From: Candidatus Pacearchaeota archaeon | GTDB taxonomy: Archaea; Nanobdellota; Nanobdellia; Pacearchaeales; GW2011-AR1 | Reading direction: 5' to 3' | DNA length: 52,934 nt | Assembly: GCA_017609795.1 (NCBI GenBank) | Contig: JAFCDH010000001.1 | Span: forward strand, 1-52,934 | Shown here: positions 1 through 52,934 of the stretch, piece by piece | How positions within the stretch are numbered: position 1 is the stretch's first letter | How the letters are laid out: every line of letters starts with the position of its first letter | Translations under genes and position numbers: made by a program | The notes under the pieces: model-generated | The model's database searches: none | Seen by the model: the letters and a program-made list of their open reading frames with translations, nothing else | Told to the model about the DNA's origin: nothing

Positions 1-93
1 CTTAAGTGCTACTCTTTCTTGTTATATGTGGGGTATTTTAGCATTAATTATGGAAATGTATACACATATCTTAGAAAAGTTAGAGAGGAAAAA

Positions 94-303
94 ATGAAAA
101 AAAAGAATAAAATAACAATGAAAGAATTAAATAAACAAGAAAGAGAAATTAAAAAAAGAATTAAAAAAATAGATAAAAAATTAAAACAAAGAGAGAGAAA
201 AGAATTTAATTTAAAAAATCTAAAAACCACACAAAAATTAGCCCCATACCAAATATTTGATAATGATAAACTTGCACAGAAAATTAAGGGGATGTTAAGA
301 TGA
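94..303 (+). CDS. hypothetical Lys-rich coiled-coil protein
   Basis: Track ORF 19..303 starts at TTG; first in-frame ATG at 94 follows GAGAGG; stop overlaps next start (ATGA). Confidence 0.45.
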   Translation: MKKKNKITMKELNKQEREIKKRIKKIDKKLKQRERKEFNLKNLKTTQKLAPYQIFDNDKLAQKIKGMLR

Positions 304-527
304 ATAAAATAATAAAAATAATTGCTTGGACAATATTAATAGCTATAATTTGTTTAATTATTTATGGATTTACTTTAAGAATGATTAGTGGGAATATTTG
401 TAAAAAAGAATGTAGAGAAAGAGGAACTTTTGCTTATAAAGTTTTTCCAAATTCAGAATTAAATTTAAGAGATATTTGTATGTGCGTTTATCCTGATAAC
501 AAATTTGAGAGTTTTATAATAAAATGA
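300..527 (+). CDS. small membrane protein (N-terminal TM helix, Cys-containing tail)
   Basis: Track ORF; hydrophobic IIAWTILIAIICLIIYGF segment; ATGA coupling on both sides. Confidence 0.55.
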   Translation: MNKIIKIIAWTILIAIICLIIYGFTLRMISGNICKKECRERGTFAYKVFPNSELNLRDICMCVYPDNKFESFIIK

Positions 528-712
528 AAAGAGAATATTTTATAAGTTTTATTAGCACTAAAGATGAAAAATTTAGATATAGTCATAGAGTTATAATTGT
601 AAAAGATGGAAATTTTAATATTAATAAAGTTATAAAATTCTTAGAAGAAGCAGATAAATGTAAAGACATTGTTATATTAAACTTTAAAGAATTAAAATCT
701 TATGAAAAATGA
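524..712 (+). CDS. hypothetical protein
   Basis: Track ORF, start/stop overlaps with neighbours. Confidence 0.5.
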   Translation: MKREYFISFISTKDEKFRYSHRVIIVKDGNFNINKVIKFLEEADKCKDIVILNFKELKSYEK

Positions 713-1065
713 TAGATAAAGAAAAAAAACTTATAGATTGGAATAATTTTTTAAAAGAGAAATTTAAAATCCCAGAAAGATTTGAATTAGTAGATAAAGA
801 CAAACCTAAAGATAAAGGAAATCCTTATATGAAATTTATTTTAATATTCTTAGGAATTTTAGCCGTTGCTGGTTCTCTGGCCTATAATGGTTCTCAGGGA
901 AATTATAAAAGTGATATCGATTGTGGGAATAATACAATGATTTGTGAAGCAGATACATTAAATTGTGATTGTGAGAAATGTCCTGATAATAATTGTAATT
1001 GCGATTGTCCTGACTTTCCTTCAGATTTAGATATTGATTTAAATATTGTTAATGAAACAGAATAA
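709..1065 (+). CDS. membrane-anchored Cys-rich protein
   Basis: Central TM helix (FILIFLGILAVAGSLA) then CDCEKCPDNNCNCDCPDF cysteine cluster. Confidence 0.55.
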   Translation: MIDKEKKLIDWNNFLKEKFKIPERFELVDKDKPKDKGNPYMKFILIFLGILAVAGSLAYNGSQGNYKSDIDCGNNTMICEADTLNCDCEKCPDNNCNCDCPDFPSDLDIDLNIVNETE

Positions 1066-1067
1066 AA

Positions 1068-1268
1068 ATGACAACTAAAAAAGAAATAGATTATGAAAGA
1101 AAAGCAAAATTAGAAGTAGAAAAAATTAGGCACGAAAATCGTATGACTGAAATAGAAGAAGAAAGAAAAGCAAAAATACAGGTTGAAAATAAGAAATTTG
1201 ATAATCAAAAACAAATTCAAAGAATTAGAAATGCTGATATACAAAGGGCGCAATTAAGGAAATATTAA
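1068..1268 (+). CDS. hypothetical charged coiled-coil protein
   Basis: Track ORF; K/E/R-rich heptad-like sequence. Confidence 0.5.
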   Translation: MTTKKEIDYERKAKLEVEKIRHENRMTEIEEERKAKIQVENKKFDNQKQIQRIRNADIQRAQLRKY

Positions 1269-1270
1269 AA

Positions 1271-1408
1271 ATGAAATCTTACTGGGAAAGAAGAAGAGAA
1301 GAAAGAGAAAATAAGAAACAAATCACAAAAGAACAAGTAGAACAAGCTGAAAAAGATTTTGCTGAAAAATTAAATAAAAAAGCAAAAGGAATAAATGACA
1401 AGAGATAA
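1271..1408 (+). CDS. small basic ORF (45 aa)
   Basis: Hand-translated; ATG 2 nt after the previous stop; below the track size cutoff. Confidence 0.35.
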   Translation: MKSYWERRREERENKKQITKEQVEQAEKDFAEKLNKKAKGINDKR

Positions 1409-1415
1409 TTTGAAG

Positions 1416-1565
1416 ATGAAAAAGAAAAAAGAAGAAAGCTGGACTGATTATCCTAAATATAAAAATAAAAATGTTTTTGACAGAATTGCAGATAAATTTC
1501 ATGGAAAAGAATTTTTGATAGCATTTTGTTTAGTTTTAGGTTTTTATATATCAATAAAATTTTGA
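1416..1565 (+). CDS. small tail-anchored ORF (49 aa)
   Basis: Hand-translated; C-terminal hydrophobic FLIAFCLVLGFYISI; fills the gap before ATG 1568. Confidence 0.35.
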   Translation: MKKKKEESWTDYPKYKNKNVFDRIADKFHGKEFLIAFCLVLGFYISIKF

Positions 1566-1567
1566 AA

Positions 1568-2158
1568 ATGGAAGTAAAAAGTCAAACACAACAAATTGAA
1601 ACTTATGAAATGGTAGGGGATATAAAAAAATATAAAACTTCTGCAAAGACTATTAAAGGAATTGTTTTGGGTTTAATTCAAAAATTTAGAAATGATGCAA
1701 AAAAAGGAAAAATCTATTCTCCAACAGAATTAGAATGGGTTTTTTCAGAATCATTAAGAAGATTTAATGAATATTATCCTAATAAAATAGTAAAAAATGA
1801 AATCACAATTTTAGATGGTTGGAAAGGAAAAGATGTTAAAGAAGTTTATAAGGGATTTGATAAAGATTTTACAATAATACAACATGTTAAAGACAAAGAA
1901 ACTGGAGAAATCACTGAATTCCCTCATACTGTAAAAAAAGAGGATTTCAATAGAATACTATTCATAATTAAAAAACTGCCCTTAAATGAGCCCGTATCGT
2001 GTTATTTGATAGCTAAAAAATTAGGGTATGGTGAATGGAAGAACTTGTGGAAAGAAAGAAAAGAATATTTTAAATTTTACTACTTTCCTATTAAAGTATG
2101 TGAAGCATTAAAAATAATTAACTATTCTGGAAAAGGGACAATAATCAGAAAGGTTTAA
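1568..2158 (+). CDS. hypothetical protein
   Basis: Track ORF 1526..2158; in-frame ATG at 1568 directly follows the stop of the 1416..1565 ORF. Confidence 0.6.
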   Translation: MEVKSQTQQIETYEMVGDIKKYKTSAKTIKGIVLGLIQKFRNDAKKGKIYSPTELEWVFSESLRRFNEYYPNKIVKNEITILDGWKGKDVKEVYKGFDKDFTIIQHVKDKETGEITEFPHTVKKEDFNRILFIIKKLPLNEPVSCYLIAKKLGYGEWKNLWKERKEYFKFYYFPIKVCEALKIINYSGKGTIIRKV

Positions 2159-2180
2159 ATAGTATGTTACATTAGTTTAT

Positions 2181-2318
2181 ATGAGGTTACAAATGGTATG
2201 TAAGCACAATTGGAAAAGAATTTATTTTAGAAAAAAAGTTGGAAATAATAGAAAATGGGTAACAATACCTAATAAGTTTATTTGTGATAAATGTTTGGAA
2301 ATAAGGGAGTTAAAATAA
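2181..2318 (+). CDS. small Cys/His ORF (45 aa)
   Basis: Hand-translated MRLQMVCKHNW...ICDKCLEIRELK. Confidence 0.3.
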   Translation: MRLQMVCKHNWKRIYFRKKVGNNRKWVTIPNKFICDKCLEIRELK

Positions 2319-2322
2319 CAAA

Positions 2323-3045
2323 ATGCCATATAAAGATTATCAAAAAAGATTAGAATATCATAGAAAATATTATCAGGAGAATAAAGATAAATGGAAAAAG
2401 GAAAATTTTTGTGTAGATTGTAAAAAAAATATTTGGGATAATCATTTAAGGTGTATTTCTTGTGAGATTAAAAGAAGATGGAAAAAGGGAATTATTGATA
2501 TTGATAAAATGAGAATTTTAGCTAAACAAACACATACAGGAAAAATAGTCTCACAAGAAACAAGAGATAAGATTAGTAAGACACAAAAAGGAATGAAAAA
2601 GCCATGGGTTATTGAAAGAAATAAGTTTTATAATAAAATAGATAATACCTTTAGAAGATTAAGAAATACCGAAGAATTTAAAAAGAAGATGTTTAAAGGA
2701 ATGTGTAAAAAACCAACAAAACCAGAATTCTTTGTAATCGATTTGATAAAAGAAAAAAATCTTCCCTTTGAGTATGTTGGGGATGGGAAGGTTATTATAT
2801 CTAAATTAAACCCAAATTTTATATCTACAAATGGAAAGAAAAAAATTATTGAGGTTTTTGGAAGGTTTTGGCATGAAACATATCATAATGTTGATTATAC
2901 GAGAACAGAAAAAGGTAGAAGGGAATTTTTAAAAAGATTGGGATATGAATTACTTGTTTTATGGGATGATGAGTTAAATAAACAAAATAAAGAAAGAGTA
3001 TATAATAAAATTAATAATTTTGAAGTTCAAGGAGAATTTGAATAA
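2323..3045 (+). CDS. homing-type endonuclease: zinc ribbon + NUMOD3-like motif + Vsr/DUF559-like PD-(D/E)xK domain
   Basis: CVDCKK..CISCE; SQETRDKISKTQKG; C-terminal LPFEYVG..NPNF..IIEVFGRFWH..LLVLWDDE resembles Vsr-type nuclease core; paralog of 29157..29966. Confidence 0.7.
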   Translation: MPYKDYQKRLEYHRKYYQENKDKWKKENFCVDCKKNIWDNHLRCISCEIKRRWKKGIIDIDKMRILAKQTHTGKIVSQETRDKISKTQKGMKKPWVIERNKFYNKIDNTFRRLRNTEEFKKKMFKGMCKKPTKPEFFVIDLIKEKNLPFEYVGDGKVIISKLNPNFISTNGKKKIIEVFGRFWHETYHNVDYTRTEKGRREFLKRLGYELLVLWDDELNKQNKERVYNKINNFEVQGEFE

Positions 3046-3050
3046 ATGAT

Positions 3051-3494
3051 ATGGAAAATAATGTTAATAATCAATATAATAATACTGGTTTGGATAATAA
3101 AAATATGGGCAGAAAAATATTTAAAATGAATAATAAACTTTTATATTTTGTAATAATAATCTTAGTCTTAGTTGTAGTTGGAATGTTTTATAATTATTCA
3201 ATCAAACCAAAACAAGAAGAAAAAGTAAAAGATAAAGGAAAAATGGAATTAATTGACTCTATACTTCAAGAAGGAATACCGACAGGATATATATTTTGTC
3301 CTGATGTTAATTGGACTCAAATAGAAAATCTTAATAATACAGAAATTTTTAATACATATAAACAACTTTGTGCAACAGACGAAGATGTTTTTATAATAAG
3401 AAGTAATTTAGAAAATCTTTGTCAATCTGAATATCAAAGAGGATTAGGAGATGGGCAACAGCAAGGATATAATGTTGGTAAATCAGAATGTTAA
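3051..3494 (+). CDS. single-pass membrane protein
   Basis: TM helix LLYFVIIILVLVVVGMF, Cys-containing ectodomain. Confidence 0.55.
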   Translation: MENNVNNQYNNTGLDNKNMGRKIFKMNNKLLYFVIIILVLVVVGMFYNYSIKPKQEEKVKDKGKMELIDSILQEGIPTGYIFCPDVNWTQIENLNNTEIFNTYKQLCATDEDVFIIRSNLENLCQSEYQRGLGDGQQQGYNVGKSEC

Positions 3495-3575
3495 ATAATT
3501 TCAGGGGATAGAAATGGTTAAAGAAGATAAATTTGAAAAGGGGATTAAAATGAGGTGTGTCGTATAAGTTACAAA

Positions 3576-3770
3576 ATGGGAAATGAAATAATACATTATA
3601 TAAAGAAGCACAATAATAGATTAGTCTATATTTGTAATTGGGCTTGTGGAATAACTAAAGGGAAATTTACAGCTATGAAAGGAAAAGTAACTTGCAAAAA
3701 TTGTAAAAGAATACTTTATAAGGAGGTTAATAATAATGGGAAAACAACCAAAAAAAAGAAAACTAAGTGA
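3576..3770 (+). CDS. zinc-ribbon-like small protein
   Basis: Track ORF 3555..3770 starts at GTG inside a repeat; in-frame ATG at 3576; CNWACG...CKNCKR. Confidence 0.5.
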   Translation: MGNEIIHYIKKHNNRLVYICNWACGITKGKFTAMKGKVTCKNCKRILYKEVNNNGKTTKKKKTK

Positions 3771-4062
3771 AACAAGATTAATTGGTGGAGAAACAAGGGC
3801 TTTAGCAAATAAACTTCATAGAGATGAACATATAATTGTAGATAAACATTTACCAACCCATACAGCAGAATATTATTATCACATGGCTTGTTGGATTTAT
3901 GGAAATTTATTTGATGAGTTACAAGAGATTAAAGATTTAATAAAAAAGAAAAGAAAGAAGAGAAAACCATCAGAATATAATTTATTTGTTTCAGAAAAGA
4001 TGAAAGAAGGAATGACTTTAAAAGAAGCAGTTGCAGAATATAAAACTTCGTATAACAAATAA
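3736..4062 (+). CDS. basic protein with HMG/YABBY-like C-terminal motif
   Basis: AAGGAGGT RBS upstream; KRKPSEYNLFVSEKMKEGMTLKEAVAEYK; paralog of 5025..5264. Confidence 0.55.
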   Translation: MGKQPKKRKLSETRLIGGETRALANKLHRDEHIIVDKHLPTHTAEYYYHMACWIYGNLFDELQEIKDLIKKKRKKRKPSEYNLFVSEKMKEGMTLKEAVAEYKTSYNK

Positions 4063-4114
4063 AAACTGCAATGGAGATTATCAAAGAAAGAGCAGGAAAG
4101 GAGTTGATTTAATC

Positions 4115-4573
4115 ATGGTAAAAAAAGAAACATACGAAGAATGTTATAATAGGATTTACAAAATGATGCACCCTATTGGAATGAAAGATGGAAGAGAGTT
4201 ATCTAAATTAGTAAAAAAGAAAGGTAATTTTGTATTTCCACTTTATAGAAGTGTTTTAGTTGTAACCCCACTTAAAGGAGGACAAATTATGTTAGATTTT
4301 TTCCATGACCCTGCTTGGCTTGGAAATGAGAGAACTAAAAAAACAATTAAAAAATTTAAAGATGGAAAATCAATCCTATTGCAAGGACAAAGAAGTGGAG
4401 TAGATGTTTGGTATGGATTTGAAAGCAGAGATATTGCTATGAAAATATCAGATTTATTTTTTGAGGAATTAGAGGGAGTTGTAAAGAAACATCAGAAACG
4501 GATGGAAGATAGTTGGGATAAAGCAGTAAGGAAACAAAATAAAAGGAGAAAACAATATGATAAAAGTAAATAA
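4115..4573 (+). CDS. hypothetical protein
   Basis: Track ORF 4031..4573 (TTG); ATG 4115 follows GGAAAGGAG. Confidence 0.55.
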   Translation: MVKKETYEECYNRIYKMMHPIGMKDGRELSKLVKKKGNFVFPLYRSVLVVTPLKGGQIMLDFFHDPAWLGNERTKKTIKKFKDGKSILLQGQRSGVDVWYGFESRDIAMKISDLFFEELEGVVKKHQKRMEDSWDKAVRKQNKRRKQYDKSK

Positions 4574-4611
4574 AGATTTAATACAAGGGAGGAAAAAAGA
4601 TTAAATGAAAG

Positions 4612-4701
4612 ATGAAATTTGAAACTAAATTAAATATAATATTTGGAATAACTGCAATAGTGATGGTTTGGGCATCTTGGTATGTAAGTTCATTTATGTA
4701 A
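4612..4701 (+). CDS. 29-aa hydrophobic peptide
   Basis: Hand-translated MKFETKLNIIFGITAIVMVWASWYVSSFM; stop abuts ATG 4703. Confidence 0.25.
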   Translation: MKFETKLNIIFGITAIVMVWASWYVSSFM

Positions 4702-4702
4702 A

Positions 4703-4987
4703 ATGGGAATAAATGAAAAAATTGATGCACTGAAAAAGAAAACAAGAGAATATGAAGATGAATTGAAAGATTTAATAGAAAGTGATACATTTAAGATTTC
4801 AACAAATACTGCATTTTTACAAAATATAAAATTACAAGAAAAGTTTGAGGGATTTGGATTTTTTCCAGATTGGCTTAAATTAAAACATCAACAAATGTGG
4901 GATAAACAAACTGATGGAGATGTTGAAATTACTTTTAAAATTAAAATTCAAAAAGAAAAGGGGATTAAAATGAGGTGTGTCGTATAA
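4703..4987 (+). CDS. hypothetical protein
   Basis: Track ORF; its last 11 codons lie in the 41-nt repeat also found at 3535-3575. Confidence 0.5.
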   Translation: MGINEKIDALKKKTREYEDELKDLIESDTFKISTNTAFLQNIKLQEKFEGFGFFPDWLKLKHQQMWDKQTDGDVEITFKIKIQKEKGIKMRCVV

Positions 4988-5024
4988 GTTACAAATTACG
5001 AACTAAATACAATGGAGGTTAAAC

Positions 5025-5264
5025 ATGAAACGATTTGATTTAAAAGAAACAATAAGAAGATTAAGTGAGTTAGAATTAGAATCACAAAGAAAGGAATACT
5101 TTGGAGATGCAACTGAATATGCTTTTAGAAGGCATGTTTTAATATTACTCAATGGGTTAAAAAGAAAGCCAAGAACAATGTCTAAGTATAATTTACATGT
5201 ATCTAAAGAAATGAAGGCAGGAAAAACAATGGAAGAAGCTGTTAAAACTTGGAGGAAAAAATAA
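5025..5264 (+). CDS. basic protein with HMG/YABBY-like C-terminal motif (paralog of 3736..4062)
   Basis: GGAGGT RBS; KRKPRTMSKYNLHVSKEMKAGKTMEEAVKTW. Confidence 0.55.
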   Translation: MKRFDLKETIRRLSELELESQRKEYFGDATEYAFRRHVLILLNGLKRKPRTMSKYNLHVSKEMKAGKTMEEAVKTWRKK

Positions 5265-5282
5265 CTTCGCTTATCATAAAAA

Positions 5283-5432
5283 ATGGGAAATAAAAAACAA
5301 AAGAAATATGATTCAGGAAAAGAGTTTTTATTAATTAATAAGATTGATGATATTTGTGAATTTGAAATACCTGATTATTATAAGATTATTTTGATACTAA
5401 AAATAATAAGAAATTGGAGGGATGAATTTTAG
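5283..5432 (+). CDS. small ORF (49 aa)
   Basis: Hand-translated, frame and stop verified. Confidence 0.3.
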   Translation: MGNKKQKKYDSGKEFLLINKIDDICEFEIPDYYKIILILKIIRNWRDEF

Positions 5433-5473
5433 AGGGAAGAGATACATTTGGAAATTAATTGAAATCAAAGAAA

Positions 5474-5653
5474 ATGGAAAAAGAATTTAATTTAAGTGAG
5501 AAAATATTTGGAATTAGACAAGGATTTGTAGCTTATGAAGAAGAAATTAAAGAATTTATTAAGAGAGTGAAGATTGAATTTTATAGACCCTCAACTAATT
5601 GGGATAACTTTGAAGAGATAATAGACAAACTAGCAGGAGATAAATTAACATGA
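5474..5653 (+). CDS. hypothetical protein
   Basis: Track ORF 5459..5653 (TTG); in-frame ATG at 5474; stop overlaps next start. Confidence 0.45.
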   Translation: MEKEFNLSEKIFGIRQGFVAYEEEIKEFIKRVKIEFYRPSTNWDNFEEIIDKLAGDKLT

Positions 5654-6084
5654 AAACAATAAATTGGAATTTTAAATTGAAGAATTGTATTATTTGTAAT
5701 AATATTTTTAAACCAACTAATGGAAAACAAATAACTTGTTGTAAGGAATGTGAGGAAAAAAGAAAACTAAATTATAATAAGAAATATAACAAAAATAATC
5801 CTGAAATTGTTGCTAAATCTGTTAGAGAACATTATCAAAGAAATAAAAAAAAGAAATGTGAATATCAAATAAAATATAATCAAAATCATAAAGATGTTAT
5901 TAAATTAAGAAATGATACAAGAGAATATATTAGGAAAAATAAGATAAATTTTGTTGGTCTTTGTTTAGATTGTGGGAGATTATGTAAAAGAGAAATACAT
6001 CATATAACTCCAACCATTCAAGGATTTATTTTAATCTGTCAAGATTGCCATTACAAAAGACATAATAAAAGGAGTAGAAGATGA
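5650..6084 (+). CDS. HNH endonuclease with N-terminal zinc ribbon
   Basis: CIICNN..CCKECEE; C-terminal CLDCGR..EIHHITP..CQDCHYKRHNK. Confidence 0.6.
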   Translation: MKTINWNFKLKNCIICNNIFKPTNGKQITCCKECEEKRKLNYNKKYNKNNPEIVAKSVREHYQRNKKKKCEYQIKYNQNHKDVIKLRNDTREYIRKNKINFVGLCLDCGRLCKREIHHITPTIQGFILICQDCHYKRHNKRSRR

Positions 6085-6153
6085 GTTTTAAATCAATAAA
6101 AGAACTAAAAGCAAGGATTGAGGGAACTTCTGAAAATTAGGTAAATAACTGAA

Positions 6154-6375
6154 ATGGTATACAAAATTAAAGAAGTAAAAAATATGTATCAGTTCGTTGG
6201 AACAAGAGAAGTAGAATTACAAGAATATGATTTTGGAATAGTTTTTCCAGAGTTTTGTTTTGTTTGGAAGGATGGAAAAAAGATAAATAAGAAAATAATA
6301 AGGGAGTTATTGAAAATGAAAGATGAAGTAGAATTAGAAGATAAGAAAAGATTAAAGGAGAAGTCAAATGGTTAA
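6154..6375 (+). CDS. hypothetical protein
   Basis: Track ORF; ends KEKSNG inside a 17-nt junction repeat. Confidence 0.5.
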   Translation: MVYKIKEVKNMYQFVGTREVELQEYDFGIVFPEFCFVWKDGKKINKKIIRELLKMKDEVELEDKKRLKEKSNG

Positions 6376-6571
6376 AAACAATAAAGGTTGTGGAAGAATG
6401 TTAGCAATATCAGAAGATAGAGATTGTGGGGCATTTTGTCCTTTTTGTAAAGAAATTCATTATTGTGTTCTTTGTGGAGGGGGATATGAATTACATAGAA
6501 TTGCACTAAATATGATGGCTAAAGAAATGAAGAAGAAGAAAACTTCCCAAAAACAGAGGAAAATGAAATGA
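6368..6571 (+). CDS. Cys-rich zinc-binding small protein
   Basis: CGRM..CGAFCPFCKE..CVLCGG; ends SQKQRKMK, as does 8187..8378. Confidence 0.5.
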   Translation: MVKNNKGCGRMLAISEDRDCGAFCPFCKEIHYCVLCGGGYELHRIALNMMAKEMKKKKTSQKQRKMK

Positions 6572-6723
6572 CAATTAAAAACTTAGAACAAATGAGCAAA
6601 AGAATATGTAAAGGATGTAAAAAAGAAATAAGAATTGTAATAATTGAAAACCATAAAGCACCTTTACAAATATATCCAAAAGAAAGATTAAATTATTGTG
6701 ATGAATGTTGGGAGAAAAGATGA
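6568..6723 (+). CDS. zinc-ribbon ORF (51 aa)
   Basis: Hand-translated; CKGC...CDEC; ATGA coupling at both ends. Confidence 0.4.
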   Translation: MTIKNLEQMSKRICKGCKKEIRIVIIENHKAPLQIYPKERLNYCDECWEKR

Positions 6724-6854
6724 ACAAACATTGCATAAGGTGTGGAAGAAAATGTAAATCACAAATGGAAGAAGATGCTGAGCTTTGTGAATATCATTTG
6801 AGAAATAAATTAATAGATGATGTTAATAATGCAATATCAAGAATTTCAATATGA
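6720..6854 (+). CDS. Cys-rich ORF (44 aa)
   Basis: Hand-translated; CIRCGRKC...C..H. Confidence 0.35.
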   Translation: MNKHCIRCGRKCKSQMEEDAELCEYHLRNKLIDDVNNAISRISI

Positions 6855-6926
6855 ATAACAAAAACAAATAAACTATGACAAAAACTAAAACTTTAAATAA
6901 AAATTTAGGGCTTATTTGCCCTGTAT

Positions 6927-7000
6927 GGCAGAGGGCCTGGAAACCTACCAGTGAGCCCGCGGGTGTAAACTGGGAAGCAGGTTCGAATCCTGCCTCTGCT
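6927..7000 (+). tRNA. tRNA-like element (non-canonical; tRNA gene, tRNA-derived att fragment or TLS)
   Basis: 7-bp acceptor pairing GGCAGAG/CTCTGCT; perfect T-arm GCAGG-TTCGAAT-CCTGC (6977-6993). D arm and anticodon arm do not fold canonically: CCAGT/ACTGG stem with a 16-nt loop. Confidence 0.4.
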
Positions 7001-7026
7001 AATTGTGAGTAAACACAATAATAAAT

Positions 7027-7116
7027 CCAGTGTGAGTCTGTGCAAGCTCAGACACTCAGGAAAGACTGGGATTGAGGGGAGTGATTAGATATTAACTGTA
7101 TATGGATGCTCCCCTC
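7027..7116 (+). ncRNA. GC-rich structured RNA hairpins downstream of the tRNA-like element
   Basis: CCAGT(7027)-TGA-GTCTG-loop-CAGAC-TCA-ACTGG(7069) hairpin; GAGGGGAG(7074-7081)/CTCCCCTC(7109-7116) 8-bp stem; no ORF. Confidence 0.3.
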
Positions 7117-7132
7117 ATTAAATTCAAATAAA

Positions 7133-7279
7133 ATGGGAACTTTAAAAGAACAAATTGAAGAAGAAATAAAATTCTTATGGGCAATAAGACAAATTTGTTT
7201 CAATAAAAGAATTTTAAAGAAAATACAATTTAGAGAGAAGATACTAAAAAATAAATTAAAGGAGTGTAGTTTAAAATAA
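7133..7279 (+). CDS. small ORF (48 aa)
   Basis: Hand-translated; stop 2 nt before ATG 7282. Confidence 0.35.
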   Translation: MGTLKEQIEEEIKFLWAIRQICFNKRILKKIQFREKILKNKLKECSLK

Positions 7280-7281
7280 AA

Positions 7282-7560
7282 ATGGGAAATGGTTTATTTA
7301 TAACAGATAAGGAAGCAATTAGAATTATCAGAAAAGAGAATAGAGAATTAGAAAGTGAAGTTATTAAATTAAAAAAGGAAATTAAGAATTTAAAGAAAAC
7401 AAGTGTTTATTGTGAAACTTGTAAAAAACATATTGGATTTTATTTAAAAAAAGGAGGATATGAACTTTTGAATGGGGTAATTCAGCATGGACAAGGAAAA
7501 GGAAAAAAAGAATTATTAAGTTTTTGTTCAAGAAAATGTGAGGAGGAAAATAAAAAATGA
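7282..7560 (+). CDS. coiled-coil + zinc-ribbon protein
   Basis: CETCKK...CSRKCEE. Confidence 0.55.
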   Translation: MGNGLFITDKEAIRIIRKENRELESEVIKLKKEIKNLKKTSVYCETCKKHIGFYLKKGGYELLNGVIQHGQGKGKKELLSFCSRKCEEENKK

Positions 7561-7703
7561 TAGAAATTAGTTTTAATAATGTTGGAATGATTATCTTTAG
7601 TTGTAATCATGTTAAAGGATATAATAAAGGTAATGGAAAAAGATTATGTTCAAAATGTAGAAAGAAGATTATTAATAAATTAAATAGTTCGCTTTGTAGG
7701 TAA
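7557..7703 (+). CDS. Cys-containing ORF (48 aa)
   Basis: Hand-translated; ATGA overlap with the previous gene. Confidence 0.35.
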   Translation: MIEISFNNVGMIIFSCNHVKGYNKGNGKRLCSKCRKKIINKLNSSLCR

Positions 7704-7705
7704 AT

Positions 7706-8194
7706 ATGGGAAATAATGAAGATAAATGTTGTAGATGTAAGGAAAAAAGTTTAATGCAAGTGATGTTGCCAATAGCAGAAGTTACTGAAACTGGTAGGGT
7801 TGTTTTCCCACAAGAAACAGAACAACAATCAGTTCAAATACCAGTTCCTTTATGTTTTAAATGTATGCAATTTGCAAGTGAAGGTTGGATTAATTTAATG
7901 AAAGTTCCTAATAAAGAGAAATATCAATTAATAGAATGTTGTGATAGGAATAGTGATTTTTCTTTAAGAAAAATTGAGGAAAGATATAAAAGTGGGGAAT
8001 TGAAAAAAGACATAAAAGAAACTTTAGAAAAGTTGGGAAAAACAAAAGAACAAATTAAAAAACAGAAGATGAAAAATACTCCTTTTAGGATTTCAATAAT
8101 TGTTGATGAGATTATGGATAATTTTAAAGATTTTGAGAAAAAGGTTAAGGAAAAGAGTTCCGAAAACATAGGAAAGGAGAAGTCAAATGGATAA
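7706..8194 (+). CDS. hypothetical Cys-cluster protein
   Basis: CCRCKE...CFKC; ends KEKSNG in the junction repeat. Confidence 0.55.
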   Translation: MGNNEDKCCRCKEKSLMQVMLPIAEVTETGRVVFPQETEQQSVQIPVPLCFKCMQFASEGWINLMKVPNKEKYQLIECCDRNSDFSLRKIEERYKSGELKKDIKETLEKLGKTKEQIKKQKMKNTPFRISIIVDEIMDNFKDFEKKVKEKSSENIGKEKSNG

Positions 8195-8378
8195 TCCTTG
8201 TTTAGTGTGTCAAAAGAAAGAAGCAGTTGATAGTGGAATGTGTGAGGATTGTTATGATAAAGCTTGTGATTATGCTGAACAAAAATATTATGAAGATGAA
8301 GAAGAAAAGAGATTAAAAAAAGTAAAGATTAGAAAAACAATAAACAAAAGTTCCCAAAAACAGAGGAAAATGAAATGA
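8187..8378 (+). CDS. Cys-rich small protein
   Basis: CLVCQK..CEDC..C; ends SQKQRKMK. Confidence 0.5.
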   Translation: MDNPCLVCQKKEAVDSGMCEDCYDKACDYAEQKYYEDEEEKRLKKVKIRKTINKSSQKQRKMK

Positions 8379-8422
8379 CAATTAAAAACAAAGAACAAAT
8401 ACAAGGGAGGAAAAAAGATTAA

Positions 8423-9019
8423 ATGAAAAAGATATTAACAAAACAAGAAAGAGAAGATGCAATGGGTGATTTATTAGGAATAGCTTTTATTATATTTTTA
8501 ATAGTTATTGGAATAATGTTTTCTATGGGAATAGTTTCTGCAACTAATGGAACTGGAACAATTAATTTGAGTGAATCTAATATTACTTTAAATCCAAATT
8601 TATTGAAGGTTTCTGGTAATTTTTCAATCTTTGGAAATTTGAATGTTTCAGGTAGGTTGTATTTAGGGGAATTAATTGAAGGAAATTTTACAATAAAATC
8701 TATAACTATTGGAACAGAAAGAAACGCATCTGGGTTTTTAGAAGATGCAATCCAAATGACAAGTTATGAAGGAGATTTTTATAAACATCCTGAATTAAAT
8801 TTAACAAGTGAAGTTACTTATGCGAGTTTTATAGCTTCTGAAAGATTTTTGAATGAAAGTGAGTGTGTTAAGCTTTATGTAGTAGGAACAAGAGTAGAAT
8901 TAGTTGAATTAGAAAAAAAGTGGTGGCAATTTTGGAAAAATAAAGATAAATTAGTATTTAATCCAATAGTTGCTTATGTTTGTGAACAAAAAGTTAATGA
9001 AGTAAGGTATTATCCATAA
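8423..9019 (+). CDS. membrane-anchored secreted glycoprotein-like protein
   Basis: GGGAGG RBS; TM/signal anchor; many NxS/T sequons (NGT, NLS, NIT, NFS, NVS). Confidence 0.6.
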   Translation: MKKILTKQEREDAMGDLLGIAFIIFLIVIGIMFSMGIVSATNGTGTINLSESNITLNPNLLKVSGNFSIFGNLNVSGRLYLGELIEGNFTIKSITIGTERNASGFLEDAIQMTSYEGDFYKHPELNLTSEVTYASFIASERFLNESECVKLYVVGTRVELVELEKKWWQFWKNKDKLVFNPIVAYVCEQKVNEVRYYP

Positions 9020-9026
9020 AATCAAA

Positions 9027-9197
9027 ATGAGCAAAAAACAAATAGATGAATTGGATATGGATGTTGGATTCTTATTTGGGATTTTAATGTTAGGATTTTA
9101 TTTAATATTTTTAGATAAATTAATTTCATTTGGTTTAGCATTAGCATTGGGGTTATGGGGAGTTTTAATTAAATTAAGGAAATTAAACCTAAAATAG
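9027..9197 (+). CDS. two-TM small membrane ORF (56 aa)
   Basis: Hand-translated, frame verified. Confidence 0.4.
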   Translation: MSKKQIDELDMDVGFLFGILMLGFYLIFLDKLISFGLALALGLWGVLIKLRKLNLK

Positions 9198-9207
9198 GAG
9201 AGAATAA

Positions 9208-9384
9208 ATGAAAACACCAACAACACAAGAAATAATTGAAGTAGCAGAATGTTTAAAAGCTGGTTTCAAGGCACAAGATTTCCAATTAGGAATTGGAAAG
9301 GTTACTGAAAGATTATTTAAAAATAAATTAAATAAGATTATTAGGATGTTGAAATGTCCTATGAGAAAAATAGATATTAAATAA
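9208..9384 (+). CDS. small ORF (58 aa)
   Basis: Hand-translated; GGAGAG RBS; preferred over antisense track ORF 9189..9401. Confidence 0.4.
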   Translation: MKTPTTQEIIEVAECLKAGFKAQDFQLGIGKVTERLFKNKLNKIIRMLKCPMRKIDIK

Positions 9385-9401
9385 ATAATGGAAAAAGACA
9401 A

Positions 9402-9542
9402 ATGAATAAAAAAGAATATAATAAAAAGTTATTTGAATTAAAAAAACAATGTGGATTTTGGGGAAGAGGATATGTCCATTATGCTAAATTTCAAAAAGGA
9501 TTAGATAAATTAAATAAAGAGTTAGAGGAAAAGGACAAATGA
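9402..9542 (+). CDS. small ORF (46 aa)
   Basis: Hand-translated; ATGA coupling to the next ORF. Confidence 0.35.
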   Translation: MNKKEYNKKLFELKKQCGFWGRGYVHYAKFQKGLDKLNKELEEKDK

Positions 9543-9673
9543 CAACCAAAGAAGAAGCAGATAAAAGAAGAAAGGAGAAATCAAATAATGGGAACTCTGC
9601 AGGGATTGGGGTTTTATGTTATGGTTTAATAATGTTAATTTTTATAAATTTAAATATTATGTCACTAAAATGA
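9539..9673 (+). CDS. small tail-anchored ORF (44 aa)
   Basis: Hand-translated; C-terminal hydrophobic segment. Confidence 0.3.
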   Translation: MTTKEEADKRRKEKSNNGNSAGIGVLCYGLIMLIFINLNIMSLK

Positions 9674-9762
9674 AACAAAAATTTTCAACTAAATGGGTAG
9701 GAAGTAAACAACCAAGAAAACAAAGAAAATACAGAGCTAATGCTCAATCTTTGGAACGATAA
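9670..9762 (+). CDS. 30-aa ORF carrying the N-terminal signature of archaeal ribosomal protein uL24
   Basis: MKQKFSTKWVGSKQPRKQRKYRANAQSLER; SKQPRKQRK matches the uL24 N-terminus; truncated after about 30 aa. Confidence 0.35.
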   Translation: MKQKFSTKWVGSKQPRKQRKYRANAQSLER

Positions 9763-9763
9763 G

Positions 9764-9877
9764 ATGATAAAAATAATACTTGCTTTTATATTAGGATTTG
9801 GAGTGGGAGTTTGGTTTCAGTATTTAAATGTTTTATTTTGGAGGAATAAAGCTAAAAGAGATTCAATTAAATCTTAG
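9764..9877 (+). CDS. small TM ORF (37 aa)
   Basis: Hand-translated; stop lies in the TCTTAGAATGAA motif. Confidence 0.3.
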   Translation: MIKIILAFILGFGVGVWFQYLNVLFWRNKAKRDSIKS

Positions 9878-9909
9878 AATGAAATTAATAAATACTATGG
9901 AGGTTAAAA

Positions 9910-10092
9910 ATGAAGATAAAAACACACTTATATGATATTGAGATTAAACCAAAAGGTTTTTTTGAAAAAGGAGTAGATGAAAAAGAAACTATAGGTTTTG
10001 GGAGCAAGATTGTTAAATTGCTTTTGGATAAGTTTACAATGGACAAAATTAAAATAGAATATTCAGATGAAGAAAAAGATGCTACCTTATGA
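9910..10092 (+). CDS. hypothetical protein
   Basis: Track ORF; GGAGGT RBS. Confidence 0.5.
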   Translation: MKIKTHLYDIEIKPKGFFEKGVDEKETIGFGSKIVKLLLDKFTMDKIKIEYSDEEKDATL

Positions 10093-10339
10093 AGAGAAGA
10101 TACTAAAAGATATTTATGCTGACGAGCAGTTAGATATATTTGGTATTTTTAAAGAAAGAAGAATTAAGGAACAAAAAAGAAAAGAGTTAAAATCAATTAG
10201 AATTTTTGAAGAGAGAAAAAGAAGAAAGAACATTTTATTTTATAAAATTATTTGTAAGAAATTAATTGATATTTATGGTAAAGAAGGAGCAATTCCTTAT
10301 TTAAAGGTTTTATTCAAAGAAAATAAGGGAGAAAATTAA
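10067..10339 (+). CDS. hypothetical basic protein
   Basis: Track ORF; alternative ATG at 10079. Confidence 0.5.
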   Translation: MKKKMLPYEEKILKDIYADEQLDIFGIFKERRIKEQKRKELKSIRIFEERKRRKNILFYKIICKKLIDIYGKEGAIPYLKVLFKENKGEN

Positions 10340-10360
10340 ATCATCAGAGGAAGAGAATAA

Positions 10361-10519
10361 ATGAAAATTAAATTAAGAGGAAAAGTTTGGAAGCAAATTA
10401 CTTTAAAAGAATTTAAAGATTTAGAATTAAATAATGGAGAGATTGCTTTATTTGAAGATACTTGGGGTGAGAAAACTTATTTTAAATTAATTTCACAAAA
10501 AGAGGGGAAGAAAATATGA
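10361..10519 (+). CDS. small ORF (52 aa)
   Basis: Hand-translated, frame verified. Confidence 0.4.
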   Translation: MKIKLRGKVWKQITLKEFKDLELNNGEIALFEDTWGEKTYFKLISQKEGKKI

Positions 10520-10864
10520 TAAGTAAGAAAACAATAGAGAAATTTAGAGAAAAGAATTGTTATTGTGCTGAATGTAATGAGCAGGAATTGAAGGAATGAA
10601 AGAGAAGTTAGTAGAAGCAGGTTTAGATTTAAGTCCAATTGCTTTTATGATTATAGATTGTAATTCAGGAATAGGAAAGTTACTTGAAGAAGAAGCTAAA
10701 AGAAGAGTAAATGAAATCAAAGGAGAATAACAACAAATGACAGATAAAGAATTTATACAAAGCTGGTTGAAGTTTAAGAATGAATGTGTGGAAAATAAAA
10801 TATTTGAGGTAATGGAAATAATTAGGTTGTTTGAGATATGGCTTAATCAATCTTAGAATGAAAA

Positions 10865-10990
10865 ATGAAATGTTATAACTGCAAAAAAGAAATAGAAGAT
10901 TGGGCTTTTGATAATAAAGATTCTGATGGTAATGAGTATTGTATGGATTGTCAATCTAAAATTGTAGCGTTTATGGAGGAAGAAGATTAA
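10865..10990 (+). CDS. zinc-ribbon ORF (41 aa)
   Basis: MKCYNCKK...YCMDCQSK. Confidence 0.4.
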   Translation: MKCYNCKKEIEDWAFDNKDSDGNEYCMDCQSKIVAFMEEED

Positions 10991-11011
10991 ATCTTAGAAT
11001 GAATAGTTAAA

Positions 11012-11602
11012 ATGGAACAATATTTAGCAACACCCTTTGAAATGAAGAAGATGAAAGAAAGAGGAGCTGAAGAAGTTTTTGCTAATTGTATTTCTACTGA
11101 ACATTTTTTTAATCCAATGGTTGATGATTTAGATAAAATAAGTGATTTTATTAAGGATTGTAAAACAATAATTGATGTTGGTTCTGGCTATGGTTTATTA
11201 ATAACAAAGTTAGCTAAGATAAATAATGATAAGAAGTTCTTAGGAATAGATACTGTTTATTGGGATGGTAATATTTTTCCAGTTCCTAAGGGATTAAAAA
11301 ATCTGAAATTTGAGTTTAATGGAATTGAAGCTATGGCTTATTCAGATAAATTTAACCAAAAGGTTCGAAATTTTGATTGTGTTATATGTTCTTGGATGCC
11401 AGAGGGTTCTGATTGGAGAGAAATGTTAAGTATCTTATCAATTAAGAAGATTATTTTAGTTCTCTCAAAAGATTTTAATACTGGAACAATAGAAACTTAT
11501 TGTGGTTTTGAAAAGTTAGGATTTAAATTAAAAGGAAGAGCTTTTACAAGTTCAGACTCCATAATTCAATTATGGGAGAGAACCATTTGTTCTTTCGAAT
11601 GA
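11012..11602 (+). CDS. class I SAM-dependent methyltransferase-like protein
   Basis: IIDVGSGYGLL glycine-rich motif I followed by LGIDT acidic strand. Confidence 0.6.
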   Translation: MEQYLATPFEMKKMKERGAEEVFANCISTEHFFNPMVDDLDKISDFIKDCKTIIDVGSGYGLLITKLAKINNDKKFLGIDTVYWDGNIFPVPKGLKNLKFEFNGIEAMAYSDKFNQKVRNFDCVICSWMPEGSDWREMLSILSIKKIILVLSKDFNTGTIETYCGFEKLGFKLKGRAFTSSDSIIQLWERTICSFE

Positions 11603-11612
11603 GAGAAATAAT

Positions 11613-11816
11613 ATGGGAGCTGATGAAATATACGAGATTGTAACAGAAATTAGTGATGAGTTTGAAAATACTCTTACTATTAATGAAGGGCAAGATGAAC
11701 ATAGTACTTGGAGAGATTTGGAAATAAATAATGAAGATAAGCAAACCTTTTTTAGATTAAATAAAAATAGAGCAAAAAGATTAATCAAGGAATTAAAGGG
11801 GTTGTTTAATCTCTAA
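11613..11816 (+). CDS. hypothetical acidic protein
   Basis: Track ORF. Confidence 0.45.
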   Translation: MGADEIYEIVTEISDEFENTLTINEGQDEHSTWRDLEINNEDKQTFFRLNKNRAKRLIKELKGLFNL

Positions 11817-11829
11817 ATTGAAATAAAAA

Positions 11830-12033
11830 ATGAAAAATTGTGAATATAACCAAATATGCAAATTTTATAGTAATAATTGTGATAATGAAAAATATCAATT
11901 AACTTGTTGGATTCATACAACTTTAGAGGGAATTTTAAATAGAGAAGTTTTTAAATCAAGAATAAATAAAAGAATTCATAGAGAAGAACATGGACATAAA
12001 AGACACGAGACAATAAATTTATCAAATTTTTAA
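11830..12033 (+). CDS. Cys/His-rich small protein
   Basis: Track ORF; CEYNQICKFYSNNC..C..H. Confidence 0.45.
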   Translation: MKNCEYNQICKFYSNNCDNEKYQLTCWIHTTLEGILNREVFKSRINKRIHREEHGHKRHETINLSNF

Positions 12034-12044
12034 GGATTTTCTTC

Positions 12045-12077
12045 AACCAATATTGCATTAGGAATTATTGGTTTTTC
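12045..12077. terminator. bidirectional hairpin between convergent gene blocks
   Basis: AACCAATA(12045-12052)/TATTGGTT(12066-12073) perfect 8-bp stem followed by a T-run. Confidence 0.5.
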
Positions 12078-12080
12078 ATT

Positions 12081-14948
12081 TTAATTTGGAGTTAATCCTC
12101 CTTCTAATGCTTTTATTCTTGCTGTTAAATCATCAATATCTTGTTTTTGTTCCTGAATTACTGATGTTAAAATAGTTAAATATTCATTTCTTGAAAGTTC
12201 AACCGTTTCTAATTCATCTGTAATTTCAGTATAATCAATTACATTTACACATAAAGTATCATTTACTAATTTTCCATTAACCATTTCTGTTAAAACTTCA
12301 CACTCTTTTTTATAATGAATAATTGTTTTATTTGTTGTTAGTTGTGGAAATATTTTTACTAAATCTTCTGCAATTATTCCAATTTCATTAGTTCTACTTT
12401 CATCTATTCTATCATATATTCTTGGTTCTATATCATAAAATCCTTTAGTATCATCAGAAGTAATATCCCTAATATTTTCTTTATATCTTTCTGATGATGT
12501 TTCATAAACTAATCTCCCATCTGATTGTATTCTTAAATTTCTTCCAACTGAGGTATTAGCATCATTATAAACTAAGGGCATATAAACCCCACCATCTTCA
12601 TCTATCTTAACACCTAATGTTGCTGCCTGACCACCATTAGGAACAGTATAAAATTCCATTTTCATTCCAAAACCTTTATCAAAATCAGAAATATAATAAT
12701 GGTTTTCAGTAGCCATTACTTTAATTGCAGAATAAGTAGCATAACCTATCCCAGAAGTCCACGCTCTAAAATAAAATCTTCCAACATTATCTCCTGATAA
12801 TAAATGAGAAGGAGATTCAAGTGTTCCTCTGCTTCTTTTTGTGTTCCATATTGGTGAAGCAGTAGTGTCCCGAGCATCAGTTATAATATATTGATGAGCA
12901 TTTAAAGAGTGAGTGATATGGTCAGCATCTGTTGTTAAAACCATGCCTCCTGTTCTTGTAATATCCCCTGTTCCTGCAATATCTCCAATTACTGCAACAG
13001 GCTTATTTATAATAATAGAAGGACTTCCTGTATCTATTGTGGTAATTCCAGCATCACTTACTGAAAAACTTATAAATTTTGTAGCATCATAACCAATTTT
13101 AAATTGTGGTTCTGTTGTAGAAAGAATTGTTGTAGCTCCTGCTCTTATATTTCTTGTTACATTTAAATTAGTAAAATTCCCCCAATCAACATTAGTAATA
13201 TTATTTCCACCTAAATCTAAATTTCCATTCCAAGTTAATTCTCCAATATATGCAGTTCCTGTTACAGTCAAGGTTGTAAAATTCCCATAAGTTGAATTGA
13301 TATTTGATGCAAAAACACCTCCACCAATATTTGCATCATCACCAACAATTAAATTATTTTGAACATCTAAATTTGCCTTAGCATTGCTTCCTCCTTGTTC
13401 ATTTCTTATTTTAAGTGTTCTTGCATTATCAGTATAAAATTCAATTTCTGCATCACCACTTACAAAGAACCATTCAGGAGAGTTTATCCATTCGATTACA
13501 GTATCTCCTCCATCAATAGCAATTCTATTGTCATTATCACCAAAAGCCCCAATTTTTGCTGTACCATCACCTATTAAAATATTAGATGATACTCCCATAT
13601 CAACATCATTATCAAACACAACACCATGCCCTTCTTCATTCTCTGCTATGTGGTCTACATAAAGATTTGTTGCATTTGTTAAATTATATACTCCAAGATT
13701 TAAATTTCCTGCCATATTTCTTGAACCATCAGCTAATAAATATTGTGGATGGTCATCATCTGAAAGTCCTGCTAAATCTCCATGGTCTGTAACAATATTA
13801 AAACTTTCTTCACTTATTCCAGGTCTTACATCTTGCCAAACAGCATTACTAAAATCAGTATCTCCTTGTTGATAAACTACTGTTGTTAATTTTGGAGTTT
13901 GTGCTAAGCCTTCAGGAATAGGAGATAATGCTCCTGCTTCTGCTTGTGCTTTTGTATTGTAATAAGTAGTTGGATAAACCCAACCTAATTGATGATGTGC
14001 ATAAATAAAATATGCTTTTGTCCATTTATTTGCAGGAATATTATCTAAATCATTTCCATCATCATATTGTATTGTATCTATTTCTGCATTAGAATCATTA
14101 GTCCAATCTCCTCCTGAATGAAATAATCTTATTAAAGGGAGTGTTCTTGAATTTATTGCTGTTGGATTTCTTTCTTCAATTCCATCTTTAATTAATTTTC
14201 CAGCATCCATTGAAACATCAAGGGAGTTTGTAGCATCTGTATCTTCACTAACACTCATTCCATTTATTATTCTATTTGGAAAAGCAATTCTTAATCCTCT
14301 ACGAGTATCTGACATTGAAGCATCAATTAAACTCATTTCCCTATATCCTGCAATATTTCCATCCCAATTTGAAAATTTTGCAATTAATATTTCATCACCT
14401 GAACTTGAACTTGTTTGCAATTCTAAAGTAGAAGTTCCTGTATATTTGAGATAATTAACTTGGTCACTTACTAAAGTTCCTGAACCCGCATCTGTTTTAA
14501 CAAAATCTTCAATTGAAAAATCATAAACTTCTCCTGCTGTCCATTCAACATCTAATCCTCCTGTAAGTGAAACTGTAATTGTTTCGGATACTCCACGATT
14601 AATTATATGATTAAAAGTATCTTTGATTGAATGTCCATCATGGTCTATTATGTGAGTTGAGTTTAATTGAACTCCTTTAACCTGAAAACCTGTTGCATTA
14701 ATATAATTTGCTGAAAAATTGTAAATTCCAATACCTATATCTTGATTTGAGTTAGAACCATTTATTGAAAGATAATTAGAAAACATCGAAGTAATACCAT
14801 CTAAAATGTATGTAACACTTTGATTACCCCAATAAATTCCTGTTGTTTTATTTAATTGGTCTGTTGGATGAAATTGTATATTTGAAGAAGCTAAAGTTAA
14901 TGGAATTATCAATAAGATTAATGCAAACATTAGATATTTTTTTATCAT
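12081..14948 (-). CDS. fibre/spike protein with C-terminal peptidase-S74 intramolecular chaperone domain
   Basis: Signal peptide; G/N/T-rich beta-helix-like repeats; TSSERYKENIRDI...IGIIAEDL then coiled coil at the C-terminus. Confidence 0.8.
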   Translation of the reverse strand: MIKKYLMFALILLIIPLTLASSNIQFHPTDQLNKTTGIYWGNQSVTYILDGITSMFSNYLSINGSNSNQDIGIGIYNFSANYINATGFQVKGVQLNSTHIIDHDGHSIKDTFNHIINRGVSETITVSLTGGLDVEWTAGEVYDFSIEDFVKTDAGSGTLVSDQVNYLKYTGTSTLELQTSSSSGDEILIAKFSNWDGNIAGYREMSLIDASMSDTRRGLRIAFPNRIINGMSVSEDTDATNSLDVSMDAGKLIKDGIEERNPTAINSRTLPLIRLFHSGGDWTNDSNAEIDTIQYDDGNDLDNIPANKWTKAYFIYAHHQLGWVYPTTYYNTKAQAEAGALSPIPEGLAQTPKLTTVVYQQGDTDFSNAVWQDVRPGISEESFNIVTDHGDLAGLSDDDHPQYLLADGSRNMAGNLNLGVYNLTNATNLYVDHIAENEEGHGVVFDNDVDMGVSSNILIGDGTAKIGAFGDNDNRIAIDGGDTVIEWINSPEWFFVSGDAEIEFYTDNARTLKIRNEQGGSNAKANLDVQNNLIVGDDANIGGGVFASNINSTYGNFTTLTVTGTAYIGELTWNGNLDLGGNNITNVDWGNFTNLNVTRNIRAGATTILSTTEPQFKIGYDATKFISFSVSDAGITTIDTGSPSIIINKPVAVIGDIAGTGDITRTGGMVLTTDADHITHSLNAHQYIITDARDTTASPIWNTKRSRGTLESPSHLLSGDNVGRFYFRAWTSGIGYATYSAIKVMATENHYYISDFDKGFGMKMEFYTVPNGGQAATLGVKIDEDGGVYMPLVYNDANTSVGRNLRIQSDGRLVYETSSERYKENIRDITSDDTKGFYDIEPRIYDRIDESRTNEIGIIAEDLVKIFPQLTTNKTIIHYKKECEVLTEMVNGKLVNDTLCVNVIDYTEITDELETVELSRNEYLTILTSVIQEQKQDIDDLTARIKALEGGLTPN

Positions 14949-15211
14949 TTTCTTTTTCTTTTGTGTTTTTTTACATTGAATTTCTTTCCTTTCTTGCTTC
15001 TCTTTGTGTATTTCCTAACTTTAACTCTGCCAAAGATATGCCCCGCAAAACGGGGGTGGGTTTTTTTTACTCTCCTTACGCGAGTTAAATCTCCGGGAGC
15101 CCTTGTTAATTTCCGTCCTGTAAGTTGTCCTGTCTTAGAATCTCTTGTTGCAATAGTTCTTCCTGTTTTTTCAATTTTGATAAATTCCTTAGTAACTCTT
15201 TTTACCATCAT
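14945..15211 (-). CDS. very basic small protein (possible nucleic-acid binding)
   Basis: Track ORF; K/R-rich, ends KKHKRKRK; overlaps neighbours by 4 nt. Confidence 0.55.
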   Translation of the reverse strand: MMVKRVTKEFIKIEKTGRTIATRDSKTGQLTGRKLTRAPGDLTRVRRVKKTHPRFAGHIFGRVKVRKYTKRSKKGKKFNVKKHKRKRK

Positions 15212-15432
15212 GATTTTATGACAAGCATTCTTTCCTGCTTATCCATTAAATTTAATTTAGATTTTACATCATCTTGAATAAGTAAGATTCCTTTATATAT
15301 ATTTGGTTTGAAAAAAGTTCTTTCTATACCAACCTTAACTATCCCTTCATCTCCAAATTTTTGATAAATTCCTTGCGGTAGCTTAATTGATGCTTTGTCT
15401 TTAAATATTCTTACTACTATTCTAATTCTCAT
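15208..15432 (-). CDS. hypothetical protein (weak AbrB/SpoVT-like feel)
   Basis: Track ORF; IKLPQGIYQKFG segment. Confidence 0.45.
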   Translation of the reverse strand: MRIRIVVRIFKDKASIKLPQGIYQKFGDEGIVKVGIERTFFKPNIYKGILLIQDDVKSKLNLMDKQERMLVIKS

Positions 15433-16112
15433 CTTAATTTAATTTTTTGAAGTTCTTTACATTCTCCAAGATGTTTAGTATATTCATCATAATTTCTAAA
15501 TGTCTCTCTACAATATTCACATTTTCTTTTTCTTCTTCTCCAAAGTATTATAAAGAAGAAAACCCCGATTAATAAAAGTATTGGTGGAGCAATTTTTTTC
15601 ATAATTTCTTCAATTTCAACTTCTTCATCTTCTATAATTTCTTCTGGTTCTGTTGGTTCTCCACCTATTGTTGTTCTTGTTACACTCCCGCAGCAAAGTT
15701 TATAAGAATAATGGCTATAGTTTCCTAAATGGCTATTATTTAATTTATTTAATGAAGCAATATGATAATCTCTTGGACAAACACCTGAAGTAATAGTGCA
15801 TTGAACACTTGCACAAAGGTTGTAATCATAAAACTTTTCCACACTCGCCACATGACTATCATTAATTTTATATTGGCTTAAAACAAAAGATTGATTACCT
15901 GTGCAATTTCCTGTGGTTAAATTTATTGTAATAATTTTTGGATAACAAATTGATTGATTAAAGTAACCTGGCTGGGCAATATGAGAATTTTCGGTTTGGT
16001 ACAAACTAAACATTTCAGTTTCTCCTGCTTCACATCCGTTTTCTCTTGTTATAGCACTTATCGTCGGTATTAATACCAAACTCATTAAAAAAATTATATA
16101 TAACATTTTCAT
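15429..16112 (-). CDS. type I membrane protein with triple NxSH repeats and cytoplasmic C2HC zinc finger
   Basis: Signal peptide; ENSHIA / NDSHVA / NNSHLG repeats; TM; tail CEYCRETFRNYDEYTKHLGEC. Confidence 0.65.
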   Translation of the reverse strand: MKMLYIIFLMSLVLIPTISAITRENGCEAGETEMFSLYQTENSHIAQPGYFNQSICYPKIITINLTTGNCTGNQSFVLSQYKINDSHVASVEKFYDYNLCASVQCTITSGVCPRDYHIASLNKLNNSHLGNYSHYSYKLCCGSVTRTTIGGEPTEPEEIIEDEEVEIEEIMKKIAPPILLLIGVFFFIILWRRRKRKCEYCRETFRNYDEYTKHLGECKELQKIKLR

Positions 16113-16366
16113 TATCTTAAAACTCTCCTTTTTATTGGTTTCTTCTTCATCATAATTTTATTTAAAAGAACTTCTCTATATCTAAAATAAACTACTACAA
16201 TAATTATTAAGATTAATAAACCAGCAATTAAAGGATGGTTAGGACTTATTTTTTCACCTATTGAAATTATAAAATCTTTTCCTTGAGTTGTTATTTCTTC
16301 AAATGTCAAAGGATATATTGAATAGATGATTGCTGCTATCACCATCAAAAGTATTAAATCTATCAT
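16112..16366 (-). CDS. two-TM small membrane protein
   Basis: Track ORF, hydrophobic. Confidence 0.55.
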   Translation of the reverse strand: MIDLILLMVIAAIIYSIYPLTFEEITTQGKDFIISIGEKISPNHPLIAGLLILIIIVVVYFRYREVLLNKIMMKKKPIKRRVLR

Positions 16367-19300
16367 TTTCTTTTTTTAAAAGCCCTCCTTAACCATGATT
16401 TAGCTTTTCTTCTTGCTTCATAATATTGAGGAAATTTATATATTTTTCCTTTTGCTTTTTGTTTTTCTAAAACAATTACACCACTAACTCCTGAGATAGT
16501 TATTATAAAAATCCAAAAAAGTACTGGTGATTGGTTGGTTATACATCTTGATTTTATTTCAGGAGTATCTTCTACATCTAACCAATCTCCTATAGGATTT
16601 CCTGCAAAACAAGAAAAAATCAAATCATCCAGATTTAAGCCCCCACAATCACTTGGACAGCTATAAAAACTTTCTCCTGATTCACAAAGCCCATTTCCAC
16701 ATATCGCTTTTGCTTCTATTATTATTTCTGGTTCTTCTTCTTCTTCAGGTGGTGTTGGTTCTCCTCCTCCACCTAAACTACTCGGCGTGGTATAAGTTAT
16801 TGTAAATTCTTTTGTTGTTTTATTTTCATTACTTGCTAAGTCACTTGAATAAATAGTTAAATTATATGTTCCATAATTTCCTTGAACAGCAGCTAACCCA
16901 CGAACATTACAAGTATAAGAAATATTTTCATTAGTTCCATCAAGGCTTCCAGTTGCATTATAAATTGAATACTTACAAGAAAGAGTATTTGTGTCAGAGG
17001 TAGTTGAATTAAAATAAATCATTTTAGAATCTACAGTTGTACTTATTGAAGAAAGGTTTATTTCAGGAAAAATAGTATCCACACCAAAAGTAAAATTGTT
17101 TAAAGCCCAATCTCCATTATTACTCGTATCATTGCACCAAACATTCCAGACAAATTCCGTGTCTGTTAAAGTAAAATTTGTATAATTTTGAACTCCTGAA
17201 TTAGGTTTTTTCCATGTAAAATTCTTATGCCAAGTCCCTGTAGCATTATGATAAAGTCTACAAGTATCTAAACCATTAACATCTGTTGAAGTAAAATTAA
17301 AATGAGAATTAACCCCAGTATTTAACCAAAGCCCATCTGTAGGATAATCTAAAACAGTTGATGGTGCAGTAAAAGAAAGCCCAAAAGTAACAGAAGAAGA
17401 ATTTATATTATTAAGAGTATCATTTACATAAAAAGTCAAAGTATATGCACCCTCACCTATTCCATCGATTTTAGTAACATTAAAAGTCATATTTGCACAA
17501 TCTGGAACAGTAGTATTGCTTGTAATTATATCTGTTGAATTAAAAATTCTATACCAGCAAGATTGAACACCAAGAGTTTCATCTGAAACAGTAAAATTTA
17601 AAGGAAGACTCTGATTTGTAGCATAATTTTGTGGTAGGGGTCTATATAAATCTAATAAAGGATTAGCATTATCTAAGGTAATTCTTCTTGTCCTAGTTTC
17701 ATTATAATTAGAAGCACCATCCCAAACACTAATATTATAATTATAAAACCCATCATTAAGCCCTGTCCAATTTACAACCCTTTGAGCAGTTGAATAAGTT
17801 GTTATATTTACTTGAGTTCCATTTCTATGATAAAGTCTAAAAGTAATATTTTTTTCATTTGTCTCTGTAACATTTGCATATACATAAATCCAGGTTCTTG
17901 TAAAATTTGTTTCATTAAGTTCAGTGCCAGTTCCATAGGAAATTAAAGGGTTGGTTGTGTCAATCGTGAAGGTTGTGGATTGAGTAGAGTTTGTATTTCC
18001 TACTGTATCATTACAATAAGCAGTTATTGTATAATCTCCGTCGGCAATAGAAGTGTTGGAGTAGTTCCCACCAGTTGAACTTGAATTTATAGATAAAGAA
18101 TAATTATTTAATCCAGAATTTAAACTCACAACACAGGCATTAAAATTTGTGCTTGTTAAATTTATGTGGATGAAGTTTTGTGAATAATAATTTGTATTTA
18201 CTGGATTTAAGATTCTATAATCTGGTGGAATTGTATCAATAAAAAAAGTAACATTGGAAGAATTTGTATTTCCAGCAGTATCATTTGTCCAAACCCTTAC
18301 AATATGCTTTCCATCTGTCCAAGTTATATCAGTTATATTTACTCCACAAGTTATTGAGGTGTTTAAAGTAAAAGTATCATTAGAATACCAACAAGAAGCT
18401 ATGTTTGTGTCGGCAAAGGTATATTCAACATCTAAAGTATTATCAGATGAACTTGTTCCATTTGTTGGACTTGTAATATTTATATAAGGGTGAACATTAT
18501 CTAAACTAAATACATCATTAAAATTATTTTCATTAACAGTAACATCATAAAGATGAGAAATTGTAGGATAACTAATATTTTGAGCATAAATTGTATAATT
18601 ACTATAATAAGTTGTAACTCCTCCAGTTCGATAATAATCAAATATTTCAGTTTGTGGAGTATACCCAGTATCATCTGTTGTAAAATTAAACTGAGGAGTG
18701 CCTGTAATATTATAAGCAGTTATATTTATTCCCTCAAGTGCAGAACCTGTATTTGAATCATTAACATAAGTTCTATAATACCATTTTCTATAAAGAGAAC
18801 AACCAGAACTAACATCTTCTTTTACTTTATCATAAGTTACATTTAAAAAAACATTATTAATTGATGCTGTTTCAAAGGGTGTAATTGTAACATCTACTGT
18901 TGTACTACTAATTTTTCCATCTTTTAAAAGATTATTGCTTGCACCATCTTGAAAATATACTCCATTTAGGTTATCATAAAAACTAAAATTAGTTAAATTA
19001 TTATCTAAAACATACCAAAAACCAATTGCCCATCTTGTTTCGCTTATTGTTATATCTGACCATTTATTTTTAGAACTTAAATAATCATCCCCCCACATAT
19101 TAATTCCTTCTGAAACCCCATTAGTTCCTGTAATAGTTATATTTTCTAAAACATTATTAACTGAATCTACAATATCAATACCATGGTCATAAACCCCATA
19201 ATTTCCTGTATTTATATTTATATCCTTTATTTCGATATTATCTGAACCACTAAAAATAGTAATTGCAGTAACACCAAAATTATTAATATTTCCGTTTTTA

Positions 19301-20172
19301 ATTACTGCATTATCTACTCCATTTATTACCCAAAATCCATAATTTGATTGCCCTCCTGGTTCTTCACCATTTCCTGTTAAGGTTTTTCCGTTCATATCAA
19401 ATATAATATCAGATGCTCTAAATGTAAAACAATTTCCAGCAATATTTGAAATATCTTGAGATAAAGTATATGTTCCTCCTGAATCTACAAATCCACAAGC
19501 AGAAATCTCTGGGTCTAATAATATTTCTATCTCTCCACCACCTTCTTTCTTATAACTTATTTCAAAATCATAATAAGCTGATTCATATTGTGGGAATTCA
19601 AAATTTATTTTATAAGCAAAATTTGTATCATCATAAGTTGTCTTGACTTTATCTCCTAAATAAGTCCAGTTATAAAATCTTTTTCTTTCAATTTCAAAAG
19701 AACAATCTTTTTCACAATCATAAAATTCAGTCTCATCAATACATTCATCAAAACAAGTTTCATTTGATAAAGTCTCATTATATAATTCAAATTGAGTAGA
19801 AAAATAAACATTATATTTCTTATCTTTAACTTGAGCATCCTTATCTAATAAAAATTTAAATATATCTACTGTTAAAGTATAATTAGGATTATAACCTTCT
19901 ATTATAGCATCACAAATCTTATATCCATCATTTATTGAATCAGGTTTCCAAAAACAATGCTCAACTATTTTTGCTGAAATTATAACTCCATCATTTTCAA
20001 TAATCTTCCTATTATTTTCTATTCTTTCTGTTTGCGGTTCATCAGCCAAAACAAAATAAAGACTAACACTTAAAACCAACCCAATTAAAATTATTACACT
20101 AAGTTTTCCCACACTCTTTTTATCCATTTTAAAATGTTGATTCAAATGTTGAATATTAGTTTTATAAACCAT
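16363..20172 (-). CDS. giant surface glycoprotein: parallel beta-helix + multiple Ig-like modules + C-terminal TM anchor
   Basis: NAVIKNGNINNFG/IEIKDININTGNYG beta-helix turns; repeated modules opening DTIPPD, DTTNPL, DNANPL, DTIFPE; CGNGLCESGESFYSCPSDCGG; dense NxS/T sequons; TM + basic tail. Alternative start at 20127. Confidence 0.8.
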   Translation of the reverse strand: MVYKTNIQHLNQHFKMDKKSVGKLSVIILIGLVLSVSLYFVLADEPQTERIENNRKIIENDGVIISAKIVEHCFWKPDSINDGYKICDAIIEGYNPNYTLTVDIFKFLLDKDAQVKDKKYNVYFSTQFELYNETLSNETCFDECIDETEFYDCEKDCSFEIERKRFYNWTYLGDKVKTTYDDTNFAYKINFEFPQYESAYYDFEISYKKEGGGEIEILLDPEISACGFVDSGGTYTLSQDISNIAGNCFTFRASDIIFDMNGKTLTGNGEEPGGQSNYGFWVINGVDNAVIKNGNINNFGVTAITIFSGSDNIEIKDININTGNYGVYDHGIDIVDSVNNVLENITITGTNGVSEGINMWGDDYLSSKNKWSDITISETRWAIGFWYVLDNNLTNFSFYDNLNGVYFQDGASNNLLKDGKISSTTVDVTITPFETASINNVFLNVTYDKVKEDVSSGCSLYRKWYYRTYVNDSNTGSALEGINITAYNITGTPQFNFTTDDTGYTPQTEIFDYYRTGGVTTYYSNYTIYAQNISYPTISHLYDVTVNENNFNDVFSLDNVHPYINITSPTNGTSSSDNTLDVEYTFADTNIASCWYSNDTFTLNTSITCGVNITDITWTDGKHIVRVWTNDTAGNTNSSNVTFFIDTIPPDYRILNPVNTNYYSQNFIHINLTSTNFNACVVSLNSGLNNYSLSINSSSTGGNYSNTSIADGDYTITAYCNDTVGNTNSTQSTTFTIDTTNPLISYGTGTELNETNFTRTWIYVYANVTETNEKNITFRLYHRNGTQVNITTYSTAQRVVNWTGLNDGFYNYNISVWDGASNYNETRTRRITLDNANPLLDLYRPLPQNYATNQSLPLNFTVSDETLGVQSCWYRIFNSTDIITSNTTVPDCANMTFNVTKIDGIGEGAYTLTFYVNDTLNNINSSSVTFGLSFTAPSTVLDYPTDGLWLNTGVNSHFNFTSTDVNGLDTCRLYHNATGTWHKNFTWKKPNSGVQNYTNFTLTDTEFVWNVWCNDTSNNGDWALNNFTFGVDTIFPEINLSSISTTVDSKMIYFNSTTSDTNTLSCKYSIYNATGSLDGTNENISYTCNVRGLAAVQGNYGTYNLTIYSSDLASNENKTTKEFTITYTTPSSLGGGGEPTPPEEEEEPEIIIEAKAICGNGLCESGESFYSCPSDCGGLNLDDLIFSCFAGNPIGDWLDVEDTPEIKSRCITNQSPVLFWIFIITISGVSGVIVLEKQKAKGKIYKFPQYYEARRKAKSWLRRAFKKRK

Positions 20173-20173
20173 C

Positions 20174-20665
20174 CTAAGTATTTAAATTTAACTGAAACTC
20201 TCCAAATATAATAAATTTAAACTTATCTAAAAGGTTTTTTTCAGGTATTTTACAAAAAATCTGTTCTTTTTCTATTTGAAAATTGTCTTCAAAATTATTA
20301 TTATCCCCTTTTGTCTTAAAAAAATAACCACTTTTAGCAGAAATTCTATGACCAATTAATTCAATTTTTCCATTAACTGGAACATAGAAGGCTATAATAT
20401 CTCCAATATTATAATTTTTTTGAGGAATACAAAGACACTCATCATCACTATAGATGTTTGGTTCCATAGAATCACCATTCACCCTCATAATATAAAGTGG
20501 ATTTTTTTTCAGTTCTTCCCTTATTTCATTAACTACTTCTCCTTCATAAGTAACAAATGTTTCATAATGAATTTCTTTCCCAGGATAACAAAGTGGTGCT
20601 TTTACATTTATAAAAAAGATTCCAAGTATCAAGATTATTCCTAAGATAATTAATTCCCATTTCAT
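20174..20665 (-). CDS. type I signal peptidase, archaeal/ER (S26B, Sec11/SipW-like)
   Basis: N-terminal TM; NGDSMEP (Ser box), IGHRI (His box), TKGDNN (box E). Confidence 0.75.
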   Translation of the reverse strand: MKWELIILGIILILGIFFINVKAPLCYPGKEIHYETFVTYEGEVVNEIREELKKNPLYIMRVNGDSMEPNIYSDDECLCIPQKNYNIGDIIAFYVPVNGKIELIGHRISAKSGYFFKTKGDNNNFEDNFQIEKEQIFCKIPEKNLLDKFKFIIFGEFQLNLNT

Positions 20666-21183
20666 AGTTTCTTTAAGAACAATATTAATATTGCTATAAC
20701 CCCCGCTATTAAAGCTATTACAGTTGATTTATTTTTAAATAGTAATGAAATATGTGTTATAAAAGTTTCTGCTTCTTCTTCACAAGCATCTAAAGTAGTA
20801 AAATAAGTAGCAGGACATCCTTCTTCTTGTAAAAAATATTCTGAATAACATCTATCATCTTCCCCAATAAAATAACATTCTATTTTTGGTTTTTCTACTG
20901 CTTTTATCCCATATTTTAATTCACATTCGTGTTTTGTTGAATAATATCCTTCAGGGCAAACTAGTAAATTTTGTTCAGTGAAATTAATTAAATTAACTTT
21001 TTGTTGAACACAGGTATCAGAAGTAGATAAAGTATAACAGATTCCAGTAGTATTTGAAACAAACCCCACCATTTCCTGTCCACCAAAAAGTATAAAAGTA
21101 AATTGTGGTTGTTGTGTCGCCCAAATAAATAAGATTAGTACAATCAGTCCAAAAATTAATTTCTCTTTATCTTTCATTTTCAA
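20662..21183 (-). CDS. secreted Cys-rich protein with C-terminal TM anchor
   Basis: Signal anchor, 10+ Cys, C-terminal IALIAGVIAILILFL. Confidence 0.6.
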   Translation of the reverse strand: MKMKDKEKLIFGLIVLILFIWATQQPQFTFILFGGQEMVGFVSNTTGICYTLSTSDTCVQQKVNLINFTEQNLLVCPEGYYSTKHECELKYGIKAVEKPKIECYFIGEDDRCYSEYFLQEEGCPATYFTTLDACEEEAETFITHISLLFKNKSTVIALIAGVIAILILFLKKL

Positions 21184-21952
21184 TATTTAATATAATCTCT
21201 TGAGTTTCTGAATACTCATAATTATATTTTTCATTTAATAGTGATTGAAAGAATTTAGTCCAGTGTTTTCTGTTGAAATTCACTTCTGAGTGGCATCCCC
21301 AACACAAACTTATACAATTTTGAGGTATTGAGAGCTTTTTATCATAATTTACATGATGAATCGATAATGCTCTACTTTCTTTTTCTTGATGTTTCCCACA
21401 TTTTAGACATATATAATTGTCTCTTTTTCTTATTGCTCTTTTAAATTTTCTAGTAAATCTTAAATCATAAGGTTCAAAAGAAATCCCTCCCCTCCAAGCA
21501 GGGCTTTTCTCTCCACTTCTACCATTTAATTTACCCTCTGCATATAATTTCTTTAGTGTCTTACTAAGATTCTTTGAAAGTCTTCTTAAAGGTTCATAAT
21601 TCTCTTTTGTTTTTCCTTTACAATGGGGGATGTTTCCTTTTTTAAATTCTCTTAAAGGGGGCTTTCCGCTATTAAATTTACTACAACTAACTTTTACTTT
21701 ATTTTCATTAAGAATCATATAGATAGGAGTAAGACTACAATTAAATTTCTTTGTTATTTGTGGTCGTCCTGAAAGGTTTCCCTTAACATACATATCTACT
21801 ATTTTTTTCATTGGAAGATTTAATCTCTTTGGTAAATCTAATGTTTTCCCTTTATGATTAGGAGTGTGTCCTTTTTTAAATTCTGTTTCTGGAGAATAAT
21901 GTTCTCCTTTAACAAATCTTCCTTTTGAATCTCTTTTTGTATTTTCTTTCAT
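21167..21952 (-). CDS. HNH homing endonuclease with NUMOD-like DNA-binding modules
   Basis: FKKGHTPNHKGK / FKKGNIPHCKGK repeats; HTH IVDMYVKGNLSGRPQITKKFNC; CLKCGK..SIHHVNYD..CWGCHSEVN. Confidence 0.75.
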   Translation of the reverse strand: MKENTKRDSKGRFVKGEHYSPETEFKKGHTPNHKGKTLDLPKRLNLPMKKIVDMYVKGNLSGRPQITKKFNCSLTPIYMILNENKVKVSCSKFNSGKPPLREFKKGNIPHCKGKTKENYEPLRRLSKNLSKTLKKLYAEGKLNGRSGEKSPAWRGGISFEPYDLRFTRKFKRAIRKRDNYICLKCGKHQEKESRALSIHHVNYDKKLSIPQNCISLCWGCHSEVNFNRKHWTKFFQSLLNEKYNYEYSETQEIILNIENER

Positions 21953-21954
21953 TT

Positions 21955-23304
21955 TTAAAATACCCCCACCACACAGTAACCAACTCCAAATTTATCTGTT
22001 TCACAAATTCCATCTCCACCCCAAAGGATTTCACAATCTTGTTCAAATCCTATACACTCACCTAAACATTGATATTCTGTTAAAACATCACCTGTACAAA
22101 AATCAAAAAGTTCTCCAGTTTCTCCAATACAACTTCCAGGAGTTTCTATATCAAAACCATCATCTGTATCTAAACAAGCCCAATCCGAACAATAACAACC
22201 ACCGTCGTTAATACAATGCATTCCCTCATCACACCATCCACCACAAAATAAATCAATTACTTCAGAAACATGACAAGGAGTTTCAGTATAAGGCATAGGA
22301 ACACACCATCCAACTGTTTCACTTGTATACATAGGAGAACAAACAGTATCAATATCATCAGTATAACCATAACAACTTGGAAATTCACTATCATGCCTAC
22401 ATTCACAAAAAGGTATACAATCTGTATCAAAACAATCTATTGCTTCATCTAAATCATTATCTATTTCATCAGTACAAAGTTCTTCTGTATTTTCTTCTAT
22501 AATTACTTCCCCATCACAAACAGCCCTACAAGCAATTATATCACCTTCAAATGCTTCCATACAAGGAACAAATTCTCCTCCCTCATCATAATCTTCACCA
22601 CCACTATGTGAAACACAATAATCAAAAACTTCATCATAACATTCATCATAACATGCTTCTAAGTCTACATCATCATCATCATCATCTATTATTTCTCCAA
22701 CGTCTCTACATTCTCCTTCTTCACAAGTCCAAGTTTCTCCATATCTTGTTTTACAATTAATATCTTCTGAAGTATAAGTTAATTCATCATAACAATATCT
22801 TTCTCTTAAAATATTTCCCATACAAATATCATCTAAATTTGCCCCACTTAAAATACTTCCAAAAGTAATATAATCTCTTCCATCATCTGTTTCAACACAA
22901 GGAGGAATTGGAACTTCAACAATATCTCCTGGGCAATCTACTCCCGGCTTACAATCTTCTAGACTTGATTCAAATATAGCAAACTCCCCTAAGAAACTTA
23001 TATCAAAATTTCCAATAGACATATTTCCATCTACATCACAAACAGCCATATTCATTAAAATAATTCCGACACCTAAAATAATTAATCCAATCTTTAAATA
23101 ATGTTTTTTATTTTTCCAAGCAAAAAAAGCCATTACTACAAATACTATAGCAAAAATAATACAATATGTATGGTCACAGAAATGTAATTTTACTAAAAAA
23201 CCATTTGCCCAATCGTGGACTTGAGGTAAGACAAAGAACAAAGCTAAAGCTAATAATAATATTGCAAAGTTTTTCCATTTCTTTATTTCTTGTTGTATTT
23301 TCAT
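21955..23304 (-). CDS. polytopic N-terminus + large Cys/Asp/Glu-rich ectodomain protein
   Basis: 3 TM helices, then about 50 Cys in an acidic sequence including DDDDDDVD. Confidence 0.65.
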   Translation of the reverse strand: MKIQQEIKKWKNFAILLLALALFFVLPQVHDWANGFLVKLHFCDHTYCIIFAIVFVVMAFFAWKNKKHYLKIGLIILGVGIILMNMAVCDVDGNMSIGNFDISFLGEFAIFESSLEDCKPGVDCPGDIVEVPIPPCVETDDGRDYITFGSILSGANLDDICMGNILRERYCYDELTYTSEDINCKTRYGETWTCEEGECRDVGEIIDDDDDDVDLEACYDECYDEVFDYCVSHSGGEDYDEGGEFVPCMEAFEGDIIACRAVCDGEVIIEENTEELCTDEIDNDLDEAIDCFDTDCIPFCECRHDSEFPSCYGYTDDIDTVCSPMYTSETVGWCVPMPYTETPCHVSEVIDLFCGGWCDEGMHCINDGGCYCSDWACLDTDDGFDIETPGSCIGETGELFDFCTGDVLTEYQCLGECIGFEQDCEILWGGDGICETDKFGVGYCVVGVF

Positions 23305-24869
23305 CTTTTCTTACCACCTGCGAGTAATAATAACAATAATATAACACCTCCAGCTATTATAAATATTTTGTATTTATCCCAAAACTCTTGTAAATCAAAT
23401 AAATCATCTTCTTTATCTTTTAAATCTTCAATTAATTTTTGTTGTTCTTCTATTGTTAATCTTAATTGTTCAACTAATGCTTTTTCTTGTTCTAAACTTA
23501 ATTCTAAATTTGCTATGATTTCTAATTGTTCTTCTGTTGTTAATTCTAATTGATTAATTAAGTCTGCATTTTCTGCAATAGTTAATCCCATTGCTGTAAT
23601 TAATTTAGCTAACTCTTCTTTTGTAAATTCTAATTGATTAATTAATTGTGCTTGTTCATCTATTGTATCATATAAAGCTAAAATTATTTCTGCATCATCT
23701 CCAATTAAATTTTCAAGAGCTTTAATTATTTCTGCCTGGTCTGCAAAACTTAATTCCATTTCAGCTATTAGTCTTGCTTGATTTTCATTTTCAACTTGTA
23801 ATAATTGTATTAATGCCGCTTTTGCTGCGAGATTTATCTTCATTTGATTAATTAAATCTGCTTGTTCTTGTATTGTTAAATCTAATTGTTCAATTATTAT
23901 GTATTGTTCTGCAACAGTTAATTGCATTTCTGTGATTAATGTAGCTTGTTCTTCAAGATTTAATTCTAATTGTTTTATAATCTCTGCTTTTTCTGCTGTT
24001 AATAACTCTAATTGTGTTATCATAGCTAATTGTCCTTCTAAAGTAGTAGTTAAATTTTTGATTATTTCTGCTTTTTGTCCTATGGTTAATTCTAATTGAT
24101 TAATTATATCCATTAATCTTGCTTGTTCTTCATCTGAAAGTGCTACAAAATTTACTATTTCTATAAATCTTTGGTCTCTACAAATATAATAGATTCCTTC
24201 ATCTGCTTTTATCTCATTTTCAATACAATCTAAAGAAGGATAATCTATATCAAGAAATGGTCTATATTTCCATAGAGAATCTTTTGACCTAATTATTACT
24301 TTTTCAGCACAATCTCTATCATCATTTTGAATTACAATACTAAATACATTTTCATCAGCCCTTATCTTTGTTTCAATATAGTTTGCTAATCCTTGAAATC
24401 TAATATAGTCATCATCATCTGAAACTGAAAAACGGAAGGAAGTTATCGAAGCCCCTGTACTTGGTTTATTGTTCCAATTTATAGTATTTTCATTCCAATC
24501 ATTGGTTGTTTCGTGCATAACAATATCAACAGTATTACCTATAGTTGAAACATATACATACAAATCTGCTTTTGTTAAATGATTTCCTTCCCTAACTGTC
24601 CTATACAATTCACTATTTTTATCTAATTCAAATTTCATATAAGTTCTATATTCATCATCACAATCAGAACCACTTGCATATCCAAATCTTAAATAATTTT
24701 CAAATCCATAATTAGTGCTTTTATCCTCATCAACCCGAGAATCTTCTATTGGAAAAATTGCATCAGTGGTTGGTTGATAAACAGCAAATAAATCTAATTT
24801 AGGTAAAACAAATATAGCTAAGACTAATAAAATTCCAATGATTATTAATGTGTTATTTTGTTTTGTCAT
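23301..24869 (-). CDS. anchored stalk protein: DNRLRE/CBM96-like head + 17 x 14-aa coiled-coil repeats + TM
   Basis: TNYGFENYLRFGY..YMKFEL..WNENTINWNNKP; tandem ELTxxEQAxLIxQL units; C-terminal TM + KKR. Confidence 0.75.
   Translation of the reverse strand: MTKQNNTLIIIGILLVLAIFVLPKLDLFAVYQPTTDAIFPIEDSRVDEDKSTNYGFENYLRFGYASGSDCDDEYRTYMKFELDKNSELYRTVREGNHLTKADLYVYVSTIGNTVDIVMHETTNDWNENTINWNNKPSTGASITSFRFSVSDDDDYIRFQGLANYIETKIRADENVFSIVIQNDDRDCAEKVIIRSKDSLWKYRPFLDIDYPSLDCIENEIKADEGIYYICRDQRFIEIVNFVALSDEEQARLMDIINQLELTIGQKAEIIKNLTTTLEGQLAMITQLELLTAEKAEIIKQLELNLEEQATLITEMQLTVAEQYIIIEQLDLTIQEQADLINQMKINLAAKAALIQLLQVENENQARLIAEMELSFADQAEIIKALENLIGDDAEIILALYDTIDEQAQLINQLEFTKEELAKLITAMGLTIAENADLINQLELTTEEQLEIIANLELSLEQEKALVEQLRLTIEEQQKLIEDLKDKEDDLFDLQEFWDKYKIFIIAGGVILLLLLLAGGKKR
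23421..24140 (-). repeat. 17 tandem 42-nt (14-aa) coding repeats
   Basis: Exact 14-residue register from DEEQARLMDIINQL to RLTIEEQQKLIEDL; DNA string AATTCTAATTGATTAATTA recurs 3 times. Confidence 0.85.
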
Positions 24870-24881
24870 TTTAAATTTATA

Positions 24882-26192
24882 TTATATTAAACATGAAATA
24901 TCAAATGTTTCTTTTCTTACTTCGTAATTTGGATTTGAAGATGAAGATTCTGAACCAATTAAATCAACATAATATTCCTCTGTAAATTGTACTGGATTCT
25001 CAAAATTGATAACTCCTTCGTAATTAGAAAATGTACAACTACTATCATCTAAAGATAAAATAGTAAAAGTATTTGTAACTCCTAAATTATTTCTAAGTCT
25101 ATATTTAAATGTTATTTTGCCCCTGGTTGTTTGTTGTCTTACTTCTATATTATAACTTAAGGCATTACAAGAACTTCTAAATCCATCAGCCCCAGGGACA
25201 TTAAAAGGAGTAGACCTTATGACAACATCCTTTCCACCAGTAGAAAAAGAGGAAGAAGATATAAAATCATTATTTATTACATTAACATTTGTAGGAATTA
25301 TTGGAAAACTAAAATCAGTATCATAAGTATAACATAAACCAAAAGAATCTCCATTCATACTTACATCTCCTTCTAAAGTATATCCTGTTGGGCATGATTC
25401 CGCAGGAGTATATCCGCTACCACTTATAGAAATTCTATCCCTAGTAATAGGATTAAAACATTGCCTTAATTTTTGATTATAACTACGAACCTTACCAATA
25501 TAAGTATAACCTGCCTTCCCTAAACAAGTATAATCTGGAATATAATTATATTCACTAACTGTAAGATAATCTCCAGTTTGAGAATTATAGCAAATCCCCC
25601 AAGGATAAACAGCAACTCCAGTATATCCTTGTATGTTCCTATCAAAAGTATACCAAGGCATTCCATTACAAGTTAAATCATCTTTAGAAACAACCATATA
25701 ATCAATTGTATTTGGTCCTTCTGGCACTTCAGCCACAAAACTTATAATTCCTGAATAAGCCCTGTCTGGATAAATTGTTTCCTGAGTATAAGAATTTTCT
25801 CCTGAAAGTTCTATCCAAAAATTAACTGGCGAAATAGATTCAAATTGTTCTGTAAGCATTGGTTCTGAAGTCCATAATGTTTTTGATTCATCTATTGCTA
25901 ATGATTGAGGTGTAACTCCAACTAAAGAATCTTCAAATGCTTGAGGATAAGCATTTACAACTTGTATATTTTCTATTGGAACATCTTGATTTATTGCAGA
26001 AATATCAAAATAAATTTCATAAACATCTGACCTTCCATCAACTATTGTAAATCCACCTATTGAAAATATTTCATTTCCATCTTTATCTAAATAATGAACC
26101 TTTAATCCAACCCCTTCTGGCTCTTGATTTATAATAAACAAAGCTCCAACTAATAAGATTCCTAAAATAAAAAGGATTGTTTGGTCTTTCAT
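24882..26192 (-). CDS. secreted Cys-containing protein (shares N-terminal domain with 28131..28832)
   Basis: Signal anchor; VHYLDKDGNEI motif. Confidence 0.65.
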   Translation of the reverse strand: MKDQTILFILGILLVGALFIINQEPEGVGLKVHYLDKDGNEIFSIGGFTIVDGRSDVYEIYFDISAINQDVPIENIQVVNAYPQAFEDSLVGVTPQSLAIDESKTLWTSEPMLTEQFESISPVNFWIELSGENSYTQETIYPDRAYSGIISFVAEVPEGPNTIDYMVVSKDDLTCNGMPWYTFDRNIQGYTGVAVYPWGICYNSQTGDYLTVSEYNYIPDYTCLGKAGYTYIGKVRSYNQKLRQCFNPITRDRISISGSGYTPAESCPTGYTLEGDVSMNGDSFGLCYTYDTDFSFPIIPTNVNVINNDFISSSSFSTGGKDVVIRSTPFNVPGADGFRSSCNALSYNIEVRQQTTRGKITFKYRLRNNLGVTNTFTILSLDDSSCTFSNYEGVINFENPVQFTEEYYVDLIGSESSSSNPNYEVRKETFDISCLI

Positions 26193-26683
26193 ATTATTAA
26201 AAGATTGTATTTATTTAACATATATATCATAAAAATTGAAAAAGCAACACCAATTATAACAATATTTATTAGTCCTCTTTTTCCTACATTTTCAAAACCA
26301 AGTATTTTATTTTTCTGAGCTAATTTATCTGCAAAATATAAAGAAGGAATACCAATAATTCCTATAGTAATTGGAGCAATCCTAAACCAAGAACTTACAA
26401 TTGGGAAAAAAGCAGAAGGAACAAATAAAGATGAAAAAGAAGCTAATACCATTACAATTCCTGCAAAAAAAGCAATTAACCCTATTTTTAAATAATTTTT
26501 ATTATCTCCATTACTTATAATTCTTAAATCAGACAAAAAAACAACTATTGATAGTGCTGCCAAGCTTTCGACTAAATGATTCCCAAGGATTAAATCTCCA
26601 TCAACAGGGATATTAAAAATCCTTACAGCTAAGTTCACTCCTATTAAAAGAGATACCGACATCCAAGTTCTATAGTAACCCAT
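26189..26683 (-). CDS. polytopic membrane protein
   Basis: Track ORF, 4-5 hydrophobic helices. Confidence 0.6.
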   Translation of the reverse strand: MGYYRTWMSVSLLIGVNLAVRIFNIPVDGDLILGNHLVESLAALSIVVFLSDLRIISNGDNKNYLKIGLIAFFAGIVMVLASFSSLFVPSAFFPIVSSWFRIAPITIGIIGIPSLYFADKLAQKNKILGFENVGKRGLINIVIIGVAFSIFMIYMLNKYNLLII

Positions 26684-26684
26684 C

Positions 26685-26972
26685 TTAAAATATTCTCCTA
26701 TTTTTAAAATTTAACATTCTATATATTTTTGTCAAGACATAAGTAATAATAATTCCTAAAGGAAGGAGGATTAATCCAAAACCAAGATAAGATAAATAAT
26801 CTCTTAACCAACCAGTAAAAGGAATTAAATTAAATACAAAATCATAAATTTGTTCATTATAATTAACAATAATAAATCCCCAGATAAAACTTCCAGTAAG
26901 CCATTCAAAAATTCCTTCTGTTGTATTATAGTGTGCAAAAAGATAATCCATTTTTTCTTTAAATAATCCCAT
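26685..26972 (-). CDS. small membrane protein
   Basis: Track ORF, 2 TM. Confidence 0.55.
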   Translation of the reverse strand: MGLFKEKMDYLFAHYNTTEGIFEWLTGSFIWGFIIVNYNEQIYDFVFNLIPFTGWLRDYLSYLGFGLILLPLGIIITYVLTKIYRMLNFKNRRIF

Positions 26973-27183
26973 TCTTTTTCCTCCAATAAAAATACCAAAT
27001 TAATAATATTATAATTGCTATCAATGAAAAATTCGCAATTGAAATTCCTATATAACTTAAAATCCCTCTTGTTGAATCTGGTTTAATAAAATTTAATATT
27101 GCTATAAGTACAACTAACCCCATAAAACCAGTTCTAACTTTGTTCTTGTTCCACTCATTTTTTATTTCATTTATTATTTTCAT
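26959..27183 (-). CDS. small membrane protein
   Basis: Track ORF, 2 TM. Confidence 0.55.
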   Translation of the reverse strand: MKIINEIKNEWNKNKVRTGFMGLVVLIAILNFIKPDSTRGILSYIGISIANFSLIAIIILLIWYFYWRKKNGII

Positions 27184-27653
27184 AGTTTTTCTTTTAAAAA
27201 TTTAGTTAAAAAGTATACAATAATTATTCCAACAAAAGAACTTAATAAAAGAGCCGACCCTGTTACTTGTGAATATCCAAAGAATTCAGAAAGGCTACTT
27301 ATAATTGGCTGGTTGTTTAAATGCAAAAGTGATTTAGGAATTTTGTTTCCTTGAAGCCAAAAATAAAGAACATCAGCTAATCCAGTCATCCATAAAATAT
27401 AACTTCCTAATCCTATTGAAACTGCTTCTGATTTATCTTTATAAAGTAGATAATAAACTAAAGAAACAACTGCTATAATTAAAAGAACGATATTTCTAAA
27501 CAAAAACCACCACCCTTCTGGAAAATCTCCGCTTGTATATTGTTCATAACTCCCAAAGATTTGACTTTTTAATGCAAAAATATCAATTAATGAAATTGCT
27601 AATACAACTAAGAAAGAGATTAATATAATTTTTGTTAGTTTTTGCATTTTCAT
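27180..27653 (-). CDS. polytopic membrane protein
   Basis: Track ORF, 4 TM. Confidence 0.6.
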   Translation of the reverse strand: MKMQKLTKIILISFLVVLAISLIDIFALKSQIFGSYEQYTSGDFPEGWWFLFRNIVLLIIAVVSLVYYLLYKDKSEAVSIGLGSYILWMTGLADVLYFWLQGNKIPKSLLHLNNQPIISSLSEFFGYSQVTGSALLLSSFVGIIIVYFLTKFLKEKL

Positions 27654-27672
27654 TTTTCATTTTATTAAGGAA

Positions 27673-27924
27673 TTATAATCCCACATATTTTAATCCTAAA
27701 AAGATTAATACTGTTATTATGATATGTTTTAATGTAAAAGCTTCTCCTCTTCCTGCAATAAACTTAGCTACCCATCCTGCCAACAGAAAAACTAAAATCA
27801 TATGAACATTTACTACTTCAACATCTATATAGCTTGCTATCTTTTCTGCTATCCAATTAATTCCTGGACTAATCTTTTCTGTAATGCCCCTAGCTAAGCT
27901 TAGGGCTTCTTGGAGCAATTCCAT
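27673..27924 (-). CDS. small membrane protein
   Basis: Track ORF, 2 TM. Confidence 0.55.
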   Translation of the reverse strand: MELLQEALSLARGITEKISPGINWIAEKIASYIDVEVVNVHMILVFLLAGWVAKFIAGRGEAFTLKHIIITVLIFLGLKYVGL

Positions 27925-27933
27925 ATTGATTTA

Positions 27934-28122
27934 TTATAATACTTTCCAGAGTAAGTAAACTACAAACACATTAGCTATTCCAACAAGAGTCTTCAATTGA
28001 AATCCCATCAATTCATAGTCTAAATCAACTCCTAAAACTGATGATAAAATTCCCAATAAAAGCCCTGCTGTTACTAAAGCTGTAATCAAACTTATCCATC
28101 TAGCTATTTTCCAACTAAACAT
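27934..28122 (-). CDS. small membrane protein
   Basis: Track ORF, 2 TM. Confidence 0.5.
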   Translation of the reverse strand: MFSWKIARWISLITALVTAGLLLGILSSVLGVDLDYELMGFQLKTLVGIANVFVVYLLWKVL

Positions 28123-28130
28123 TTTTCCTC

Positions 28131-28832
28131 CTATTGTGGTACGGCTGTCTCTATTAAAACACTGAATGCCCCTGTTGGGTCTGCACTAAACTTCAAAGAT
28201 ATACTGTCTGAACTGTCTGCTCCTGAACCATCATAAGAATTTGTCCCATGAATATTAACTGAAAAAGTCTGTGTTGTTCCTATCCATCCAAGAGTTTCAA
28301 AATTCATAACACTTGACATCCAAGAAACTGTTGCTCCACCTAGTAGTTCCTTCTTGTTAGCTGTTCCTGTTGGTAATGCATCTGAAAATCCTACTGGGCT
28401 TGCTGTACTTATATAAACATCATTAAAATCAAATGATGCTCCATTAGTTACTTTGACTCCTACATCCATAGCTACTACATTTGCTAAAACACAAGAGTTT
28501 TCCCAACAAAGAATATTTGGATTTCCTGCATACCCTTCACAATCAGATGTTTCTGTACAAGTTGGTGCTGGAGGATGTTCCACAATAGCACCTATGACTC
28601 CTGTTGCTGATGCAATTTTAAACCAATCTGGGATTGTTACTGGATTTCCGTCTTTGTCATAGAAATTTACTTCCATTCCCTGTCCTTCTTCGTTTTTACT
28701 TATATCCACTGGTTCTGCATGTTCTTTCAAGGTTTTTGTACCTGTTCCATATCCGTAGTAAACAAATAATAGCATTAAAACTGCTATTATTCCCAATACT
28801 ATCAATATGTTTGTTTTTGCTTTTTTATACAT
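28131..28832 (-). CDS. secreted/anchored protein (paralogous domain to 24882..26192)
   Basis: Signal anchor; VNFYDKDGNPV; preceded by the TTAATTAAATAAATGAAA box. Confidence 0.65.
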   Translation of the reverse strand: MYKKAKTNILIVLGIIAVLMLLFVYYGYGTGTKTLKEHAEPVDISKNEEGQGMEVNFYDKDGNPVTIPDWFKIASATGVIGAIVEHPPAPTCTETSDCEGYAGNPNILCWENSCVLANVVAMDVGVKVTNGASFDFNDVYISTASPVGFSDALPTGTANKKELLGGATVSWMSSVMNFETLGWIGTTQTFSVNIHGTNSYDGSGADSSDSISLKFSADPTGAFSVLIETAVPQ

Positions 28833-28854
28833 TTTTTTGTTTTCATTTATTTAA

Positions 28855-29166
28855 TTAAGGTGAAATTGATGAAAAGATTTGAGGTATTAAATCTGGTAAA
28901 TAATAAAATAATCCAATTATTGCACCAGCTTCTATAATAATAAATATAATGTCTTTAGTATTCAAACTTCCAATTCTTTTACCTAAAGTATAAAGACTAA
29001 TTATTGCAACAACAACTAATACTAAAAGAAAAGTCCATCCTAATTTTAATGGAGTTGAATCTACAAATTCTGAATATATATAACTTCCTGCTTGCAGGGC
29101 TACAAAAATTATTAAAAGGGTGATGAATAATTTGTTAACGTCTAGTCCCCCTGCTTTTAATGCCAT
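28855..29166 (-). CDS. small polytopic membrane protein
   Basis: Track ORF, 3 TM. Confidence 0.55.
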   Translation of the reverse strand: MALKAGGLDVNKLFITLLIIFVALQAGSYIYSEFVDSTPLKLGWTFLLVLVVVAIISLYTLGKRIGSLNTKDIIFIIIEAGAIIGLFYYLPDLIPQIFSSISP

Positions 29167-29966
29167 TTTATAAACTCCTTAATTTTATTTACTACTTGAG
29201 GTGTATTTTTTAATTCGTGTTCCCAAATAACTAAAGTTTTATATCCATATTTAGAATAAGTTGCTAATCTTTCTTTGTCTTTCTTTTGGGTATTTCTATG
29301 CCAATAATCTCCAAACAATTCTATTATATATTTTGGGTTTTTTGATAGGAAGTCTGGATTGAAGCTCATTGTTTTCCCCCTAAACCAAATGTTTCCACTA
29401 CCAACATAATTGAAAGGAAGATTATTTTTTTGTATTAAATCAATCATATTTTTTTCTGGCTTGTTTGGTCTTATTTTTGCTCCTCTTTTTTGAGCTTTTA
29501 ATTGTCTTTCTCTATATTCATTATCTTGCCAAAGTTTTTTTTGAGCTAATCTATTTTTTTCGTTGCTTTCTTCTAATCTTTTTATTCCTTTGGTTGGAGA
29601 AATATTCTCTTTATTAAAATATTTAGCACCCTTCATTTTAATATTATGTTTTTTGAAAATATCATAAATAACAGAAAAATCACAACCAAACCTCTTAGCT
29701 ATCTTTGTCCCAGAAATGTCTTTATTTAAATACATCTTAACAATTTCTTTTTCAGGCAAATTAAGTTTGTTTGTTGGGGATTTGTTTTTCATATAAAATT
29801 TTTGTGGTATAATCTTTATATTATTCTCTTTAAGAATTCTTTTTATTACTGATTCATCACAATTCATTGATTTAGAAATATTTTTCATAGTAAAGTTCTT
29901 ACTATATAAACTTATAATTTCATCCTTTCTTTTATCTATATCCTTTCTCCTATTCCAAGATTTCAT
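29157..29966 (-). CDS. homing-type endonuclease: two NUMOD1-like HTH repeats + Vsr/DUF559-like PD-(D/E)xK domain
   Basis: IISLYSKNFTMKNISKSMNCDESVI and IVKMYLNKDISGTKIAKRFGCDFSVI; LPFNYVG..NPDF..IIELFGDYWH..TLVIWEHE. Confidence 0.7.
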   Translation of the reverse strand: MKSWNRRKDIDKRKDEIISLYSKNFTMKNISKSMNCDESVIKRILKENNIKIIPQKFYMKNKSPTNKLNLPEKEIVKMYLNKDISGTKIAKRFGCDFSVIYDIFKKHNIKMKGAKYFNKENISPTKGIKRLEESNEKNRLAQKKLWQDNEYRERQLKAQKRGAKIRPNKPEKNMIDLIQKNNLPFNYVGSGNIWFRGKTMSFNPDFLSKNPKYIIELFGDYWHRNTQKKDKERLATYSKYGYKTLVIWEHELKNTPQVVNKIKEFIKWH

Positions 29967-29970
29967 TTTA

Positions 29971-30189
29971 TTAGTATTTATCTACAGCATATCCTATAGC
30001 AATTCCAATCCCAATTATAATTAGGGGGATACTCCAATCTCCAGCAAAAGTTGTCCAAGCATCAGGTATAACTTGAATTATCCAGTTATAAACCTTATCT
30101 CCCCAAACAACAAATGCTCCCATGATTCCACCTAAAACTGTTCCATTTTTTGCTGTATCTTTTATGCTACTTTTCCAAAAACTTCCCAT
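29971..30189 (-). CDS. small membrane protein
   Basis: Track ORF. Confidence 0.5.
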   Translation of the reverse strand: MGSFWKSSIKDTAKNGTVLGGIMGAFVVWGDKVYNWIIQVIPDAWTTFAGDWSIPLIIIGIGIAIGYAVDKY

Positions 30190-30221
30190 TTTATTTTTTA
30201 TATTTTATTTATTTAATGATT

Positions 30222-30440
30222 TTATTTTTTACCCCACCTTCTAAATATAAATATAACTAATAATACCACCCAAGCCCAACCAGGGATTTTAGCTATCACA
30301 CTTGTTATTTTTAATATTGATGAGATTCCTCCACCACCTAAAAAAATTATTAAAACTACTCCTAAAAATAAAGCTAAAACTAATCCTGCACTTACATTAA
30401 ATCCTGCTTTTGGTTGTGCTTGTGCTTTTTTATTTATCAT
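30222..30440 (-). CDS. small membrane protein
   Basis: Track ORF, 2 TM. Confidence 0.5.
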   Translation of the reverse strand: MINKKAQAQPKAGFNVSAGLVLALFLGVVLIIFLGGGGISSILKITSVIAKIPGWAWVVLLVIFIFRRWGKK

Positions 30441-32227
30441 CTTTTTAATACCAATATTAATAATAATGCTCCTCCAATTATAACAATAATTAAACCATCA
30501 GTTCCATCTTTAATTCCATCACCTGTAACATCAAAAAATGCTGCCCATTCAAAGATTTCTAAACCTACTCCTTCTTTAATACAATATCCTGCTTTTGATA
30601 AATCTTTATCTCCAAAACTTTCAAAAATATCATTGATTCCTAATCCAAGAGCCCCTCCTGCTAAAGCACATAAAGGAAATAATATTGGTGCAGCAGGTAG
30701 TAAAACAAGTGATGCTGCTCCACAAGCAGCAATCCCTCCTATTGCTCCAGCAGATGTAAAAAAGATAGCAGACCTATCTATTATACTTTCTGCTTCCTCA
30801 TCAGTCAAAGAACCACTATCCACTAAAAATTGTAAAGATTGACATTCACTTTCTTCTTCACATTGAATTGTTTTTGTACAAGCAGAAGCTGCCAAATCTT
30901 CAGCAGTCATTTTTTTAATTTTTGAAGCAGAAATTCCTTTTTGATTTCCTCTTGAAGTATCGCTTGGTGAACAATATCCTTCCAAACACTGAAGTCCAGA
31001 TTGGCAATCAGTAGTTCTTTCACATGTCCATCCATTTCTACATTTATCACATTCAGAACCACCACAATCAGTATCAGTTTCTTCTCCATCCCTAATTCCA
31101 TTAGTACAACTTCCTACACAATCTATCCTAGGGGTAAAAGCAACATTAAATCTGTCTGAAGAGGTTACTCCAGTAGCTAATCCTGTATTAAAACAATTAA
31201 CAAAAGCAACTACTAATAAATCAAAAGTTCCTATTGGTTCTATTCCTTTTCTACAAACTTTTGGAGTAATTATTGTAAATGTTTCAGTTATTTCTTCCCC
31301 TGCATTTAATTCTATTAATTTAGTATCAACATTTTTTTCATTTGGTTCACAATTTATAGCATCTTGAATAACTACAAAACCCCAACTAGTAATATCTTCA
31401 TCTTTATATAATCCAACTTCAACTTTCATTGAACCTTTCTCACCATTATTTTTTATCTTTACATTTATATTTACATTTTGTTCAGAACTAAAAACAATAG
31501 GAGTTGCAGAAATTATATCTACTTGAAAATCAGCATCTCCAGTAACACCATCCCCATTTCCATCATCATCATCTAAGACACACTCAACTGCATCATCTTC
31601 ATCCTCATAACATTGTCTTGAATCATGACCTGGATGATACCACATTTTTCTGTCAGGGTCATTACACCAATAATTACTTCCATAATCTACATCTTGCCAA
31701 AATTCCCATCCAGTTTCTTCACACCTATAAACATCTGTTTCCCAATCTGGCTCTTCATAATAACAAGAACCATAAGCAATATTACAAATATCTCCGTATG
31801 GGTCATCACAATCAGAATTAGAATCACAAGAAGGATAAGGGCAACAATAAAATTCTATCCAAGTATTTTCATCAAATTTTAATCCATCCCATTCTGTAAA
31901 ATCATCTTCATATTCTCTATAAAAAAAATCATCATAATAAGTATTAATCAAGGCAGAATCTGAACACCCCCCATCACGATAATCATAACTATCCCATTGT
32001 TCTCCAATAGAGTGAGATATTATCTTATTAGGATAAACAGAACAATCTCTTGCTTGCCCTACTGAGGTAAATAATAAATTACTAATTTTATATTTTAAAT
32101 TACTTAAAAATAAATCAAAAGCACTTATTTTTGTTTCTTTTTCAGTTTGAGCATTTACAAATACTAACATAAGCATAACTAAGATTATTCCTACGCTTAT
32201 TAAGCATATCTGTTTTTTATATTTCAT
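30437..32227 (-). CDS. secreted Cys-rich acidic protein with CARDB-like module and C-terminal membrane region
   Basis: Track ORF extends to 32278 through a repeat array; ATG at 32227 gives signal peptide MKYKKQICLISVGIILVMLMLVFVNA; NVNINVKIKNNGEKGSMKVEVGLY; CTNGIRDGEETDTDCGGSECDKC. Confidence 0.7.
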   Translation of the reverse strand: MKYKKQICLISVGIILVMLMLVFVNAQTEKETKISAFDLFLSNLKYKISNLLFTSVGQARDCSVYPNKIISHSIGEQWDSYDYRDGGCSDSALINTYYDDFFYREYEDDFTEWDGLKFDENTWIEFYCCPYPSCDSNSDCDDPYGDICNIAYGSCYYEEPDWETDVYRCEETGWEFWQDVDYGSNYWCNDPDRKMWYHPGHDSRQCYEDEDDAVECVLDDDDGNGDGVTGDADFQVDIISATPIVFSSEQNVNINVKIKNNGEKGSMKVEVGLYKDEDITSWGFVVIQDAINCEPNEKNVDTKLIELNAGEEITETFTIITPKVCRKGIEPIGTFDLLVVAFVNCFNTGLATGVTSSDRFNVAFTPRIDCVGSCTNGIRDGEETDTDCGGSECDKCRNGWTCERTTDCQSGLQCLEGYCSPSDTSRGNQKGISASKIKKMTAEDLAASACTKTIQCEEESECQSLQFLVDSGSLTDEEAESIIDRSAIFFTSAGAIGGIAACGAASLVLLPAAPILFPLCALAGGALGLGINDIFESFGDKDLSKAGYCIKEGVGLEIFEWAAFFDVTGDGIKDGTDGLIIVIIGGALLLILVLKR

Positions 32228-32237
32228 TCTAACCTTC

Positions 32238-32335
32238 AAAAGACAAGCTAACATTAAAGGCAAGCCTAAATAAGGCAAGCTATCTAAAAGACAAGCTAAA
32301 CCTAAAAGGCAAAGCTACCTAAAAAGATTGGCTCG
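32238..32335 (-). repeat. six imperfect direct repeats (unit AAARRCAAGCTA on + strand, 14-18 nt period), intergenic
   Basis: Units at 32238, 32256, 32272, 32286, 32304, 32321, between stop 32338 and ATG 32227. Confidence 0.7.
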
Positions 32336-32337
32336 CC

Positions 32338-32793
32338 TTATATTAACTTAATTTTAAGTTGTTTTACTAAGCCGAAACTAAGAGCAACTGCTGCATAATA
32401 AACTGCTAATCCTACTAAAGTTCCCATACCTGGAAGCTTAAATCCTACTAATAATAAGTAGAAGGGTACAGTTCCATATAACAATGTTAATGCTAATCTA
32501 GACCACTCTGTTTTTCCACTAGGAAGCATTTTTACTTTATCTTTTATAAATGCTCCAACATAAATTATTAATGTTGCACTAATAAACAAGTAAACTATAG
32601 ATTCAAAAGTTACTAAATTCTGTAAAATACTAACAACCTTGTTTCCAATAGTTGTTGTTATACCTGTTGTTGCTGTAATTCCAAATATCTGCTTTACTGA
32701 TACATTAGCAAGGCTAAGTATCCAATTCAAGATTAACACAGTTAAGGTTATCCATGCTCCAGTTTTTACGGCTTTCATTATATCGCCTTTCAT
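32338..32793 (-). CDS. polytopic membrane protein
   Basis: Track ORF, 4 TM; promoter-like box upstream. Confidence 0.6.
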   Translation of the reverse strand: MKGDIMKAVKTGAWITLTVLILNWILSLANVSVKQIFGITATTGITTTIGNKVVSILQNLVTFESIVYLFISATLIIYVGAFIKDKVKMLPSGKTEWSRLALTLLYGTVPFYLLLVGFKLPGMGTLVGLAVYYAAVALSFGLVKQLKIKLI

Positions 32794-32872
32794 CTTAAAG
32801 ATTTTATTTATTTAATTAATATGAATTTAATTAAGATTAAGGAAGACTTCTTAAAAAATAAATTTAGTCTCC

Positions 32873-33691
32873 CTATTTCTTAAATCCTGATAAGATATTT
32901 TCAATTGCCCTTCCAATCCCTGAAAAGATATTTTTGATTATATCAAAAATTTCTCCGATAAATGGAATCTTTGTTACTGCTTTCTCTTCATATTTCACTA
33001 AAGGTCCTGAAGTTTTAACATCAAAAGTCACTGATGTTGAATTTCCATTCACTGCAGTTCTATCTGCTGCCGAACAACTTAAAGTATATGTTCCAGTAAT
33101 TGCTGTCTCATCAAAAAAGGCGTCATCTGCTGATGTACTAACACTATACACAGTTCCTCGTGGGTCTGTAATATTACAAACCTCAGTTCCATCTAAACCA
33201 GAGGTTGCATCACTCATAGCTGTTGAATACTTTAAGATTCTATGTAAGGTAATTTCACTATAGTCTACAGAGATATCTATTGTTGGCGCACGGTTATCAA
33301 TCCCAACTTTTGTAACAGTAAATGTTTTATTGTAAGTAGAACCATCTTCTCCAATTGACGCATTTCGCATATAACAAGTTATATTATAAAGCAATCCATC
33401 TGCAATAGCACTTATAGTAGCTGAACCAGTGAAAAGTCTTTGATAAGCAGTAGTATTTTCTATCTCTAAAAGCCATGTAGTAGCAGATGTAATACCATAA
33501 TAACAAGTAACATTTGACATATTATGAGAATTATGTCCATCATAATTAACAGTCACTGTAATTGTTGAAGTATAATTTACACCATCTATTGGAGATGACA
33601 TATTATTTTCTGCCGCAGCTGCACTAACTAAAACCAAAGTCATTACTGTAAACAATATCGCAATAGGCAATATCAATTTTTGTTTTTTCAT
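32873..33691 (-). CDS. secreted Ig-like repeat glycoprotein
   Basis: Signal peptide; DNRAPTIDIS module boundary like those in the 1269-aa protein; NxS/T sequons. Confidence 0.65.
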   Translation of the reverse strand: MKKQKLILPIAILFTVMTLVLVSAAAAENNMSSPIDGVNYTSTITVTVNYDGHNSHNMSNVTCYYGITSATTWLLEIENTTAYQRLFTGSATISAIADGLLYNITCYMRNASIGEDGSTYNKTFTVTKVGIDNRAPTIDISVDYSEITLHRILKYSTAMSDATSGLDGTEVCNITDPRGTVYSVSTSADDAFFDETAITGTYTLSCSAADRTAVNGNSTSVTFDVKTSGPLVKYEEKAVTKIPFIGEIFDIIKNIFSGIGRAIENILSGFKK

Positions 33692-33721
33692 TTTTTATTT
33701 CATTTATTTAATTAATATAAT

Positions 33722-33910
33722 TTATAATTGACGACCTGAAATTACATCAAAGTAAGCTATAATAAGCAAAATTATTCCAAAAGGGAGTGGATATTTAGAT
33801 ATTATGTCAGTTATAGCATCAATTCCAATAACCAATCCTAATCCAGCTATTCCTATTATTACTCCTAAAACTTTTTTCAAGGTTCGTGCAGTTCCTTTTT
33901 TTGGTAACAT
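33722..33910 (-). CDS. small membrane protein
   Basis: Track ORF, 2 TM. Confidence 0.5.
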   Translation of the reverse strand: MLPKKGTARTLKKVLGVIIGIAGLGLVIGIDAITDIISKYPLPFGIILLIIAYFDVISGRQL

Positions 33911-33911
33911 T

Positions 33912-34082
33912 TTATTTTTTTGGCTTCTTCCTATTATATTTTTCTACCCATTTATGATTTTTTTTCCTATATCCTGTTACTTCCACAACCTTATTATTAA
34001 CAAAGGCTAGTCTCTGTCTTTTTCCTGGGGATATTTTTTTATATCTATATCTTATTTTTTTCCTTGGATATGGAAGAGGCAT
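33912..34082 (-). CDS. very basic 56-aa ORF
   Basis: Hand-translated MPLPYPRKKIRYRYKKISPGKRQRLAFVNNKVVEVTGYRKKNHKWVEKYNRKKPKK; purine-rich leader. Confidence 0.35.
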   Translation of the reverse strand: MPLPYPRKKIRYRYKKISPGKRQRLAFVNNKVVEVTGYRKKNHKWVEKYNRKKPKK

Positions 34083-34138
34083 TTTACTACTTTTTCTTTT
34101 TTTTCTTTTTTCCTTTTCTTTTTTCTAGTCTTATCATT

Positions 34139-34921
34139 CTAAATTCTTTGTTTATTTAATTGAATATTTAATCTTGGAATTATCAAAATAGCAAGGGGGA
34201 TAATTATTAATGGGGCAACCATTAATGATACAATTCCAGTTAATGCCCCGAATAATCCAATTCCTGCGGCATTAGCAATTATATGAAAGAAAACTACTTG
34301 TTTTGCCTCACCAAACCACATTGCAAATCCTAAAGTAAAAACCATCATAAGGAATACAACTAATAATGCAATATTATTTGTAATACCTTTAGCAGTAACA
34401 TGATACATTAAAAATCCAAAAGCTAAAGGAAGGATTAAAACAAACCATGTTTTAACACTTTTTAATCCTGATTTTGAAATATTAATATTAAATGCAGAAG
34501 CTAAAAAATCCATTGAAATAATAAAAAACATAGTCTCAGCAAAAGGAACAAATAAAACAAAAGTAAGAGTATTTAAAATCACAGACTCTGCCAATGCAGG
34601 AGTTGTGGTTCCTATTAATTGAATCAACTGTCCAATATCAATTTTAGCAAAAAGAGGTGCTAAAACAGAAGCAAAAACAACAAAAACAACATAAATTAGA
34701 ATTCCCTTAACAAAACCAATCCCCCATTTTCCATCTTTACTTAATGGAATTGTTTTAACTTTATCCCAACCATAAATAATCATACTAACAATAGAAAAAA
34801 CTGCTAAGTAAATTACTCCAAGAATTGTATTTACATTAACTGCAATAAACCCAAACCAGAGGGCTACAAACCAAAACATTGTTAATATGAATGGTATTTT
34901 TTCTTTTTCTAATCTTGCCAT
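34139..34921 (-). CDS. polytopic membrane protein, divergent CPBP (CAAX/Abi-type) intramembrane protease-like
   Basis: PFAETMFF (degenerate EExxxR), FLMYH (FxxxH), FFHIIAN (HxxxN), in that order on separate helices. Confidence 0.45.
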   Translation of the reverse strand: MARLEKEKIPFILTMFWFVALWFGFIAVNVNTILGVIYLAVFSIVSMIIYGWDKVKTIPLSKDGKWGIGFVKGILIYVVFVVFASVLAPLFAKIDIGQLIQLIGTTTPALAESVILNTLTFVLFVPFAETMFFIISMDFLASAFNINISKSGLKSVKTWFVLILPLAFGFLMYHVTAKGITNNIALLVVFLMMVFTLGFAMWFGEAKQVVFFHIIANAAGIGLFGALTGIVSLMVAPLIIIPLAILIIPRLNIQLNKQRI

Positions 34922-34981
34922 TATTTTTTGTTATCATTTTATAAAAATCGGGGAAAAGAGAAAAAATAATTATTCCCCCTC

Positions 34982-35009
34982 CTCGCTACTGATTTAAAGA
35001 GTGAGCGAG
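34982..35009 (-). terminator. hairpin + T-run after the 315-aa gene
   Basis: CTCGCT(34982-34987)/AGCGAG(35004-35009); on the - strand it is followed by TTATTTTTTCTCTTTT. Confidence 0.45.
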
Positions 35010-35034
35010 TCTAACTCCATATATTTAGCAAATC

Positions 35035-35982
35035 TTAATCGCTGAAGTGAGTTTTACTTGTTTTTTGCTGAGATAGGTCAGTATCTGCGCCACCAAGCAA
35101 GTTTTCTTGTTCGTCTTCTGCTCCAAACTTAATTCCGTCTATAGTAGAATAACCTGGTTCAAGATATAATGCAGTGTCTATAAGTTGTCCCTGTATCCAA
35201 GATAAATCTCCTGGTGCTGTACTTCCAATTTTAACAACTGCATAAGTAATAATTGTACCATCTGTTGCGTAAGCATCACTGTCTCTTTGAAAACAATATA
35301 GTGTATGTTCTACTAAACTTGGGTCTTTTCTTCCTGGACAAGGTATTTCTGTATATTTTCCACCTGCACTGTCTGCTTTAGTGATTGTTATATCTTCTAT
35401 AACAGTCCTAGTCCCATTAGTTTCATAAACAATTATTGGTTTTCTTACTCCACTGTTACTAACATTAACTTTCCACTTTGCTCTAAATTCTTCTGTTGCT
35501 CCTGCTGTACCTGAAATGTTTTGATTAAGGTCAACTGGGTCATCCATTGCAGATAAAGTTAATCCTCCTCTCAAAACTAATTTTGTTGTTACTGTATGTT
35601 TTGGTTTGTTTCCACAATTAGCTGAAAACTTCTTAGCCAAATATCCTGAACTTTCTCCTAACTTATTATAAGCCCAAATATCATAATCTGTATTTACTCT
35701 TGCTGTTACTGTATCTTTTCCATCATCTCCTGCTTCACCTGAATCGAAAAATGTCCCATCTCCATTGAACATAATATAAGAAGCATTAACATTAGTATCT
35801 GTTGTTGATAATTCATCTTTGAATTTCAATATCAAATCACATTGTAAATCACTTGGAACAAGTTCATCATCAACACCATCATCAGCTGGTCCACCAATAT
35901 AGCCTGCACTGTAAGCGAAATAAATAGCAATAAGAACTACTGCAATCCATATAACCGGATTTGCTTTTCCTAATTTATTCAT
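35035..35982 (-). CDS. candidate major structural protein with pilin-like (class III-like) N-terminus
   Basis: MNKLGKA-NPVIWIAVVLIAIYFAYSA resembles archaeal prepilin N-termini; appears monocistronic, with its own upstream region and a terminator hairpin. Confidence 0.6.
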   Translation of the reverse strand: MNKLGKANPVIWIAVVLIAIYFAYSAGYIGGPADDGVDDELVPSDLQCDLILKFKDELSTTDTNVNASYIMFNGDGTFFDSGEAGDDGKDTVTARVNTDYDIWAYNKLGESSGYLAKKFSANCGNKPKHTVTTKLVLRGGLTLSAMDDPVDLNQNISGTAGATEEFRAKWKVNVSNSGVRKPIIVYETNGTRTVIEDITITKADSAGGKYTEIPCPGRKDPSLVEHTLYCFQRDSDAYATDGTIITYAVVKIGSTAPGDLSWIQGQLIDTALYLEPGYSTIDGIKFGAEDEQENLLGGADTDLSQQKTSKTHFSD

Positions 35983-36179
35983 TTTTATTTATTTTTTTGT
36001 CTAACTAAAAATCACCAAAACTTTTAGACAATTTAATACCAAAAAACCCTTTCTGGTAAGTATCACAAATAATGAATGTTAGGCAAATATTGAATGTTAA
36101 ATCAACCACCTATAAGGTTTTAGAGGTTGGTAATTTTCAATATTTTAAATAAGTTAATGTTTATAAATATATTCAAACT

Positions 36180-36196
36180 ATGTATTACAAATACAT
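36180..36196. promoter_or_regulatory. palindromic operator candidate upstream of the RHH gene
   Basis: ATGTATT-ACA-AATACAT, 7-bp arms, about 20 nt upstream of TATA-like TTTTATAAAG (36216-36225). Confidence 0.4.
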
Positions 36197-36248
36197 CATT
36201 GTGAGTAACAGAAAGTTTTATAAAGTATGTTTGTGTGTATAATTGTGT

Positions 36249-36410
36249 ATGGAGAACACAAAGACTTACAGATTAGAAGTTAGTGAAGATGTTTGGAATA
36301 AATTTAGGGCATATTTAAGAAAAGTTTATTGGGAAGAAGATGTGACGGTTAATGAGGGGGTTGTAAGATTAATAAAAAAATTTATTGAAGAAAATGAAAA
36401 TGGAAAATGA
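36249..36410 (+). CDS. ribbon-helix-helix (CopG/Arc-like) regulator, 53 aa
   Basis: Hand-translated MENTKTYRLEVSEDVWNKFRAYLRKVY...; beta-strand then two helices; below the track cutoff. Confidence 0.5.
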   Translation: MENTKTYRLEVSEDVWNKFRAYLRKVYWEEDVTVNEGVVRLIKKFIEENENGK

Positions 36411-36515
36411 ATAAATTTAAATACCTTAATATCTTAAATAAATTGTCTCCAAGGGGTTTTTTAACTCTTTTTGACAATCAACAACCAACATTTGGACAAC
36501 ATTCAAAATTCAAAA

Positions 36516-38261
36516 ATGGAGCAAAATTTTACTAGCCAGTATCTCAACTTTTTAAAAAAAGAAGGATTGATAGATGAAATAATAAGTGGGGCAACAAACA
36601 ACCCAGTAGATACAATTACCTTTTCTAAAACTCAAGATTCTTTTTCTTTTCCACAACCAAATTTAATTTATAGTAAAAATAATAGAGAAGAAATTGAACC
36701 TTATATTATAGAGTTAGATTACCAAGCCAAAAAATTAAAAGAATTAGGATTAGAAATCATTTCAAGAAGAATAAAAAAGAAATGGAAAAAGGGGCAGACT
36801 GTTGAATATAAATTAAGAAAAAAATCTTTTTTTGATGATGAATACATAGAAATCTTAAAAGGGATTCCTGCTAATCACAAGGTAAGAATTGACAAAGCAA
36901 ATGGAAAAGCTAAATTAGTTGGTCCTAATTGCAGAAACAAACTAAACATAAAAGGAGAAACAGATTGGATTTATTTTCAAGGACAAAAAAGAGAATATAA
37001 AAAAAATATAGAAGATGATTTTTCTCTGCCAGACATTTCTTTAACTAAACCAAAACCATTAAAGATGGCAATAAAAGATATTCCTATTATGGTTGGATTG
37101 GATGGAAGCATAGTCTGTATCCCCCACAGACACGAGCCAAATAATATTGCTGTTGTTGGAAGCAAGGGGACAGGAAAAACCCTAATACTTAATAGGCTTG
37201 CTTCAGAAATTCTTTGGAATTGGAAAGAAGCTCCCATAATTATAAATGACATCCAGCAAGAATGTGAGGTTTGGAGTGAGCCTTTAGAAAATATAGAATG
37301 GGCTAATCACTTAAAACTTATAGATGAAAAACCTTTTGCTTCTCCAATTATTTATATTTATCCTCACACTTCAGATTTAAAATTAGATTATAATGAATTA
37401 AAAAGCCAGATAAATTTTGTTGAAACAACACTTCCTTTTTCAGAAGTAATCAATAAAGCGGAAATTTATTTGAAATTAGAAAAAGACAAGGGAACAATAA
37501 GATATATTTGGGGGATGAAAGAAGAGCTATTGGGATGTGAAACCCCGGGGGAAGTTACTAGTTTAATCGAAGAGAAATATGACCAAAGGAAATATGAGAC
37601 TATGAAAAACAAAATGGTTGTTAGTTTTGAGAATGTCTTTAATGATGAAATCCTTAATATAACTAATAAAGAATATCCTTGTTTTTTAGAAAGTGGTGAC
37701 TTTAAAGGAAATCCTTTTGTTGTCTTAGCTAAGATTGGATTGATTCCTTGTTTTGAAACTTATGATTTAAACAACAAAAGATATATGCCAGAAGTGATAA
37801 GCTATCATTTAGAAAGTATTTTTGAAAGTAAATTTAGAGGAAAAATTTTAGAAGGGAAAACTGTCTATATAATATTTGATGAATTAACTCACATTTGTTC
37901 TGATGATAATAAAAATTCTGCTTATGATTCTGTCTGTAAATTATATACAAGGGGAAGAAAATTAGGAATTGGAAATGTTTGTGCAACACAAAACTATTCT
38001 AAGATTCCAAGAAAGGTCAAAAATAATATTGACTTTGTTTTTGCTTTTAAACATTCAAGTGAAGAAGAAGTAACCTTAATTAAAAAAGATTATGATTTAA
38101 AAGATATAGATAAAGATGAGATATTTAATTTAGAAAGTTTTGAGGTTTTAGGAATTACCAACGAATATTTTAATTGTTATAAAAATGGGGAAATAAATAA
38201 AAAAAAAGTTGTTCAGGGAAAAATAATTTTTCCAATGAGCAACCACATGGCGCCGTTATAA
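36516..38261 (+). CDS. HerA/FtsK/VirB4-superfamily P-loop ATPase
   Basis: Track ORF from TTG 36471; first ATG at 36516; Walker A VVGSKGTGKT, Walker B VYIIFDELTH, RGRKLGIGNVCATQNYSKIP. Confidence 0.75.
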   Translation: MEQNFTSQYLNFLKKEGLIDEIISGATNNPVDTITFSKTQDSFSFPQPNLIYSKNNREEIEPYIIELDYQAKKLKELGLEIISRRIKKKWKKGQTVEYKLRKKSFFDDEYIEILKGIPANHKVRIDKANGKAKLVGPNCRNKLNIKGETDWIYFQGQKREYKKNIEDDFSLPDISLTKPKPLKMAIKDIPIMVGLDGSIVCIPHRHEPNNIAVVGSKGTGKTLILNRLASEILWNWKEAPIIINDIQQECEVWSEPLENIEWANHLKLIDEKPFASPIIYIYPHTSDLKLDYNELKSQINFVETTLPFSEVINKAEIYLKLEKDKGTIRYIWGMKEELLGCETPGEVTSLIEEKYDQRKYETMKNKMVVSFENVFNDEILNITNKEYPCFLESGDFKGNPFVVLAKIGLIPCFETYDLNNKRYMPEVISYHLESIFESKFRGKILEGKTVYIIFDELTHICSDDNKNSAYDSVCKLYTRGRKLGIGNVCATQNYSKIPRKVKNNIDFVFAFKHSSEEEVTLIKKDYDLKDIDKDEIFNLESFEVLGITNEYFNCYKNGEINKKKVVQGKIIFPMSNHMAPL

Positions 38262-38290
38262 AATGATGAAATTAAATTTAAGGAGAAACA

Positions 38291-38962
38291 ATGAAAAAAT
38301 TGATTTTATTTAGTTTAATCTTTTTGTTTACACTAACAACAATAACAACAGTTTTAGCTTGGGAAGAAAGTTTAATCAAAGTTCCAATAAGAATCAAGTG
38401 GGATGTTGATGACAAAAATACAGCAAGAATAGTTATTGAAGGAGAAAATTTACAATGGTCTAAAACAATTCATTATGACACAACCATTAATAATGATACA
38501 AACCAAACCATCGGACTTCCTTCAGCCTGGATTGAAGATTTAGAGATAATCTTAATCAGAAAGTTTGGAAACTATACTGATGTTCAATATGCAATTATGG
38601 AATGTAATAAGATGGCCAATTTTTCAGATAAGTGGGAAATGTGTTTAGAACAGAGAACATATTTTGAATTACAGATTTTAAATGAGATGGTGAATAAAAG
38701 TGATTACGAAAATTTAGAAAACAATTTAAGTATAAAAATTGATGAATGGAAAACCAAATATAGTTCAGATACAAGTAGCAAGGATACAGAAATAACTGTT
38801 TTAACAGAAGAGAGAGATAGATTAACTTCTCAAAAAACAAGATGGCAATGGATTGGAATAATTGGAGTTTGTGTTGCAGCATACTTAGGACATAAATATA
38901 AGGGTTGGGGAAAAAGAAAACAAGAAGAAGAAACTGAATTACCTAAAGACACAAGCGTTTAA
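38291..38962 (+). CDS. secreted protein with C-terminal TM anchor
   Basis: AGGAGA RBS; signal peptide; TM WIGIIGVCVAAYLG. Confidence 0.6.
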   Translation: MKKLILFSLIFLFTLTTITTVLAWEESLIKVPIRIKWDVDDKNTARIVIEGENLQWSKTIHYDTTINNDTNQTIGLPSAWIEDLEIILIRKFGNYTDVQYAIMECNKMANFSDKWEMCLEQRTYFELQILNEMVNKSDYENLENNLSIKIDEWKTKYSSDTSSKDTEITVLTEERDRLTSQKTRWQWIGIIGVCVAAYLGHKYKGWGKRKQEEETELPKDTSV

Positions 38963-38977
38963 ATTAAAAAGTTTAAA

Positions 38978-39148
38978 ATGGAATGTAATCATCCTGCGTA
39001 TAGGAAGGAAATCAAAGAAGGTAAAGAAGTGTTAACTTGCACTCATTGTGAAAATGAATTTGGAGAAGAAGAAATAGATGAATTCAAAAAAATATTAGAA
39101 AATGGCAAAGAAATATCCAGGACAAGAGATACAAAGAGAACCTCCTGA
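38978..39148 (+). CDS. zinc-ribbon ORF (56 aa)
   Basis: MECNHP...LTCTHCENEF; overlaps the next ORF by 47 nt. Confidence 0.3.
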   Translation: MECNHPAYRKEIKEGKEVLTCTHCENEFGEEEIDEFKKILENGKEISRTRDTKRTS

Positions 39149-39650
39149 AGAGGGCTGGGGTCAAATAATCTTTATAGATTCTTTAAAAGCCCAAGTAGCT
39201 GGAGCAAAAGAATTTAAAAAAGATGGGGTGGAATTAATAGAATTTTATTTAATGCCTTTTGATTCAACTGCAAAAAGATTTGGAATAGACTTAAAAAAAG
39301 ATTTAGATAATAGAGGGTATTGTTATAAAGTTTATCCAAAAGAGGTGATTATAAACTTAAATGAATATGACCCCGGAAGAAGATTTTATTTGTCTTTTTT
39401 AAATTGGGCAGGAAAAAAATCTGGAGCAAGTGATAAGATTTTAGGATTAGCACAAGCAGAAGATATTATTAGATTAAAAAGAAAAATAAGAGAATTAATG
39501 GCACACAATGAAGAATTAAAAAATGAAAATTTTATAATAAAGCATAATGAAAAAAAACATATTAAAGACACAATGGATGGTGTGATAAATCCATTAATGC
39601 CTTTTATTAAAGGACTTTTAGAATCAGAAGCAAAGAAGGAGGAATCATAA
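39102..39650 (+). CDS. hypothetical protein with C-terminal coiled coil
   Basis: Track ORF. Confidence 0.55.
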   Translation: MAKKYPGQEIQREPPEEGWGQIIFIDSLKAQVAGAKEFKKDGVELIEFYLMPFDSTAKRFGIDLKKDLDNRGYCYKVYPKEVIINLNEYDPGRRFYLSFLNWAGKKSGASDKILGLAQAEDIIRLKRKIRELMAHNEELKNENFIIKHNEKKHIKDTMDGVINPLMPFIKGLLESEAKKEES

Positions 39651-40267
39651 TGGAAGAGGAAGTAGAAACAACTGAAGAAGAAGCTTATGAAGAAGAGGAT
39701 TGGGAAGATGATGAAGAAAAAGAAGAGCCCCAACTTTATGTTCGTGGAGGAGATAAGGATGTTGTAGATATTTTCCATACTCAATCTGAAAATGCAAAAA
39801 AACAATTAAAAACAAAAATAAATGAATTTAATAAATGGATTAATGAAAGAGAAGGGTTAAAAGACTTACCAAATGTAAGGATGGCACTAGAGATACATAA
39901 TCAAATTATAAATGTTATGATGTGTTTAATTAGAGAAGCTAGGATTTTACAAAAGATTAAAAACCAATCAATCACTTATGTAAGGAATGAAAAAGAAAAA
40001 GCAAAAACAAAATATGAAAAAAAAATTAAAGCACTAGAGGAGAGAATAGAAAAACTCAAAGAAAAAGAAAAAACAATACTCAAACCTCACCAAATAGAAA
40101 TCTGTAAAAGAATCGTGGCTGGGGAGACACAAGTTGATTTAGCAAAGAAACTTAAATTGAATAGAGACACCTTAGTAAGATGGTATAGAATATACAAAAA
40201 GATGCCGAAAAACACGTCACAACAAGAAAAACCCAAAAATAATATTGAAGATTTGAAAAAAACATAA
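39650..40267 (+). CDS. acidic N-terminus + coiled coil + C-terminal HTH protein
   Basis: ICKRIVAGETQVDLAKKLKLNRDTLVRWYRIYKK. Confidence 0.5.
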   Translation: MEEEVETTEEEAYEEEDWEDDEEKEEPQLYVRGGDKDVVDIFHTQSENAKKQLKTKINEFNKWINEREGLKDLPNVRMALEIHNQIINVMMCLIREARILQKIKNQSITYVRNEKEKAKTKYEKKIKALEERIEKLKEKEKTILKPHQIEICKRIVAGETQVDLAKKLKLNRDTLVRWYRIYKKMPKNTSQQEKPKNNIEDLKKT

Positions 40268-40309
40268 ACCCCCAGAAAAATTCACCTTAATTAAATAAAT
40301 GAAAACAAA

Positions 40310-40621
40310 ATGGAAGAAAAACAGGAATATGAAGGACACATTTTAACTATTGGAAAAAAAGATGTTGATAGGTATGTTTATACTATAATGAAGTTATTAC
40401 AGTCACATAACTACGAGAAACACCAAGAATTAATAGTACATACAATAGAATCAAATCTTTTTAAGACAGAACAAGTTTTAAGTTTGTTTAGAAATCTAAA
40501 AGTTTTAGAAGAGATTAATAGAGAAAAGAAAACCATAGAGAAACTAAAAGATGATGGAACCAGCTATACTTTAGAAACTATTGAAATAACTTTAAAACTT
40601 AACCCAAGACTTAGACATTAA
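40310..40621 (+). CDS. hypothetical protein
   Basis: Track ORF; TTAATTAAATAAATGAAA box at 40287-40304. Confidence 0.55.
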   Translation: MEEKQEYEGHILTIGKKDVDRYVYTIMKLLQSHNYEKHQELIVHTIESNLFKTEQVLSLFRNLKVLEEINREKKTIEKLKDDGTSYTLETIEITLKLNPRLRH

Positions 40622-40627
40622 ATTCTA

Positions 40628-41179
40628 ATGGCAGATATTGAAACAGAACAAGAGTTTGAAGAAGTAAAAAAACGTAGGACTGGGGGGTTTAATCAACTTA
40701 TTAAAAATACTAAGGGCTGGGTTTTTGTTGTAATTATATTTTTAATCATGTTATTTGTTTGGACTTTAAGAGACCCTGAAATGAAAAACCAAGCAATACT
40801 TATGGGGGGCGTTATTGTTGCTTTAGTTTTCTTCTTTACAAAAAAAGCAGAATCAGCAGGATTGATTTCTGAAGATGTTGCAAAAAAAATTGCTGTCAAA
40901 GGATTGGAAGATAAAAAAGAAGAATATCATATTTCTTCTGGCTCAGATATAGCCCCAACTAATTTTTGTAGATTAGGGAAAAATAGTTTTGGAGATTATG
41001 ATGAATGGCATATTGGAATTAAAGTTGAAAGTGAATTTGGAAAAATAGATTATTGGAGAATTGATATTGATTGTTATACTGGAGGGATTACAGGAATTGT
41101 TGAAACACCAACAGGATTTACTGGAGATGAAATTCCTAATGTAAAATATGTAACTCCAAAATATTATACAGAAGAATGA
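40628..41179 (+). CDS. membrane-anchored protein (weak PepSY-like C-terminus)
   Basis: 2 TM; WRIDIDCYTGGITGIVE. Confidence 0.5.
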   Translation: MADIETEQEFEEVKKRRTGGFNQLIKNTKGWVFVVIIFLIMLFVWTLRDPEMKNQAILMGGVIVALVFFFTKKAESAGLISEDVAKKIAVKGLEDKKEEYHISSGSDIAPTNFCRLGKNSFGDYDEWHIGIKVESEFGKIDYWRIDIDCYTGGITGIVETPTGFTGDEIPNVKYVTPKYYTEE

Positions 41180-42102
41180 TTATTATATTTTCCACACCTA
41201 GAACCCAATGTTCCAATTAATTTAGAATCTTGATAAATCTCATTCAATTCACAATTATTTTCACAATCTTCACAATTTCTTATTTTAGTTTCAAAATCAT
41301 GATTAATCAAATTAAATCCTTTAAATCTTGTCTGTTTAATTCTAGCATTTTTAATCATTAAAGCAATTCCAATTGCCCCCATAACATCACAATAATCTGG
41401 AACAATAACTTCATAATCTAATTGTTCTTCAAAAGCTTTTACAATAGCTTTATTTTTAGCAGTTGCTCCTTGATAAATAAATGGTGGTTTTAAATCAATT
41501 CCTTTTGCCATAGTCAAATAATTATTAACTAATCCTCTGCATACCCCCATTAAAATATCTGATTTATTTTGACCTGAATTTAATTTACTAACAACTGTAG
41601 ATTGCATAAATACCCCACACTTTGTTGGAAAGTCTATTTTGTTGTAACTTTGTAATGCTAAATCTCCTACATCTTCAATTTTAATTCCCATACGGGTTGC
41701 TATGGCTTCTAAAGAACTTCCTGTTCCTGCTGAACAAATCATATTCATTCTGAAGTCTTCTAAAATCCCATTATTTAAAACCATTAATTTTGAATCTTCT
41801 CCACCAATATCAAAAATAGTTCTAACATTTGGATAATACTTTAAGGTGCCTATGGTATGTGCAAGGATTTCTGTTTTAATTAAATCTGCTCCAACAAGAA
41901 GCCCAGCAAAATTTCTTCCTGAACCAGTAACACCAACCCCCTTAATCCCCTCACAAACAACGTGCTCTAAACCCTTTTGTATTGTTTCTATAAGTCCTTG
42001 ATTTCTTAAATAAATTGAATTAATAACTTTATCTTTTTCATTAACTATAGCTAATTTTACTGATACGCTTCCACAATCAATTCCTAAATATTTATTTCCC
42101 AT
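41164..42102 (-). CDS. BcrA/BadF/HgdC-type ATPase (radical-enzyme activase family, ASKHA fold)
   Basis: LGIDCGSVSVKLA phosphate-1; DIGGEDSK; cluster Cys in MICSAGTGS and PTKCGVF; C-terminal CEDCENNC..C. Confidence 0.8.
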   Translation of the reverse strand: MGNKYLGIDCGSVSVKLAIVNEKDKVINSIYLRNQGLIETIQKGLEHVVCEGIKGVGVTGSGRNFAGLLVGADLIKTEILAHTIGTLKYYPNVRTIFDIGGEDSKLMVLNNGILEDFRMNMICSAGTGSSLEAIATRMGIKIEDVGDLALQSYNKIDFPTKCGVFMQSTVVSKLNSGQNKSDILMGVCRGLVNNYLTMAKGIDLKPPFIYQGATAKNKAIVKAFEEQLDYEVIVPDYCDVMGAIGIALMIKNARIKQTRFKGFNLINHDFETKIRNCEDCENNCELNEIYQDSKLIGTLGSRCGKYNNHSSV

Positions 42103-43003
42103 TTTTTACCTTAATCAATTCAATAAAAGTTTCAAGACGAGTTTCCAAATTAGCTTCTGAATTATTTTCATCTATTGGAATTCTTAAAAGAGGAGTCTTA
42201 TTTTCTTGACAAATATGATTAATAAATGGTTCAACAGTGGTTTCTGGCATACAACTTAAAGGCAAGATATGAATTATTCCATTAACCCCTCTATCAATTA
42301 ATTCTAAAAGATGAGAAACATTTTCTATTCCATGCCCCCCAAGTTTTCCATTAAAATATTTTTCAGCTTGTCTTTCATATTTTGTTTTTCTATTAATAAT
42401 AGGTAAAAAATTATGATTTAAAAAATCTGAAATTGTAACAGCATTATAAGGATTAGCAACATATTTTTTTATCTTTTCTTCAATATTTTGATTTATAGTT
42501 TCATCAATTGCTGAATAAATCTCTCCAACAATTCCAATGTTTGGTTTTTCTTTACTCCAAATTCTTTTATTATCATGAGCTTTAATATCCTTAATTAAAT
42601 TATAAAAGGTTTTAATAATTTGATAATAAGATTTTCCACTAAACTTTTTCATTAATTTCAAAGCGTTTTTTCTATTAATCCCATATAATTCAAAATCTTC
42701 ATAGCCAAGATTTTTTAAAGTAAATTCCTGAATCTTATGATAATGTTTGAGCCGACATTGCCCAAGAGAATCGTACATTAATAAAACATTTGCTCCATTA
42801 TCTAAAGCTTCCATAAAATTTCCAAGTGTAACTTTATAAGGAAAGCACATCATATCTGATGAATGTCTTACTCCAAGATTATAAGTTTTTTTAGTTGTTT
42901 TGGGTGGAAGCTGAATACTTAATCCTAATTTTTCTAAATTTCTCTTTATAAGTTTTGTATATTCTCTCCCGATGTATGGAAAACTAATTATTCTTTTTTC
43001 CAT
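42092..43003 (-). CDS. DUF2229-like partner of CoA-enzyme activases
   Basis: FPYIGREY..LPP..G...SSDMMCFPYK..GQCRL; 11-nt overlap with the activase gene. Confidence 0.6.
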   Translation of the reverse strand: MEKRIISFPYIGREYTKLIKRNLEKLGLSIQLPPKTTKKTYNLGVRHSSDMMCFPYKVTLGNFMEALDNGANVLLMYDSLGQCRLKHYHKIQEFTLKNLGYEDFELYGINRKNALKLMKKFSGKSYYQIIKTFYNLIKDIKAHDNKRIWSKEKPNIGIVGEIYSAIDETINQNIEEKIKKYVANPYNAVTISDFLNHNFLPIINRKTKYERQAEKYFNGKLGGHGIENVSHLLELIDRGVNGIIHILPLSCMPETTVEPFINHICQENKTPLLRIPIDENNSEANLETRLETFIELIKVKNGK

Positions 43004-43514
43004 TTCTTTTTTTCTTTAATCTTTTAAATATAATTATGACTAAGGTAATTAAAATTATAAGACCAATTACTATACAAAGTGCAAGCCAATTAATATCTTT
43101 TTCAAGTTGTTCAATTAATTCATCTGGTAATGGAATAGGTTGAGTTGTTTGGTTAGGTGTTGTTTCATTAATTTCTACTTCTTTTTTCTTTCTCCAAGGA
43201 TAAGTATAATATCCTCCATCACCAGGTTCTTCTTCACTACCCCCACTACTATAATATTCTTCAACAACTTCTTTTCCCTTATAACCATAAAATACTATCT
43301 CAAAACTTCCAACTTTATAATCTAAAGGGATAATTATTGTTGCTATTAAATTGTTTACTGAAATATTTAAAGAACTTGTATTCCCCTCAATTGTGTAATT
43401 TGAATATGATTCAAATTCATTTAAATTTACTTCTATAGAATCTCCTGGATAATAAGCACTAACTAAATTTATTAAATTTAATATTAATATTATAGTTATT
43501 ATTTGTATTTTCAT
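42984..43514 (-). CDS. secreted protein with C-terminal TM anchor
   Basis: Signal peptide, TM near the C-terminus, basic tail. Confidence 0.55.
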   Translation of the reverse strand: MKIQIITIILILNLINLVSAYYPGDSIEVNLNEFESYSNYTIEGNTSSLNISVNNLIATIIIPLDYKVGSFEIVFYGYKGKEVVEEYYSSGGSEEEPGDGGYYTYPWRKKKEVEINETTPNQTTQPIPLPDELIEQLEKDINWLALCIVIGLIILITLVIIIFKRLKKKRNGKKNN

Positions 43515-43566
43515 TTGTTTCTCCTCAATAAATAAAAAAATAAAAAAATAAAAAATTTAAATCTTT

Positions 43567-44379
43567 TTATGCAGTCTTTGTGTATGTTATCAAATCTGTT
43601 TCAAATAAGTAAGTTTCTGGTTCACTCCAACTTGAAAGTGTTGCTTTTGCTTCTTCCTCATTACCTGGAATTAACCATAACTTAGCACCATTACAAACTT
43701 TTGCATTTGGATTAAATCCATTATCACAATAATCATCTCCTACATCTATTTCTAATGGTAAACTATCAATCTCATTTGAACCTTCAGATAATACAATTAC
43801 ATTAGCAATATTAGTTGCAAAATCATCACCTTCAGTATTTGGATAATATATTAAAGTATACCCTTCTGGAATTCCTGTTGCAATAAAATTAGTTCCAGTT
43901 ACACTATATGTAATTTCAGCAGTTTCACCAATATGTTCCCAAGTACTTGTATCTTTTTGAGTAAAGTATGCTATTGCAATTATGTCCCCTTCTCCTCTAG
44001 ATAAAATCACATTTCCACTAACTTCTCCAATTACACTTTCTGAGTCATAACATAATTCAATAGTTATTGTATTTATACCATTAGATAAGGTTTCTGTTCT
44101 TGGCATATCTGTTATAGCATAAGTAACTCCATTTGGATTTGAAGTCTCAACCCAATTTAATTGGATTGGTAAGTCACTATTTGCATCATTAGTAACATCA
44201 AATGATTTCTCAACACAATCTCCAACCACTCCTGAAAAATCTAATTCAACTGTTTCAGTAGACAAAGCTTCACTTACTGTAAATGTAACATTAATAGTTG
44301 CAAAATATATTGCTACTGCACTAACTAAAACAACAGCTAACAAAGGTAAAATTAATCCATATAATAATTTCTTTTTCAT
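43567..44379 (-). CDS. secreted beta-rich protein (weak TasA/camelysin-like N-terminus)
   Basis: Signal peptide then AIYFATINVTFTVSEAL. Confidence 0.55.
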   Translation of the reverse strand: MKKKLLYGLILPLLAVVLVSAVAIYFATINVTFTVSEALSTETVELDFSGVVGDCVEKSFDVTNDANSDLPIQLNWVETSNPNGVTYAITDMPRTETLSNGINTITIELCYDSESVIGEVSGNVILSRGEGDIIAIAYFTQKDTSTWEHIGETAEITYSVTGTNFIATGIPEGYTLIYYPNTEGDDFATNIANVIVLSEGSNEIDSLPLEIDVGDDYCDNGFNPNAKVCNGAKLWLIPGNEEEAKATLSSWSEPETYLFETDLITYTKTA

Positions 44380-44885
44380 TTTTTTTCTAAGCCTCCTTTC
44401 AGTGTCTCGCCCTCAGGCACATTTACTTTTTGAGTGTCTTGTTTTTCTGTTGGGATTGCATCTATACCCTTTTCTAAAATAGGTTTTAAATCTTCTTCTT
44501 TTTTAATAACCTTTGCTCCAATTATTTTATGTTTAAATTCTGTTTCATCTAAAATCCCCTGTGCTGATTTCTGTTTTAAATTATTCTTCTTTGCATATTT
44601 CATTGCTCTAATATCAGAACGAGTTGGAATCCCTGTTTTCTTTTTATGCCAAAACCTATGTTCTCCTGACCTTTCTATTTCTTTAATGTCTAAATAAAAA
44701 AAGATTATAAAACTAAAGATGGTTGTTATTATTTTAATTTTCAAACTTATCTTAGTAAAAAAAACAATATAGAGTAATAAAAAAAGAATTAAATACCTAT
44801 AAAAAGAAATACTCTTTAGAAATTTCTTTGGATTTATAAATTCATAATATATATACTGCCATAATATTTTTTTATCCCATTTCAT
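44376..44885 (-). CDS. membrane protein
   Basis: Track ORF, 2 TM. Confidence 0.5.
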   Translation of the reverse strand: MKWDKKILWQYIYYEFINPKKFLKSISFYRYLILFLLLYIVFFTKISLKIKIITTIFSFIIFFYLDIKEIERSGEHRFWHKKKTGIPTRSDIRAMKYAKKNNLKQKSAQGILDETEFKHKIIGAKVIKKEEDLKPILEKGIDAIPTEKQDTQKVNVPEGETLKGGLEKK

Positions 44886-44886
44886 T

Positions 44887-45072
44887 TTAATCTTTGCTCT
44901 TTTGTTTTTTTGTTCTTCTTTTAAATTTTCTAATTATTTCTAAATCTTTTAATGTAATTATTTTCCCACAATCTTTACATTTTATAGTTGGAGTAGATTT
45001 TTTTCCATGAGCATAATTCCTCTTTAATCTTCTATGATTACATCTTCTCCCAAATTTATTATTAAATTTCAT
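44887..45072 (-). CDS. basic zinc-ribbon-like small protein
   Basis: RRCNHRR...CKDCGK. Confidence 0.45.
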   Translation of the reverse strand: MKFNNKFGRRCNHRRLKRNYAHGKKSTPTIKCKDCGKIITLKDLEIIRKFKRRTKKQKSKD

Positions 45073-45377
45073 TACTTTTTCTTTAGTATAATATCTAATG
45101 TCGAGACTTTTGTTTTTTTATCTGTTTCTTTTCCATCTTTGTCTTTCTTGTTAAACTCTTCACTTCCGGTCTTTATGCTTTCTGTTTCTACTTCATCTTT
45201 CATAAATCTCTGAGTTATGATTTGTTCTACATCAATTGCTGCGTTCATGTTTTTCCCTCTTGCTGAAATCTGAACTTTTTCCTGTCCTTCTTTGAACTGC
45301 ATCTGAACTGCATTAACATATGCCATCAATGGTTTGCTTCCTATAAAAACAATGTTGTCTTTTTTTTCTTCAGTCAT
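45072..45377 (-). CDS. albA: Alba chromatin protein (Sac10b family)
   Basis: IGSKPLMAYV, ISARGKNMNAAIDVEQIITQRF and KVSTLDIILKKK align with the Sso10b hallmarks. Confidence 0.9.
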   Translation of the reverse strand: MTEEKKDNIVFIGSKPLMAYVNAVQMQFKEGQEKVQISARGKNMNAAIDVEQIITQRFMKDEVETESIKTGSEEFNKKDKDGKETDKKTKVSTLDIILKKK

Positions 45378-45408
45378 TTTTTGGTTTTTTGTTTATTTAA
45401 TTTACTCA

Positions 45409-45822
45409 TTATTCACCTTTCTTTTTCTTAGGATATAAATTTATTATTAGTAAAATAATTAAAGCTATTGTCATAATCCAAGCCCATATCTTATAAGATT
45501 TTTGGTTTTTTAATAATTTTATCTCTTGAATTTTTTCTCTAATCTTTCCATTTAAAGTAGCAACAACATAATTACATTCTCCAAGTTTTGTTATATCTGA
45601 TAATTCTTCACTTAATTTACAATCTGCTAATACATCGCTCCCACCCATAAATTCCTTTATACCTTCTTTTTCTTCCTGTGTTAGATTTTGTGTAGTCCAT
45701 ATTTTAGTCCTACCAGTTATCCCTTGTTCTGAATCATTATAAAAACAAGTTATCTCAAAAGAAGCTGAAGCTAAGTTTATTGAAATTATAAAAATAAATA
45801 AAATAAGTAAATAAATTTTCAT
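45409..45822 (-). CDS. secreted protein with C-terminal TM
   Basis: Track ORF extends to 45879 and overlaps the upstream gene; ATG at 45822 gives signal peptide MKIYLLILFIFIISINLASA. Confidence 0.55.
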   Translation of the reverse strand: MKIYLLILFIFIISINLASASFEITCFYNDSEQGITGRTKIWTTQNLTQEEKEGIKEFMGGSDVLADCKLSEELSDITKLGECNYVVATLNGKIREKIQEIKLLKNQKSYKIWAWIMTIALIILLIINLYPKKKKGE

Positions 45823-45823
45823 C

Positions 45824-46204
45824 TTATTCTGATTTTTCTTCTTTAGCTTCTTCTTTTTTCTCTTCTGAAGTTTCTTCACTTGTTTCTTCAGCCTTTGAAT
45901 CTTCTTCAGATTTCTCGGCTTCTGTTTCTGTTGTTTCTTCTTCTTGTGTTGTTTCGTCTTCTGCCATTTTTACCTCCTTTAATTTAATTTTAGTTTTATC
46001 TAAAATATCCCAAATATCTTTTTTTGAAATATCTGATTTTCCTTGATTCATTAAATATTTTCTTATCTCATCTCTCAATAGGTCTTCTTGGAATTCTTCT
46101 AAATCCTTTAGAACCCCTTTTGCTTTAAGTGTCCTATGATTATTTAATAAATCCCAAATCTTATCAACTTGTTCTTTTGTTATAATAAATTTTTCTTCAG
46201 TCAT
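45824..46204 (-). CDS. hypothetical protein with acidic E/T/K-rich tail
   Basis: Track ORF. Confidence 0.5.
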   Translation of the reverse strand: MTEEKFIITKEQVDKIWDLLNNHRTLKAKGVLKDLEEFQEDLLRDEIRKYLMNQGKSDISKKDIWDILDKTKIKLKEVKMAEDETTQEEETTETEAEKSEEDSKAEETSEETSEEKKEEAKEEKSE

Positions 46205-46206
46205 TT

Positions 46207-46335
46207 TTATTTCTCTTTCTTTTTGTCTAATTTTTCAATATGCCCACAAGTCTTACAAACCCTTTCATTAGTTTTAAATCTAATCCAGGTTTGAGTAGAA
46301 CCACATTTTTTACATCTTATTTTTTTATTTTCCAT
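46207..46335 (-). CDS. zinc-ribbon ORF (42 aa)
   Basis: Hand-translated MENKKIRCKKCGSTQ...CKTCGH. Confidence 0.4.
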   Translation of the reverse strand: MENKKIRCKKCGSTQTWIRFKTNERVCKTCGHIEKLDKKKEK

Positions 46336-46389
46336 TTTAATTCATATCCTAATTTTATTTTTTCCATTTCTTATTAAGTATTTTTTAGT

Positions 46390-46752
46390 TTATAAATGTT
46401 TTGTTTTTGTTTTTTTATATTCTTCTCTTAACTCACTAATATTCTCGTTCATCTTTTCTATATTGAAATCAAAAGTTCTTATTTGCCTCTGGAGTTTTCT
46501 TTTCTTAATCAATTCATTATAAATTTCCATTACTAAAGGATTAGATTTCTTTTCTACTATCTTATGGATTTTTTTTGTAAGAACCATTAAATTATCTAAG
46601 TCCTCGTTTCCCCCCTTCCGTTTTGGAACAATATGATGAACACTAAGATTCTTTTTGCTCAATGTAATTTCACAAAACCTTTCATCCTCAGGAAATAAGG
46701 AAATTAATTCTATTACAATTTTATCTCTCCCTCTTCTTTTTATAACTTTCAT
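46390..46752 (-). CDS. HNH endonuclease
   Basis: SVHHIVPKRKGGNEDLDNLMVLTKKIH. Confidence 0.65.
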   Translation of the reverse strand: MKVIKRRGRDKIVIELISLFPEDERFCEITLSKKNLSVHHIVPKRKGGNEDLDNLMVLTKKIHKIVEKKSNPLVMEIYNELIKKRKLQRQIRTFDFNIEKMNENISELREEYKKTKTKHL

Positions 46753-46753
46753 C

Positions 46754-47749
46754 TTAAAACATTTTATTTAATTCTTTATAAATCTCTTCTGAAGTAAATT
46801 TAACTATCCTTTTTCTTCCACCACCCCTTCCAAGATTTTTATGATAAGTTTCTATTACAGAATATTTTTCAAAAGTATTTAATAATTGAGAAATCCTAGC
46901 CTTAGAATAAAATTTCATTTTCTTTTCCAGATTCTCTGCAGTGGTTTCATTTTTCCAATCACAAGACCCTATAATATATCTTAAAAATTCTCTTTCTGTT
47001 TCATTAATATCATTAACAAAATCAAACCAATCTTGTTTTAACATTTGTTTATAAACATTGTCTATAAAGCTATGGGTAAAATTTCTTTTTTGAATACATT
47101 TAAGGGCTATATGGATTAATACTCTTGCAGAACCTTGCTGTCCTGCTATTGCAGAAATATAATTTAAAACCCCATCCTCAATCTTAGGTATCTTTGTTTT
47201 TATTTGTTTAATCCTTGAAATTAAAATATCTTTTAATTCTATAGAATTATAAGCAGGAAGACTTACTTTTTCAAAAAACAAAGTCTTTCTAGCATCTACA
47301 GGCATCTCAGAAATTATATTTCTTTTCATTGTTATAATAATTATTGGAATCATTGTGTTTCTATAAATTGTATTTAAATTATTAAACAATTGATTGACCC
47401 TGCTTATTTTATCTATCTCATCTATAATTAAAATGATTGGTTCTTCCTTAATCTTTTCTATTGTTCTTTTTAATAATTCCTCATTAGTTTTTATATTAAA
47501 ATTAAAGATTTTTTTTAAGGTCTTGTAAGGTGTTTGTGTTTCTAAACCAGAAACATAAATTGCATTATCTTGTTCTTCCAAAATCTTTTTTATAATGGTT
47601 GTTTTTCCACTCCCTGTAACACCTAATATTGCTAAATTAGTCCCACATTTATATTCTTTAAAATTAATAAAAACCTCCCTTATAACCTTCATTTGTTTGT
47701 CTCTATGTAAAATTTCTTTGGGTATATAAAAGTCTGATAATTCTAACAT
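46754..47749 (-). CDS. cdc6: Orc1/Cdc6 AAA+ replication initiator
   Basis: Walker A GVTGSGKTT, Walker B LIIDEIDK, C-terminal winged-helix-like region; adjacent ORB repeats. Confidence 0.85.
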   Translation of the reverse strand: MLELSDFYIPKEILHRDKQMKVIREVFINFKEYKCGTNLAILGVTGSGKTTIIKKILEEQDNAIYVSGLETQTPYKTLKKIFNFNIKTNEELLKRTIEKIKEEPIILIIDEIDKISRVNQLFNNLNTIYRNTMIPIIIITMKRNIISEMPVDARKTLFFEKVSLPAYNSIELKDILISRIKQIKTKIPKIEDGVLNYISAIAGQQGSARVLIHIALKCIQKRNFTHSFIDNVYKQMLKQDWFDFVNDINETEREFLRYIIGSCDWKNETTAENLEKKMKFYSKARISQLLNTFEKYSVIETYHKNLGRGGGRKRIVKFTSEEIYKELNKMF

Positions 47750-47792
47750 TAAACATTTAAAACACCAGAGTTTATAAATGTTTTGTTTAATT

Positions 47793-48065
47793 ATTTAAGT
47801 GTTTTACTATTCTTAAGTGTTTACATAAAATAATCATACGCGCGTGATTTAAGTGTTTGTGTTTCTAAGAAGAGTCAATCAACTCCCCTTAACACTTAAA
47901 TCACTCCCCTTAACACTTAAATCACGACATTTAAGTGTTCTTTATTATTATATTTGTTTATAAATTTTTATATTATATATTATATATATTGGAATTCCAA
48001 AATCAAAAAGTGTCGAATATAATAGTTAGTTATGGTGAATTAACAAGAACACTTAAATCACGCGC
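47793..48065. other. putative replication origin: 7 ORB-like repeats flanking an AT-rich DUE
   Basis: Core AACACTTAAAT(CAC) at 47891, 47912, 48048 (forward) and 47793, 47812, 47844, 47929 (reverse). Tandem 21-nt CTCCCCTTAACACTTAAATCA x2. 18-bp inverted repeat 47840-47857/48048-48065. Nearly pure A/T at 47941-47990. Confidence 0.7.
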
Positions 48066-48078
48066 ACGTAATTTTTCT

Positions 48079-48300
48079 TTAAATTTCAGCTTTCATACAA
48101 ATAATTCCAAATTCTTTCTTAAAATCATTTTCAATTTCTTCATCTGATTTTTTCTTATCCATTAATTTTAGAACAAATTTTCTTAAATATCTTATCATAT
48201 TATCTAATTTTTCATTTGCTTCATAATTAGTCAATCCTGATTGTTTATACTTCCAAAACAACATTTGCTTTTCTTCACCCTTTAAACTAAAACATGGCAT
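48079..48300 (-). CDS. hypothetical small protein (possible HTH)
   Basis: Track ORF. Confidence 0.4.
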   Translation of the reverse strand: MPCFSLKGEEKQMLFWKYKQSGLTNYEANEKLDNMIRYLRKFVLKLMDKKKSDEEIENDFKKEFGIICMKAEI

Positions 48301-48410
48301 CTTCCCCTTTTTGTATTTTACTTAATATTTCTAAACACCCCCCATTTAAATAACTTTTGTTAATGGTTAATGTTAGTTTATTTAAATGACAAAAACAGTC
48401 CGAAAAGTTA

Positions 48411-48857
48411 TTAATATCTGAAAACTGTCCGAATAGTCATTCTTTCTCCAAACCAAGTAGAATCTACAATTAAAGTATCTTCATTATCATTAAAAAACAA
48501 AGCAGAGATTTGTATTAATTTTTCTATAATAAATTTTGTGCTTTCATCATTATTTAATGTGCTTCTTGGAGGAACATAGCTAATTAATCCTTGCTCAAAC
48601 ATCCATTTTAAATCTGTCTGAGTTCTTCTGTAACTCATTCCATTATAAGACATCATACAAAGAGACTTTATTATATCTTTAAAATTTGATTTTGGTCTGC
48701 CAGTTATTTGTAATCGTTCAAAATTGAGGGGTTCGATAAAATCGCATAGATTTTGGATAAAATTTTGTTTTTCAGTTTCAAGAGTTAAAGTATTCTTCTG
48801 CAAAGCTATAACTGAATCTTGTTTCTGATGAATACTTAATTTTGTTTGAAGTTCCAT
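48411..48857 (-). pseudogene. truncated IS5-family-like transposase (N-terminal DUF772-like part only)
   Basis: GRPKSNFKDIIKSLCMMSYNGMSYRRTQTDL resembles the IS5/InsH N-terminal domain; no DDE domain follows. Confidence 0.4.
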
Positions 48858-48864
48858 ATAACTA

Positions 48865-48949
48865 TTGGTACCAACTACTATTTAAACTTATTGGTACCAA
48901 AACATATATATTCGTTGGTACCACAATATTTATATACTCTTGGTACCAA
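48865..48949. repeat. four TTGGTACCA(A/C) palindromic boxes at 24-26-nt spacing (iteron/operator array)
   Basis: Boxes at 48865, 48891, 48915, 48940, each followed by an A/T-rich TATA-like stretch; they fill the 101-nt divergent intergenic region. Confidence 0.75.
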
Positions 48950-48958
48950 TTAATAAGA

Positions 48959-49780
48959 ATGAGGCTTCAAAAACATAAGGTTAGAAAAAGTGGTGATAAA
49001 GAATATTACAAATGGGTTCTTGTTGTGCCACCCAATAGAATTGAACAACTTGGATGGAAAGAAGGAATTGAGTTGAAAGATGAAGTTAAAGGAGAATCTC
49101 TTTGCATACAACCTCTTTCTAAAGAAGAATTAAAAGGAATCCAGGAAAAACCTTTATACGATGATTTCAAGAAATCAATAAAGACCATCTTAGAGAGACA
49201 TCCAAAAGGATTAACTTGGACACAGATAAGAGACAAATTAAACTTTCCACAAAAATATCCAAACAATCAATGGGTAAAGAAGTTAGAAAAGGATATTGGA
49301 TTAAAGAGAATTAAAACTGGTGGAGATTTGTTCTGGAGCTCAGAAAATGAAACGATTTACACAATAGGTTATGAAGGATATACTATTGAGAAATTTATTA
49401 AAAAATTAAGAGACAGCAACATTCAGCAATTAATAGACGTAAGAGAGATTGCTCTTAGTAGAAAAAATGGATTTTCAAAAACAATTTTAAGTAAAAGTTT
49501 GAAAGATGCTGGAATAAAATATAAACACATTCCAGAACTTGGTTCTCCAAAGCAAGTAAGGCACCAGTTACATAAAGACTTAGATTATGAAAAATTCTTT
49601 AAGGAATATAAACAACATATCAATGACCCAGACATTTTAGATAATATCTCAGATATAGAAGGAAGGGCGAGAAGGAAAAAAACAGTTCTATTATGTTATG
49701 AAAGGGATTATAAAATATGCCATAGAAGCATCATAGCAGAAGAGCTTAAGAGAAGGGGGTGGAAGGTTAATCATCTATAA
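48959..49780 (+). CDS. AbrB/SpoVT-like + winged-helix + DUF488 protein
   Basis: Track ORF from 48842 runs through the repeat array; ATG at 48959. VLVVPPNRIEQLGWKEGIEL; IYTIGYEGYTIEKF..LIDVREIALSRKNGFSK..YKHIPELG..LLCYERDYKICHR. Confidence 0.7.
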   Translation: MRLQKHKVRKSGDKEYYKWVLVVPPNRIEQLGWKEGIELKDEVKGESLCIQPLSKEELKGIQEKPLYDDFKKSIKTILERHPKGLTWTQIRDKLNFPQKYPNNQWVKKLEKDIGLKRIKTGGDLFWSSENETIYTIGYEGYTIEKFIKKLRDSNIQQLIDVREIALSRKNGFSKTILSKSLKDAGIKYKHIPELGSPKQVRHQLHKDLDYEKFFKEYKQHINDPDILDNISDIEGRARRKKTVLLCYERDYKICHRSIIAEELKRRGWKVNHL

Positions 49781-49781
49781 A

Positions 49782-50537
49782 ATGGTATTATTAAAGAATT
49801 TAATAGTTATAGGTCAAGGAGCTCCAAACCAATTAAAAGATGGGAGACAATCGGTTTGTGTTTGTGCTTGTAAATTAGATAGCAAGGAATTGATAAGAAT
49901 ATATCCCGTCCCAATTGGTTGGTTAAGAAAATGGGATATTTTTGACGCAGAAGTTGAAAAAAATCCAAGAGACCATAGGGAAAATACCTGGAAAATAAAA
50001 AATTCTAAACAAGATTGGAAGAAAATTTATAAATGGATAGACAGAAAAGAGGAAAAGTATCCAGATAAAAATAAGGAGGGATTAATAAAATCAATTGGAT
50101 TTAGTGTATTAAGCGATTTGATTGATAACAAGAAGAGTTTTGGCATCATAAAGCCCAAGATAGAAAATTTCGAGCTTGAACAAAAAAATAAAAGCACCTC
50201 AAAACAATTAACACTAAATTTTGGAGATGAACAGGACTTAGATGAGCCATTCACAATTATTAATCAGAAAGACTATAAATTTAAACCATATGTAGCTTAT
50301 AAATGTGCAGGAAACTGTAAATGTAAAAAGAAAGTACACAGACAAAGCATTTCAGAATGGGGATGTTATGAATTTATGAGGAAAAATCCTGGAAAAGAAG
50401 AACAGCTAAAAGATAACCTTAGATTATTTGACCCTGAGTGGAATGTCTATCTTTTAGTCGGAAATATTCATAAAGCACCACAAACATATATTATCATTGA
50501 TATTTTAAGATTTAAAAAGAAGGAGTTTAAAAAATGA
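49782..50537 (+). CDS. hypothetical protein (operon partner, Cys cluster CAGNCKCKKK)
   Basis: Track ORF; 1-nt gap upstream, ATGA overlap downstream. Confidence 0.55.
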   Translation: MVLLKNLIVIGQGAPNQLKDGRQSVCVCACKLDSKELIRIYPVPIGWLRKWDIFDAEVEKNPRDHRENTWKIKNSKQDWKKIYKWIDRKEEKYPDKNKEGLIKSIGFSVLSDLIDNKKSFGIIKPKIENFELEQKNKSTSKQLTLNFGDEQDLDEPFTIINQKDYKFKPYVAYKCAGNCKCKKKVHRQSISEWGCYEFMRKNPGKEEQLKDNLRLFDPEWNVYLLVGNIHKAPQTYIIIDILRFKKKEFKK

Positions 50538-51205
50538 ATTTTAAACTTTCTCCTTCTACTCTTAATATTATGCAAGAATGTCCAAGATGTTTCTGTCTCT
50601 CTCAACATAATGTCTGGAAAAGACCACCATCAATTTTTCCATCACTCCCCTCTGGGATGGATAGAATCCTAAAAACACATTTTGATAAATTCAGAGATAA
50701 AGGCGAGCTTCCACCAGAACTTTGTGATAATTCTCATTGCAAGAACATTGATAATTCTCATTGCAAGAACATGAAACTATTTGATGATGTAGAGAAAATG
50801 AAAGTTTGGCAATCAAATTTTAAAGGTATAAGTTGGACAGATAAAAATGGAAACAAATTACATGGAGCTGTAGATAATATTTTAGTAAAAGGAAAGAAGC
50901 TTATTGTTTTAGATTACAAGACAAGAGGTTATGCTCTTAAGGAAGATACAGCAGAACATTATAGATTACAACAAAATATTTACAATTTCTTGTTAAGAAA
51001 AAACGACTATCAAACAGAAGATTATTTTTTCTTGTTATTTTATGTTCCAAAAGAGGTTATGCCAACAGGAGAAGTTATATTTGATACAGAATTAGTCAAG
51101 ATGAAAGTAGATGTTTCTCAGGCAGAGAAGACTTGGAAAAAAGCACTAAAACTTTTAAACTCTGATTGTCCAACTAAATCATGCGAATGGTGTGAAGGAA
51201 GATGA
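50534..51205 (+). CDS. Cas4/RecB-like PD-(D/E)xK nuclease with Fe-S-type cysteines
   Basis: N-terminal CPRC, HGAVDNI, VLDYKT, QQNIYNF, C-terminal CPTKSCEWC. Confidence 0.6.
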   Translation: MNFKLSPSTLNIMQECPRCFCLSQHNVWKRPPSIFPSLPSGMDRILKTHFDKFRDKGELPPELCDNSHCKNIDNSHCKNMKLFDDVEKMKVWQSNFKGISWTDKNGNKLHGAVDNILVKGKKLIVLDYKTRGYALKEDTAEHYRLQQNIYNFLLRKNDYQTEDYFFLLFYVPKEVMPTGEVIFDTELVKMKVDVSQAEKTWKKALKLLNSDCPTKSCEWCEGR

Positions 51206-52934
51206 AAAAAGCAAAGAAAAAAACAACGAAGAAGACTAAGAAAAAGCAAAAGAAAGAATCTATTAAATTAGGAGAGTATATTAGGGAATCCAAAAAAGAG
51301 ATTAAGAAAGATGAAGTAGAAATAAATGTTGAGATTCCTAAACAAGTAGAGTTCTTTAAAACCCCTGTAAGATTTGGAAACATCCCTGTTGACACTCTTC
51401 CTCTTGGGTGTGATGAAAAGGAACAATACAGAAAACTATATCCAAAGGTTTCTCTTCCTTTCCAGATTGTTGAAAGAGTTACATTAGGACATCCAAAATT
51501 AGAAGCAAACAAATTAATCTTTGGAGATAATTTACATTTAATGAGGATGTTGCCTTCTAATTCAATTGACCTCATTTATATTGACCCCCCATTTTTTTCT
51601 GGTAGAAATTATAATGTGGTTTTCGGAGATTCAAATGAAGTTAGAAGTTTTACAGATATATGGGAAGGTGGAATGCCTGGTTATTTAACTTGGTTAAATG
51701 CAAGATTATTAGAGATGAAGAGGTTACTGAAACCTACGGGTTCTATTTTGGTTCATTTAGACCATCATGCAGGGCATTATGTTAAGGTTGAGATGGATAA
51801 AATTTTTGGTTATGAAAATTTCCGAAATGAAATAGTTTGGCATTACTTTATGGGTGGGAAAGCATCTACTTTTTTTGGTAGGAAACATGATGTTATTTTA
51901 TGGTATTCTAAAGGAAAGGAATGGAGTTTTAATAAAATGCAAAAGAAGAGAAGATTGGACTTTAAGCCATCTCTTCCCGCAAAATCTTCAACAGGGAAAA
52001 AGATAGAAGATAAAACTGGAAAAGATGAATTTGGATATTATAGTATTGTTTCTATGGATGATGTGTGGGATATAAGAGGAGTATTTAATATGGGAAAAGA
52101 ATATATGGGCTATCCTACACAGAAGCCTGAAGAATTACTAAAAAGATTTTTAGAAGCATTATCCAAACCAGGAGACGTAGTAGCAGATTTCTTTTGTGGG
52201 GGAGGAACAACTCCTGCAGTTGCTCAGAAGTTAGGAAGAAGATGGATTGCTTCGGACATCTCAAAGATTGCTGTTTCTGTTACAAGAGATAGATTATTAA
52301 GAGATATTTTAGGAGATGATGGAAAAACAGTTCAACAATCAATAACAAAAGTTCCAGACATTGAGGTTTCTCACTGGGGAGTTTATGAAGTTCCAGAATT
52401 AATTAAAATGAATGAAGAGTCTTTTAGAAATTTTATTATCTCTGCTTATAACGGAAGATTATCAAGTATGGAAGGACTTATTCATGGATATAAACAATCT
52501 ATTCCCCTGTTTGTGGGGAGTCCATCTCAAGAAAAACCAATTACAGAAAAAGAAGTTGTTGCTTTTGCTAAAGAGATTGTTAAGAAAAGAGGACATCACT
52601 CTGGAACAATGATTTCTTGGGGATTCACGCCTGGAGCTCAAAAAGCCGCACAAGAACTTAAAGCACAGCATGCTTTGGCTATTGATTTTGTAAAAATAGA
52701 TTTGGTCAATATTGAATCAGAGAAGTTTAGAGAACATATTTCAAAGTACGGTGGAGAATATAAACAACTCCTTAAATTTATTCTTCCGCCACAAGTTAGA
52801 ATCTCTCATAAAAAAATTCAAGATACAAAATATGAATTTGATGTTTCAGAATCTGTTTCATTAAATCCAGAAGGAAGAATAATTAATGTTCAATGGGATT
52901 TTAGTTACAATGGAGAAAGATTCATTTCAACTCC
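51202..52934 (+). CDS. beta-class N6-adenine/N4-cytosine DNA methyltransferase (partial, runs off window)
   Basis: Hand-translated open frame from the ATGA overlap; IYIDPPFF (motif IV), YPTQKPEELLKRF, ADFFCGGGTT (motif I); not in the track because there is no stop. Confidence 0.85.
   Translation, partial: MKKAKKKTTKKTKKKQKKESIKLGEYIRESKKEIKKDEVEINVEIPKQVEFFKTPVRFGNIPVDTLPLGCDEKEQYRKLYPKVSLPFQIVERVTLGHPKLEANKLIFGDNLHLMRMLPSNSIDLIYIDPPFFSGRNYNVVFGDSNEVRSFTDIWEGGMPGYLTWLNARLLEMKRLLKPTGSILVHLDHHAGHYVKVEMDKIFGYENFRNEIVWHYFMGGKASTFFGRKHDVILWYSKGKEWSFNKMQKKRRLDFKPSLPAKSSTGKKIEDKTGKDEFGYYSIVSMDDVWDIRGVFNMGKEYMGYPTQKPEELLKRFLEALSKPGDVVADFFCGGGTTPAVAQKLGRRWIASDISKIAVSVTRDRLLRDILGDDGKTVQQSITKVPDIEVSHWGVYEVPELIKMNEESFRNFIISAYNGRLSSMEGLIHGYKQSIPLFVGSPSQEKPITEKEVVAFAKEIVKKRGHHSGTMISWGFTPGAQKAAQELKAQHALAIDFVKIDLVNIESEKFREHISKYGGEYKQLLKFILPPQVRISHKKIQDTKYEFDVSESVSLNPEGRIINVQWDFSYNGERFIST

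Follow-up and report, generated by a model that had tools for sequence, protein, structure and literature searches.

A 52,934-bp archaeal contig that appears to represent a new family of mobile elements with a conserved membrane-protein core

The window analysed here, an entire unclosed contig of 52,934 bp, is very probably an archaeal mobile element and not a piece of chromosome, and on our best reading it belongs to a hitherto undescribed family of extrachromosomal archaeal elements missing from the virus, plasmid and reference-genome collections searched. On balance we lean towards a virus, most likely a membrane-containing one (enveloped or pleomorphic). At its centre is a syntenic core of ~14 kb (27.7–41.2 kb), common to >20 metagenome contigs, all of them with ~30% GC, in which it recurs with differing replication, early and cargo genes. 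The initial annotation had proposed an archaeal virus, provirus or plasmid-like element outside the core chromosome, and the archaeal replication and chromatin genes, the absence of housekeeping genes and tRNAs, and a core with swapped modules all bear this out.

Gene content of the contig

The window is orphan-rich, with a coding density of 97%, and holds ~88 strand-consistent ORFs (96 ORFs of at least 40 aa), rather than the ~110 genes first counted. That total apart, the original gene list (Alba, Orc1 and origin, signal peptidase, five endonucleases, fibre, ATPase, Cas4-like nuclease and methyltransferase) stands. Where it described ~45 zinc-ribbon-rich mini-ORFs, 39–47 of the ~88 ORFs are <100 aa, and zinc-ribbon-like Cys pairs are present in 9–13 of 36 early ORFs. 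Neither tRNAs nor Rfam RNA families nor housekeeping genes were found in the window, and tRNAs were likewise absent from 17 related loci (window and related loci together amounting to ~240 kb). One metabolic-type gene pair, at 41164–43003, had gone unlisted.

Families of capsid, portal, polymerase or integrase type were found neither with Pfam, run on every ORF of 40 aa or more, nor with PHROGs, run on the large and core ORFs; HK97 and double-jelly-roll capsids, portal, terminase and integrase were all undetected in the window, in keeping with the earlier statement that no capsid, portal, terminase, integrase or polymerase was recognisable. Pfam likewise detected no relaxase, VirD4/VirB4 pair or VirB6-like family in the window. 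Neither the window nor any of the related loci showed an att-like repeat or an integrase, and the full 52,934-bp contig, for which terminal repeats had been considered, has none.

The conserved core

Besides an ATPase, the core encodes a double beta-sandwich protein with a membrane anchor, a divergent CPBP/Rce1-like protease, and further membrane proteins, one with four TM segments and others that are small. The family marker is the P-loop ATPase of the HerA/FtsK superfamily (596 aa; 36471..38261, plus strand), already listed in the initial annotation and here giving weak Pox_A32, FtsK and Zot matches. Its start probably lies 15 codons downstream, giving 581 aa, and its N-terminal ~150 aa form a separate gene in distant relatives. 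Only 19 homologues, none of them named, occur among 5.8 billion protein clusters, and none was found in 185,579 GTDB species representatives. Across these 19 the most consistent Pfam matches are to Pox_A32 (15) and FtsK_SpoIIIE (14), with weak ones to AAA_10 (VirB4-like; eight) and TrwB (six), while the nearest PDB sequence profile is cellular HerA (2e-5), not a viral packaging ATPase. The ATPase also matches phrog_2666 in PHROGs; a terminase label was rejected, as this one match spans just the P-loop region.

The 315-aa core protein (35035..35982, minus strand), with 13 homologues only, has an N-terminal TM helix and two beta-sandwich domains. In Foldseek searches of the PDB its AF2 model (pLDDT 72.7) matched Ig-like pilins (TM ~0.3) and no capsid fold; its fold is Ig-like, not jelly-roll or HK97. 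Its top match in BFVD, an unnamed viral protein (A0A5Q2WAX2), is full-length (E 1.3e-13, TM 0.61). This protein is the best candidate for a major structural or envelope component, and the most conserved one. The earlier suggestion of a morphogenetic module of undescribed type holds up, given the fold of this candidate and the failure to detect any known capsid or packaging family.

The 260-aa polytopic protein (34139..34921, minus) is a predicted, divergent CPBP/Rce1-like intramembrane protease: E129, F170xxxH174 and H213xxxN217 are invariant across 10 homologues, two of which match PF02517 (best 4.4e-5), and no PDB sequence matched it. Also on the minus strand are a 272-aa secreted protein with many sequons and a C-terminal amphipathic tail (32873..33691), a 151-aa 4-TM protein (32338..32793; 52–59% identity in close relatives, ~30% in distant ones), and a Cys-rich surface protein of 613 aa that bears a CARDB domain (30437..32278) and whose C-terminal membrane portion is kept in relatives. 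They adjoin a run of small 1–4-TM proteins of 62–164 aa (26189..30440, minus; core from 27673 onward), which includes a 233-aa TM-anchored beta-rich protein (28131–28832, minus). Between the divergent core operons sits a conserved 55-aa protein (36243..36410, plus), judged by eye to be ribbon-helix-helix-like. The ATPase is followed by five genes (38291..41179, plus) whose conservation varies among relatives: the first encodes 223 aa with a signal peptide, coiled coil and C-terminal TM, the fourth 103 aa, and the others proteins of 182 aa (small beta domain and long helix), 205 aa (acidic N-terminus and HTH) and 183 aa (2 TM and, by eye, a PepSY-like domain).

A 20-nt motif, TTAATTAAATAAATGAAAAC, occurs four times (28839..28858, 32800–32819 and 33696–33715 on the minus strand, 40287–40306 on the plus) against 0.26 expected, each copy beginning 23–26 nt upstream of a core-gene ATG. 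We read it as a putative archaeal TATA-like late promoter giving leaderless mRNAs; sigma-70-like sites are rarer in the window than in shuffles.

Surface proteins

In the 24-kb minus-strand block, 24 of 28 genes encode signal or TM segments. The fibre (955 aa; 12081..14948, minus) has an N-terminal signal/TM segment and, as first reported, a C-terminal Peptidase_S74 chaperone domain of the intramolecular kind (Pfam 8e-8). Its residues 94–418 share 60% identity with a 960-aa protein encoded by IMG/VR UViG_3300025736_000056, and residues 214–429 and 773–953 show ~31% identity both to proteins encoded by huge uncultured phages and to minor-tail or tail-fibre proteins from phages of Streptomyces, Bacillus and Synechococcus. 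A giant type-I membrane glycoprotein (1269 aa; 16363..20172, minus) with Big_13 Ig-like domains has 60 N-x-S/T sequons, compared with 27 ± 4 in shuffled sequences. Next to it lies the signal peptidase I (20174–20665, minus), whose archaeal (Sec11/S26B-like) type, already proposed, is supported by HR and GDNN motifs, Pfam S24 (2e-5) and a TIGR02228 match (4e-11) that is under the family cutoff. Three large membrane-anchored proteins follow (21955..26192, minus): one of 449 aa that is acidic and Cys-rich, one of 522 aa with CBM96, a coiled-coil stalk of 14-residue repeats and a C-terminal TM, and one of 436 aa that is beta-rich.

Replication, chromatin and DNA modification

The replication and chromatin genes named in the initial annotation were all recovered. 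The Orc1/Cdc6 initiator (46754–47749, minus) matches PDB 2qby_A (3.8e-14) and TIGR02928 (1.3e-25, a score under the family cutoff), and has a 44%-identical homologue in relative L025. Upstream is an ORB-like origin (47750–48078) in which AACACTTAAATCAC repeats, four exact and four near copies in both orientations, flank an AT-rich unwinding region. Exact copies are found nowhere else in the window; at up to three mismatches there are 30 matches against 14.5 expected. A 21-nt tandem unit in the origin carries a C/G-string, which some AACACTTAAATCAC copies adjoin, and analogous AACACTTTAA repeats lie upstream of the Orc1 gene of the close relative L118. The latter also retains the gene order of the chromatin/accessory block (44376..46752, minus), in which genes for membrane proteins of 169 and 156 aa enclose those for a basic zinc ribbon (61 aa) and Alba, with an HNH endonuclease gene after them in coordinate order. 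Alba (45072–45377, minus) matches Pfam at 2.7e-12 and NCBIfam AlbA at 87.9 bits, just short of the cutoff of 90. An extremely basic 88-aa protein (14945..15211, minus; net charge ~+30) is, from its composition, a candidate DNA-condensing protein. At the contig end, the DNA-modification/nuclease block (48842..52934, plus) encodes a DUF488 protein, a 251-aa orphan and the two enzymes already noted: a PD-(D/E)XK/Cas4-like nuclease (50534–51205, plus; profile matches) and an N6_N4 methyltransferase (51202–end, plus; Pfam 8.5e-44), whose gene runs off the contig.

Early genes, endonucleases and cargo

The early/regulatory block (1..12033, plus) consists of ~36 co-oriented, overlapping small ORFs, 26 of them <100 aa, and includes a SAM-methyltransferase-like ORF (11012–11602, plus); in relative L001 the block's first small gene has an extra tandem copy, located 193 nt before the point where the window begins. 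All five free-standing endonucleases were found again, four by Pfam and one by HNH motif alone. Two are in the early block, namely a NUMOD3/DUF559 enzyme (2323–3045, plus) and the motif-only HNH-like one (5650–6084, plus); the others are an HNH enzyme at 21167–21952 (minus), with homologues at other positions in relatives L006 and L023, a DUF559 enzyme interrupting the run of small TM proteins (29157–29966, minus), and the HNH enzyme of the chromatin block (46390–46752, minus).

Specific to the window element, and missing from L118, is a cargo insertion (41164..44379, minus) that encodes surface proteins of 176 and 270 aa together with the metabolic-type pair, an activase-like ATPase and a DUF2229/HgdB-like partner. 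The former is identified as an acyl-CoA dehydratase activase by BcrAD_BadFG (9.5e-41) and by a TIGR00241 score that exceeds the family cutoff. In the 129-kb relative L004, radical-SAM, split-transketolase and TrmB genes adjoin the core without a change in GC. The metabolic genes among them lie in the variable slot that follows the 183-aa core gene, a slot with other cargo in the window and none in L118; the L004 metabolic genes are therefore better seen as cargo than as host flank.

Nature of the element

We regard the element as mobile because the five endonucleases are of homing type, with homologues at differing sites in relatives, because it is without tRNA or Rfam RNA, orphan-rich and 97% coding, and because the ATPase has just 19 unnamed homologues, none in GTDB, with a core whose flanks are swapped. 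An archaeal origin follows from the replication and chromatin genes and from the TATA-like motif 23–26 nt before start codons; Orc1 and its adjacent origin also make the element self-replicating. We lean towards a virus because the ATPase family matches Pox_A32, FtsK_SpoIIIE and phrog_2666, because the fibre has homologues among phage tail proteins and in an IMG/VR contig, and because the 315-aa protein matches a protein of a viral-structure library over its full length. Numerous homing endonucleases, dense small co-oriented early genes and Cas4-like and methyltransferase genes are typical of viral genomes. Against a virus stand the undetected capsid, portal, terminase and integrase families with an Ig-like 315-aa candidate, the absence of the family from IMG/VR and GenBank phages, the cellular HerA as nearest PDB profile, and the size of the 80- and 129-kb related contigs, large for a non-tailed archaeal virus and perhaps cellular in their remaining parts.

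The main rival, which we hold to be possible if somewhat doubtful, is a non-viral plasmid spreading by a membrane-based route. In one version, conjugation-like transfer, the HerA/FtsK ATPase would pump dsDNA through a mating junction made up of the adhesins, the fibre and membrane proteins; in the other, membrane vesicles would be loaded with plasmid, as is reportedly the case for the haloarchaeal plasmid pR1SE. An Orc1/origin replicon without capsid genes would suit such a plasmid, as would the weak AAA_10 and TrwB matches (8 and 6 of 19) and the best PDB match to HerA, the metabolic cargo of the window and L004, sizes of up to 80–129 kb among related contigs, and what looks like a surface apparatus (signal peptidase, CPBP protease, many small 2-TM proteins, adhesins). 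Yet there is a single transfer-type ATPase, relaxase, VirD4/VirB4 pair and VirB6-like protein are undetected, 72,556 PLSDB plasmids gave no match, domains of the fibre also occur in phage tail proteins, and five homing endonucleases with a dense early block would be unusual in a plasmid.

It seems unlikely that the window, with its flanks missing from the assembly, is a variable island of surface-protein genes or a provirus integrated in a small DPANN chromosome or megaplasmid. Giant surface proteins and numerous orphan genes are indeed well known in DPANN genomes, the contig lacks a terminal repeat, and the core is found within an 80-kb groundwater contig as well as beside the radical-SAM, split-transketolase and TrmB genes of L004. 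The variable content of the L004 slot speaks against this, as do the element's own Orc1 and origin and the absence of integrase, att-like repeat and tRNA from window and related loci; syntenic housekeeping flanks at a fixed position in cellular genomes, named at the outset as the mark of a chromosomal segment, received no support, the 185,579 species-representative genomes containing no relative of the ATPase. A phage or plasmid of a CPR or other AT-rich bacterium that had acquired archaeal-like genes is already disfavoured and highly improbable. It would accommodate the fibre homologues that come from bacterial phages and from an IMG/VR contig with bacterial-looking signal peptides, the bacterial bin that is the activase's top match, and relatives from CPR-rich 0.1-µm groundwater fractions, but not the Orc1/Cdc6 with ORB-like origin, Alba and archaeal-type signal peptidase, the archaeal winged-helix MCM and Hjc-like nuclease of relatives, or a TATA-like motif at leaderless distance where sigma-70-like sites are depleted.

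If the element is a virus, the small early genes and the methyltransferase/nuclease block might, after entry, seize the cell and protect the DNA, and Orc1 would load the host replisome at the origin. The late promoter would then drive membrane proteins and glycoproteins, inserted via Sec and matured by the element's signal peptidase and CPBP-like protease. The HerA/FtsK ATPase could move the genome, which Alba and the +30 basic protein might compact, into a particle enclosed by a membrane, with the TM-anchored double beta-sandwich protein and the small membrane proteins as its framework; attachment would be through the S74 fibre and giant glycoproteins.

Comparison with known systems

Like the window, the Pleolipoviridae combine spike-type proteins, which bear signal peptides and are anchored in the membrane, with small multi-TM proteins and one P-loop NTPase, lack a recognisable icosahedral capsid protein, and have variable replication modules around a conserved structural core; however, PHROGs and Pfam gave no sequence similarity, the window genome is 3–8 times larger, and it has a HerA/FtsK-type ATPase, phage-type S74 fibre, signal peptidase and CPBP-like protease. 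In membrane-containing PRD1/STIV-type viruses (Varidnaviria), an A32/FtsK-HerA ATPase pumps DNA via a membrane-embedded portal. The window resembles them in its HerA/FtsK-superfamily ATPase (Pox_A32, FtsK matches) beside many small membrane proteins, but no capsid protein with a double or single vertical jelly roll was found (the candidate being Ig-like), and the ATPase is >2 times the usual size, with HerA nearest by PDB profile. Spindle-shaped viruses (Fuselloviridae, Halspiviridae, Thaspiviridae, Wyrdviridae) share a large terminal adhesin or fibre, dense small orphans, an archaeal host and many small, very hydrophobic 2-TM proteins, which could serve as capsid subunits, whereas homology to SSV1 VP1-type capsid or SSV-type AAA+ ATPase was undetected and the window has a larger genome and no integrase. 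Archaeal conjugative plasmids, the Ced/Ted systems of DNA transfer and the vesicle-forming plasmid pR1SE are similar in their Orc1-type replicon, one HerA/VirB4-superfamily ATPase, ~50-kb size and polytopic and small hairpin membrane proteins, but differ in that the VirB4/VirD4 pair, VirB6-like protein and relaxase are undetected here, PLSDB gave no match, and the window has phage-type fibre domains and multiple homing endonucleases.

Host and distribution

The host would be an AT-rich anaerobic archaeon, possibly of a DPANN lineage such as Woesearchaeota. The DPANN-type host first proposed is weakly indicated by low GC, by relatives in a 0.1-µm groundwater fraction and by the 53% and 46% matches of one cargo gene to Woesearchaeota MAGs, which stand among many bacterial ones. 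Against the assignment, it turns on this one cargo gene, with best matches mixed between bacteria and Woesearchaeota. The family was not found in IMG/VR, GenBank phages or the PLSDB plasmids; it is seen only in metagenomes, from anoxic water and sediment, some relatives, as noted, coming from the 0.1-µm groundwater fraction and some carrying replication modules with an archaeal winged-helix MCM and an Hjc-like nuclease.

A family of archaeal mobile elements with a conserved core

The window has a GC content of ~28% and a coding fraction of 97%, and its genes lie in long same-strand blocks (plus strand at 1–12,033, 36,243–41,179 and 48,842 to the end; minus strand at 12,081–35,982 and 41,164–48,857). 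We count ~88 strand-consistent ORFs, so the ~110 genes of the initial annotation were an overestimate; 39–47 of the ~88 encode fewer than 100 aa. All of the markers that it named were found (Alba, Orc1/Cdc6 and its origin, the signal peptidase, the fibre, the ATPase, a Cas4-like nuclease and an N6/N4 methyltransferase), as were its five free-standing endonucleases, four of them supported as HNH/DUF559 by Pfam and the fifth recognisable by motif only.

There are no housekeeping genes, tRNA genes or Rfam families in the window, no CRISPR array was found there, and tRNA genes are absent from the ~240 kb made up by the window and related loci. An alignment scan of 185,579 GTDB species (one genome each) gave no relative of the ATPase. 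Syntenic housekeeping flanks and a conserved position in cellular genomes, which would have pointed to a cellular locus, thus found no support, and the earlier view that this is not core chromosome holds. We regard the window as very probably an archaeal mobile element, belonging to a family absent from the curated collections searched.

The family is defined by a syntenic core (27,673–41,179 in the window). A search of 5.8 billion protein clusters found only 19 homologues of the core ATPase (36,471–38,261, plus strand), none of them named. From the contigs carrying these homologues and a metagenome scan, more than 20 loci were collected; ATPase identities range from 24% to 78%, GC is ~30% throughout, and the gene order is repeated, the more distant loci retaining only part of the set. 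On one strand, the core encodes small proteins with two transmembrane (TM) segments, a large surface protein, rich in Cys, whose C-terminal membrane part is conserved, and four further proteins: one with 4 TM segments (~155 aa), one that is secreted (~270 aa), one that is polytopic (~250 aa) and one of ~315 aa; on the divergent strand, a small protein and the ATPase are followed by proteins of ~225, 180, 200, 100 and 185 aa. The ATPase, the 315-aa TM-anchored beta-sandwich protein (35,035–35,982, minus strand), the CPBP-like protease (34,139–34,921, minus strand) and the 4-TM protein (151 aa; 32,338–32,793, minus strand) provide a marker set for the family.

Around the core, the gene content varies. 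In a close relative, L118, the last core gene is joined directly to the Alba–HNH–Orc1 block, so the intervening stretch of the window (41,164–44,379, comprising an activase gene pair and two surface-protein genes) is an insertion. A Hainich groundwater relative (0.1-µm fraction; contigs of 44 kb and 80 kb) encodes an Orc1-like AAA protein, an Hjc-like nuclease and an MCM whose winged-helix domain is of the archaeal type, and in another related contig (L025) Orc1 is 44% identical to that of the window. Free-standing homing endonucleases occupy other positions in relatives, some of which also have an IS605-type TnpB (intact in L007 and L017). Archaeal viruses and plasmids are typically built in this way, with replication and cargo modules exchanged around a conserved module for structure or transfer.

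The family is missing from all of the curated collections searched (IMG/VR, GenBank phages, PLSDB and GTDB genomes). IMG/VR was scanned with the ATPase, Orc1, the 1269-aa glycoprotein and both the 315-aa and the CPBP-like family, and yielded no relative; Orc1 had no match among GenBank phages, nor did tblastn of the 315-aa protein against them return anything, even at E 10; PLSDB gave no match to the family, and no description of it was found in the literature.

Archaeal replication and chromatin genes and promoter-like signals

That the element is archaeal, not bacterial, is indicated by its Orc1, Alba and signal peptidase, by the MCM and Hjc of relatives, by a motif at the position of an archaeal TATA box and by the scarcity of sigma-70-like sites, which are rarer in the window than in shuffled sequence. 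The Orc1/Cdc6 AAA+ initiator (46,754–47,749, minus strand) is closest in the PDB to Orc1-1 of Sulfolobus in complex with its origin (2qby_A, 3.8e-14), and matches TIGR02928 at 1.3e-25, under the curated cutoff. The signal peptidase (20,174–20,665, minus strand) is of the archaeal, Sec11-like type. Orc1 and the signal peptidase score well under the trusted cutoffs of curated models, and Alba (45,072–45,377, minus strand) just under, so we take all three to be divergent, as genes carried by mobile elements usually are.

Eight copies (four exact, four near) of the ORB-like sequence AACACTTAAATCAC lie in both orientations at 47,752–48,061, flanking an AT-rich stretch, and no exact copy occurs in the rest of the window. 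With ORB-like repeats around a putative AT-rich unwinding element, the region beside orc1 has the make-up of an Orc1/Cdc6-dependent origin. A 20-nt motif, TTAATTAAATAAATGAAAAC, occurs four times (0.26 expected), every copy beginning 23–26 nt ahead of the start codon (ATG) of a core gene, which is where the TATA box of leaderless archaeal mRNAs lies.

Besides Alba, the window encodes two small proteins that are very basic: one of 88 aa with a net charge of about +30 (14,945–15,211, minus strand) and a 61-aa zinc ribbon of about +19 (44,887–45,072, minus strand). The element may thus have chromatin proteins of its own with which to package or organise its DNA.

Membrane and surface proteins

In the 24-kb minus-strand block, 24 of the 28 genes encode a signal or TM segment, the exceptions being two homing endonucleases, a 74-aa protein and the 88-aa basic protein. 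In the 1269-aa glycoprotein (16,363–20,172, minus strand), 60 N-glycosylation sequons occur where 27 ± 4 would be expected. In a 522-aa CBM96 protein, 42-nt (14-residue) repeats at 23,420–24,128 (minus strand), 63–81% alike, probably form a long coiled-coil stalk between the carbohydrate-binding head and a C-terminal membrane anchor.

AF2 modelled the 315-aa protein (pLDDT 72.7) as a TM helix at the N terminus followed by two domains of beta-sandwich fold. Foldseek against the PDB returned Ig-like pilins and adhesins (TM score ~0.3) and no capsid folds, ruling out a double-jelly-roll protein, and against the viral structure library BFVD it gave one full-length match (A0A5Q2WAX2; E 1.3e-13, TM score 0.61), of which we found no mention in the literature. 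A prepilin was also considered and then rejected: the N-terminal 'MNKxGA' has the look of a class III signal peptide and hardly varies among close homologues, but distant members do not conserve it. PDB profile searches with the 315-aa and CPBP-like families gave no match. For a 182-aa core protein, the AF2 model (pLDDT 57, from an alignment of five sequences) gave nothing meaningful in Foldseek.

CPBP/Rce1-like proteases carry EExxxR, FxxxH and HxxxN/D on successive TM helices. In the 260-aa family, FxxxH and HxxxN are invariant or near-invariant and the first motif is cut to one invariant E (ET); PF02517 (Rce1-like/CPBP) matches two of 10 members (best 4.4e-5). From these motifs, we read the protein as a putative, divergent intramembrane protease of CPBP/Rce1-like type.

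The ATPase and the fibre

Pfam matches in the ATPase family are to Pox_A32 (15 of 19 members, best 2.9e-5) and FtsK_SpoIIIE (14 of 19), with weak matches to AAA_10 (8 of 19) and TrwB (6 of 19). The nearest PDB sequence profile is cellular HerA (2e-5), and STIV- or PRD1-type ATPases were not retrieved by that search; the sole terminase-labelled PHROG match, phrog_2666, spans only the P-loop region. These matches point to a HerA/FtsK-superfamily ATPase of the DNA-pump type. Its N-terminal ~150 residues correspond to a separate upstream gene (129–165 aa) in distant relatives (L017, L020, L021, L023 and L028 were compared), and homologues of 423–446 aa do not have this part, consistent with a gene fusion or fission inside the family.

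The 955-aa fibre (12,081–14,948, minus strand), ending in a Peptidase_S74 domain, is the sole protein of the window with clear relatives in virus collections. Within residues 94–418, a 325-residue domain is 60% identical to part of a 960-aa protein encoded at 9233–12,112 of the IMG/VR contig L114 (IMGVR_UViG_3300025736_000056); residues 214–429 are like proteins of huge uncultured phages, and the S74 end is like minor-tail and tail-fibre proteins of Streptomyces, Bacillus and Synechococcus phages. L114 has 36% GC and bacterial-looking signal peptides, and Pfam and PHROGs gave it no classification. Because L114 is unclassifiable and its signal peptides look bacterial, the fibre indicates domain exchange with viruses and does not indicate the host. 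The identity suggests a recent exchange between very different elements, possibly across domains.

Virus, plasmid or integrated island?

No capsid, portal, polymerase or integrase family was detected by Pfam (ORFs of at least 40 aa) or PHROGs (large and core ORFs). Caudoviricetes have an HK97-fold capsid protein, a portal and a large terminase, to none of which does the window have a Pfam or PHROG match. The vertical jelly-roll capsid protein of Varidnaviria (PRD1/STIV-like) has no counterpart by Pfam or PHROGs, the 315-aa model being Ig-like; the A32/FtsK–HerA packaging ATPase of that realm is approached by the Pox_A32 matches, but the PDB profile lies nearest to cellular HerA. Spindle-shaped archaeal viruses have an SSV1 VP1-like capsid protein (hydrophobic and alpha-helical) and an SSV-type AAA+ ATPase; the window encodes at least seven small 2-TM proteins, which gave no PHROG or Pfam match, and its sole AAA+ protein is Orc1-like. 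With Pleolipoviridae (VP3 membrane protein, VP4 spike, VP8 NTPase) the likeness is architectural only, as the core proteins have no PHROG matches to these.

On balance, we favour a membrane-containing virus with its own origin, envelope maturation, DNA pump and phage-type fibre. In the scheme that we infer from gene content, synteny and motif positions, the element would replicate from its own Orc1 origin, its envelope proteins would be exported and then matured by its own signal peptidase and CPBP-like protease, DNA would be loaded by the HerA/FtsK pump, and attachment would be through the phage-type fibre. The multiple homing endonucleases and the dense early-gene block, both of which suit a viral lifestyle, would also fit. 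The main rival, a vesicle-borne or conjugation-like plasmid, has a smaller but appreciable chance of being right; archaeal conjugative elements (pNOB8-type, Ced/Ted) have VirB4/TrbE-like and VirD4/TraG-like ATPases and a VirB6-like channel; in the window there is one ATPase, of a family with the weak AAA_10 and TrwB matches given above, and Pfam found no other T4SS family. Ranked after the plasmid, an integrated island seems improbable, no integrase (Pfam, PHROGs) or att-like repeat having been seen; an integrated state keeps a small chance through those parts of the 80-kb and 129-kb contigs that lie beyond the stretches seen.

More tentatively, the favoured viral reading might extend to a new lineage of high rank, made up of large (50 to >100 kb) enveloped viruses of DPANN-type hosts, with no jelly-roll or HK97 capsid, in which a vesicle particle would bear Sec-exported glycoproteins processed by a viral signal peptidase and CPBP protease and would contain Alba-coated DNA loaded by a HerA/FtsK pump. 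If so, its morphogenetic principle would lie outside current virus taxonomy and be missed by current virus-detection pipelines, which in their standard form, to our knowledge, detect only sequences like known viruses. Many anoxic sediments and aquifers are dominated by DPANN-type and other uncultivated anaerobic archaea, to which few viruses or plasmids are known to be firmly tied. If viral, the family would represent a new morphogenetic type and a systematically overlooked class of archaeal viruses; if plasmid-like, a new membrane-based DNA-transfer system.

Cargo and host

The initial annotation did not list a metabolic-type pair at 41,164–43,003 (minus strand): an acyl-CoA dehydratase/benzoyl-CoA-reductase-type activase (BcrAD_BadFG; TIGR00241 above cutoff) with a DUF2229/HgdB-like partner, absent from L118. 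The closest homologue of the activase, P0040 (58%), occurs only on contigs of <3 kb; the best genome matches are to two Woesearchaeota MAGs (53% and 46%) and to bins labelled Eubacteriales (53%) and Saccharibacteria (52%), and otherwise to hundreds of anaerobic bacteria. With such mixed bacterial and Woesearchaeota matches, and genome hits of at most 53% identity, the activase gene was rejected as a guide to the host. In the same slot downstream of the core, the 129-kb ENA contig L004 has at 14,779–21,272 three radical-SAM/SPASM genes, a B12-binding radical-SAM gene, a split transketolase-like pair and a TrmB regulator, which are either metabolic cargo or host flank. Whether the element is viral or plasmid-like, cargo such as the radical-enzyme activase pair and its relative's radical-SAM/transketolase cluster could alter the physiology of genome-reduced archaeal hosts.

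Groundwater aside, the metagenomes of relatives are largely what we take to be anoxic sediment and stratified lakes. These samples, the oxygen-sensitive activase, the low GC and the 0.1-µm groundwater fractions indicate an anaerobic, small-celled archaeal host, and a DPANN host is plausible.

Contig ends and small repeats

The longest contig on which the ATPase occurs measures 52,934 bp, so the window corresponds to an entire contig. Comparison of the two ends of the window revealed no terminal direct repeat or overlap, and the right end cuts the methyltransferase gene. Apart from short fragments of the window's own JGI sample (L001–L003, ~100% identical), exact look-ups found nothing. One of these fragments, the 6.8-kb L001, extends 193 nt beyond the left end, where the first small gene is present once more in tandem, so the assembly seems to have stopped within a tandem gene duplication; the duplicated gene, which is small and lysine-rich, has a period of ~203 nt (window 1–303 and L001 1–500).

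Two short tandem arrays might be iterons or regulatory sites: 24 nt × 3.8 at 48,856–48,949, at the start of a DUF488 gene ~800 nt from the origin, and 17 nt × 5.2 at 32,238–32,324, across the start of a 613-aa gene and the region just upstream. A 148-aa ORF without a family match (48,411–48,857, minus strand) resembles, by eye, a truncated N-terminal fragment of a transposase. In the Cas4-like nuclease gene, a perfect 24-nt tandem duplication (50,725–50,772) doubles the peptide DNSHCKN(I/M).

What the first reader, a model, noticed from the sequence alone, without database searches (positions are those of the whole stretch)
6908..7116. GC-rich structured RNA island with a tRNA-like element that fails the canonical cloverleaf
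This is the only clearly GC-enriched non-coding stretch in the left arm. Positions 6927-7000 have a 7-bp acceptor pairing (GGCAGAG/CTCTGCT) and a textbook T-arm (GCAGG TTCGAAT CCTGC) in 74 nt. The D region (GGCCTGGAAACCTA) has no G18G19-type loop. The only anticodon-side stem (CCAGT 6948-6952 / ACTGG 6969-6973) encloses 16 nt that include the palindrome CCCGCGGG. A second hairpin reuses the same stem base (CCAGTG 7027 ... ACTGGGA 7071). It is followed by an 8-bp GAGGGGAG/CTCCCCTC stem (7074-7116) and preceded by GGGC-TTATTT-GCCC (6908-6921). There are four options: a divergent or intron-bearing viral tRNA, a tRNA-derived attachment site (3' half from 6969), a tRNA-like structure used for mimicry, or a novel ncRNA.
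Basis: seen in the sequence. Interest (0 to 1): 0.6.

Follow-up and report, generated by a model that had tools for sequence, protein, structure and literature searches.

The report
Virus-borne tRNA-mimic small RNA family
The GC-rich island is not a tRNA gene but one copy of a previously undescribed small-RNA unit, found in several uncultured viruses, that keeps only the part of a tRNA recognised by tRNA-trimming enzymes and joins it to a conserved hairpin tail.

Summary
The described features are all present at the stated coordinates. The 75-nt element 6927-7001 is not a normal tRNA: ARAGORN finds nothing and Rfam tRNA scores 20.7 bits, below the 29-bit threshold, with only the acceptor stem and T arm aligning. 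No intron fits, and no host tRNA matches its 3' half.

The island is one member of a conserved multi-part unit. I found 14 more units in metagenomic and IMG/VR viral contigs, from two unrelated virus groups, and none in about 1,250 cellular genomes searched.

All units share:
- a 7-bp acceptor stem and a 5-bp T stem with a UUCGAAU loop, with 98% of cells paired and 7 of 12 pairs showing compensatory changes;
- a 28-59 nt insert of unrelated sequence in place of the D and anticodon arms;
- a hairpin directly after discriminator A73, with no encoded CCA;
- usually the motif GAAAGACUGGGA;
- a covarying terminal G-run/C-run helix.

The window copy has a host-tRNA-type TATA box (CTTTAAATA) 28-36 nt upstream.

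Best reading, partly inferred: a stand-alone viral small-RNA gene whose decayed tRNA-Met core is the minimal substrate for RNase P, tRNase Z and CCA-adding enzyme. What the products do is unknown. No transcript data could be obtained.

The parts
6891..6899 (+). CTTTAAATA, a TATA-box-like promoter element lying 28-36 nt upstream of G6927
   Evidence: The host bin's tRNA genes carry (A/C)CTTTAAATA-type boxes about 24-33 nt before the mature 5' end. This 9-mer occurs only 4 times on the + strand of the 53-kb window, and this is the only copy in the left arm. Promoter function is inferred.
6908..6921 (+). Inverted repeat GGGC-TTATTT-GCCC, followed by TGTAT, between the TATA box and the start of the tRNA-like module
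   Evidence: Most other units have a hairpin at the same position with a different sequence, (A)AGCCCTCAnTTAGAGGGT plus 5-6 nt. Whether it acts as RNA (terminator or leader) or as a DNA operator is unresolved.
6927..7001 (+). tRNA-like module. Acceptor stem 6927-6933 with 6994-7000; non-conserved insert 6934-6976; T arm 6977-6993; discriminator A7001; no encoded CCA
   Evidence: Rfam tRNA scores 20.7 bits against a threshold of 29. ARAGORN finds nothing. The acceptor and T stems are conserved and covary across 15 units. The insert is unrelated in sequence between units.
7002..7019 (+). Trailer hairpin ATTGTG-AGTAAA-CACAAT, starting directly after the discriminator
   Evidence: RNAfold predicts it. 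Most units have a hairpin of unrelated sequence at the same place, and the trailer starts UUG or AUUG in 10 of 15 units.
7020..7050 (+). Variable spacer
   Evidence: The sequence is not conserved. The length between the trailer hairpin and the motif varies from about 0 to 100 nt among units.
7051..7071 (+). Conserved motif GACACTCAGGAAAGACTGGGA, with invariant core GAAAGACTGGGA at 7060-7071
   Evidence: AAAGACTGGGA is identical in all 8 units aligned and is also present in L342 and L344. The local hairpin CUCAG/CUGGG is not kept in L336a, L342 or L344, so I treat the motif as single-stranded.
7073..7117 (+). Terminal hairpin: TGAGGGGAG (7073-7081) pairs with CTCCCCTCA (7109-7117); 27-nt variable loop
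   Evidence: Present in 12 to 14 of 15 units with compensatory variants: GAUGUGGG/CCCACAUC in L072 and L342, GACUGGGGG/CCCCCAGUU in L190, GAUGUGGGC/GCCCACAUU in L344. 91.7% of positions pair, against 67.8 +/- 4.1% when 3' strands are swapped between units (0 of 2000 swaps reach it).
7134..7279 (+). Next gene (48 codons, ATG at 7134), starting 17 nt after the helix. Not part of the RNA unit
   Evidence: In every unit an ATG follows the terminal helix by about 8-24 nt, but the encoded proteins are unrelated.

Best explanation
Positions 6891-7120 hold a self-contained viral small-RNA gene that belongs to a previously uncatalogued family.

Shown:
- The family keeps a tRNA acceptor stem, a T arm and discriminator A73, with no encoded CCA.
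- The D and anticodon arms are replaced by a 28-59 nt insert of free sequence.
- A hairpin follows directly after the discriminator, then usually the motif GAAAGACUGGGA, then a covarying terminal helix.
- The unit occurs in two unrelated groups of uncultured viruses and was not found in the cellular genomes searched.

Inferred:
- The unit descends from a viral tRNA-Met-type gene. Selection has kept only the acceptor/T-arm minihelix, which is the minimal substrate of RNase P, tRNase Z and the CCA-adding enzyme.
- Transcription starts a few nucleotides before G6927, from a host-tRNA-like TATA box.
- Host enzymes trim the 5' end and cut after A7001.
- This yields a CCA-tailed tRNA mimic without an anticodon, of about 75 nt, and a 3' RNA of about 115 nt carrying the conserved motif between two hairpins.

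Which product is the effector, and what it acts on, is unknown.
For: Not a tRNA: ARAGORN finds nothing, and Rfam tRNA scores 20.7 bits, below 29, with only the acceptor stem and T arm aligned.

Family membership, 15 units in all:
- the window copy;
- 8 metagenome contigs found with a pattern that left the interior free;
- IMG/VR contigs L190 and L336, the latter with two tandem units, found through the 3' motif alone;
- L342, L344 and L345, found without any RNA pattern, through the protein gene that precedes the unit.

Structure of the minihelix: 98.3% of cells pair, 7 of 12 pairs show changes on both sides, and 0 of 500 shuffles reach this. L344 has a wholly different acceptor stem, GCACACG/CGUGUGC. 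T-stem pair 51:63 is A-U, G-C or U-A. L345 has GCAGU/ACUGC.

Insert: 28-59 nt, with no shared sequence and folding no better than shuffles (z from +0.7 to -1.8). Some members are still near-cloverleaf and pass the Rfam tRNA threshold, L089 at 35.1 bits and L069 at 31.0 bits. This fits graded decay from a tRNA.

Origin: canonical tRNAs with this acceptor stem are almost all tRNA-Met(CAT).

Terminal helix: it covaries.

Host and promoter: the host bin has an archaeal RNase P RNA (86.6 bits), and its tRNA genes lack encoded CCA and carry the same TATA motif at a similar distance.

Distribution: absent from the rest of the host bin, from G401, from 400 genomes of the order and from 400 of the phylum. 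The two carrier groups share no proteins. The window and L074 have a FtsK/A32-type ATPase or a D5-like helicase. L190, L336 and the later finds are tailed viruses with TerL.
Against: - There are no expression data.
- An archaeal promoter can start an RNA anywhere, so a tRNA handle is not needed just to define a 5' end. This weakens a pure processing-handle rationale.
- The acceptor-stem sequence GGCAGAG is more conserved than structure alone requires, in 13 of 15 units. Nine of these were found with a pattern that demanded it, but 4 were not. This hints at an unidentified sequence-specific partner.
- No T-run terminator follows the window's terminal helix, so the RNA may continue into the downstream genes.
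- Four units (L081, L345, L089, L092) lack the GAAAGACUGGGA motif or have it altered; L096 has only a partial motif.
- The hosts of the tailed-virus group are unknown.
Confidence: 0.55

Rival explanations
1. Cis-acting leader or punctuation element. The unit is the 5' part of the mRNA for the downstream genes. The tRNA-like module is only a cleavage signal, or a stabilising or translation-related 5' structure, and no independent small RNA acts in trans.
For: In every unit an ATG follows the terminal helix by about 8-24 nt in the same orientation. No oligo-T terminator follows the window's helix. In L336 two units are tandem and the second lacks its own TATA box, so processing of a longer precursor is needed there.
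Against: The downstream proteins are unrelated between units, so no gene-specific regulation is conserved. In tightly packed viral genomes any inserted RNA gene would sit next to the following ATG. Several units end with a helix followed by UUUA or UUUU, which looks like a terminator (L344, L190, L074).
Confidence: 0.2
2. DNA-level element. The conserved blocks are protein-binding or recombination sites, such as an origin, operator or pac/cos-linked region, and not an RNA.
For: In the tailed-virus group the unit lies beside iteron-like tandem repeats and long non-coding regions (L342 1497-1615, L345 4200-5400). The upstream inverted repeat lies between the TATA box and the predicted start, which is a typical operator position.
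Against: Compensatory changes in three separate helices, with loops of 7 to 35 nt, are what RNA structure predicts and not what DNA sites predict. The T loop keeps the tRNA consensus. Some members pass the Rfam tRNA threshold.
Confidence: 0.07
3. Decaying pseudogene of a virus-borne tRNA with no present function.
For: The interior is degenerate and variable. Viruses often carry tRNA genes that decay.
Against: 15 units in two unrelated virus groups keep 98% pairing through compensatory changes while the interiors are randomised. They also keep conserved 3' modules that no tRNA gene has.
Confidence: 0.04
4. Attachment site (attP) built from the 3' half of a host tRNA gene.
For: The 25-nt T arm plus 3' acceptor strand is the best-conserved block. 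tRNA-Met-type genes with the same 3' end exist in metagenomes.
Against: No tRNA in the host bin has this acceptor stem. The host elongator tRNA-Met has GGCTGCA and the initiator has AGCGGGA. The best matches in 400 genomes of the order cover only the T arm. The 5' acceptor strand is kept and covaries with the 3' strand (L344). No integrase turned up among the 27 window proteins scanned; not all ORFs were scanned.
Confidence: 0.03
5. A working but highly aberrant decoding tRNA: D-armless, with an oversized anticodon loop, or intron-bearing.
For: The acceptor stem, T arm and A73 are intact. A GUGUAAA loop (GUA = Tyr) can be drawn at 6963-6969 on an imperfect stem. A same-genus tRNA-Tyr matches 6959-6995 at 82%.
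Against: That stem has a G-G mismatch and leaves a 2-nt variable region. No anticodon-like loop is shared among units. Inserts can be as short as 28 nt. No bulge-helix-bulge motif is present, and 75 nt leaves no room for an intron. The 82% match is within chance over 400 genomes.
Confidence: 0.03

Closest known systems
TMERs of murine gammaherpesvirus 68: viral tRNA-like RNA fused to pre-miRNA hairpins (recalled from the literature, not tested here)
   Same: Both are virus-encoded. Both have a non-decoding tRNA-like module at the 5' end, followed directly by one or more hairpins. In TMERs, tRNase Z cuts after the tRNA-like part and CCA is added without aminoacylation. This is the closest match in architecture and in proposed mechanism.
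   Different: TMERs belong to a eukaryotic herpesvirus. Their tRNA part supplies an internal Pol III promoter and keeps a cloverleaf, and their hairpins feed the miRNA pathway. Here the promoter is external and TATA-type, the D and anticodon arms are gone, and the tail carries a conserved 12-nt motif. There is no sequence homology.
mascRNA / MALAT1 and the MEN-beta tRNA-like elements (recalled)
   Same: A tRNA-like fold embedded in a longer transcript is used as an RNase P / RNase Z / CCA-enzyme substrate. The fold starts with G1G2, which in those cases matters for CCA or CCACCA tagging.
   Different: Those are nuclear eukaryotic lncRNAs. Their tRNA-like element lies at the 3' end of the functional RNA and keeps a cloverleaf.
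Canonical virus-borne tRNA-Met(CAT) genes
   Same: The acceptor stem GGCAGAG/CUCUGC(C/U), the discriminator A73 and the T arm GCAGG-UUCGAAU-CCUGC are identical to those of phage tRNA-Met genes in IMG/VR, for example L028 and L040.
   Different: There is no D arm and no CAU anticodon arm. Rfam scores are below threshold and ARAGORN is negative. There are also conserved 3' modules that tRNA genes lack.
tRNA-like domain of tmRNA
   Same: An acceptor stem plus T arm, with a reduced D region and no anticodon arm. There is a weak Rfam tmRNA hit on one member (16.5 bits, L072).
   Different: In tmRNA the two acceptor strands are the 5' and 3' ends of a roughly 350-nt RNA that encloses an ORF and pseudoknots. 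Here they enclose only 28-59 nt and the conserved tail lies outside. tmRNA is bacterial. ARAGORN finds no tmRNA.
3'-terminal tRNA-like structures of plant RNA viruses
   Same: Viral mimicry of the acceptor/T-arm half of a tRNA.
   Different: Those are 3'-terminal on RNA genomes, have pseudoknotted acceptor stems and are aminoacylated. No Rfam TLS family matches here.

Membership tests
Canonical tRNA (Rfam RF00005) | Covariance-model score at or above the gathering threshold of 29 bits | tested here: not met
   20.7 bits, E = 0.08, on a 451-nt search. No match at gathering thresholds over the whole window.
Canonical tRNA (Rfam RF00005) | Acceptor stem of 7 bp, T arm with the UUCRANY loop, and a discriminator base | tested here: met
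   GGCAGAG/CUCUGCU, GCAGG-UUCGAAU-CCUGC and A7001. These are conserved and covary in 15 units.
Canonical tRNA (Rfam RF00005) | D arm with G18G19, and a 5-bp anticodon stem with a 7-nt loop (U33, purine 37) | tested here: not met
   ARAGORN finds no gene, with or without intron mode. Constrained folds give only a 16-nt loop or mismatched stems. Family inserts are 28-59 nt with no common loop.
Intron-bearing or split archaeal tRNA | A bulge-helix-bulge motif, and exons that add up to a tRNA of about 70 nt or more | tested here: not met
   The whole gene is 75 nt. Removing any intron of 11 nt or more leaves fewer than 65 nt. ARAGORN in intron mode is negative. There is no second GGCAGAG or complementary half elsewhere in the bin.
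tRNA-derived attachment site | Identity of about 20-40 nt or more with the 3' (or 5') part of a host tRNA gene | tested here: not met
   Own bin: at most 15-18 nt, T arm only. 400 genomes of the order: at most 23-25 nt, T arm only. The host tRNA-Met acceptor stems differ. The bin is 83% complete, so absence is not absolute.
tRNA-derived attachment site | An integrase encoded nearby | tested here: inconclusive
   None among the 27 window proteins scanned. Not all ORFs were scanned.
tmRNA | A tRNA-like domain formed by the RNA's two ends, enclosing a tag ORF and pseudoknots | tested here: not met
   ARAGORN tmRNA search is negative. No Rfam tmRNA match in the window. The acceptor strands enclose only 43 nt.
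TMER-like viral tRNA-hairpin RNAs (analogy only) | Virus-encoded, non-decoding tRNA-like module followed directly by a hairpin or hairpins | tested here: met
   A hairpin starts 1-3 nt after the discriminator in most units. The carriers have viral hallmark genes.
TMER-like viral tRNA-hairpin RNAs (analogy only) | tRNase Z cleavage after the tRNA-like part, CCA addition, and no aminoacylation | not testable with these tools
   This needs RNA-end mapping or enzyme assays.
TMER-like viral tRNA-hairpin RNAs (analogy only) | Pol III internal promoter and miRNA output | tested here: not met
   The host is archaeal (RNase P RNA). The promoter is an external TATA box. Archaea have no miRNA pathway (established knowledge). 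The resemblance is one of mechanism, not family membership.

The most novel reading that the evidence does not exclude
Archaeal viruses carry a dedicated class of tRNA mimics. In this reading, a tRNA-Met stripped down to its enzyme-recognition half and fused to a conserved effector tail is matured by the host's own tRNA-processing enzymes. It then acts in trans during infection. One possibility is a decoy for a host factor or defence nuclease that reads the tRNA acceptor/elbow. Another is a small regulatory RNA whose GAAAGACUGGGA motif binds a conserved host partner. This would be the first such RNA family described for archaeal viruses.
Probability: 0.3. Interest if true: 0.8.

Novelty: new variant of a known kind. 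Interest (0 to 1): 0.66.

Why it matters
Almost nothing is known about non-coding RNAs of archaeal viruses, least of all those linked to ultra-small (DPANN-like) hosts.

This unit is conserved and structurally constrained, and it occurs in two unrelated groups of virus contigs. That pattern suggests a function that is useful across virus lineages and can move between them.

It also acts as a natural deletion experiment. It shows which part of a tRNA selection keeps when decoding is no longer needed, namely the acceptor/T-arm half.

It gives a concrete candidate for viral use of host tRNA-processing enzymes in archaea.

For annotation, it shows that sub-threshold tRNA hits in viral contigs can mark a distinct RNA family and need not be pseudogenes. 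The sequences gathered here can seed a covariance model for that family.

Tried and rejected
- Ordinary or intron-bearing tRNA: ARAGORN, with and without introns, and Rfam are negative.
- tRNA-Tyr-like cloverleaf with a GUA loop: suggested by an 82% match to a same-genus tRNA-Tyr. It needs a mismatched stem and a 2-nt variable loop and is not shared by other units, so I dropped it.
- att site: BLAST of 6927-7001 and 6969-7001 against the bin, a DNA search of 400 genomes of the order and inspection of the host tRNA-Met genes gave no match.
- Extra copies: none in the bin or in G401.
- Synteny: homologues of the neighbouring protein 7706-8194 exist, but their contigs lack the element.
- IMG/VR relatives through neighbouring proteins or the ATPase: none.
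- Pattern CTCAG N0-6 AAAGACTGGGA: too loose.
- Chance matches discarded:
  - L337, a 19-nt match to the motif beside a tmRNA-like gene;
  - G359, inside a coding region;
  - L057, coding-like with no tRNA-like module;
  - C44, an antisense 16-mer in a membrane-protein gene.
- L083 and L087: odd tRNAs inside tRNA arrays, not family members.
- Guide or antisense idea: no complement of the motif or of the variable loops in the host bin or the virus.
- CRISPR-repeat mimicry: the bin has no CRISPR array.
- Target-site duplication or mobile-element idea, based on CCCTCAnTTA at both ends: this fails in L072 and in the window.
- Hairpin CUCAG/CUGGG in the motif: not conserved.
- Palindromic kissing loops in the insert: not beyond chance.
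- Known ribozyme, C/D, H/ACA or 5S families: no Rfam support.
- Literature: three searches found no description.

Full report
SETTING. The window is the whole of contig C78 in an 883-kb, 79-contig bin with about 27% G+C. The bin is archaeal. It has an archaeal RNase P RNA (RF00373, 86.6 bits, above the cut-off) and an initiator tRNA that starts AGCGGG with A1:U72. The contig looks viral. It encodes a FtsK/A32-type packaging ATPase, a fibre with an S74 chaperone domain, large Ig-repeat proteins and a train of tiny zinc-ribbon ORFs.

OBSERVATION. All the listed features are present. The island is the most G+C-rich 100 nt in the 53-kb window: 54% against 28.5% overall. It folds better than all 200 shuffles (z = -4.4). 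Within the window alone the tRNA-like signal is modest. Rfam tRNA gives 20.7 bits against a 29-bit threshold, E = 0.08, and only the acceptor stem and T arm align. ARAGORN gives nothing, even in intron mode.

WHAT IT IS NOT. It is not a decoding tRNA. Folds constrained to keep the acceptor stem and T arm leave either a 5-bp stem with a 16-nt loop or mismatched alternatives. A 75-nt gene has no room for an intron. It is not an att site either. The host bin and 400 genomes of the same order match only the generic T arm, mostly of tRNA-Gln. The host tRNA-Met acceptor stems are different. There is no second copy in the bin.

THE FAMILY. I scanned metagenome contigs with a pattern that fixed only GGCAGAG, a non-T at position 8, and the T loop plus 3' acceptor strand. 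This returned real tRNA-Met genes and about a dozen elements that ARAGORN does not call.

The flanks of eight of these show the same layout as the window:
- an upstream hairpin, usually AAGCCCUCAnUUAGAGGGU plus 5-6 nt;
- the tRNA-like module;
- a hairpin starting right after the discriminator;
- the motif (CUGACACUCAG)GAAAGACUGGGA;
- a G-run/C-run terminal helix;
- an ATG about 8-24 nt later.

Searching IMG/VR with the motif alone found L190 and L336. L336 has two tandem units.

For a sample free of any RNA pattern, I took the protein gene that precedes the unit in L190 and L336, collected its homologues and fetched seven of their contigs. Three of the seven carry the unit:
- L342 has the same acceptor stem and a terminal helix GAUGUGGG/CCCACAUC.
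- L344 has acceptor stem GCACACG/CGUGUGC, T loop UUGGAAU and the motif GACACCGGGAAAGACUGGGA.
- L345 has acceptor stem GGUAGAG and T stem GCAGU/ACUGC, and lacks the motif.

None of the three is called by ARAGORN.

STRUCTURE EVIDENCE. I aligned the 15 minihelices with their inserts removed. 98.3% of cells pair, 7 of 12 pairs show changes on both sides, 0 of 500 shuffles reach this, and slid controls give 36-48% pairing. An independent model-based alignment agrees. The conservation of GGCAGAG is partly an ascertainment effect, since 9 of the 13 units with it were found using it. The other four (L336a, L336b, L342 and the window) were not, and L190 has GGCAGAAG.

The terminal helix pairs at 91.7% of positions, against 67.8 +/- 4.1% when 3' strands are swapped between units (0 of 2000). 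I set the registers by hand, so this figure leans upward.

The inserts are 28-59 nt long. They share no sequence and are no more stable than shuffles. L089 and L069 still pass the Rfam tRNA threshold, at 35.1 and 31.0 bits, while L190 and L336a have almost no interior structure. This grading, together with the fact that canonical tRNAs with this acceptor stem are nearly all tRNA-Met(CAT), points to descent from a tRNA-Met-type gene that has lost everything except the acceptor/T-arm half.

The small hairpin CUCAG/CUGGG inside the motif is not kept: L336a has CUGGG, L344 has CCGGG and L342 lacks it. I therefore read GAAAGACUGGGA as a single-stranded sequence signal.

PROMOTER. Host tRNA genes carry (A/C)CTTTAAATA-like boxes ending about 24 nt before the mature 5' end, and they have no encoded CCA. 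The window element has CTTTAAATA at 6891-6899, which ends 28 nt before G6927. It is one of only four such 9-mers on that strand in 53 kb, and the only one in the left arm. Other units have AT-rich TATA-like strings 24-32 nt upstream, except the second unit of the L336 tandem. From these spacings I infer that the primary transcript starts at the tRNA-like module or a few nucleotides before it. The upstream inverted repeat then lies between the TATA box and the start site. It could be an operator, or the terminator of upstream transcripts.

DISTRIBUTION. The unit is absent from the rest of the bin, from 48 other genomes of the genus as far as searched, from 400 genomes of the order and from 400 of the phylum.

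The carriers form two groups that share no proteins:
- Group 1 is the window plus L074. They share an HNH-like 144-aa protein and a 48-aa zinc-ribbon protein, and L074 has a D5-like helicase.
- Group 2 is L190, L336, L081, L342, L344 and L345. L190, L336, L342 and L344 carry a large terminase; L081 and L345 are placed here through the shared gene that precedes the unit.

These groupings rest. In the second group the unit lies next to iteron-like repeats. In the window it sits inside a cassette bounded by 58-nt direct repeats that are 93% identical, at 6536-6593 and 8343-8400.

MECHANISM. Shown: a conserved RNA-type structure consisting of the acceptor/T-arm minihelix, A73, no encoded CCA, a trailer hairpin, a sequence motif and a terminal helix. 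Established knowledge: RNase P, tRNase Z and the CCA-adding enzyme need only the acceptor/T-arm half of a tRNA. Inferred: these host enzymes process the transcript into a CCA-tailed mimic of about 75 nt and a tail RNA of about 115 nt. The effector function is open.

The strongest caveats are these:
- The acceptor-stem sequence conservation is unexplained.
- The RNA may read through into the downstream genes.

KNOWN RELATIVES. Rfam 15 has no family for this unit, and three literature searches found nothing. The nearest analogue in architecture is the herpesvirus TMER, a tRNA-like RNA followed by hairpins and cut by tRNase Z. mascRNA/MALAT1 and the tmRNA tRNA-like domain share partial logic. None is homologous.

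VERDICT. It is a new variant of a known kind, the viral tRNA mimic. The family and its structure are well supported (about 0.9). The processing mechanism is plausible but untested (about 0.55).

Noticed in passing
window 6536-6593 and 8343-8400: Direct repeats of 58 nt, 93% identical, at gene boundaries bracket a cassette of about 1.8 kb. The cassette holds the RNA unit and several mini-ORFs, which suggests cassette exchange by recombination.
   Followed up: partly
host bin G000, contigs C17:903-986 (-) and C45:7170-7254 (+): Two 84-85-nt tRNA genes with a long variable arm are called tRNA-Ile(GAU) by ARAGORN. The bin also has a normal 77-nt tRNA-Ile(GAU). Both odd genes have near-identical upstream regions. 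A type-II tRNA with an Ile anticodon is unusual.
   Followed up: no
L343 1680-1790 and L347 3090-3160: In two relatives of the tailed-virus group the slot of the RNA unit holds a different conserved block, ...CCGAGTTCAAWTCTGGCTTCGRCCATAAAGAGTGAACAAAG. It looks like the 3' end of a tRNA without a matching 5' strand and may be an att core.
   Followed up: no
L342 1497-1615: About 13 tandem copies of a 9-nt unit (CAAATTGTT) lie directly upstream of the RNA unit and look like iterons. L343, L347 and L348 have GATA-type repeats and long G+C-rich non-coding stretches in the same region.
   Followed up: no
L337 (IMGVR_UViG_3300033153_007277), about 5320-5670 on the minus strand: A tmRNA-like gene (5' GGGGGTGACCTGGATTTGACAGCG..., with a ...CCACCTCCACTACCA end just upstream) lies next to an exact 19-nt copy of CACTCAGGAAAGACTGGGA. 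I judged the match a chance hit. The layout may be that of a permuted tmRNA gene.
   Followed up: no
L016 (G081:C4 23178-26201): A genome placed in the same family as the archaeal host bin carries 12 tRNA genes and a tmRNA gene within 3 kb. This is probably a bacterial or phage contig mis-binned into that genome.
   Followed up: no
L067, L071, L082, L085, L086, L088, L091, L095 (JAABU* metagenome contigs): Multi-copy tRNA-Met(CAT) genes have the same GGCAGAG acceptor stem, A8 in place of U8, an anticodon loop CUCAUGU and T-run terminators. They may represent the lineage from which the mimic's core derives. L068 carries a close variant with a different anticodon loop (CUCAUGA).
   Followed up: partly
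window 15042-15069: A hairpin CCCCG-CAAAA-CGGGG followed by T8, in the 480-nt gap between the fibre gene and the next gene. This is the second most G+C-rich spot of the window (48%).
   Followed up: no
window 5650-6084 and L074 (125-aa homologue, 44% identity): An HNH-type endonuclease-like gene lies within 1 kb of the RNA unit in both viruses of the window's group. This recalls free-standing homing endonucleases in phage tRNA clusters.
   Followed up: partly

What the first reader, a model, noticed from the sequence alone, without database searches (positions are those of the whole stretch)
12081..35982. Candidate undescribed system: 24-kb co-directional surface/envelope module with built-in processing enzymes
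About 32 genes run on one strand with 0-30-nt gaps or overlaps. The module opens with a pilin-like major protein that has its own terminator. Next come a CPBP-like intramembrane protease and at least 12 small polytopic membrane proteins. The surface proteins follow: Ig-like and CARDB-like glycoproteins, three Cys/Asp-rich ectodomain proteins and a coiled-coil stalk lectin-like protein. There is also an S26B signal peptidase, a 1269-aa beta-helix adhesin, a membrane-tethered zinc finger and two very basic small proteins. The module ends with an S74-chaperoned fibre. Divergently across a 270-nt control region sit an RHH regulator and a HerA/FtsK-type ATPase. I cannot match the set to any described archaeal virion architecture, archaellum or pilus operon, or S-layer locus. 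I see two hypotheses: the morphogenetic module of a novel enveloped archaeal virus, or a host-attachment organelle of an episymbiotic archaeon that travels on a mobile element.
Basis: inference. Interest (0 to 1): 0.75.

Follow-up and report, generated by a model that had tools for sequence, protein, structure and literature searches.

The report
Virion-like envelope module, uncultivated archaeal element
The 24-kb block is real and belongs to a deeply conserved gene module of a roughly 53-kb self-replicating archaeal element, probably of DPANN/Woesearchaeota hosts. It most likely builds a membrane-containing virus particle of a kind not yet described, although no particle has been seen.

Summary
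30 ORFs (not 32) lie on the minus strand at 12081-35982, 98% coding, and 25 have a predicted TM segment.

Confirmed domain calls:
- CPBP/Rce1-like protease
- archaeal-type signal peptidase I
- CARDB, Big_13 and CBM96/DNRLRE domains
- a C-terminal Peptidase_S74 domain
- basic small proteins

Corrections:
- Two ORFs inside the block are homing endonucleases.
- "Pilin-like" means only a tandem Ig-like fold.
- The beta-helix and the RHH regulator were not verified.

The functional unit is larger than the block. The FtsK/HerA ATPase operon (36243-41179) stays next to the major protein gene and its CPBP neighbour in every relative that spans both, down to about 30% identity. Relatives occur only on metagenome contigs. 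The major protein has none in 185,579 GTDB species genomes, and neither it nor the ATPase has any in IMG/VR or GenBank phage records.

The window also carries an orc1/cdc6 gene with an origin-like repeat cluster, Alba, at least five homing-endonuclease-like genes and no cellular housekeeping genes.

The AF2 models of the major protein and of the ATPase each find their best BFVD match in one unnamed accession block (A0A5Q2W...).

Best reading: morphogenetic module of a new membrane-containing archaeal virus (about 0.55). Rivals: a vesicle or conjugation-like DNA-transfer apparatus, or surface-remodelling cargo.

The parts
35035..35982 (-). Major protein (315 aa): N-terminal TM helix, variable acidic linker, invariant P-S-D motif, then two beta-sandwich (Ig-like) domains with an invariant Cys pair. 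It is the first gene after the control region and is followed by a hairpin/T-tract.
   Evidence: 13-16 homologues; invariant P43, S44, C215, C230. (AF2 pLDDT 73, pTM 0.67). (best PDB matches are sortase pilins, TM 0.29; no double jelly-roll). (BFVD A0A5Q2WAX2, TM 0.63, E 1.8e-12). (terminator-like site 34984-34953).
34139..34921 (-). CPBP/Rce1-like polytopic intramembrane glutamic protease (260 aa, about 8 TM). It lies immediately downstream of the major gene in every related locus. Inferred to mature the major protein.
   Evidence: 8 TM. (invariant E129-T130, F170xxxH174, H213xxxN217). (PF02517 in 3 of 10 members, best 7.7e-5). (adjacency kept in all 16 loci that reach this position).
33722..34082 (-). 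56-aa very basic protein (pI 11.0; 33912-34082) and 62-aa 2-TM protein (33722-33910).
   Evidence: The 56-aa protein is conserved in L002 (74%) and in L008/L040 (58%).
32873..33691 (-). 272-aa signal-peptide glycoprotein (10 sequons) with a beta-rich ectodomain. It has its own consensus promoter motif. Conserved in distant relatives.
   Evidence: (26-50% identity in L001, L002, L008, L014, L020). (motif 33698-33715).
32338..32793 (-). 151-aa 4-5-TM membrane protein; a core member.
   Evidence: (present in 9 loci at 30-88% identity). (promoter motif 32802-32819, 1 mismatch).
30437..32278 (-). 613-aa Cys-rich (32 Cys) ectodomain protein with a CARDB domain and C-terminal TM segments; a core member.
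   Evidence: CARDB, 25.5 bits against a cut-off of 22.7...
29971..30440 (-). Two 72-aa small membrane proteins. The 2-TM one (30222-30440) is conserved even in the most distant relatives.
   Evidence: (43% identity in L014 and L020). In L040 the 75-aa ORF adjacent to the 72-aa counterpart carries PF18893 DUF5652.
29157..29966 (-). Homing-endonuclease-like gene (2 HTH + DUF559/Vsr-like nuclease) inserted in the block; a selfish insert, not a structural part.
   Evidence: A related endonuclease lies at the same place in L002.
26189..29166 (-). Run of eight genes: 103 aa (3 TM), 233 aa (TM anchor + Ig/CARDB-like ectodomain), then 62, 83, 157, 74, 95 and 164 aa small membrane proteins.
   Evidence: Collinear homologues in L001 (27-84%) and L041. 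No family hits.
24882..26192 (-). 436-aa TM-anchored protein. Only the N-terminal about 150 aa are conserved and the C-terminal part is variable, the pattern of a receptor-binding protein.
   Evidence: homologues cover 21-45% of the query at 39-73% identity..
23301..24869 (-). 522-aa CBM96/DNRLRE carbohydrate-binding head, a long 14-aa-periodic coiled coil and a C-terminal TM anchor.
   Evidence: CBM96, 4e-17. (DNRLRE, 1.2e-20). (42/84-nt repeats 23420-24128). (phrog_37549 'virion structural protein', 7.7e-7). Homologues in L014.
21955..23304 (-). 449-aa Cys/Asp-rich (39 Cys) ectodomain protein with 3 N-terminal TM segments.
   Evidence: (weak acidic double-disulfide repeat).
21167..21952 (-). 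HNH homing endonuclease (261 aa) inserted in the block.
   Evidence: HNH, 22 bits against a cut-off of 21.4. Paralogues in L001, L002, L037 and L038 at different positions.
20174..21183 (-). 173-aa Cys-rich type I membrane protein (20662-21183) and 163-aa archaeal-type signal peptidase I (S26B; 20174-20665).
   Evidence: Peptidase_S24 clan, 1e-6. (TIGR02228, 4.2e-11, below the cut-off). Motifs GDSMEP, GHRI and KGDNN read. The peptidase-then-adhesin order is kept in L037.
16363..20172 (-). 1269-aa heavily sequon-rich (60) adhesin with Big_13 Ig-like repeats and a C-terminal TM anchor.
   Evidence: Partial homologues in L037-L039. The beta-helix claim was not verified.
14945..16366 (-). 84-aa 2-TM protein; 227-aa type I membrane protein with a cytoplasmic Cys/His tail; 74-aa (pI 10.1) and 88-aa (pI 12.0) basic proteins.
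   Evidence: No family hits.
12081..14948 (-). 955-aa fibre-like protein with an N-terminal signal/anchor and a C-terminal Peptidase_S74 intramolecular-chaperone domain (motif SSERYKENI).
   Evidence: (C-terminus 27-32% identical to phage minor tail and tail fibre proteins; residues 214-429 match uncultured jumbo phage records, E 1e-10).
35983..36242 (.). 260-nt divergent control region between the major gene and the ATPase operon.
   Evidence: sequence. (D9: upstream element shared with 28824-28858 and 46196-46230).
36243..36410 (+). 55-aa small protein, possibly ribbon-helix-helix (unverified).
   Evidence: Conserved in L001 and L008/L040 (38-44%). No Pfam hit.
36471..38261 (+). FtsK/HerA-superfamily ATPase (likely start M16, 581 aa): a beta-rich N-terminal domain fused to an approximately 430-aa core. 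The two parts are separate ORFs in many relatives.
   Evidence: Pox_A32 24.1 bits against a cut-off of 22.8; FtsK, Zot weak. (phrog_2666, 7e-13). (348 clusters at 50% identity). (PDB: HerA 1.7e-6, STIV B204 1.2e-4, FtsK).. (split ORFs). (AF2 pLDDT 80). (BFVD best A0A5Q2W8D8).
38291..41179 (+). ATPase operon partners: 223-aa type I membrane protein, 56 aa, 182-aa soluble coiled-coil protein, 205-aa acidic + HTH protein, 103-aa Alba-like protein, 183-aa 2-TM protein with a C-terminal globular domain.
   Evidence: (AlbA, E 0.0026, full length). (223, 182 and 183 aa conserved in L014/15; 182 and 183 aa also in L017 and L020). (promoter motif 40287-40304).
46754..48078 (-). orc1/cdc6-family initiator gene (46754-47749) and the adjacent origin-like region (47750-48078), with six exact ATTTAAGTGTT repeats, three per strand, around an AT-rich core.
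   Evidence: TIGR02928, 1.3e-25. (all six exact copies in the window lie within 266 bp).

Best explanation
The block, together with the divergent ATPase operon (12081-41179), is the late or morphogenetic module of an uncultivated, self-replicating archaeal dsDNA element of at least 53 kb. The element is most likely a membrane-containing (enveloped or pleomorphic) virus of DPANN/Woesearchaeota-like hosts.

Proposed mechanism (all steps inferred except where marked):
1. Late genes fire from a shared TATA-like promoter, TTAATTAAATAAATGAAA. The motif and its position are shown in the sequence; its function is inferred.
2. The abundant 315-aa protein is inserted into the host membrane by its N-terminal helix. 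The adjacent CPBP-type intramembrane protease trims it near the invariant P-S-D junction. This frees or matures a tandem Ig-like ectodomain that coats the particle.
3. About a dozen small membrane proteins and several type I Cys-rich or glycosylated proteins populate the membrane patch that becomes the particle envelope. The element's own signal peptidase I removes Sec-type signal peptides, notably from the 1269-aa adhesin encoded next to it.
4. Basic 56/88-aa proteins and Alba-like proteins condense the genome. The FtsK/HerA ATPase translocates it into the particle.
5. The CBM96 coiled-coil protein, the Ig-repeat adhesin, the 436-aa protein with a variable C-terminus and the S74 self-cleaving trimeric fibre mediate attachment. 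This half of the module evolves fast.
For: 1. Deep, specific linkage. The major protein and the CPBP protease are adjacent in all 16 loci that reach that point. Every longer relative also has the ATPase (with the 182/183-aa partners, and the 223-aa partner in most) next to them. This holds down to 28-32% identity and even when the ATPase operon is inverted to become co-directional.
2. The ATPase belongs to the FtsK/HerA DNA-translocase superfamily. Pox_A32 is the most frequent Pfam hit in the family (5 of 20). PDB profile hits are HerA, the STIV B204 packaging NTPase and FtsK. One homologue carries an intein.
3. Mobile, virus-like replicon:
   - orc1/cdc6 plus a repeat-flanked AT-rich origin-like region;
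   - Alba, a PD-(D/E)XK nuclease and methyltransferases;
   - at least five homing-endonuclease-like genes;
   - about 35 small Zn-finger-rich ORFs;
   - no tRNA, rRNA or other Rfam RNA and no housekeeping gene among the ORFs scanned.
4. The major protein is absent from 185,579 GTDB species genomes. Relatives lie on metagenome contigs of similar size: 52.9, 53.4 and 54.2 kb.
5. Phage-type parts: an S74 chaperone fibre whose C-terminus and mid-part match phage tail proteins, and a CBM96 head matching a PHROG 'virion structural protein'.
6. The best BFVD matches of both AF2 models fall in one unnamed UniProt virus accession block. The major protein matches A0A5Q2WAX2 (309 aa, TM 0.63, E 1.8e-12). 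The ATPase matches A0A5Q2W8D8 (429 aa, the size of the family's core ATPase, E 1.3e-10).
7. 25 of 30 products are membrane or secreted proteins and several are very basic. This fits an envelope plus a nucleoprotein core rather than a cytoplasmic icosahedral shell.
Against: - No recognised capsid fold was found (double or single jelly-roll, HK97, or the spindle or filamentous archaeal MCPs). The major protein is a generic tandem Ig-like fold. PHROGs gave nothing for the core proteins.
- No relative is present in IMG/VR or in GenBank phage or archaeal-virus records. No pipeline has therefore called these elements viral.
- The ATPase is no closer to A32 than to HerA or to conjugative ATPases (AAA_10 in 3 of 20; a 'conjugal transfer protein' is among the BFVD hits).
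- Two relatives lie on 89- and 129-kb scaffolds that also carry radical SAM and transketolase-like genes. Integration in, or membership of, a larger genome is therefore possible.
- Ig-like adhesins, S74 domains, signal peptidases and CPBP proteases also occur in cellular surface loci.
- The contig has no terminal repeats and is cut inside a methyltransferase gene.
- The protease-substrate relation, the coat role and the packaging step are all untested.
Confidence: 0.55

Rival explanations
1. A non-viral DNA-transfer apparatus of a plasmid-like element. This would be either a conjugation or Ced/Ted-like membrane channel, or a plasmid-encoded vesicle system such as pR1SE of Halorubrum. The FtsK/HerA ATPase would pump DNA across or into membrane. 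The small 2-TM proteins would form a conduit or pilus, and the adhesins would hold donor and recipient cells together.
For: - The ATPase family also gives weak AAA_10, TrwB and TrbB-type hits, and a 'conjugal transfer protein' appears among the BFVD matches.
- There are many small hairpin membrane proteins.
- A signal-peptidase-like protease is known from established knowledge to mature the pilin in IncP conjugation (TraF/TrbC).
- The element has its own replicon.
- No capsid fold was detected.
- No relative is present in IMG/VR.
Against: - No hit reached significance for VirB4/CagE, a VirD4-type coupling protein, VirB6/TrbL (only E 0.07 on an 83-aa protein), a relaxase or a partition gene in the ORFs scanned.
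- Only one ATPase is present.
- The most conserved and presumably most expressed product is a 315-aa Ig-like ectodomain protein, not a VirB2-like pilin.
- Basic DNA-condensing proteins sit inside the module.
- The fibre is phage-type, with an S74 domain.
- Many homing endonucleases are present, which is typical of viruses (established knowledge).
- Best structural matches to entries filed as viral.
Confidence: 0.22
2. Surface-remodelling or host-attachment cargo. A mobile element of an episymbiotic DPANN archaeon would supply its carrier cell with a new outer protein layer and adhesins. The ATPase operon would serve only the element's own maintenance.
For: - Nearly all products are membrane or secreted proteins with Ig-like, CARDB, CBM and Cys-rich ectodomains, together with dedicated processing enzymes.
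- The likely host lineage is DPANN: the nearest cellular relatives of the BcrAD gene are Woesearchaeota MAGs (50-55% identity) and these have the best tetranucleotide match.
- The distal half is variable, as expected for host-recognition proteins.
Against: - There is no pilus, archaellum or S-layer machinery. No PilB/FlaI-type ATPase was found (the only module ATPase is FtsK/HerA-type), and no PilC/FlaJ, A24 prepilin peptidase, archaeosortase or PGF-CTERM was identified in the ORFs scanned or read.
- The ATPase operon co-evolves in tight synteny with the major protein, and in L014/L015 the two form one co-directional array. That is hard to explain if the two are functionally unrelated.
- Basic proteins are interleaved with the surface genes.
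- A shared promoter motif links both operons.
Confidence: 0.13
3. An ordinary chromosomal cell-envelope locus of a low-GC archaeon that happens to lie on a 53-kb contig.
For: - Relatives occur on 89- and 129-kb scaffolds with metabolic-type genes.
- The window has a BcrAD/HgdC-type activase pair and a DUF488 gene.
Against: - No homologue of the major protein was found in one genome per 185,579 GTDB species.
- No tRNA, rRNA or housekeeping gene was found in the 53 kb or in eight related loci.
- The window has its own orc1/cdc6 gene with an origin-like region, many homing endonucleases and dozens of tiny ORFan genes.
- The metabolic genes occupy a variable cargo slot that differs between relatives.
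Confidence: 0.05

Closest known systems
Membrane-containing archaeal and bacterial viruses with an FtsK/HerA (A32-like) genome-packaging ATPase (e.g. STIV/Turriviridae, PRD1-like Varidnaviria, sphaerolipoviruses)
   Same: - An FtsK/HerA-superfamily ATPase lies next to the structural genes. Profile hits include STIV B204 (1.2e-4) and Pox_A32. BFVD hits include A32-like ATPases and the Haloarcula virus PH1 ATPase.
- Many small virus-encoded membrane proteins sit in the structural module.
   Different: - No double or single vertical jelly-roll capsid protein was detected. The major protein is a TM-anchored tandem Ig-like protein.
- The ATPase is about 430-580 aa, against about 210 aa for B204, and carries extra domains.
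- Nearly all large products carry signal peptides or anchors, which points to an outer envelope rather than an internal membrane under a protein shell.
Unnamed UniProt/BFVD virus entries A0A5Q2WAX2 (309 aa), A0A5Q2W8D8 (429 aa) and A0A5Q2WAM5 (139 aa)
   Same: - They are the best structural matches of the major protein (TM 0.63/0.64 over 313 columns) and of the ATPase (TMt 0.58 over 428 columns).
- Their lengths match the family's about 310-aa major protein and about 430-aa core ATPase.
   Different: - Only 14-17% sequence identity, and no sequence-level hit.
- The identity of the virus could not be established with the tools. My guess of Nanoarchaeotal virus 1 rests only on the dates of accession and taxid numbers and is unverified.
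Pleolipoviridae and plasmid-vesicle elements (pR1SE)
   Same: The concept is similar: a membrane vesicle studded with element-encoded type I spike proteins and polytopic membrane proteins, plus one P-loop NTPase and no rigid capsid (established knowledge).
   Different: - There is no sequence or PHROG relation.
- The genome is 3-7 times larger than pleolipovirus genomes.
- Far more envelope proteins are encoded.
- The element has its own signal peptidase and CPBP protease, and an S74 fibre.
Sortase-assembled Gram-positive pilins (SpaA, T6, CppA) and archaeal type IV pilins
   Same: - The tandem beta-sandwich fold of the 315-aa protein gives Foldseek E of about 5e-6 to these pilins.
- Some homologues begin M-N-K-K-G-A followed by a hydrophobic helix, which resembles a class III signal peptide.
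   Different: - TM-scores are only 0.25-0.30.
- There is no LPXTG motif, sortase or pilin motif.
- The N-terminal helix is short (residues 9-25) and is separated from the globular part by a variable, low-confidence linker, unlike type IV pilins.
- No PilB/FlaI, PilC/FlaJ or A24 peptidase is present.
Phage tail fibres and tailspikes with a Peptidase_S74 intramolecular chaperone (endosialidase and T5 pb1 type)
   Same: - The C-terminal S74 domain scores above the Pfam cut-off, and the S-E-R-x-K-x-N-I cleavage-site motif is present.
- 27-32% identity to phage minor tail and tail fibre C-termini.
   Different: - It is carried on a protein with an N-terminal signal or anchor.
- The element has no tail, portal, terminase or HK97 genes.

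Membership tests
Varidnaviria-type virion module (double jelly-roll MCP + A32-like ATPase) | FtsK/HerA-superfamily (A32-clade) packaging ATPase | tested here: inconclusive
   Superfamily membership is clear. Pox_A32 scores 24.1 bits, just above the 22.8 cut-off, and hits 5 of 20 family members. HerA, FtsK and AAA_10 hits are comparable. No phylogeny was done.
Varidnaviria-type virion module (double jelly-roll MCP + A32-like ATPase) | Double (or paired single) vertical jelly-roll major capsid protein | tested here: not met
   The AF2 model of the major protein gives no jelly-roll MCP among the PDB or BFVD hits. There is no capsid hit in Pfam or PHROGs for any block protein. Other proteins were not modelled.
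Archaeal type IV pilus / archaellum operon | Pilin with a class III signal peptide and a continuous N-terminal helix packed on the globular domain | tested here: inconclusive
   A K-G-A-like N-terminus occurs in some homologues but not in the window copy (MNKLGKAN). The helix spans residues 9-25 and is followed by a disordered, variable linker.
Archaeal type IV pilus / archaellum operon | PilB/FlaI secretion ATPase, PilC/FlaJ platform protein and A24 prepilin peptidase | tested here: not met
   The only ATPase of the module is FtsK/HerA-type. The polytopic neighbour is CPBP-like, not A24. No such Pfam or NCBIfam hits were found in the ORFs scanned.
CPBP / Rce1-like intramembrane glutamic proteases (PF02517) | Motifs E-E-x-x-x-R, F-x-x-x-H and H-x-x-x-N/D on a polytopic scaffold, with a profile match | tested here: met
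   - Invariant E129 (motif 1 reduced to [A/I]-E-T-x-x-F), F170xxxH174 and H213xxxN217.
- 8 TM segments.
- PF02517 hits in 3 of 10 family members, best 7.7e-5.
- Caveats: the window copy itself gave no hit, and there was no PDB sequence hit.
Signal peptidase I, archaeal/eukaryal type (S26B) | Ser/His catalytic pair in the SM and HR motifs, a GDNN box, and a profile match | tested here: inconclusive
   TIGR02228 gives E 4.2e-11 but 43 bits, below the 51.85 cut-off. The Pfam S24 clan gives 28.9 bits, above 23.3. GDSMEP, GHRI and KGDNN are present in the sequence. The 163-aa protein is probably a member; its activity is untested.
Peptidase_S74 intramolecular chaperone domain | C-terminal domain match plus the Ser cleavage motif | tested here: met
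   PF13884 scores 32.9 bits against a cut-off of 22 at residues 818-870. The motif is TSSERYKENI. tblastn matches phage tail protein C-termini.
Conjugative type IV secretion / Ced-Ted DNA transfer systems | VirB4-family ATPase, VirB6-like channel protein, VirB2-like pilin, and a coupling protein or relaxase | tested here: not met
   No CagE/VirB4, VirD4, VirB6 or relaxase hit at E below 0.01. Only weak AAA_10 and TrwB hits occur in a few ATPase homologues. The small 2-TM proteins could not be tested against VirB2 or CedA1 structures.
Known archaeal virus structural families (fusello-, halspi-, thaspi-, pleolipo-, globulo-, bicauda-viruses etc.) | Sequence or profile similarity of the major structural proteins | tested here: not met
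   PHROGs gave no hit for 30 proteins. tblastn against 50,697 phage and archaeal-virus records gave no hit. A structure-level comparison of the small hydrophobic proteins was not possible.
Autonomous archaeal replicon (orc1/cdc6 + ORB-type origin) | An Orc1/Cdc6 initiator next to an AT-rich region flanked by inverted repeats | tested here: met
   TIGR02928 gives 1.3e-25 (below the family cut-off, so it is a divergent member). Six exact 11-mers, three per strand, lie within 266 bp around an AT-rich core and occur nowhere else in the window. Origin function is untested.

The most novel reading that the evidence does not exclude
These elements would represent a new high-rank lineage of enveloped viruses of DPANN archaea, with relatives at 28-32% identity in groundwater and other environmental metagenomes.
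- The coat would not be built from any known capsid fold. It would be built from a membrane-anchored tandem Ig-like protein that a dedicated virus-encoded CPBP intramembrane protease matures.
- The virus would bring its own signal peptidase for its envelope glycoproteins.
- The lineage would be distantly related to the unnamed A0A5Q2W... virus, possibly Nanoarchaeotal virus 1.
- That would define the first conserved virion module for viruses of DPANN archaea.
Probability: 0.3. Interest if true: 0.85.

Novelty: new variant of a known kind. Interest (0 to 1): 0.62.

Why it matters
DPANN archaea make up a large share of archaeal diversity, yet almost nothing is known about their viruses or mobile elements. 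There is no conserved marker for finding them.

This family supplies a marker set: the major protein, its CPBP neighbour and the ATPase operon. Neither the IMG/VR collection nor the GenBank phage and archaeal-virus records hold any relative of the two marker proteins tested.

If the module builds particles, three things would be new:
- a virion coat principle based on an Ig-like protein released from a membrane anchor by a CPBP protease;
- a rare case of a prokaryotic virus encoding its own signal peptidase;
- a handle for asking how a virus recognises a host that is itself attached to another cell.

If the module instead builds a DNA-transfer or vesicle apparatus, it would be the first such system proposed for DPANN.

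Tried and rejected
- **Double jelly-roll capsid idea.** The A32-type ATPase and the two 8-10-strand domains of the major protein suggested it. I rejected it because Foldseek gave only Ig-like or pilin matches and no MCP.
- **Type IV pilin idea.** Rejected for lack of pilus machinery and because of the short helix plus flexible linker.
- **Spindle-virus MCP or holin among the small 2-TM proteins.** PHROGs and Pfam gave nothing below E 0.01.
- **Sequence searches that found nothing.**
  - GenBank phage records, with the window and with distant family members.
  - IMG/VR, with single proteins and with three alignments.
  - GTDB genomes, with the major-protein alignment.
  - ATPase alignments were too divergent for pattern scans of genomes.
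  - PDB sequence search with the CPBP profile.
- **Identity of A0A5Q2WAX2 and A0A5Q2W8D8.** Two literature searches on the accessions found nothing. The TSPV1 and NAV1 papers are not held. A guessed GenBank accession failed. My first guess of TSPV1 was dropped because its taxid is later than the accession block suggests. NAV1 remains an unverified guess.
- **Literature searches for described DPANN or Woesearchaeota viruses with such a module.** None found.
- **Terminal repeats or circular closure of the contig.** None found. The right end cuts a methyltransferase ORF.
- **Rfam and tRNA scans.** Nothing found.

Full report

Yes, with corrections.
- The window has 28% GC and strong strand-linked purine skew. 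The skew flips at about 12 kb and about 36 kb, where the coding strand changes.
- Between 35982 and 12081 there are 30 minus-strand ORFs of at least 55 aa. They cover 98.5% of the block. 24 of 29 junctions are 30 nt or less, or overlap.
- A hydropathy census gives at least one TM segment in 25 of 30 products. Ten small proteins have at least 2 TM and two more have one.

Domain calls that hold:
- CARDB in the 613-aa, 32-Cys protein.
- CBM96/DNRLRE plus a 14-aa-periodic coiled coil in the 522-aa protein.
- Big_13 repeats and 60 sequons in the 1269-aa protein.
- A C-terminal Peptidase_S74 domain with the SSERYKENI motif in the 955-aa protein. Its C-terminus resembles phage tail proteins.
- Archaeal-type signal peptidase I for the 163-aa protein: TIGR02228 at 4e-11, below the cut-off, with GDSMEP, GHRI and KGDNN motifs.
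- Two very basic small proteins.

Corrections:
- Two members, 29157-29966 (HTH + DUF559) and 21167-21952 (HNH), are homing endonucleases.
- The beta-helix and RHH calls could not be verified.

**2. The major protein and its neighbour**

The first gene encodes a 315-aa protein. It has 13 homologues in 5.8 billion clustered proteins, and 19 further loci in metagenomes.

An AF2 model (pLDDT 73, pTM 0.67) shows an N-terminal helix at residues 9-25, a disordered variable linker, and then two beta-sandwich domains.
- PDB matches are Gram-positive sortase pilins and other tandem-Ig proteins, with TM-scores of only 0.2-0.3. No jelly-roll capsid protein appears.
- Across 16 sequences down to 27% identity, the start of the globular part (P43-S44, usually P-S-D-L) and a Cys pair (C215, C230) are invariant.

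The next gene is a 260-aa, approximately 8-TM protein. It follows the major gene in every locus that reaches that position.
- Its family keeps E129, F170xxxH174 and H213xxxN217.
- Three of ten members hit Pfam Rce1-like/CPBP, best 7.7e-5.
- The strict pairing suggests a protease-substrate relation. The conserved P-S-D junction after the variable linker is the obvious candidate site. This is inference.

**3. The unit is larger than the block, and its core is old**

tblastn and blastp of all window proteins against the related loci show a core kept from 89% down to about 25-35% identity:
- ATPase. In many relatives it is split into an approximately 130-150-aa N-domain ORF and an approximately 430-aa core; in the window they are fused.
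- 223-aa type I membrane protein.
- 182-aa coiled-coil protein.
- An approximately 200-aa protein.
- An approximately 100-aa protein, weakly Alba-like.
- 183-aa 2-TM protein.
- The major protein, then the CPBP protease.
- A small 2-TM protein.
- 272-aa glycoprotein.
- 151-aa 4-5-TM protein.
- The Cys-rich CARDB protein.
- 72-aa 2-TM protein.
- A CBM96 protein further on.

In L014/L015 the ATPase operon lies directly upstream of, and co-directional with, the major gene. The two divergent operons of the window are therefore one functional module.

A promoter-like motif, TTAATTAAATAAATGAAA, ends 6-10 nt before the ATG of genes in both operons (272 aa, 233 aa, 151 aa and the 103-aa Alba-like protein). 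There are 12 matches against 3.8 expected.

The distal half is variable.
- Only the N-terminal about 150 aa of the 436-aa protein are conserved.
- Gene order is shuffled in L037-L039.
- The signal peptidase still precedes the big adhesin in L037.

**4. The ATPase**

- Pfam: Pox_A32 just above its cut-off, with weak FtsK and Zot hits.
- PHROGs: phrog_2666, annotated 'terminase large subunit', at 7e-13.
- A family profile against PDB: HerA (1.7e-6), the STIV B204 packaging NTPase (1.2e-4) and FtsK.
- Over 20 members: Pox_A32 in 5, AAA_10 in 3, FtsK in 3.
- The family has 348 clusters at 50% identity in 1.84 billion representatives. One member carries an intein.
- The AF2 model (pLDDT 80) has its best BFVD match in A0A5Q2W8D8 (429 aa, E 1.3e-10). 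HerA-like phage proteins, a Corticoviridae NTPase, A32-like ATPases and the Haloarcula virus PH1 ATPase follow.

The best BFVD match of the major protein is A0A5Q2WAX2 (309 aa, TM 0.63), from the same accession block, and A0A5Q2WAM5 is also listed. Two independent best hits in one small accession block, with lengths matching this family's core ATPase and major protein, indicate a deposited virus with a distantly homologous pair. I could not name it. Nanoarchaeotal virus 1 is a guess from accession and taxid dates only.

**5. The replicon**

To the right of the ATPase operon lie:
- a BcrAD/HgdC-type activase pair, Alba and an HNH gene;
- an orc1/cdc6-family gene. Immediately upstream of it is a 330-bp region with six exact ATTTAAGTGTT repeats, three per strand, around an AT-rich core. 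These are the only exact copies in the window;
- further right, DUF488, a PD-(D/E)XK nuclease and a DNA methyltransferase ORF that runs off the contig end.

The left 12 kb holds about 35 small, often Cys-rich ORFs, another DUF559/NUMOD3 endonuclease, a NinG/HNH-like protein and a methyltransferase.

No tRNA or Rfam RNA is present, and no housekeeping gene turned up among the ORFs scanned. L002 shares the orc1-HNH-Alba segment but lacks the BcrAD pair. L008/L040 has radical SAM and transketolase-like genes in that slot, which marks it as a variable cargo position.

**6. Distribution and host**

- The major protein has no relative in one genome per 185,579 GTDB species.
- Neither it nor the ATPase has a relative in IMG/VR or in GenBank phage or archaeal-virus records.
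- Relatives lie on metagenome contigs, three of them 52.9-54.2 kb long, and one comes from a Hainich groundwater 0.1-µm sample. Two relatives lie on 89- and 129-kb scaffolds.
- The nearest cellular relatives of the cargo BcrAD gene are mostly Woesearchaeota MAGs (50-55% identity). These also give the best tetranucleotide correlations, r up to 0.68, against 0.8-0.9 for related elements.
- The host is therefore probably a DPANN/Woesearchaeota-like archaeon. This is inferred and not shown.

**7. Interpretation**

Five observations fit the late module of a membrane-containing virus best (about 0.55):
- a DNA-translocase ATPase locked in synteny with a highly conserved, presumably abundant secreted or anchored protein;
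- interleaved basic and Alba-like proteins;
- an envelope-type protein set with its own processing enzymes;
- a phage-type S74 fibre;
- a fast-evolving adhesin half.

Points against: there is no recognisable capsid fold, no pipeline has flagged relatives as viral, the ATPase is not specifically A32-clade, and some relatives are on long scaffolds.

Rivals:
- a conjugation-like or vesicle DNA-transfer apparatus (about 0.22);
- surface-remodelling cargo (about 0.13);
- an ordinary chromosomal locus (about 0.05).

**8. Novelty and score**

The kind of thing, a virus-like morphogenetic module with an FtsK/HerA ATPase and membrane proteins, is known. Three things appear undescribed:
- the composition: a TM-anchored tandem-Ig major protein paired with a CPBP protease, an own signal peptidase, and about a dozen small membrane proteins;
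- the deep conservation of that composition;
- the probable DPANN association.

I rate it a new variant of a known kind, interest 0.62. There is a 0.3 chance that it marks a new high-rank lineage of enveloped DPANN viruses.

Noticed in passing
window 47750-48078: Origin-like region directly upstream of the orc1/cdc6-family gene. It has six exact ATTTAAGTGTT repeats, three per strand, which are the only exact copies in the window. They flank an AT-rich core (47940-47990). A 35-nt inverted repeat lies at 47829-47863 / 48042-48076.
   Followed up: yes
window 28841-28858, 33698-33715, 40287-40304 (exact); 32802-32819 (1 mismatch): Shared 18-nt motif TTAATTAAATAAATGAAA ending 6-10 nt upstream of the start codons of genes in both divergent operons. 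It is probably a TATA-type late promoter on leaderless or near-leaderless transcripts. 12 matches with up to 3 mismatches against 3.8 expected.
   Followed up: partly
window 29157-29966, 21167-21952, 2323-3045, 46390-46752, 5650-6084: At least five homing-endonuclease-like genes (HTH/NUMOD3 + DUF559, HNH, NinG/HNH-like). Two lie inside the structural block. Related endonucleases sit at different positions in relatives (L001, L002, L037, L038), which suggests active mobility.
   Followed up: partly
window 41164-43003; L040 14779-21272: Variable cargo slot to the right of the ATPase operon. The window has a BcrAD/BadFG-type ATPase plus a DUF2229/HGD-D-like partner (a 2-hydroxyacyl-CoA dehydratase activase-like pair). 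L002 lacks them. L008/L040 has radical SAM/SPASM, B12-binding radical SAM and split transketolase-like genes instead.
   Followed up: partly
window 36471-38261 versus L008, L014, L017, L020, L040, L041: The ATPase N-terminal beta-rich domain (about 130-150 aa) is a separate upstream ORF in many relatives. It is fused to the core in the window, L001, L002 and L005. One homologue (P0019, 945 aa) carries an intein with a LAGLIDADG domain.
   Followed up: partly
window 51435-52934 (+ strand): An ORF of at least 499 aa runs off the right end of the window. It has an IYIDPPFF motif typical of N6/N4 DNA methyltransferases. The contig is therefore cut inside a gene and is either incomplete or a circular genome opened there. 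No terminal repeats were found.
   Followed up: partly
window 23420-24128: 42/84-nt periodic repeats encode the 14-residue-periodic coiled-coil stalk of the 522-aa CBM96/DNRLRE protein. Length variation of this stalk between relatives seems likely but was not examined.
   Followed up: no
L006 509-1441 and 1575-1948: One related contig carries two tandem paralogues of the major protein gene.
   Followed up: no
window 45072-45377 and 40310-40621: The element has two Alba-type genes. One is a clear Alba (PF01918, 1.5e-13). The other is a divergent 103-aa Alba-like protein inside the ATPase operon (NCBIfam AlbA, E 0.0026, full length) with the consensus late promoter. It may be a genome-condensing protein of the particle.
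   Followed up: partly
window 6536-6593, 8343-8400; 3535-3587, 4955-5007: Near-identical 53-58-nt direct repeats (91-93% identity) span the ends and starts of small ORFs in the left arm. They suggest duplicated gene-junction cassettes among the early genes.
   Followed up: no

Follow-up and report, generated by a model that had tools for sequence, protein, structure and literature searches.

Described systems with accessory signal peptidases

Signal peptidases of the S26B type (Sec11, the archaeal signal peptidase I of TIGR02228 and Bacillus SipW) combine a single N-terminal transmembrane (TM) anchor and a LexA/signal-peptidase β-fold with an S-M box serine, an H-R box histidine and a G-D-N-N...D box. 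Surface-appendage clusters of Streptococcus pyogenes, its pilus (FCT) islands, also encode a protein with the signal-peptidase fold, SipA/LepA, a signal-peptidase homologue with a described essential role in pilus polymerisation; SipA reportedly lacks the catalytic residues, is non-catalytic and has a chaperone role. Mobile elements with a type I signal peptidase homologue of their own are known in bacteria, namely the B. subtilis (natto) plasmids with SipP and the IncP plasmid RP4 with TraF. Both are S26A (Ser-Lys) enzymes, and TraF-type action consists of C-terminal trimming and cyclisation of a pilin. Plasmid SipP can stand in for the enzymes of the host (Tjalsma et al. 1999, cited in PMC10779165), and TraF processes TrbC, the subunit of the surface filament that its own element encodes, to the mature form (PMC12037004). 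In the SipW-TasA/TapA system of Bacillus subtilis, the accessory S26B-type peptidase is encoded in the operon of its secreted surface/matrix substrates with the housekeeping enzyme elsewhere, and no peptidase is dedicated to the TasA-like ABP loci of archaea (PMC9245690).

Here we analyse an S26B-type enzyme encoded in a 52,934-nt stretch of archaeal DNA (the window), which is contig C78 in the numbering of its metagenome-assembled genome (MAG). Compared with SipP and TraF, this enzyme is archaeal, belongs to the S26B type and lies in a glycoprotein-adhesin module; its activity is predicted. An earlier note on this DNA had considered it unusual for a mobile element to supply its own signal peptidase. 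Given SipP and RP4 TraF, this does not hold for mobile elements at large, but we found no published report of an archaeal virus or other archaeal mobile element encoding one.

A membrane-anchored peptidase with four invariant cysteines

The peptidase gene occupies 20174..20665 on the minus strand, exactly where the earlier note had placed it, and encodes 163 aa with an N-terminal TM anchor at approximately residues 3-20. The GDSMEP, GHRI and GDNN boxes behind the original S26B-type assignment are all found, and family matches and alignment bear the assignment out. The catalytic residues would be Ser66 (nt 20468-20470) and His106 (nt 20348-20350), both invariant across 55 aligned clade members along with G64, M67, G120 and N123; within the GDNN box, D127 is conserved in at least 90% of them and D121 is not invariant. 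The same alignment holds four invariant cysteines (C26, C77, C79 and C138) within P-x-C, C-x-C and F-C-x-I-P motifs, which the host C37 and C65 enzymes lack.

Among profile searches, Pfam Peptidase_S24 (PF00717) is matched at 28.9 bits (cutoff 23.3), while the top NCBIfam match, archaeal signal peptidase I TIGR02228, reaches 43 bits, under its cutoff of 51.85, followed by SipW, also under its cutoff. The AF2 model (pLDDT 90.1) has an N-terminal helix, and Foldseek aligns it over 129-147 columns, TM helix included, with chain A of 7P2Q/7P2P (human signal peptidase complex), which we take to be SEC11C/A, and with SipA and SpsB; the E-values are modest, at about 1e-3. One of the closest structural matches is SipA 4N31 (TM-score 0.44/0.50, rmsd 2.7). 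The sequence identifies the protein as a membrane-anchored, S24/S26-fold homologue of Sec11/SipW (S26B, Ser-His) type I signal peptidases, and we predict it to be catalytically competent.

An extra enzyme beside the host Sec11

The MAG holds four S26B-like genes. The housekeeping Sec11 (C65/C44 type) is present in 94 of the 101 genomes of the family and in all 20 high-quality ones, and a second accessory paralogue of the MAG (C37 type) occurs in 30 of the 101. The window type was detected in only two of 201 related genomes (G000 and G195), being absent from the eight same-genus genomes listed in that search. When placed phylogenetically against the host Sec11 homologues, as the earlier note had proposed, the window enzyme forms a third, well-supported clade apart from the C65/C44 and C37 types (SH-aLRT 97-99 for the three). 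In this analysis its clade was seen only on this sporadic, Pacearchaeota-associated element family and on short contigs from metagenomes, the majority of them with module-like genes. Since the host owns a universal Sec11, the window peptidase is an extra enzyme, and the data support that it is not the organism's housekeeping Sec11, the identity that, in a conserved chromosomal context, would have refuted the earlier proposal. It differs from known S26B enzymes by scoring under the TIGR02228 and SipW cutoffs, by its four invariant cysteines, by its separation from both host paralogue types and by being element-borne and sporadic instead of universal. It comes from a four-cysteine branch of the Sec11/SipW family that had not been described before.

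The giant surface protein downstream

Directly downstream lies the gene for a 1269-aa giant type I membrane glycoprotein (16363..20172, minus strand), modular and adhesin-like according to its ORF, Big_13 matches, homologues, sequons and TM segment. The reported 1-nt gap between the two ORFs is confirmed (TAG-G-ATG), although M16 is an equally plausible start and would widen it to 46 nt. The signal peptide (20044..20172, minus strand; residues 1 or 16 to 43) ends its hydrophobic segment with FVLA followed by DEP, the predicted cleavage site, and a [VF]-x-A motif followed by [DENSG] stands at the same place in the homologues P0154, P0155, P0174, P0167 and P0161.

The parallel β-helix of the earlier note is retained as a putative right-handed β-helix head at approximately residues 225-450 (18823..19500, minus strand) through homology only: residues 16-551 are 36% identical to P0174 and residues 18-349 are 38% identical to P0167, both of which carry Beta_helix/NosD, whereas residues 200-560 returned no direct Pfam β-helix match. 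This head region is swapped out in the L007 orthologue, marking a mosaic gene. Six tandem Ig-like (Big_13-type) modules follow (residues 553-1133; 16774..18516, minus strand), as self-alignment, boundary motifs and Pfam indicate; they measure 92-103 aa each, with 20-34% pairwise identity, and Pfam calls Big_13 twice. The count thus agrees with the six or more proposed previously, but the D-[TN]-x-x-P boundary applies to five modules, the remaining one having SFTAP. The C-terminal region (16462..16701, minus strand), kept in P0154, P0155 and P0174, comprises the CGNGLCESGESFYSCPSDCGG knot (residues 1158-1178, kept in homologues), more cysteines up to residue 1210 and the TM anchor (1215-1237) with a basic tail up to the stop codon; both knot and anchor had been noticed before. 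So had the density of N-x-S/T sequons, of which there are 60, about twice the 27.3 ± 4.5 (maximum 43) expected from 2000 composition-preserving shuffles. The giant shares its stalk and C-terminal anchor with 89 DPANN giant surface proteins (35-52% identity over these parts) that have a Big_13 stalk and interchangeable heads.

An operon of exported proteins

Around the peptidase runs a tightly coupled, co-directional operon of about 24 kb, nearly all of whose products are exported or membrane-inserted (coordinates in this paragraph are on the minus strand). The start of the peptidase gene is overlapped by 4 nt by the gene of a 173-aa Cys-rich type I membrane protein (20662..21183), a conserved upstream partner whose orthologues immediately precede the peptidase in L007 (70% identity), L026 (54%) and L052 (50%). 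On the other side, a small membrane protein of 84 aa (16112..16366) starts within the last 4 nt of the giant gene and has an orthologue at the same position in L007 (49%). The distal genes (12081..16112), overlapping at their ends by 1-4 nt and with orthologues in L007, encode a type I membrane protein of 227 aa, two small products and a secreted, tail-fibre-like protein of 955 aa whose C-terminus carries a Peptidase_S74 intramolecular chaperone domain (Pfam). The upstream part (21167..35982; about 14 genes collinear with L026) includes an HNH endonuclease, a 449-aa Cys-rich membrane protein, a CBM96 coiled-coil type I protein, about 12 small polytopic membrane proteins, a CARDB protein, an Ig-like secreted protein, a 260-aa polytopic protein and a 315-aa protein with an N-helix plus two β-sandwiches that resembles Gram-positive pilins at low TM-score. 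No sortase is encoded here, a difference from the S. pyogenes pilus islands.

By a hydropathy heuristic, membrane/secreted proteins make up 46% of C78 products against 26% elsewhere (p = 6e-4) and type I proteins 7.6% against 1.7% (p = 0.004); the element's exported proteins number roughly 16 or more. The earlier note had likened the arrangement to SipW-TasA and the protein at 43567..44379 weakly to TasA at its N-terminus. The likeness extends to an accessory S26B-type peptidase in an operon of surface proteins with the housekeeping enzyme encoded elsewhere, but here the peptidase adjoins small membrane proteins and a giant adhesin with Ig repeats, and neither a protein of the module nor the one at 43567..44379 matches the TasA/camelysin family or the SipW-cognate signal peptide, leaving the analogy without sequence support.

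Conservation of the pairing

The peptidase's position before a giant secreted protein is supported as conserved in related elements. Metagenomic contigs L007 and L026 keep the order of a gene for a small membrane protein (169-190 aa), peptidase and giant, and further members of the peptidase clade adjoin large secreted proteins. Distant relative L015 does not have its peptidase next to a giant protein, and in the related modules L027 and L028 giants are present with no peptidase detected in the stretch examined. The giant therefore does not strictly need the peptidase, and the host Sec11 could process everything. Moreover, giant homologues without a neighbouring peptidase hold the same cleavage motif, so no special substrate specificity is evident.

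Two other Pacearchaeota-type genomes (L016 and L017) have C37-type peptidases, of a clade unrelated to that of the window, in chromosomal surface-protein clusters with giants of 1312 and 1467 aa, which makes the pairing a DPANN theme not unique to the element. The window cluster differs in its peptidase clade and in lying on a sporadic element with replication and ATPase genes. The independent accessory C37-type clade beside chromosomal giants is an analogous case that speaks for the reading preferred below.

The nature of the contig

C78 is not ordinary chromosome, as its lack of host repeats, deviant composition, own Orc1/Cdc6, homing endonucleases and sporadic ATPase and peptidase show. A single host-repeat word occurs in its 53 kb, against a density of about 0.3-2 per kb for most of the other long contigs, and its tetranucleotide distance is the second-largest among contigs of at least 10 kb even though it is the longest. 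The hallmark gene is a 596-aa FtsK/HerA/A32-like P-loop ATPase (36471..38261, plus strand; Pfam Pox_A32, Zot and FtsK, phrog_2666, weak HerA matches in the PDB), found in only two of 401 genomes from the order and absent from the twenty same-genus genomes listed in that search. A divergent, element-borne Orc1/Cdc6-like AAA+ protein (46754..47749, minus strand) scores 86.5 bits against TIGR02928 (cutoff 181.3), compared with the 334 bits that the host copy, on contig C5, reaches. Further genes encode several homing endonucleases, with HNH and NUMOD3/DUF559 types, a methylase and a PD-(D/E)XK nuclease 82% identical to one on an otherwise much more divergent contig.

The link to the host rests on binning (MAG contamination 6.5%) and on a 79-bp fragment (9667..9745, plus strand; blastn and sequence inspection) 97% identical to the 5′-terminal stretch of a gene on host contig C25, presumably that of ribosomal protein uL24; it is a putative captured host fragment or att-like site. 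Taken together, C78 is probably a rare extrachromosomal or mobile element of a tiny DPANN (Pacearchaeota-type) archaeon, where "extrachromosomal" is our inference since the ends of the contig are open and neither terminal repeats nor an integrase were found. Of the "mobile element or virus" suggested earlier, the sporadic, mobile-element-like character stands, while a virus is unproven because C78 shows no capsid hallmark; portal and terminase were likewise not found, nor relatives in IMG/VR or phage records.

It could be argued instead that C78 is a strain-specific chromosomal island whose peptidase, like the C37-type enzymes, is one more accessory Sec11 paralogue of the lineage and serves a gene cluster for cell-surface adhesion. 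The C37-type clusters of L016 and L017, the commonness of giant Big_13 proteins in DPANN genomes and the missing capsid, integrase, terminal repeats and IMG/VR relatives would suit such an island. The absent host repeats, outlying composition, second Orc1/Cdc6-like gene, homing endonucleases, shared nuclease and rarity of ATPase and peptidase, lacking in the listed same-genus genomes, make it improbable.

Function of the element-borne peptidase

The peptidase may, alternatively, be a dedicated maturation factor for one neighbour, the 173-aa protein or the giant, in the manner of RP4 TraF or SipA. The upstream 169-190-aa gene is its most constant neighbour (L007, L026, L052/L053), the four invariant cysteines suggest a specialised ectodomain, and TraF as precedent, the SipA structural match and the pilin-like two-sandwich protein of the module point the same way. 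However, an invariant catalytic Ser-His pair sets the enzyme apart from SipA, every candidate neighbour begins with an ordinary N-terminal signal peptide and its [VF]-x-A site, and the peptidase has different neighbours in L015, L050 and L055; we regard this reading as unlikely. Action on host proteins, stripping or remodelling the surface for superinfection exclusion, egress or host takeover, would fit a sporadic element with a peptidase clade distinct from the host enzymes, and a Zn-dependent phospholipase C gene two genes upstream of the peptidase in a related element hints at membrane-active functions; nothing specific supports it, though, and in an operon dominated by the element's exported proteins these are the most economical substrates, so that it seems very improbable. 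An S24 LexA/CI-type self-cleaving regulator, to which PF00717, the PHROG matches phrog_4 and phrog_6201 ("repressor") and the LexA C-domains leading the Foldseek list by E-value might point, is effectively refuted by the architecture, with a TM helix in place of a DNA-binding domain, signal peptidases as best NCBIfam matches and an invariant His as general base where S24 enzymes use Lys.

The best reading, to which we give somewhat better than even chances, is that this extra four-cysteine S26B peptidase on a sporadic element processes the element's own exported proteins, most likely trimming many of them, as the dedicated processing proposed earlier implies. Precursors would be inserted by the host Sec system and their signal peptides cleaved by the element's enzyme, whose active site would sit on the membrane's outer face; the giant would be cut after FVLA and before DEP (D44). 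The element would thereby gain processing capacity or specificity independent of the host enzyme while surface or envelope proteins are produced in a burst.

Housekeeping and accessory signal peptidases of the genome

The genome (MAG) that includes contig C78, the window and its longest contig, amounts to 883 kb in 79 contigs at 83% completeness and 6.5% contamination, and holds four S26B-like genes. Two of them, on other contigs (C65:2758-3303 and C44:25-585), form a 74% identical pair with SSSMDH, HRIV and GDHN boxes; this type is present in 94 of the 101 genomes of the family and in 20/20 high-quality genomes and is the housekeeping enzyme. Both genes adjoin a nearly identical small regulator gene (88 aa). 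Given the contamination level, two housekeeping copies at this degree of identity suggest that the bin mixes two related strains or species. The third gene is of a type found in 30/101 genomes of the family (C37 type; GSMKP, HRV and GDNNN). The fourth is the window enzyme (20174..20665, minus strand, 163 aa), in which the GDSMEP, GHRI and GDNN boxes named in the earlier note are present. Its type occurs in only two of 201 order genomes (G000 and G195): the search returned eight matches at E<=1e-5, six of which belonged to the C37 or C65 type and were excluded.

A maximum-likelihood tree (quick search, SH-aLRT) separates the three S26B types into distinct clades with supports of 99, 99 and 97. 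The clade of the window type comprises 73 rows: the window, the related loci L007, L026 and L015, and 69 metagenomic representatives at 50% identity. Within its own genome the window enzyme has a sole match (44% over 63 aa, E=0.01) and is therefore no recent copy of a host gene. The placement against host Sec11 homologs, as proposed earlier, thus puts it in a supported clade of its own. The earlier note had named as refuting its reading that the peptidase be the organism's sole housekeeping Sec11; this is not the case, that role belonging to the C65/C44 type on separate contigs. Altogether, we consider it highly probable that the sporadic, non-core element C78 has in this enzyme an active accessory peptidase of S26B type.

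The element and its relatives

Words of the host's dispersed intergenic repeats occur once in the 53 kb of C78, versus ~0.3-2 per kb in most other long contigs. Among contigs of 10 kb or more, only one lies farther than C78 from the centroid in tetranucleotide composition, even though C78 is the longest. C78 has its own Orc1/Cdc6-like gene (86.5 bits, below cutoff), while the canonical copy (334 bits) lies on another contig, C5. That host gene (C5:8899-11082) is one open frame of 772 aa in which the match to the family model is split in two, consistent with an intein or another kind of insertion. The 596-aa FtsK/HerA/A32-like ATPase of C78 (36471..38261, plus strand) was recovered from 2/401 order genomes, the same two as the peptidase, with none in same-genus genomes among those listed in this order-wide search. 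Sporadic distribution, a replication gene of its own and a composition distinct from the host, all expected of a mobile element, are thus found together on C78.

As cargo, C78 has an Alba gene, a PD-(D/E)XK nuclease, DNA methylases, endonucleases of the HNH and NUMOD3/DUF559 kinds and a large number of small orphan genes. Several of the HNH or NUMOD3/DUF559 (Vsr-like) genes are free-standing, at 2323-3045, 5650-6084, 21167-21952, 29157-29966 and 46390-46752; the orthologue of the one at 21167..21952 occupies a different position in L026, as expected of homing endonucleases. The PD-(D/E)XK nuclease (50534-51205, plus strand) is 82% identical to L027:25410-26057, on a 40.7-kb metagenomic contig whose other genes shared with C78 reach only 26-49% identity, which suggests that this gene was recently exchanged between elements. 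By a hydropathy heuristic, membrane or secreted proteins make up 46% on C78 versus 26% elsewhere (p=6e-4), and proteins with a signal peptide plus C-terminal anchor 7.6% versus 1.7% (p=0.004).

Over 79 bp at 9667..9745 (plus strand), C78 matches at 97% identity the start of a host gene (C25:18678-18756) that we take to encode ribosomal protein uL24; in C78 this stretch is a 30-codon remnant with an early stop. It ties the element to the host lineage, and might be a piece captured from the host or an att-like site. A cassette of two secreted-protein genes (42984-44379, minus strand; 270 aa and 176 aa) recurs in paralogous form at C52:14386-15806, with 58% and 48% amino acid and 72% nucleotide identity. 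Host repeats are scarce on C52 and small orphan genes abundant, so that this contig may represent another mobile element of the MAG. Genes for a BcrAD/BadFG-type activase ATPase and a DUF2229/HGD-D-like protein adjoin the secreted-protein genes (41164-43003, minus strand), which is unexpected on a mobile element whose host is a metabolically minimal archaeon.

Several metagenomic or genomic loci share parts of this gene content. L026 is collinear with C78 over ~14 genes (28-84% identity) and L007 over a 9-gene stretch (49-73%). L015, from genome G195, has the ATPase, the peptidase, a 315-aa protein, a 260-aa membrane protein, the Ig-like protein and Alba in common with C78. L052 shares the peptidase and a 169-aa gene, and both L027 and L028 share giant surface proteins and some of the module genes. 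A 327-aa Zn-dependent phospholipase C gene lies two genes upstream of the peptidase at L052:6512-7495 and L053:2171-3154 and, as a membrane-active enzyme, could bear on entry or egress.

C78 shows no terminal direct or inverted repeats and its ORFs are open at both ends; no integrase was found among the C78 proteins scanned, Rfam and tRNA scans of the window returned no hit, and the MAG has no CRISPR arrays. Set beside the distribution, composition and replication gene described here, we regard it as unlikely that C78 is a chromosomal island.

Is the element a virus?

The earlier note had left room for a virus. Capsid and virion hallmarks (HK97, jelly-roll, other known MCP, portal, terminase) gave no Pfam or PHROG match on C78. 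Catalogued viral relatives were likewise sought and not found, either in IMG/VR scans with the ATPase, the peptidase and an alignment of a 315-aa protein or in a tblastn search of phage and archaeal-virus records with the ATPase. The 315-aa protein (35035-35982, minus strand), as neighbour of the ATPase, was the natural capsid candidate, and was rejected as its model is not a jelly-roll: it consists of an N-terminal helix and two Ig/CnaB-like sandwiches (pLDDT 76.6). The nearest PDB structures are sortase pilins of Gram-positive bacteria, at a low TM of 0.25-0.30, and the sole viral lead is a BFVD entry of 309 aa (A0A5Q2WAX2), which matches at E=1.8e-13 and TM 0.63/0.64. The 12 homologues of the 315-aa protein (47-75% identity) are all metagenomic, and a GTDB contig scan with the alignment of this protein returned nothing beyond the window's own genome. 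An S74 chaperone domain of tail fibres is found in a secreted protein of 955 aa; as signs of a virus, this domain and the A32/FtsK-like ATPase are suggestive only.

We can tentatively speculate that C78, L007, L026, L015 and L052 belong to a family, so far undescribed, of Pacearchaeota elements that are enveloped viruses or conjugation-like, whose own secretory-processing enzyme would mature an envelope or surface coat of giant adhesins with swappable heads. If true, a signal peptidase would for the first time be documented on an archaeal virus or other mobile element, and the family would offer a handle on cell recognition and entry by DPANN-associated elements. The family of the 53-kb contig is an uncatalogued DPANN mobile element and is worth closing and classifying independently of this proposal.

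The giant surface protein

The two adjoining ORFs reported earlier were recovered with exactly the same coordinates and lengths: the giant at 16363..20172 (minus strand, 1269 aa) and the peptidase immediately upstream, with 1 base between the peptidase stop and the giant ATG. With translation starting instead at the in-frame ATG of codon 16, the signal peptide would be more typical and the gap 46 nt; since codons 1-15 are partly conserved in the closest orthologue, either start is possible. The N-terminal hydrophobic segment ends in FVLA|DEP, and a TM segment (1215-1237) followed by a basic tail closes the protein. Its N-x-S/T sequons number 60, where 2000 composition-preserving shuffles of the protein gave 27.3 +/- 4.5 with a maximum of 43.

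Residues 553-1133 form six tandem modules of 92-103 aa with a common motif skeleton and 20-34% identity, on two of which Pfam calls Big_13. The D-[TN]-x-x-P boundary described earlier stands at five of the six and gives way to SFTAP at the sixth. The CGNGLCESGESFYSCPSDCGG knot is also found in the giant and is kept by its homologues. Of the architecture proposed in the earlier note, the Ig-like modules, knot, TM anchor and sequon excess were thus all borne out, and the beta-helix came out indirectly: a Pfam search of residues 200-560 called none, but residues 16-551 align with the homologous protein P0174 (36% identity) and residues 18-349 with P0167 (38%), in parts that are Beta_helix/NosD in those proteins. 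The putative beta-helix is accordingly the weakest element of the description. The gene is a mosaic relative to L007, with 36% identity at the N-terminus and 73% over the C-terminal 560 aa, the head having been replaced. Among 89 DPANN homologues, the Big_13 stalk bears interchangeable heads (beta-helix, Laminin_G, pentaxin, CBM96, S8 peptidase).

Gene pairing and candidate substrates

In the window, L007 and L026, the gene order is a small Cys-rich type I protein (169-190 aa), the peptidase and the giant, with overlapping or near-abutting junctions; those of the window peptidase are 4 nt and 1 nt. In L052 and L053 the peptidase is likewise accompanied by the 169-aa gene. Other clade members adjoin different large secreted proteins: around P0003 the order is a 486-aa protein, the peptidase and an 809-aa CBM96/LVIVD protein; and at P0008 a 530-aa CBM96 coiled-coil protein precedes the peptidase. 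In L015 the peptidase adjoins the Alba gene. L027 and L028 have giants, and no peptidase was found in the stretch fetched. From L015, L027 and L028 it follows that the peptidase is frequent but not obligatory in the element family and that the giant is not strictly dependent on it.

The site [VF]-x-A|[DENSG] is kept in all giant homologues, whether or not a peptidase is adjacent, and no special substrate feature is evident. The surrounding module, a co-directional run of genes mostly for exported or membrane proteins, includes 16 candidate proteins with an N-terminal hydrophobic segment by hydropathy heuristic, and reading the N-termini by eye gave small residues at -3/-1 in at least 12. Sec signal-peptide cleavage by the window enzyme may be proposed at such candidate sites, as in FVLA|DEP of the giant. 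Close linkage to one or two neighbours could also be that of a TraF/SipA-like maturation factor specialised for one of them; with the neighbours varying among loci as they do, we think this improbable. That the peptidase acts on host proteins, beside so many candidate substrates of the element's own, is very improbable.

Clusters with giants also exist for the C37-type peptidases, on the chromosomes of two other Pacearchaeota-type genomes (L016:3594-17802 and L017:90-17321). This conserved cluster includes three paralogous type I membrane proteins of ~400 aa, anchored proteins of ~160 and ~205 aa, and giants of 664/688 aa and 1312/1467 aa. It makes the pairing of peptidase and giant less unique; with two separate S26B clades in surface-protein operons, dedicated processing is a plausible general theme in these archaea.

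Catalytic residues and fold of the enzyme

The window enzyme passes the superfamily-level Pfam model Peptidase_S24 (PF00717; 28.9 bits, cutoff 23.3). Its best curated family is archaeal signal peptidase I (TIGR02228; 43.0 bits, below the cutoff of 51.85), followed by Bacillus SipW and bacterial SPase I. With 22.3 bits for SipW (NF046067) against a cutoff of 190, equivalog status as a SipW fails.

In a 55-member alignment of the clade, G64, S66, M67, Y85, H106 (55/55), G120 and N123 are invariant, and P24, P69, D89 and D127 are conserved in at least 90%. The nucleophile box S-M-x-P is thus present, with S66 and M67 invariant and P69 at that lower level. D121 of the GDNN box is the majority residue only, replaced by T, V, I, L or E in some members. 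Serine with histidine, not lysine, and G-D-N-N...D make up what we take to be the S26B signature, as seen in the window enzyme. The histidine general base (H-R box) is that of S26B, while S26A and S24 enzymes of the MEROPS scheme use lysine.

Residues 1-27 are hydrophobic, and the AlphaFold model (pLDDT 90.1, pTM 0.83) has a helix at 3-20 followed by a beta domain, pointing to an N-terminal membrane anchor with a predicted extracytoplasmic catalytic domain. All of the top 21 Foldseek PDB matches (21/21) fall in the LexA/signal-peptidase clan (LexA, UmuD, lambda cI, 7P2Q/7P2P chain A, SipA, SpsB), at modest values (E 1.5e-3 to 5e-2, TMq 0.35-0.46). The longest alignments, TM helix included, are with chain A of 7P2Q/7P2P from the human signal peptidase complex, presumably SEC11C/A (129-131 columns, 21-22% identity), S. 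pyogenes SipA (4N31, rmsd 2.7) and S. aureus SpsB. An S24 repressor or other regulator, as the clan also holds, is scarcely credible given the TM helix, the missing DNA-binding domain and the histidine base.

Four cysteines are invariant in the clade (C26, after the TM helix; C77-x-C79; C138) and absent from the C37 and C65 enzymes. They mark a distinct subfamily and suggest two disulfides or a Cys4 metal site in the ectodomain. This separate, well-supported S26B clade with ~70 representatives at 50% identity and four invariant cysteines is new.

The reading that we prefer is that of an element-borne, active and outward-facing type I signal peptidase. It would remove Sec signal peptides from the element's own exported proteins, giving the element a processing capacity that does not hinge on the single housekeeping enzyme of the host. 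In this we infer both the function and the replicon type; taken whole, with dedicated processing included, we lean towards this account on balance.

Comparison with known accessory peptidases

SipW is a dedicated S26B enzyme encoded in one operon with its substrates, such as TasA, and archaeal TasA-like ABP (pilus) loci are reported to be without a dedicated peptidase (PMC9245690). Like SipW, the window peptidase is co-operonic with secreted proteins and has a separate housekeeping counterpart elsewhere; unlike in that system, the enzyme is no SipW equivalog and the C78 module holds no TasA-family substrate. The earlier note had seen a weakly TasA-like N-terminus in the protein at 43567..44379. 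This was not upheld: neither it nor nine other module proteins gave a Pfam or NCBIfam match to TasA/camelysin or a SipW-cognate signal at E up to 5.

The earlier note had also called a mobile element with its own signal peptidase unusual. It is not new in principle: in bacteria, SipP is described as a plasmid-borne signal peptidase (Tjalsma 1999, as cited in PMC10779165) and RP4 TraF is a plasmid signal-peptidase homologue for pilin (PMC12037004), and the window enzyme resembles both. For archaea, in the literature searched, an incomplete library, we found no report of a signal peptidase on a virus, plasmid or other mobile element. What is new here is a four-cysteine S26B clade, on an uncatalogued DPANN element family, beside a giant adhesin with swappable heads.

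Accessory peptidases serving one export task are already known in bacteria from SipW, SipP and RP4 TraF. The present clade sits in a surface-protein operon of a sporadic element of DPANN archaea, which depend on surface contact for their way of life. Should the enzyme prove specific for the element's proteins, the protease (163 aa) and its substrate (with a conserved V-x-A|D-E site) would form a compact, testable pair, by which a parasite of a minimal cell would secure processing for a burst of giant glycoproteins.
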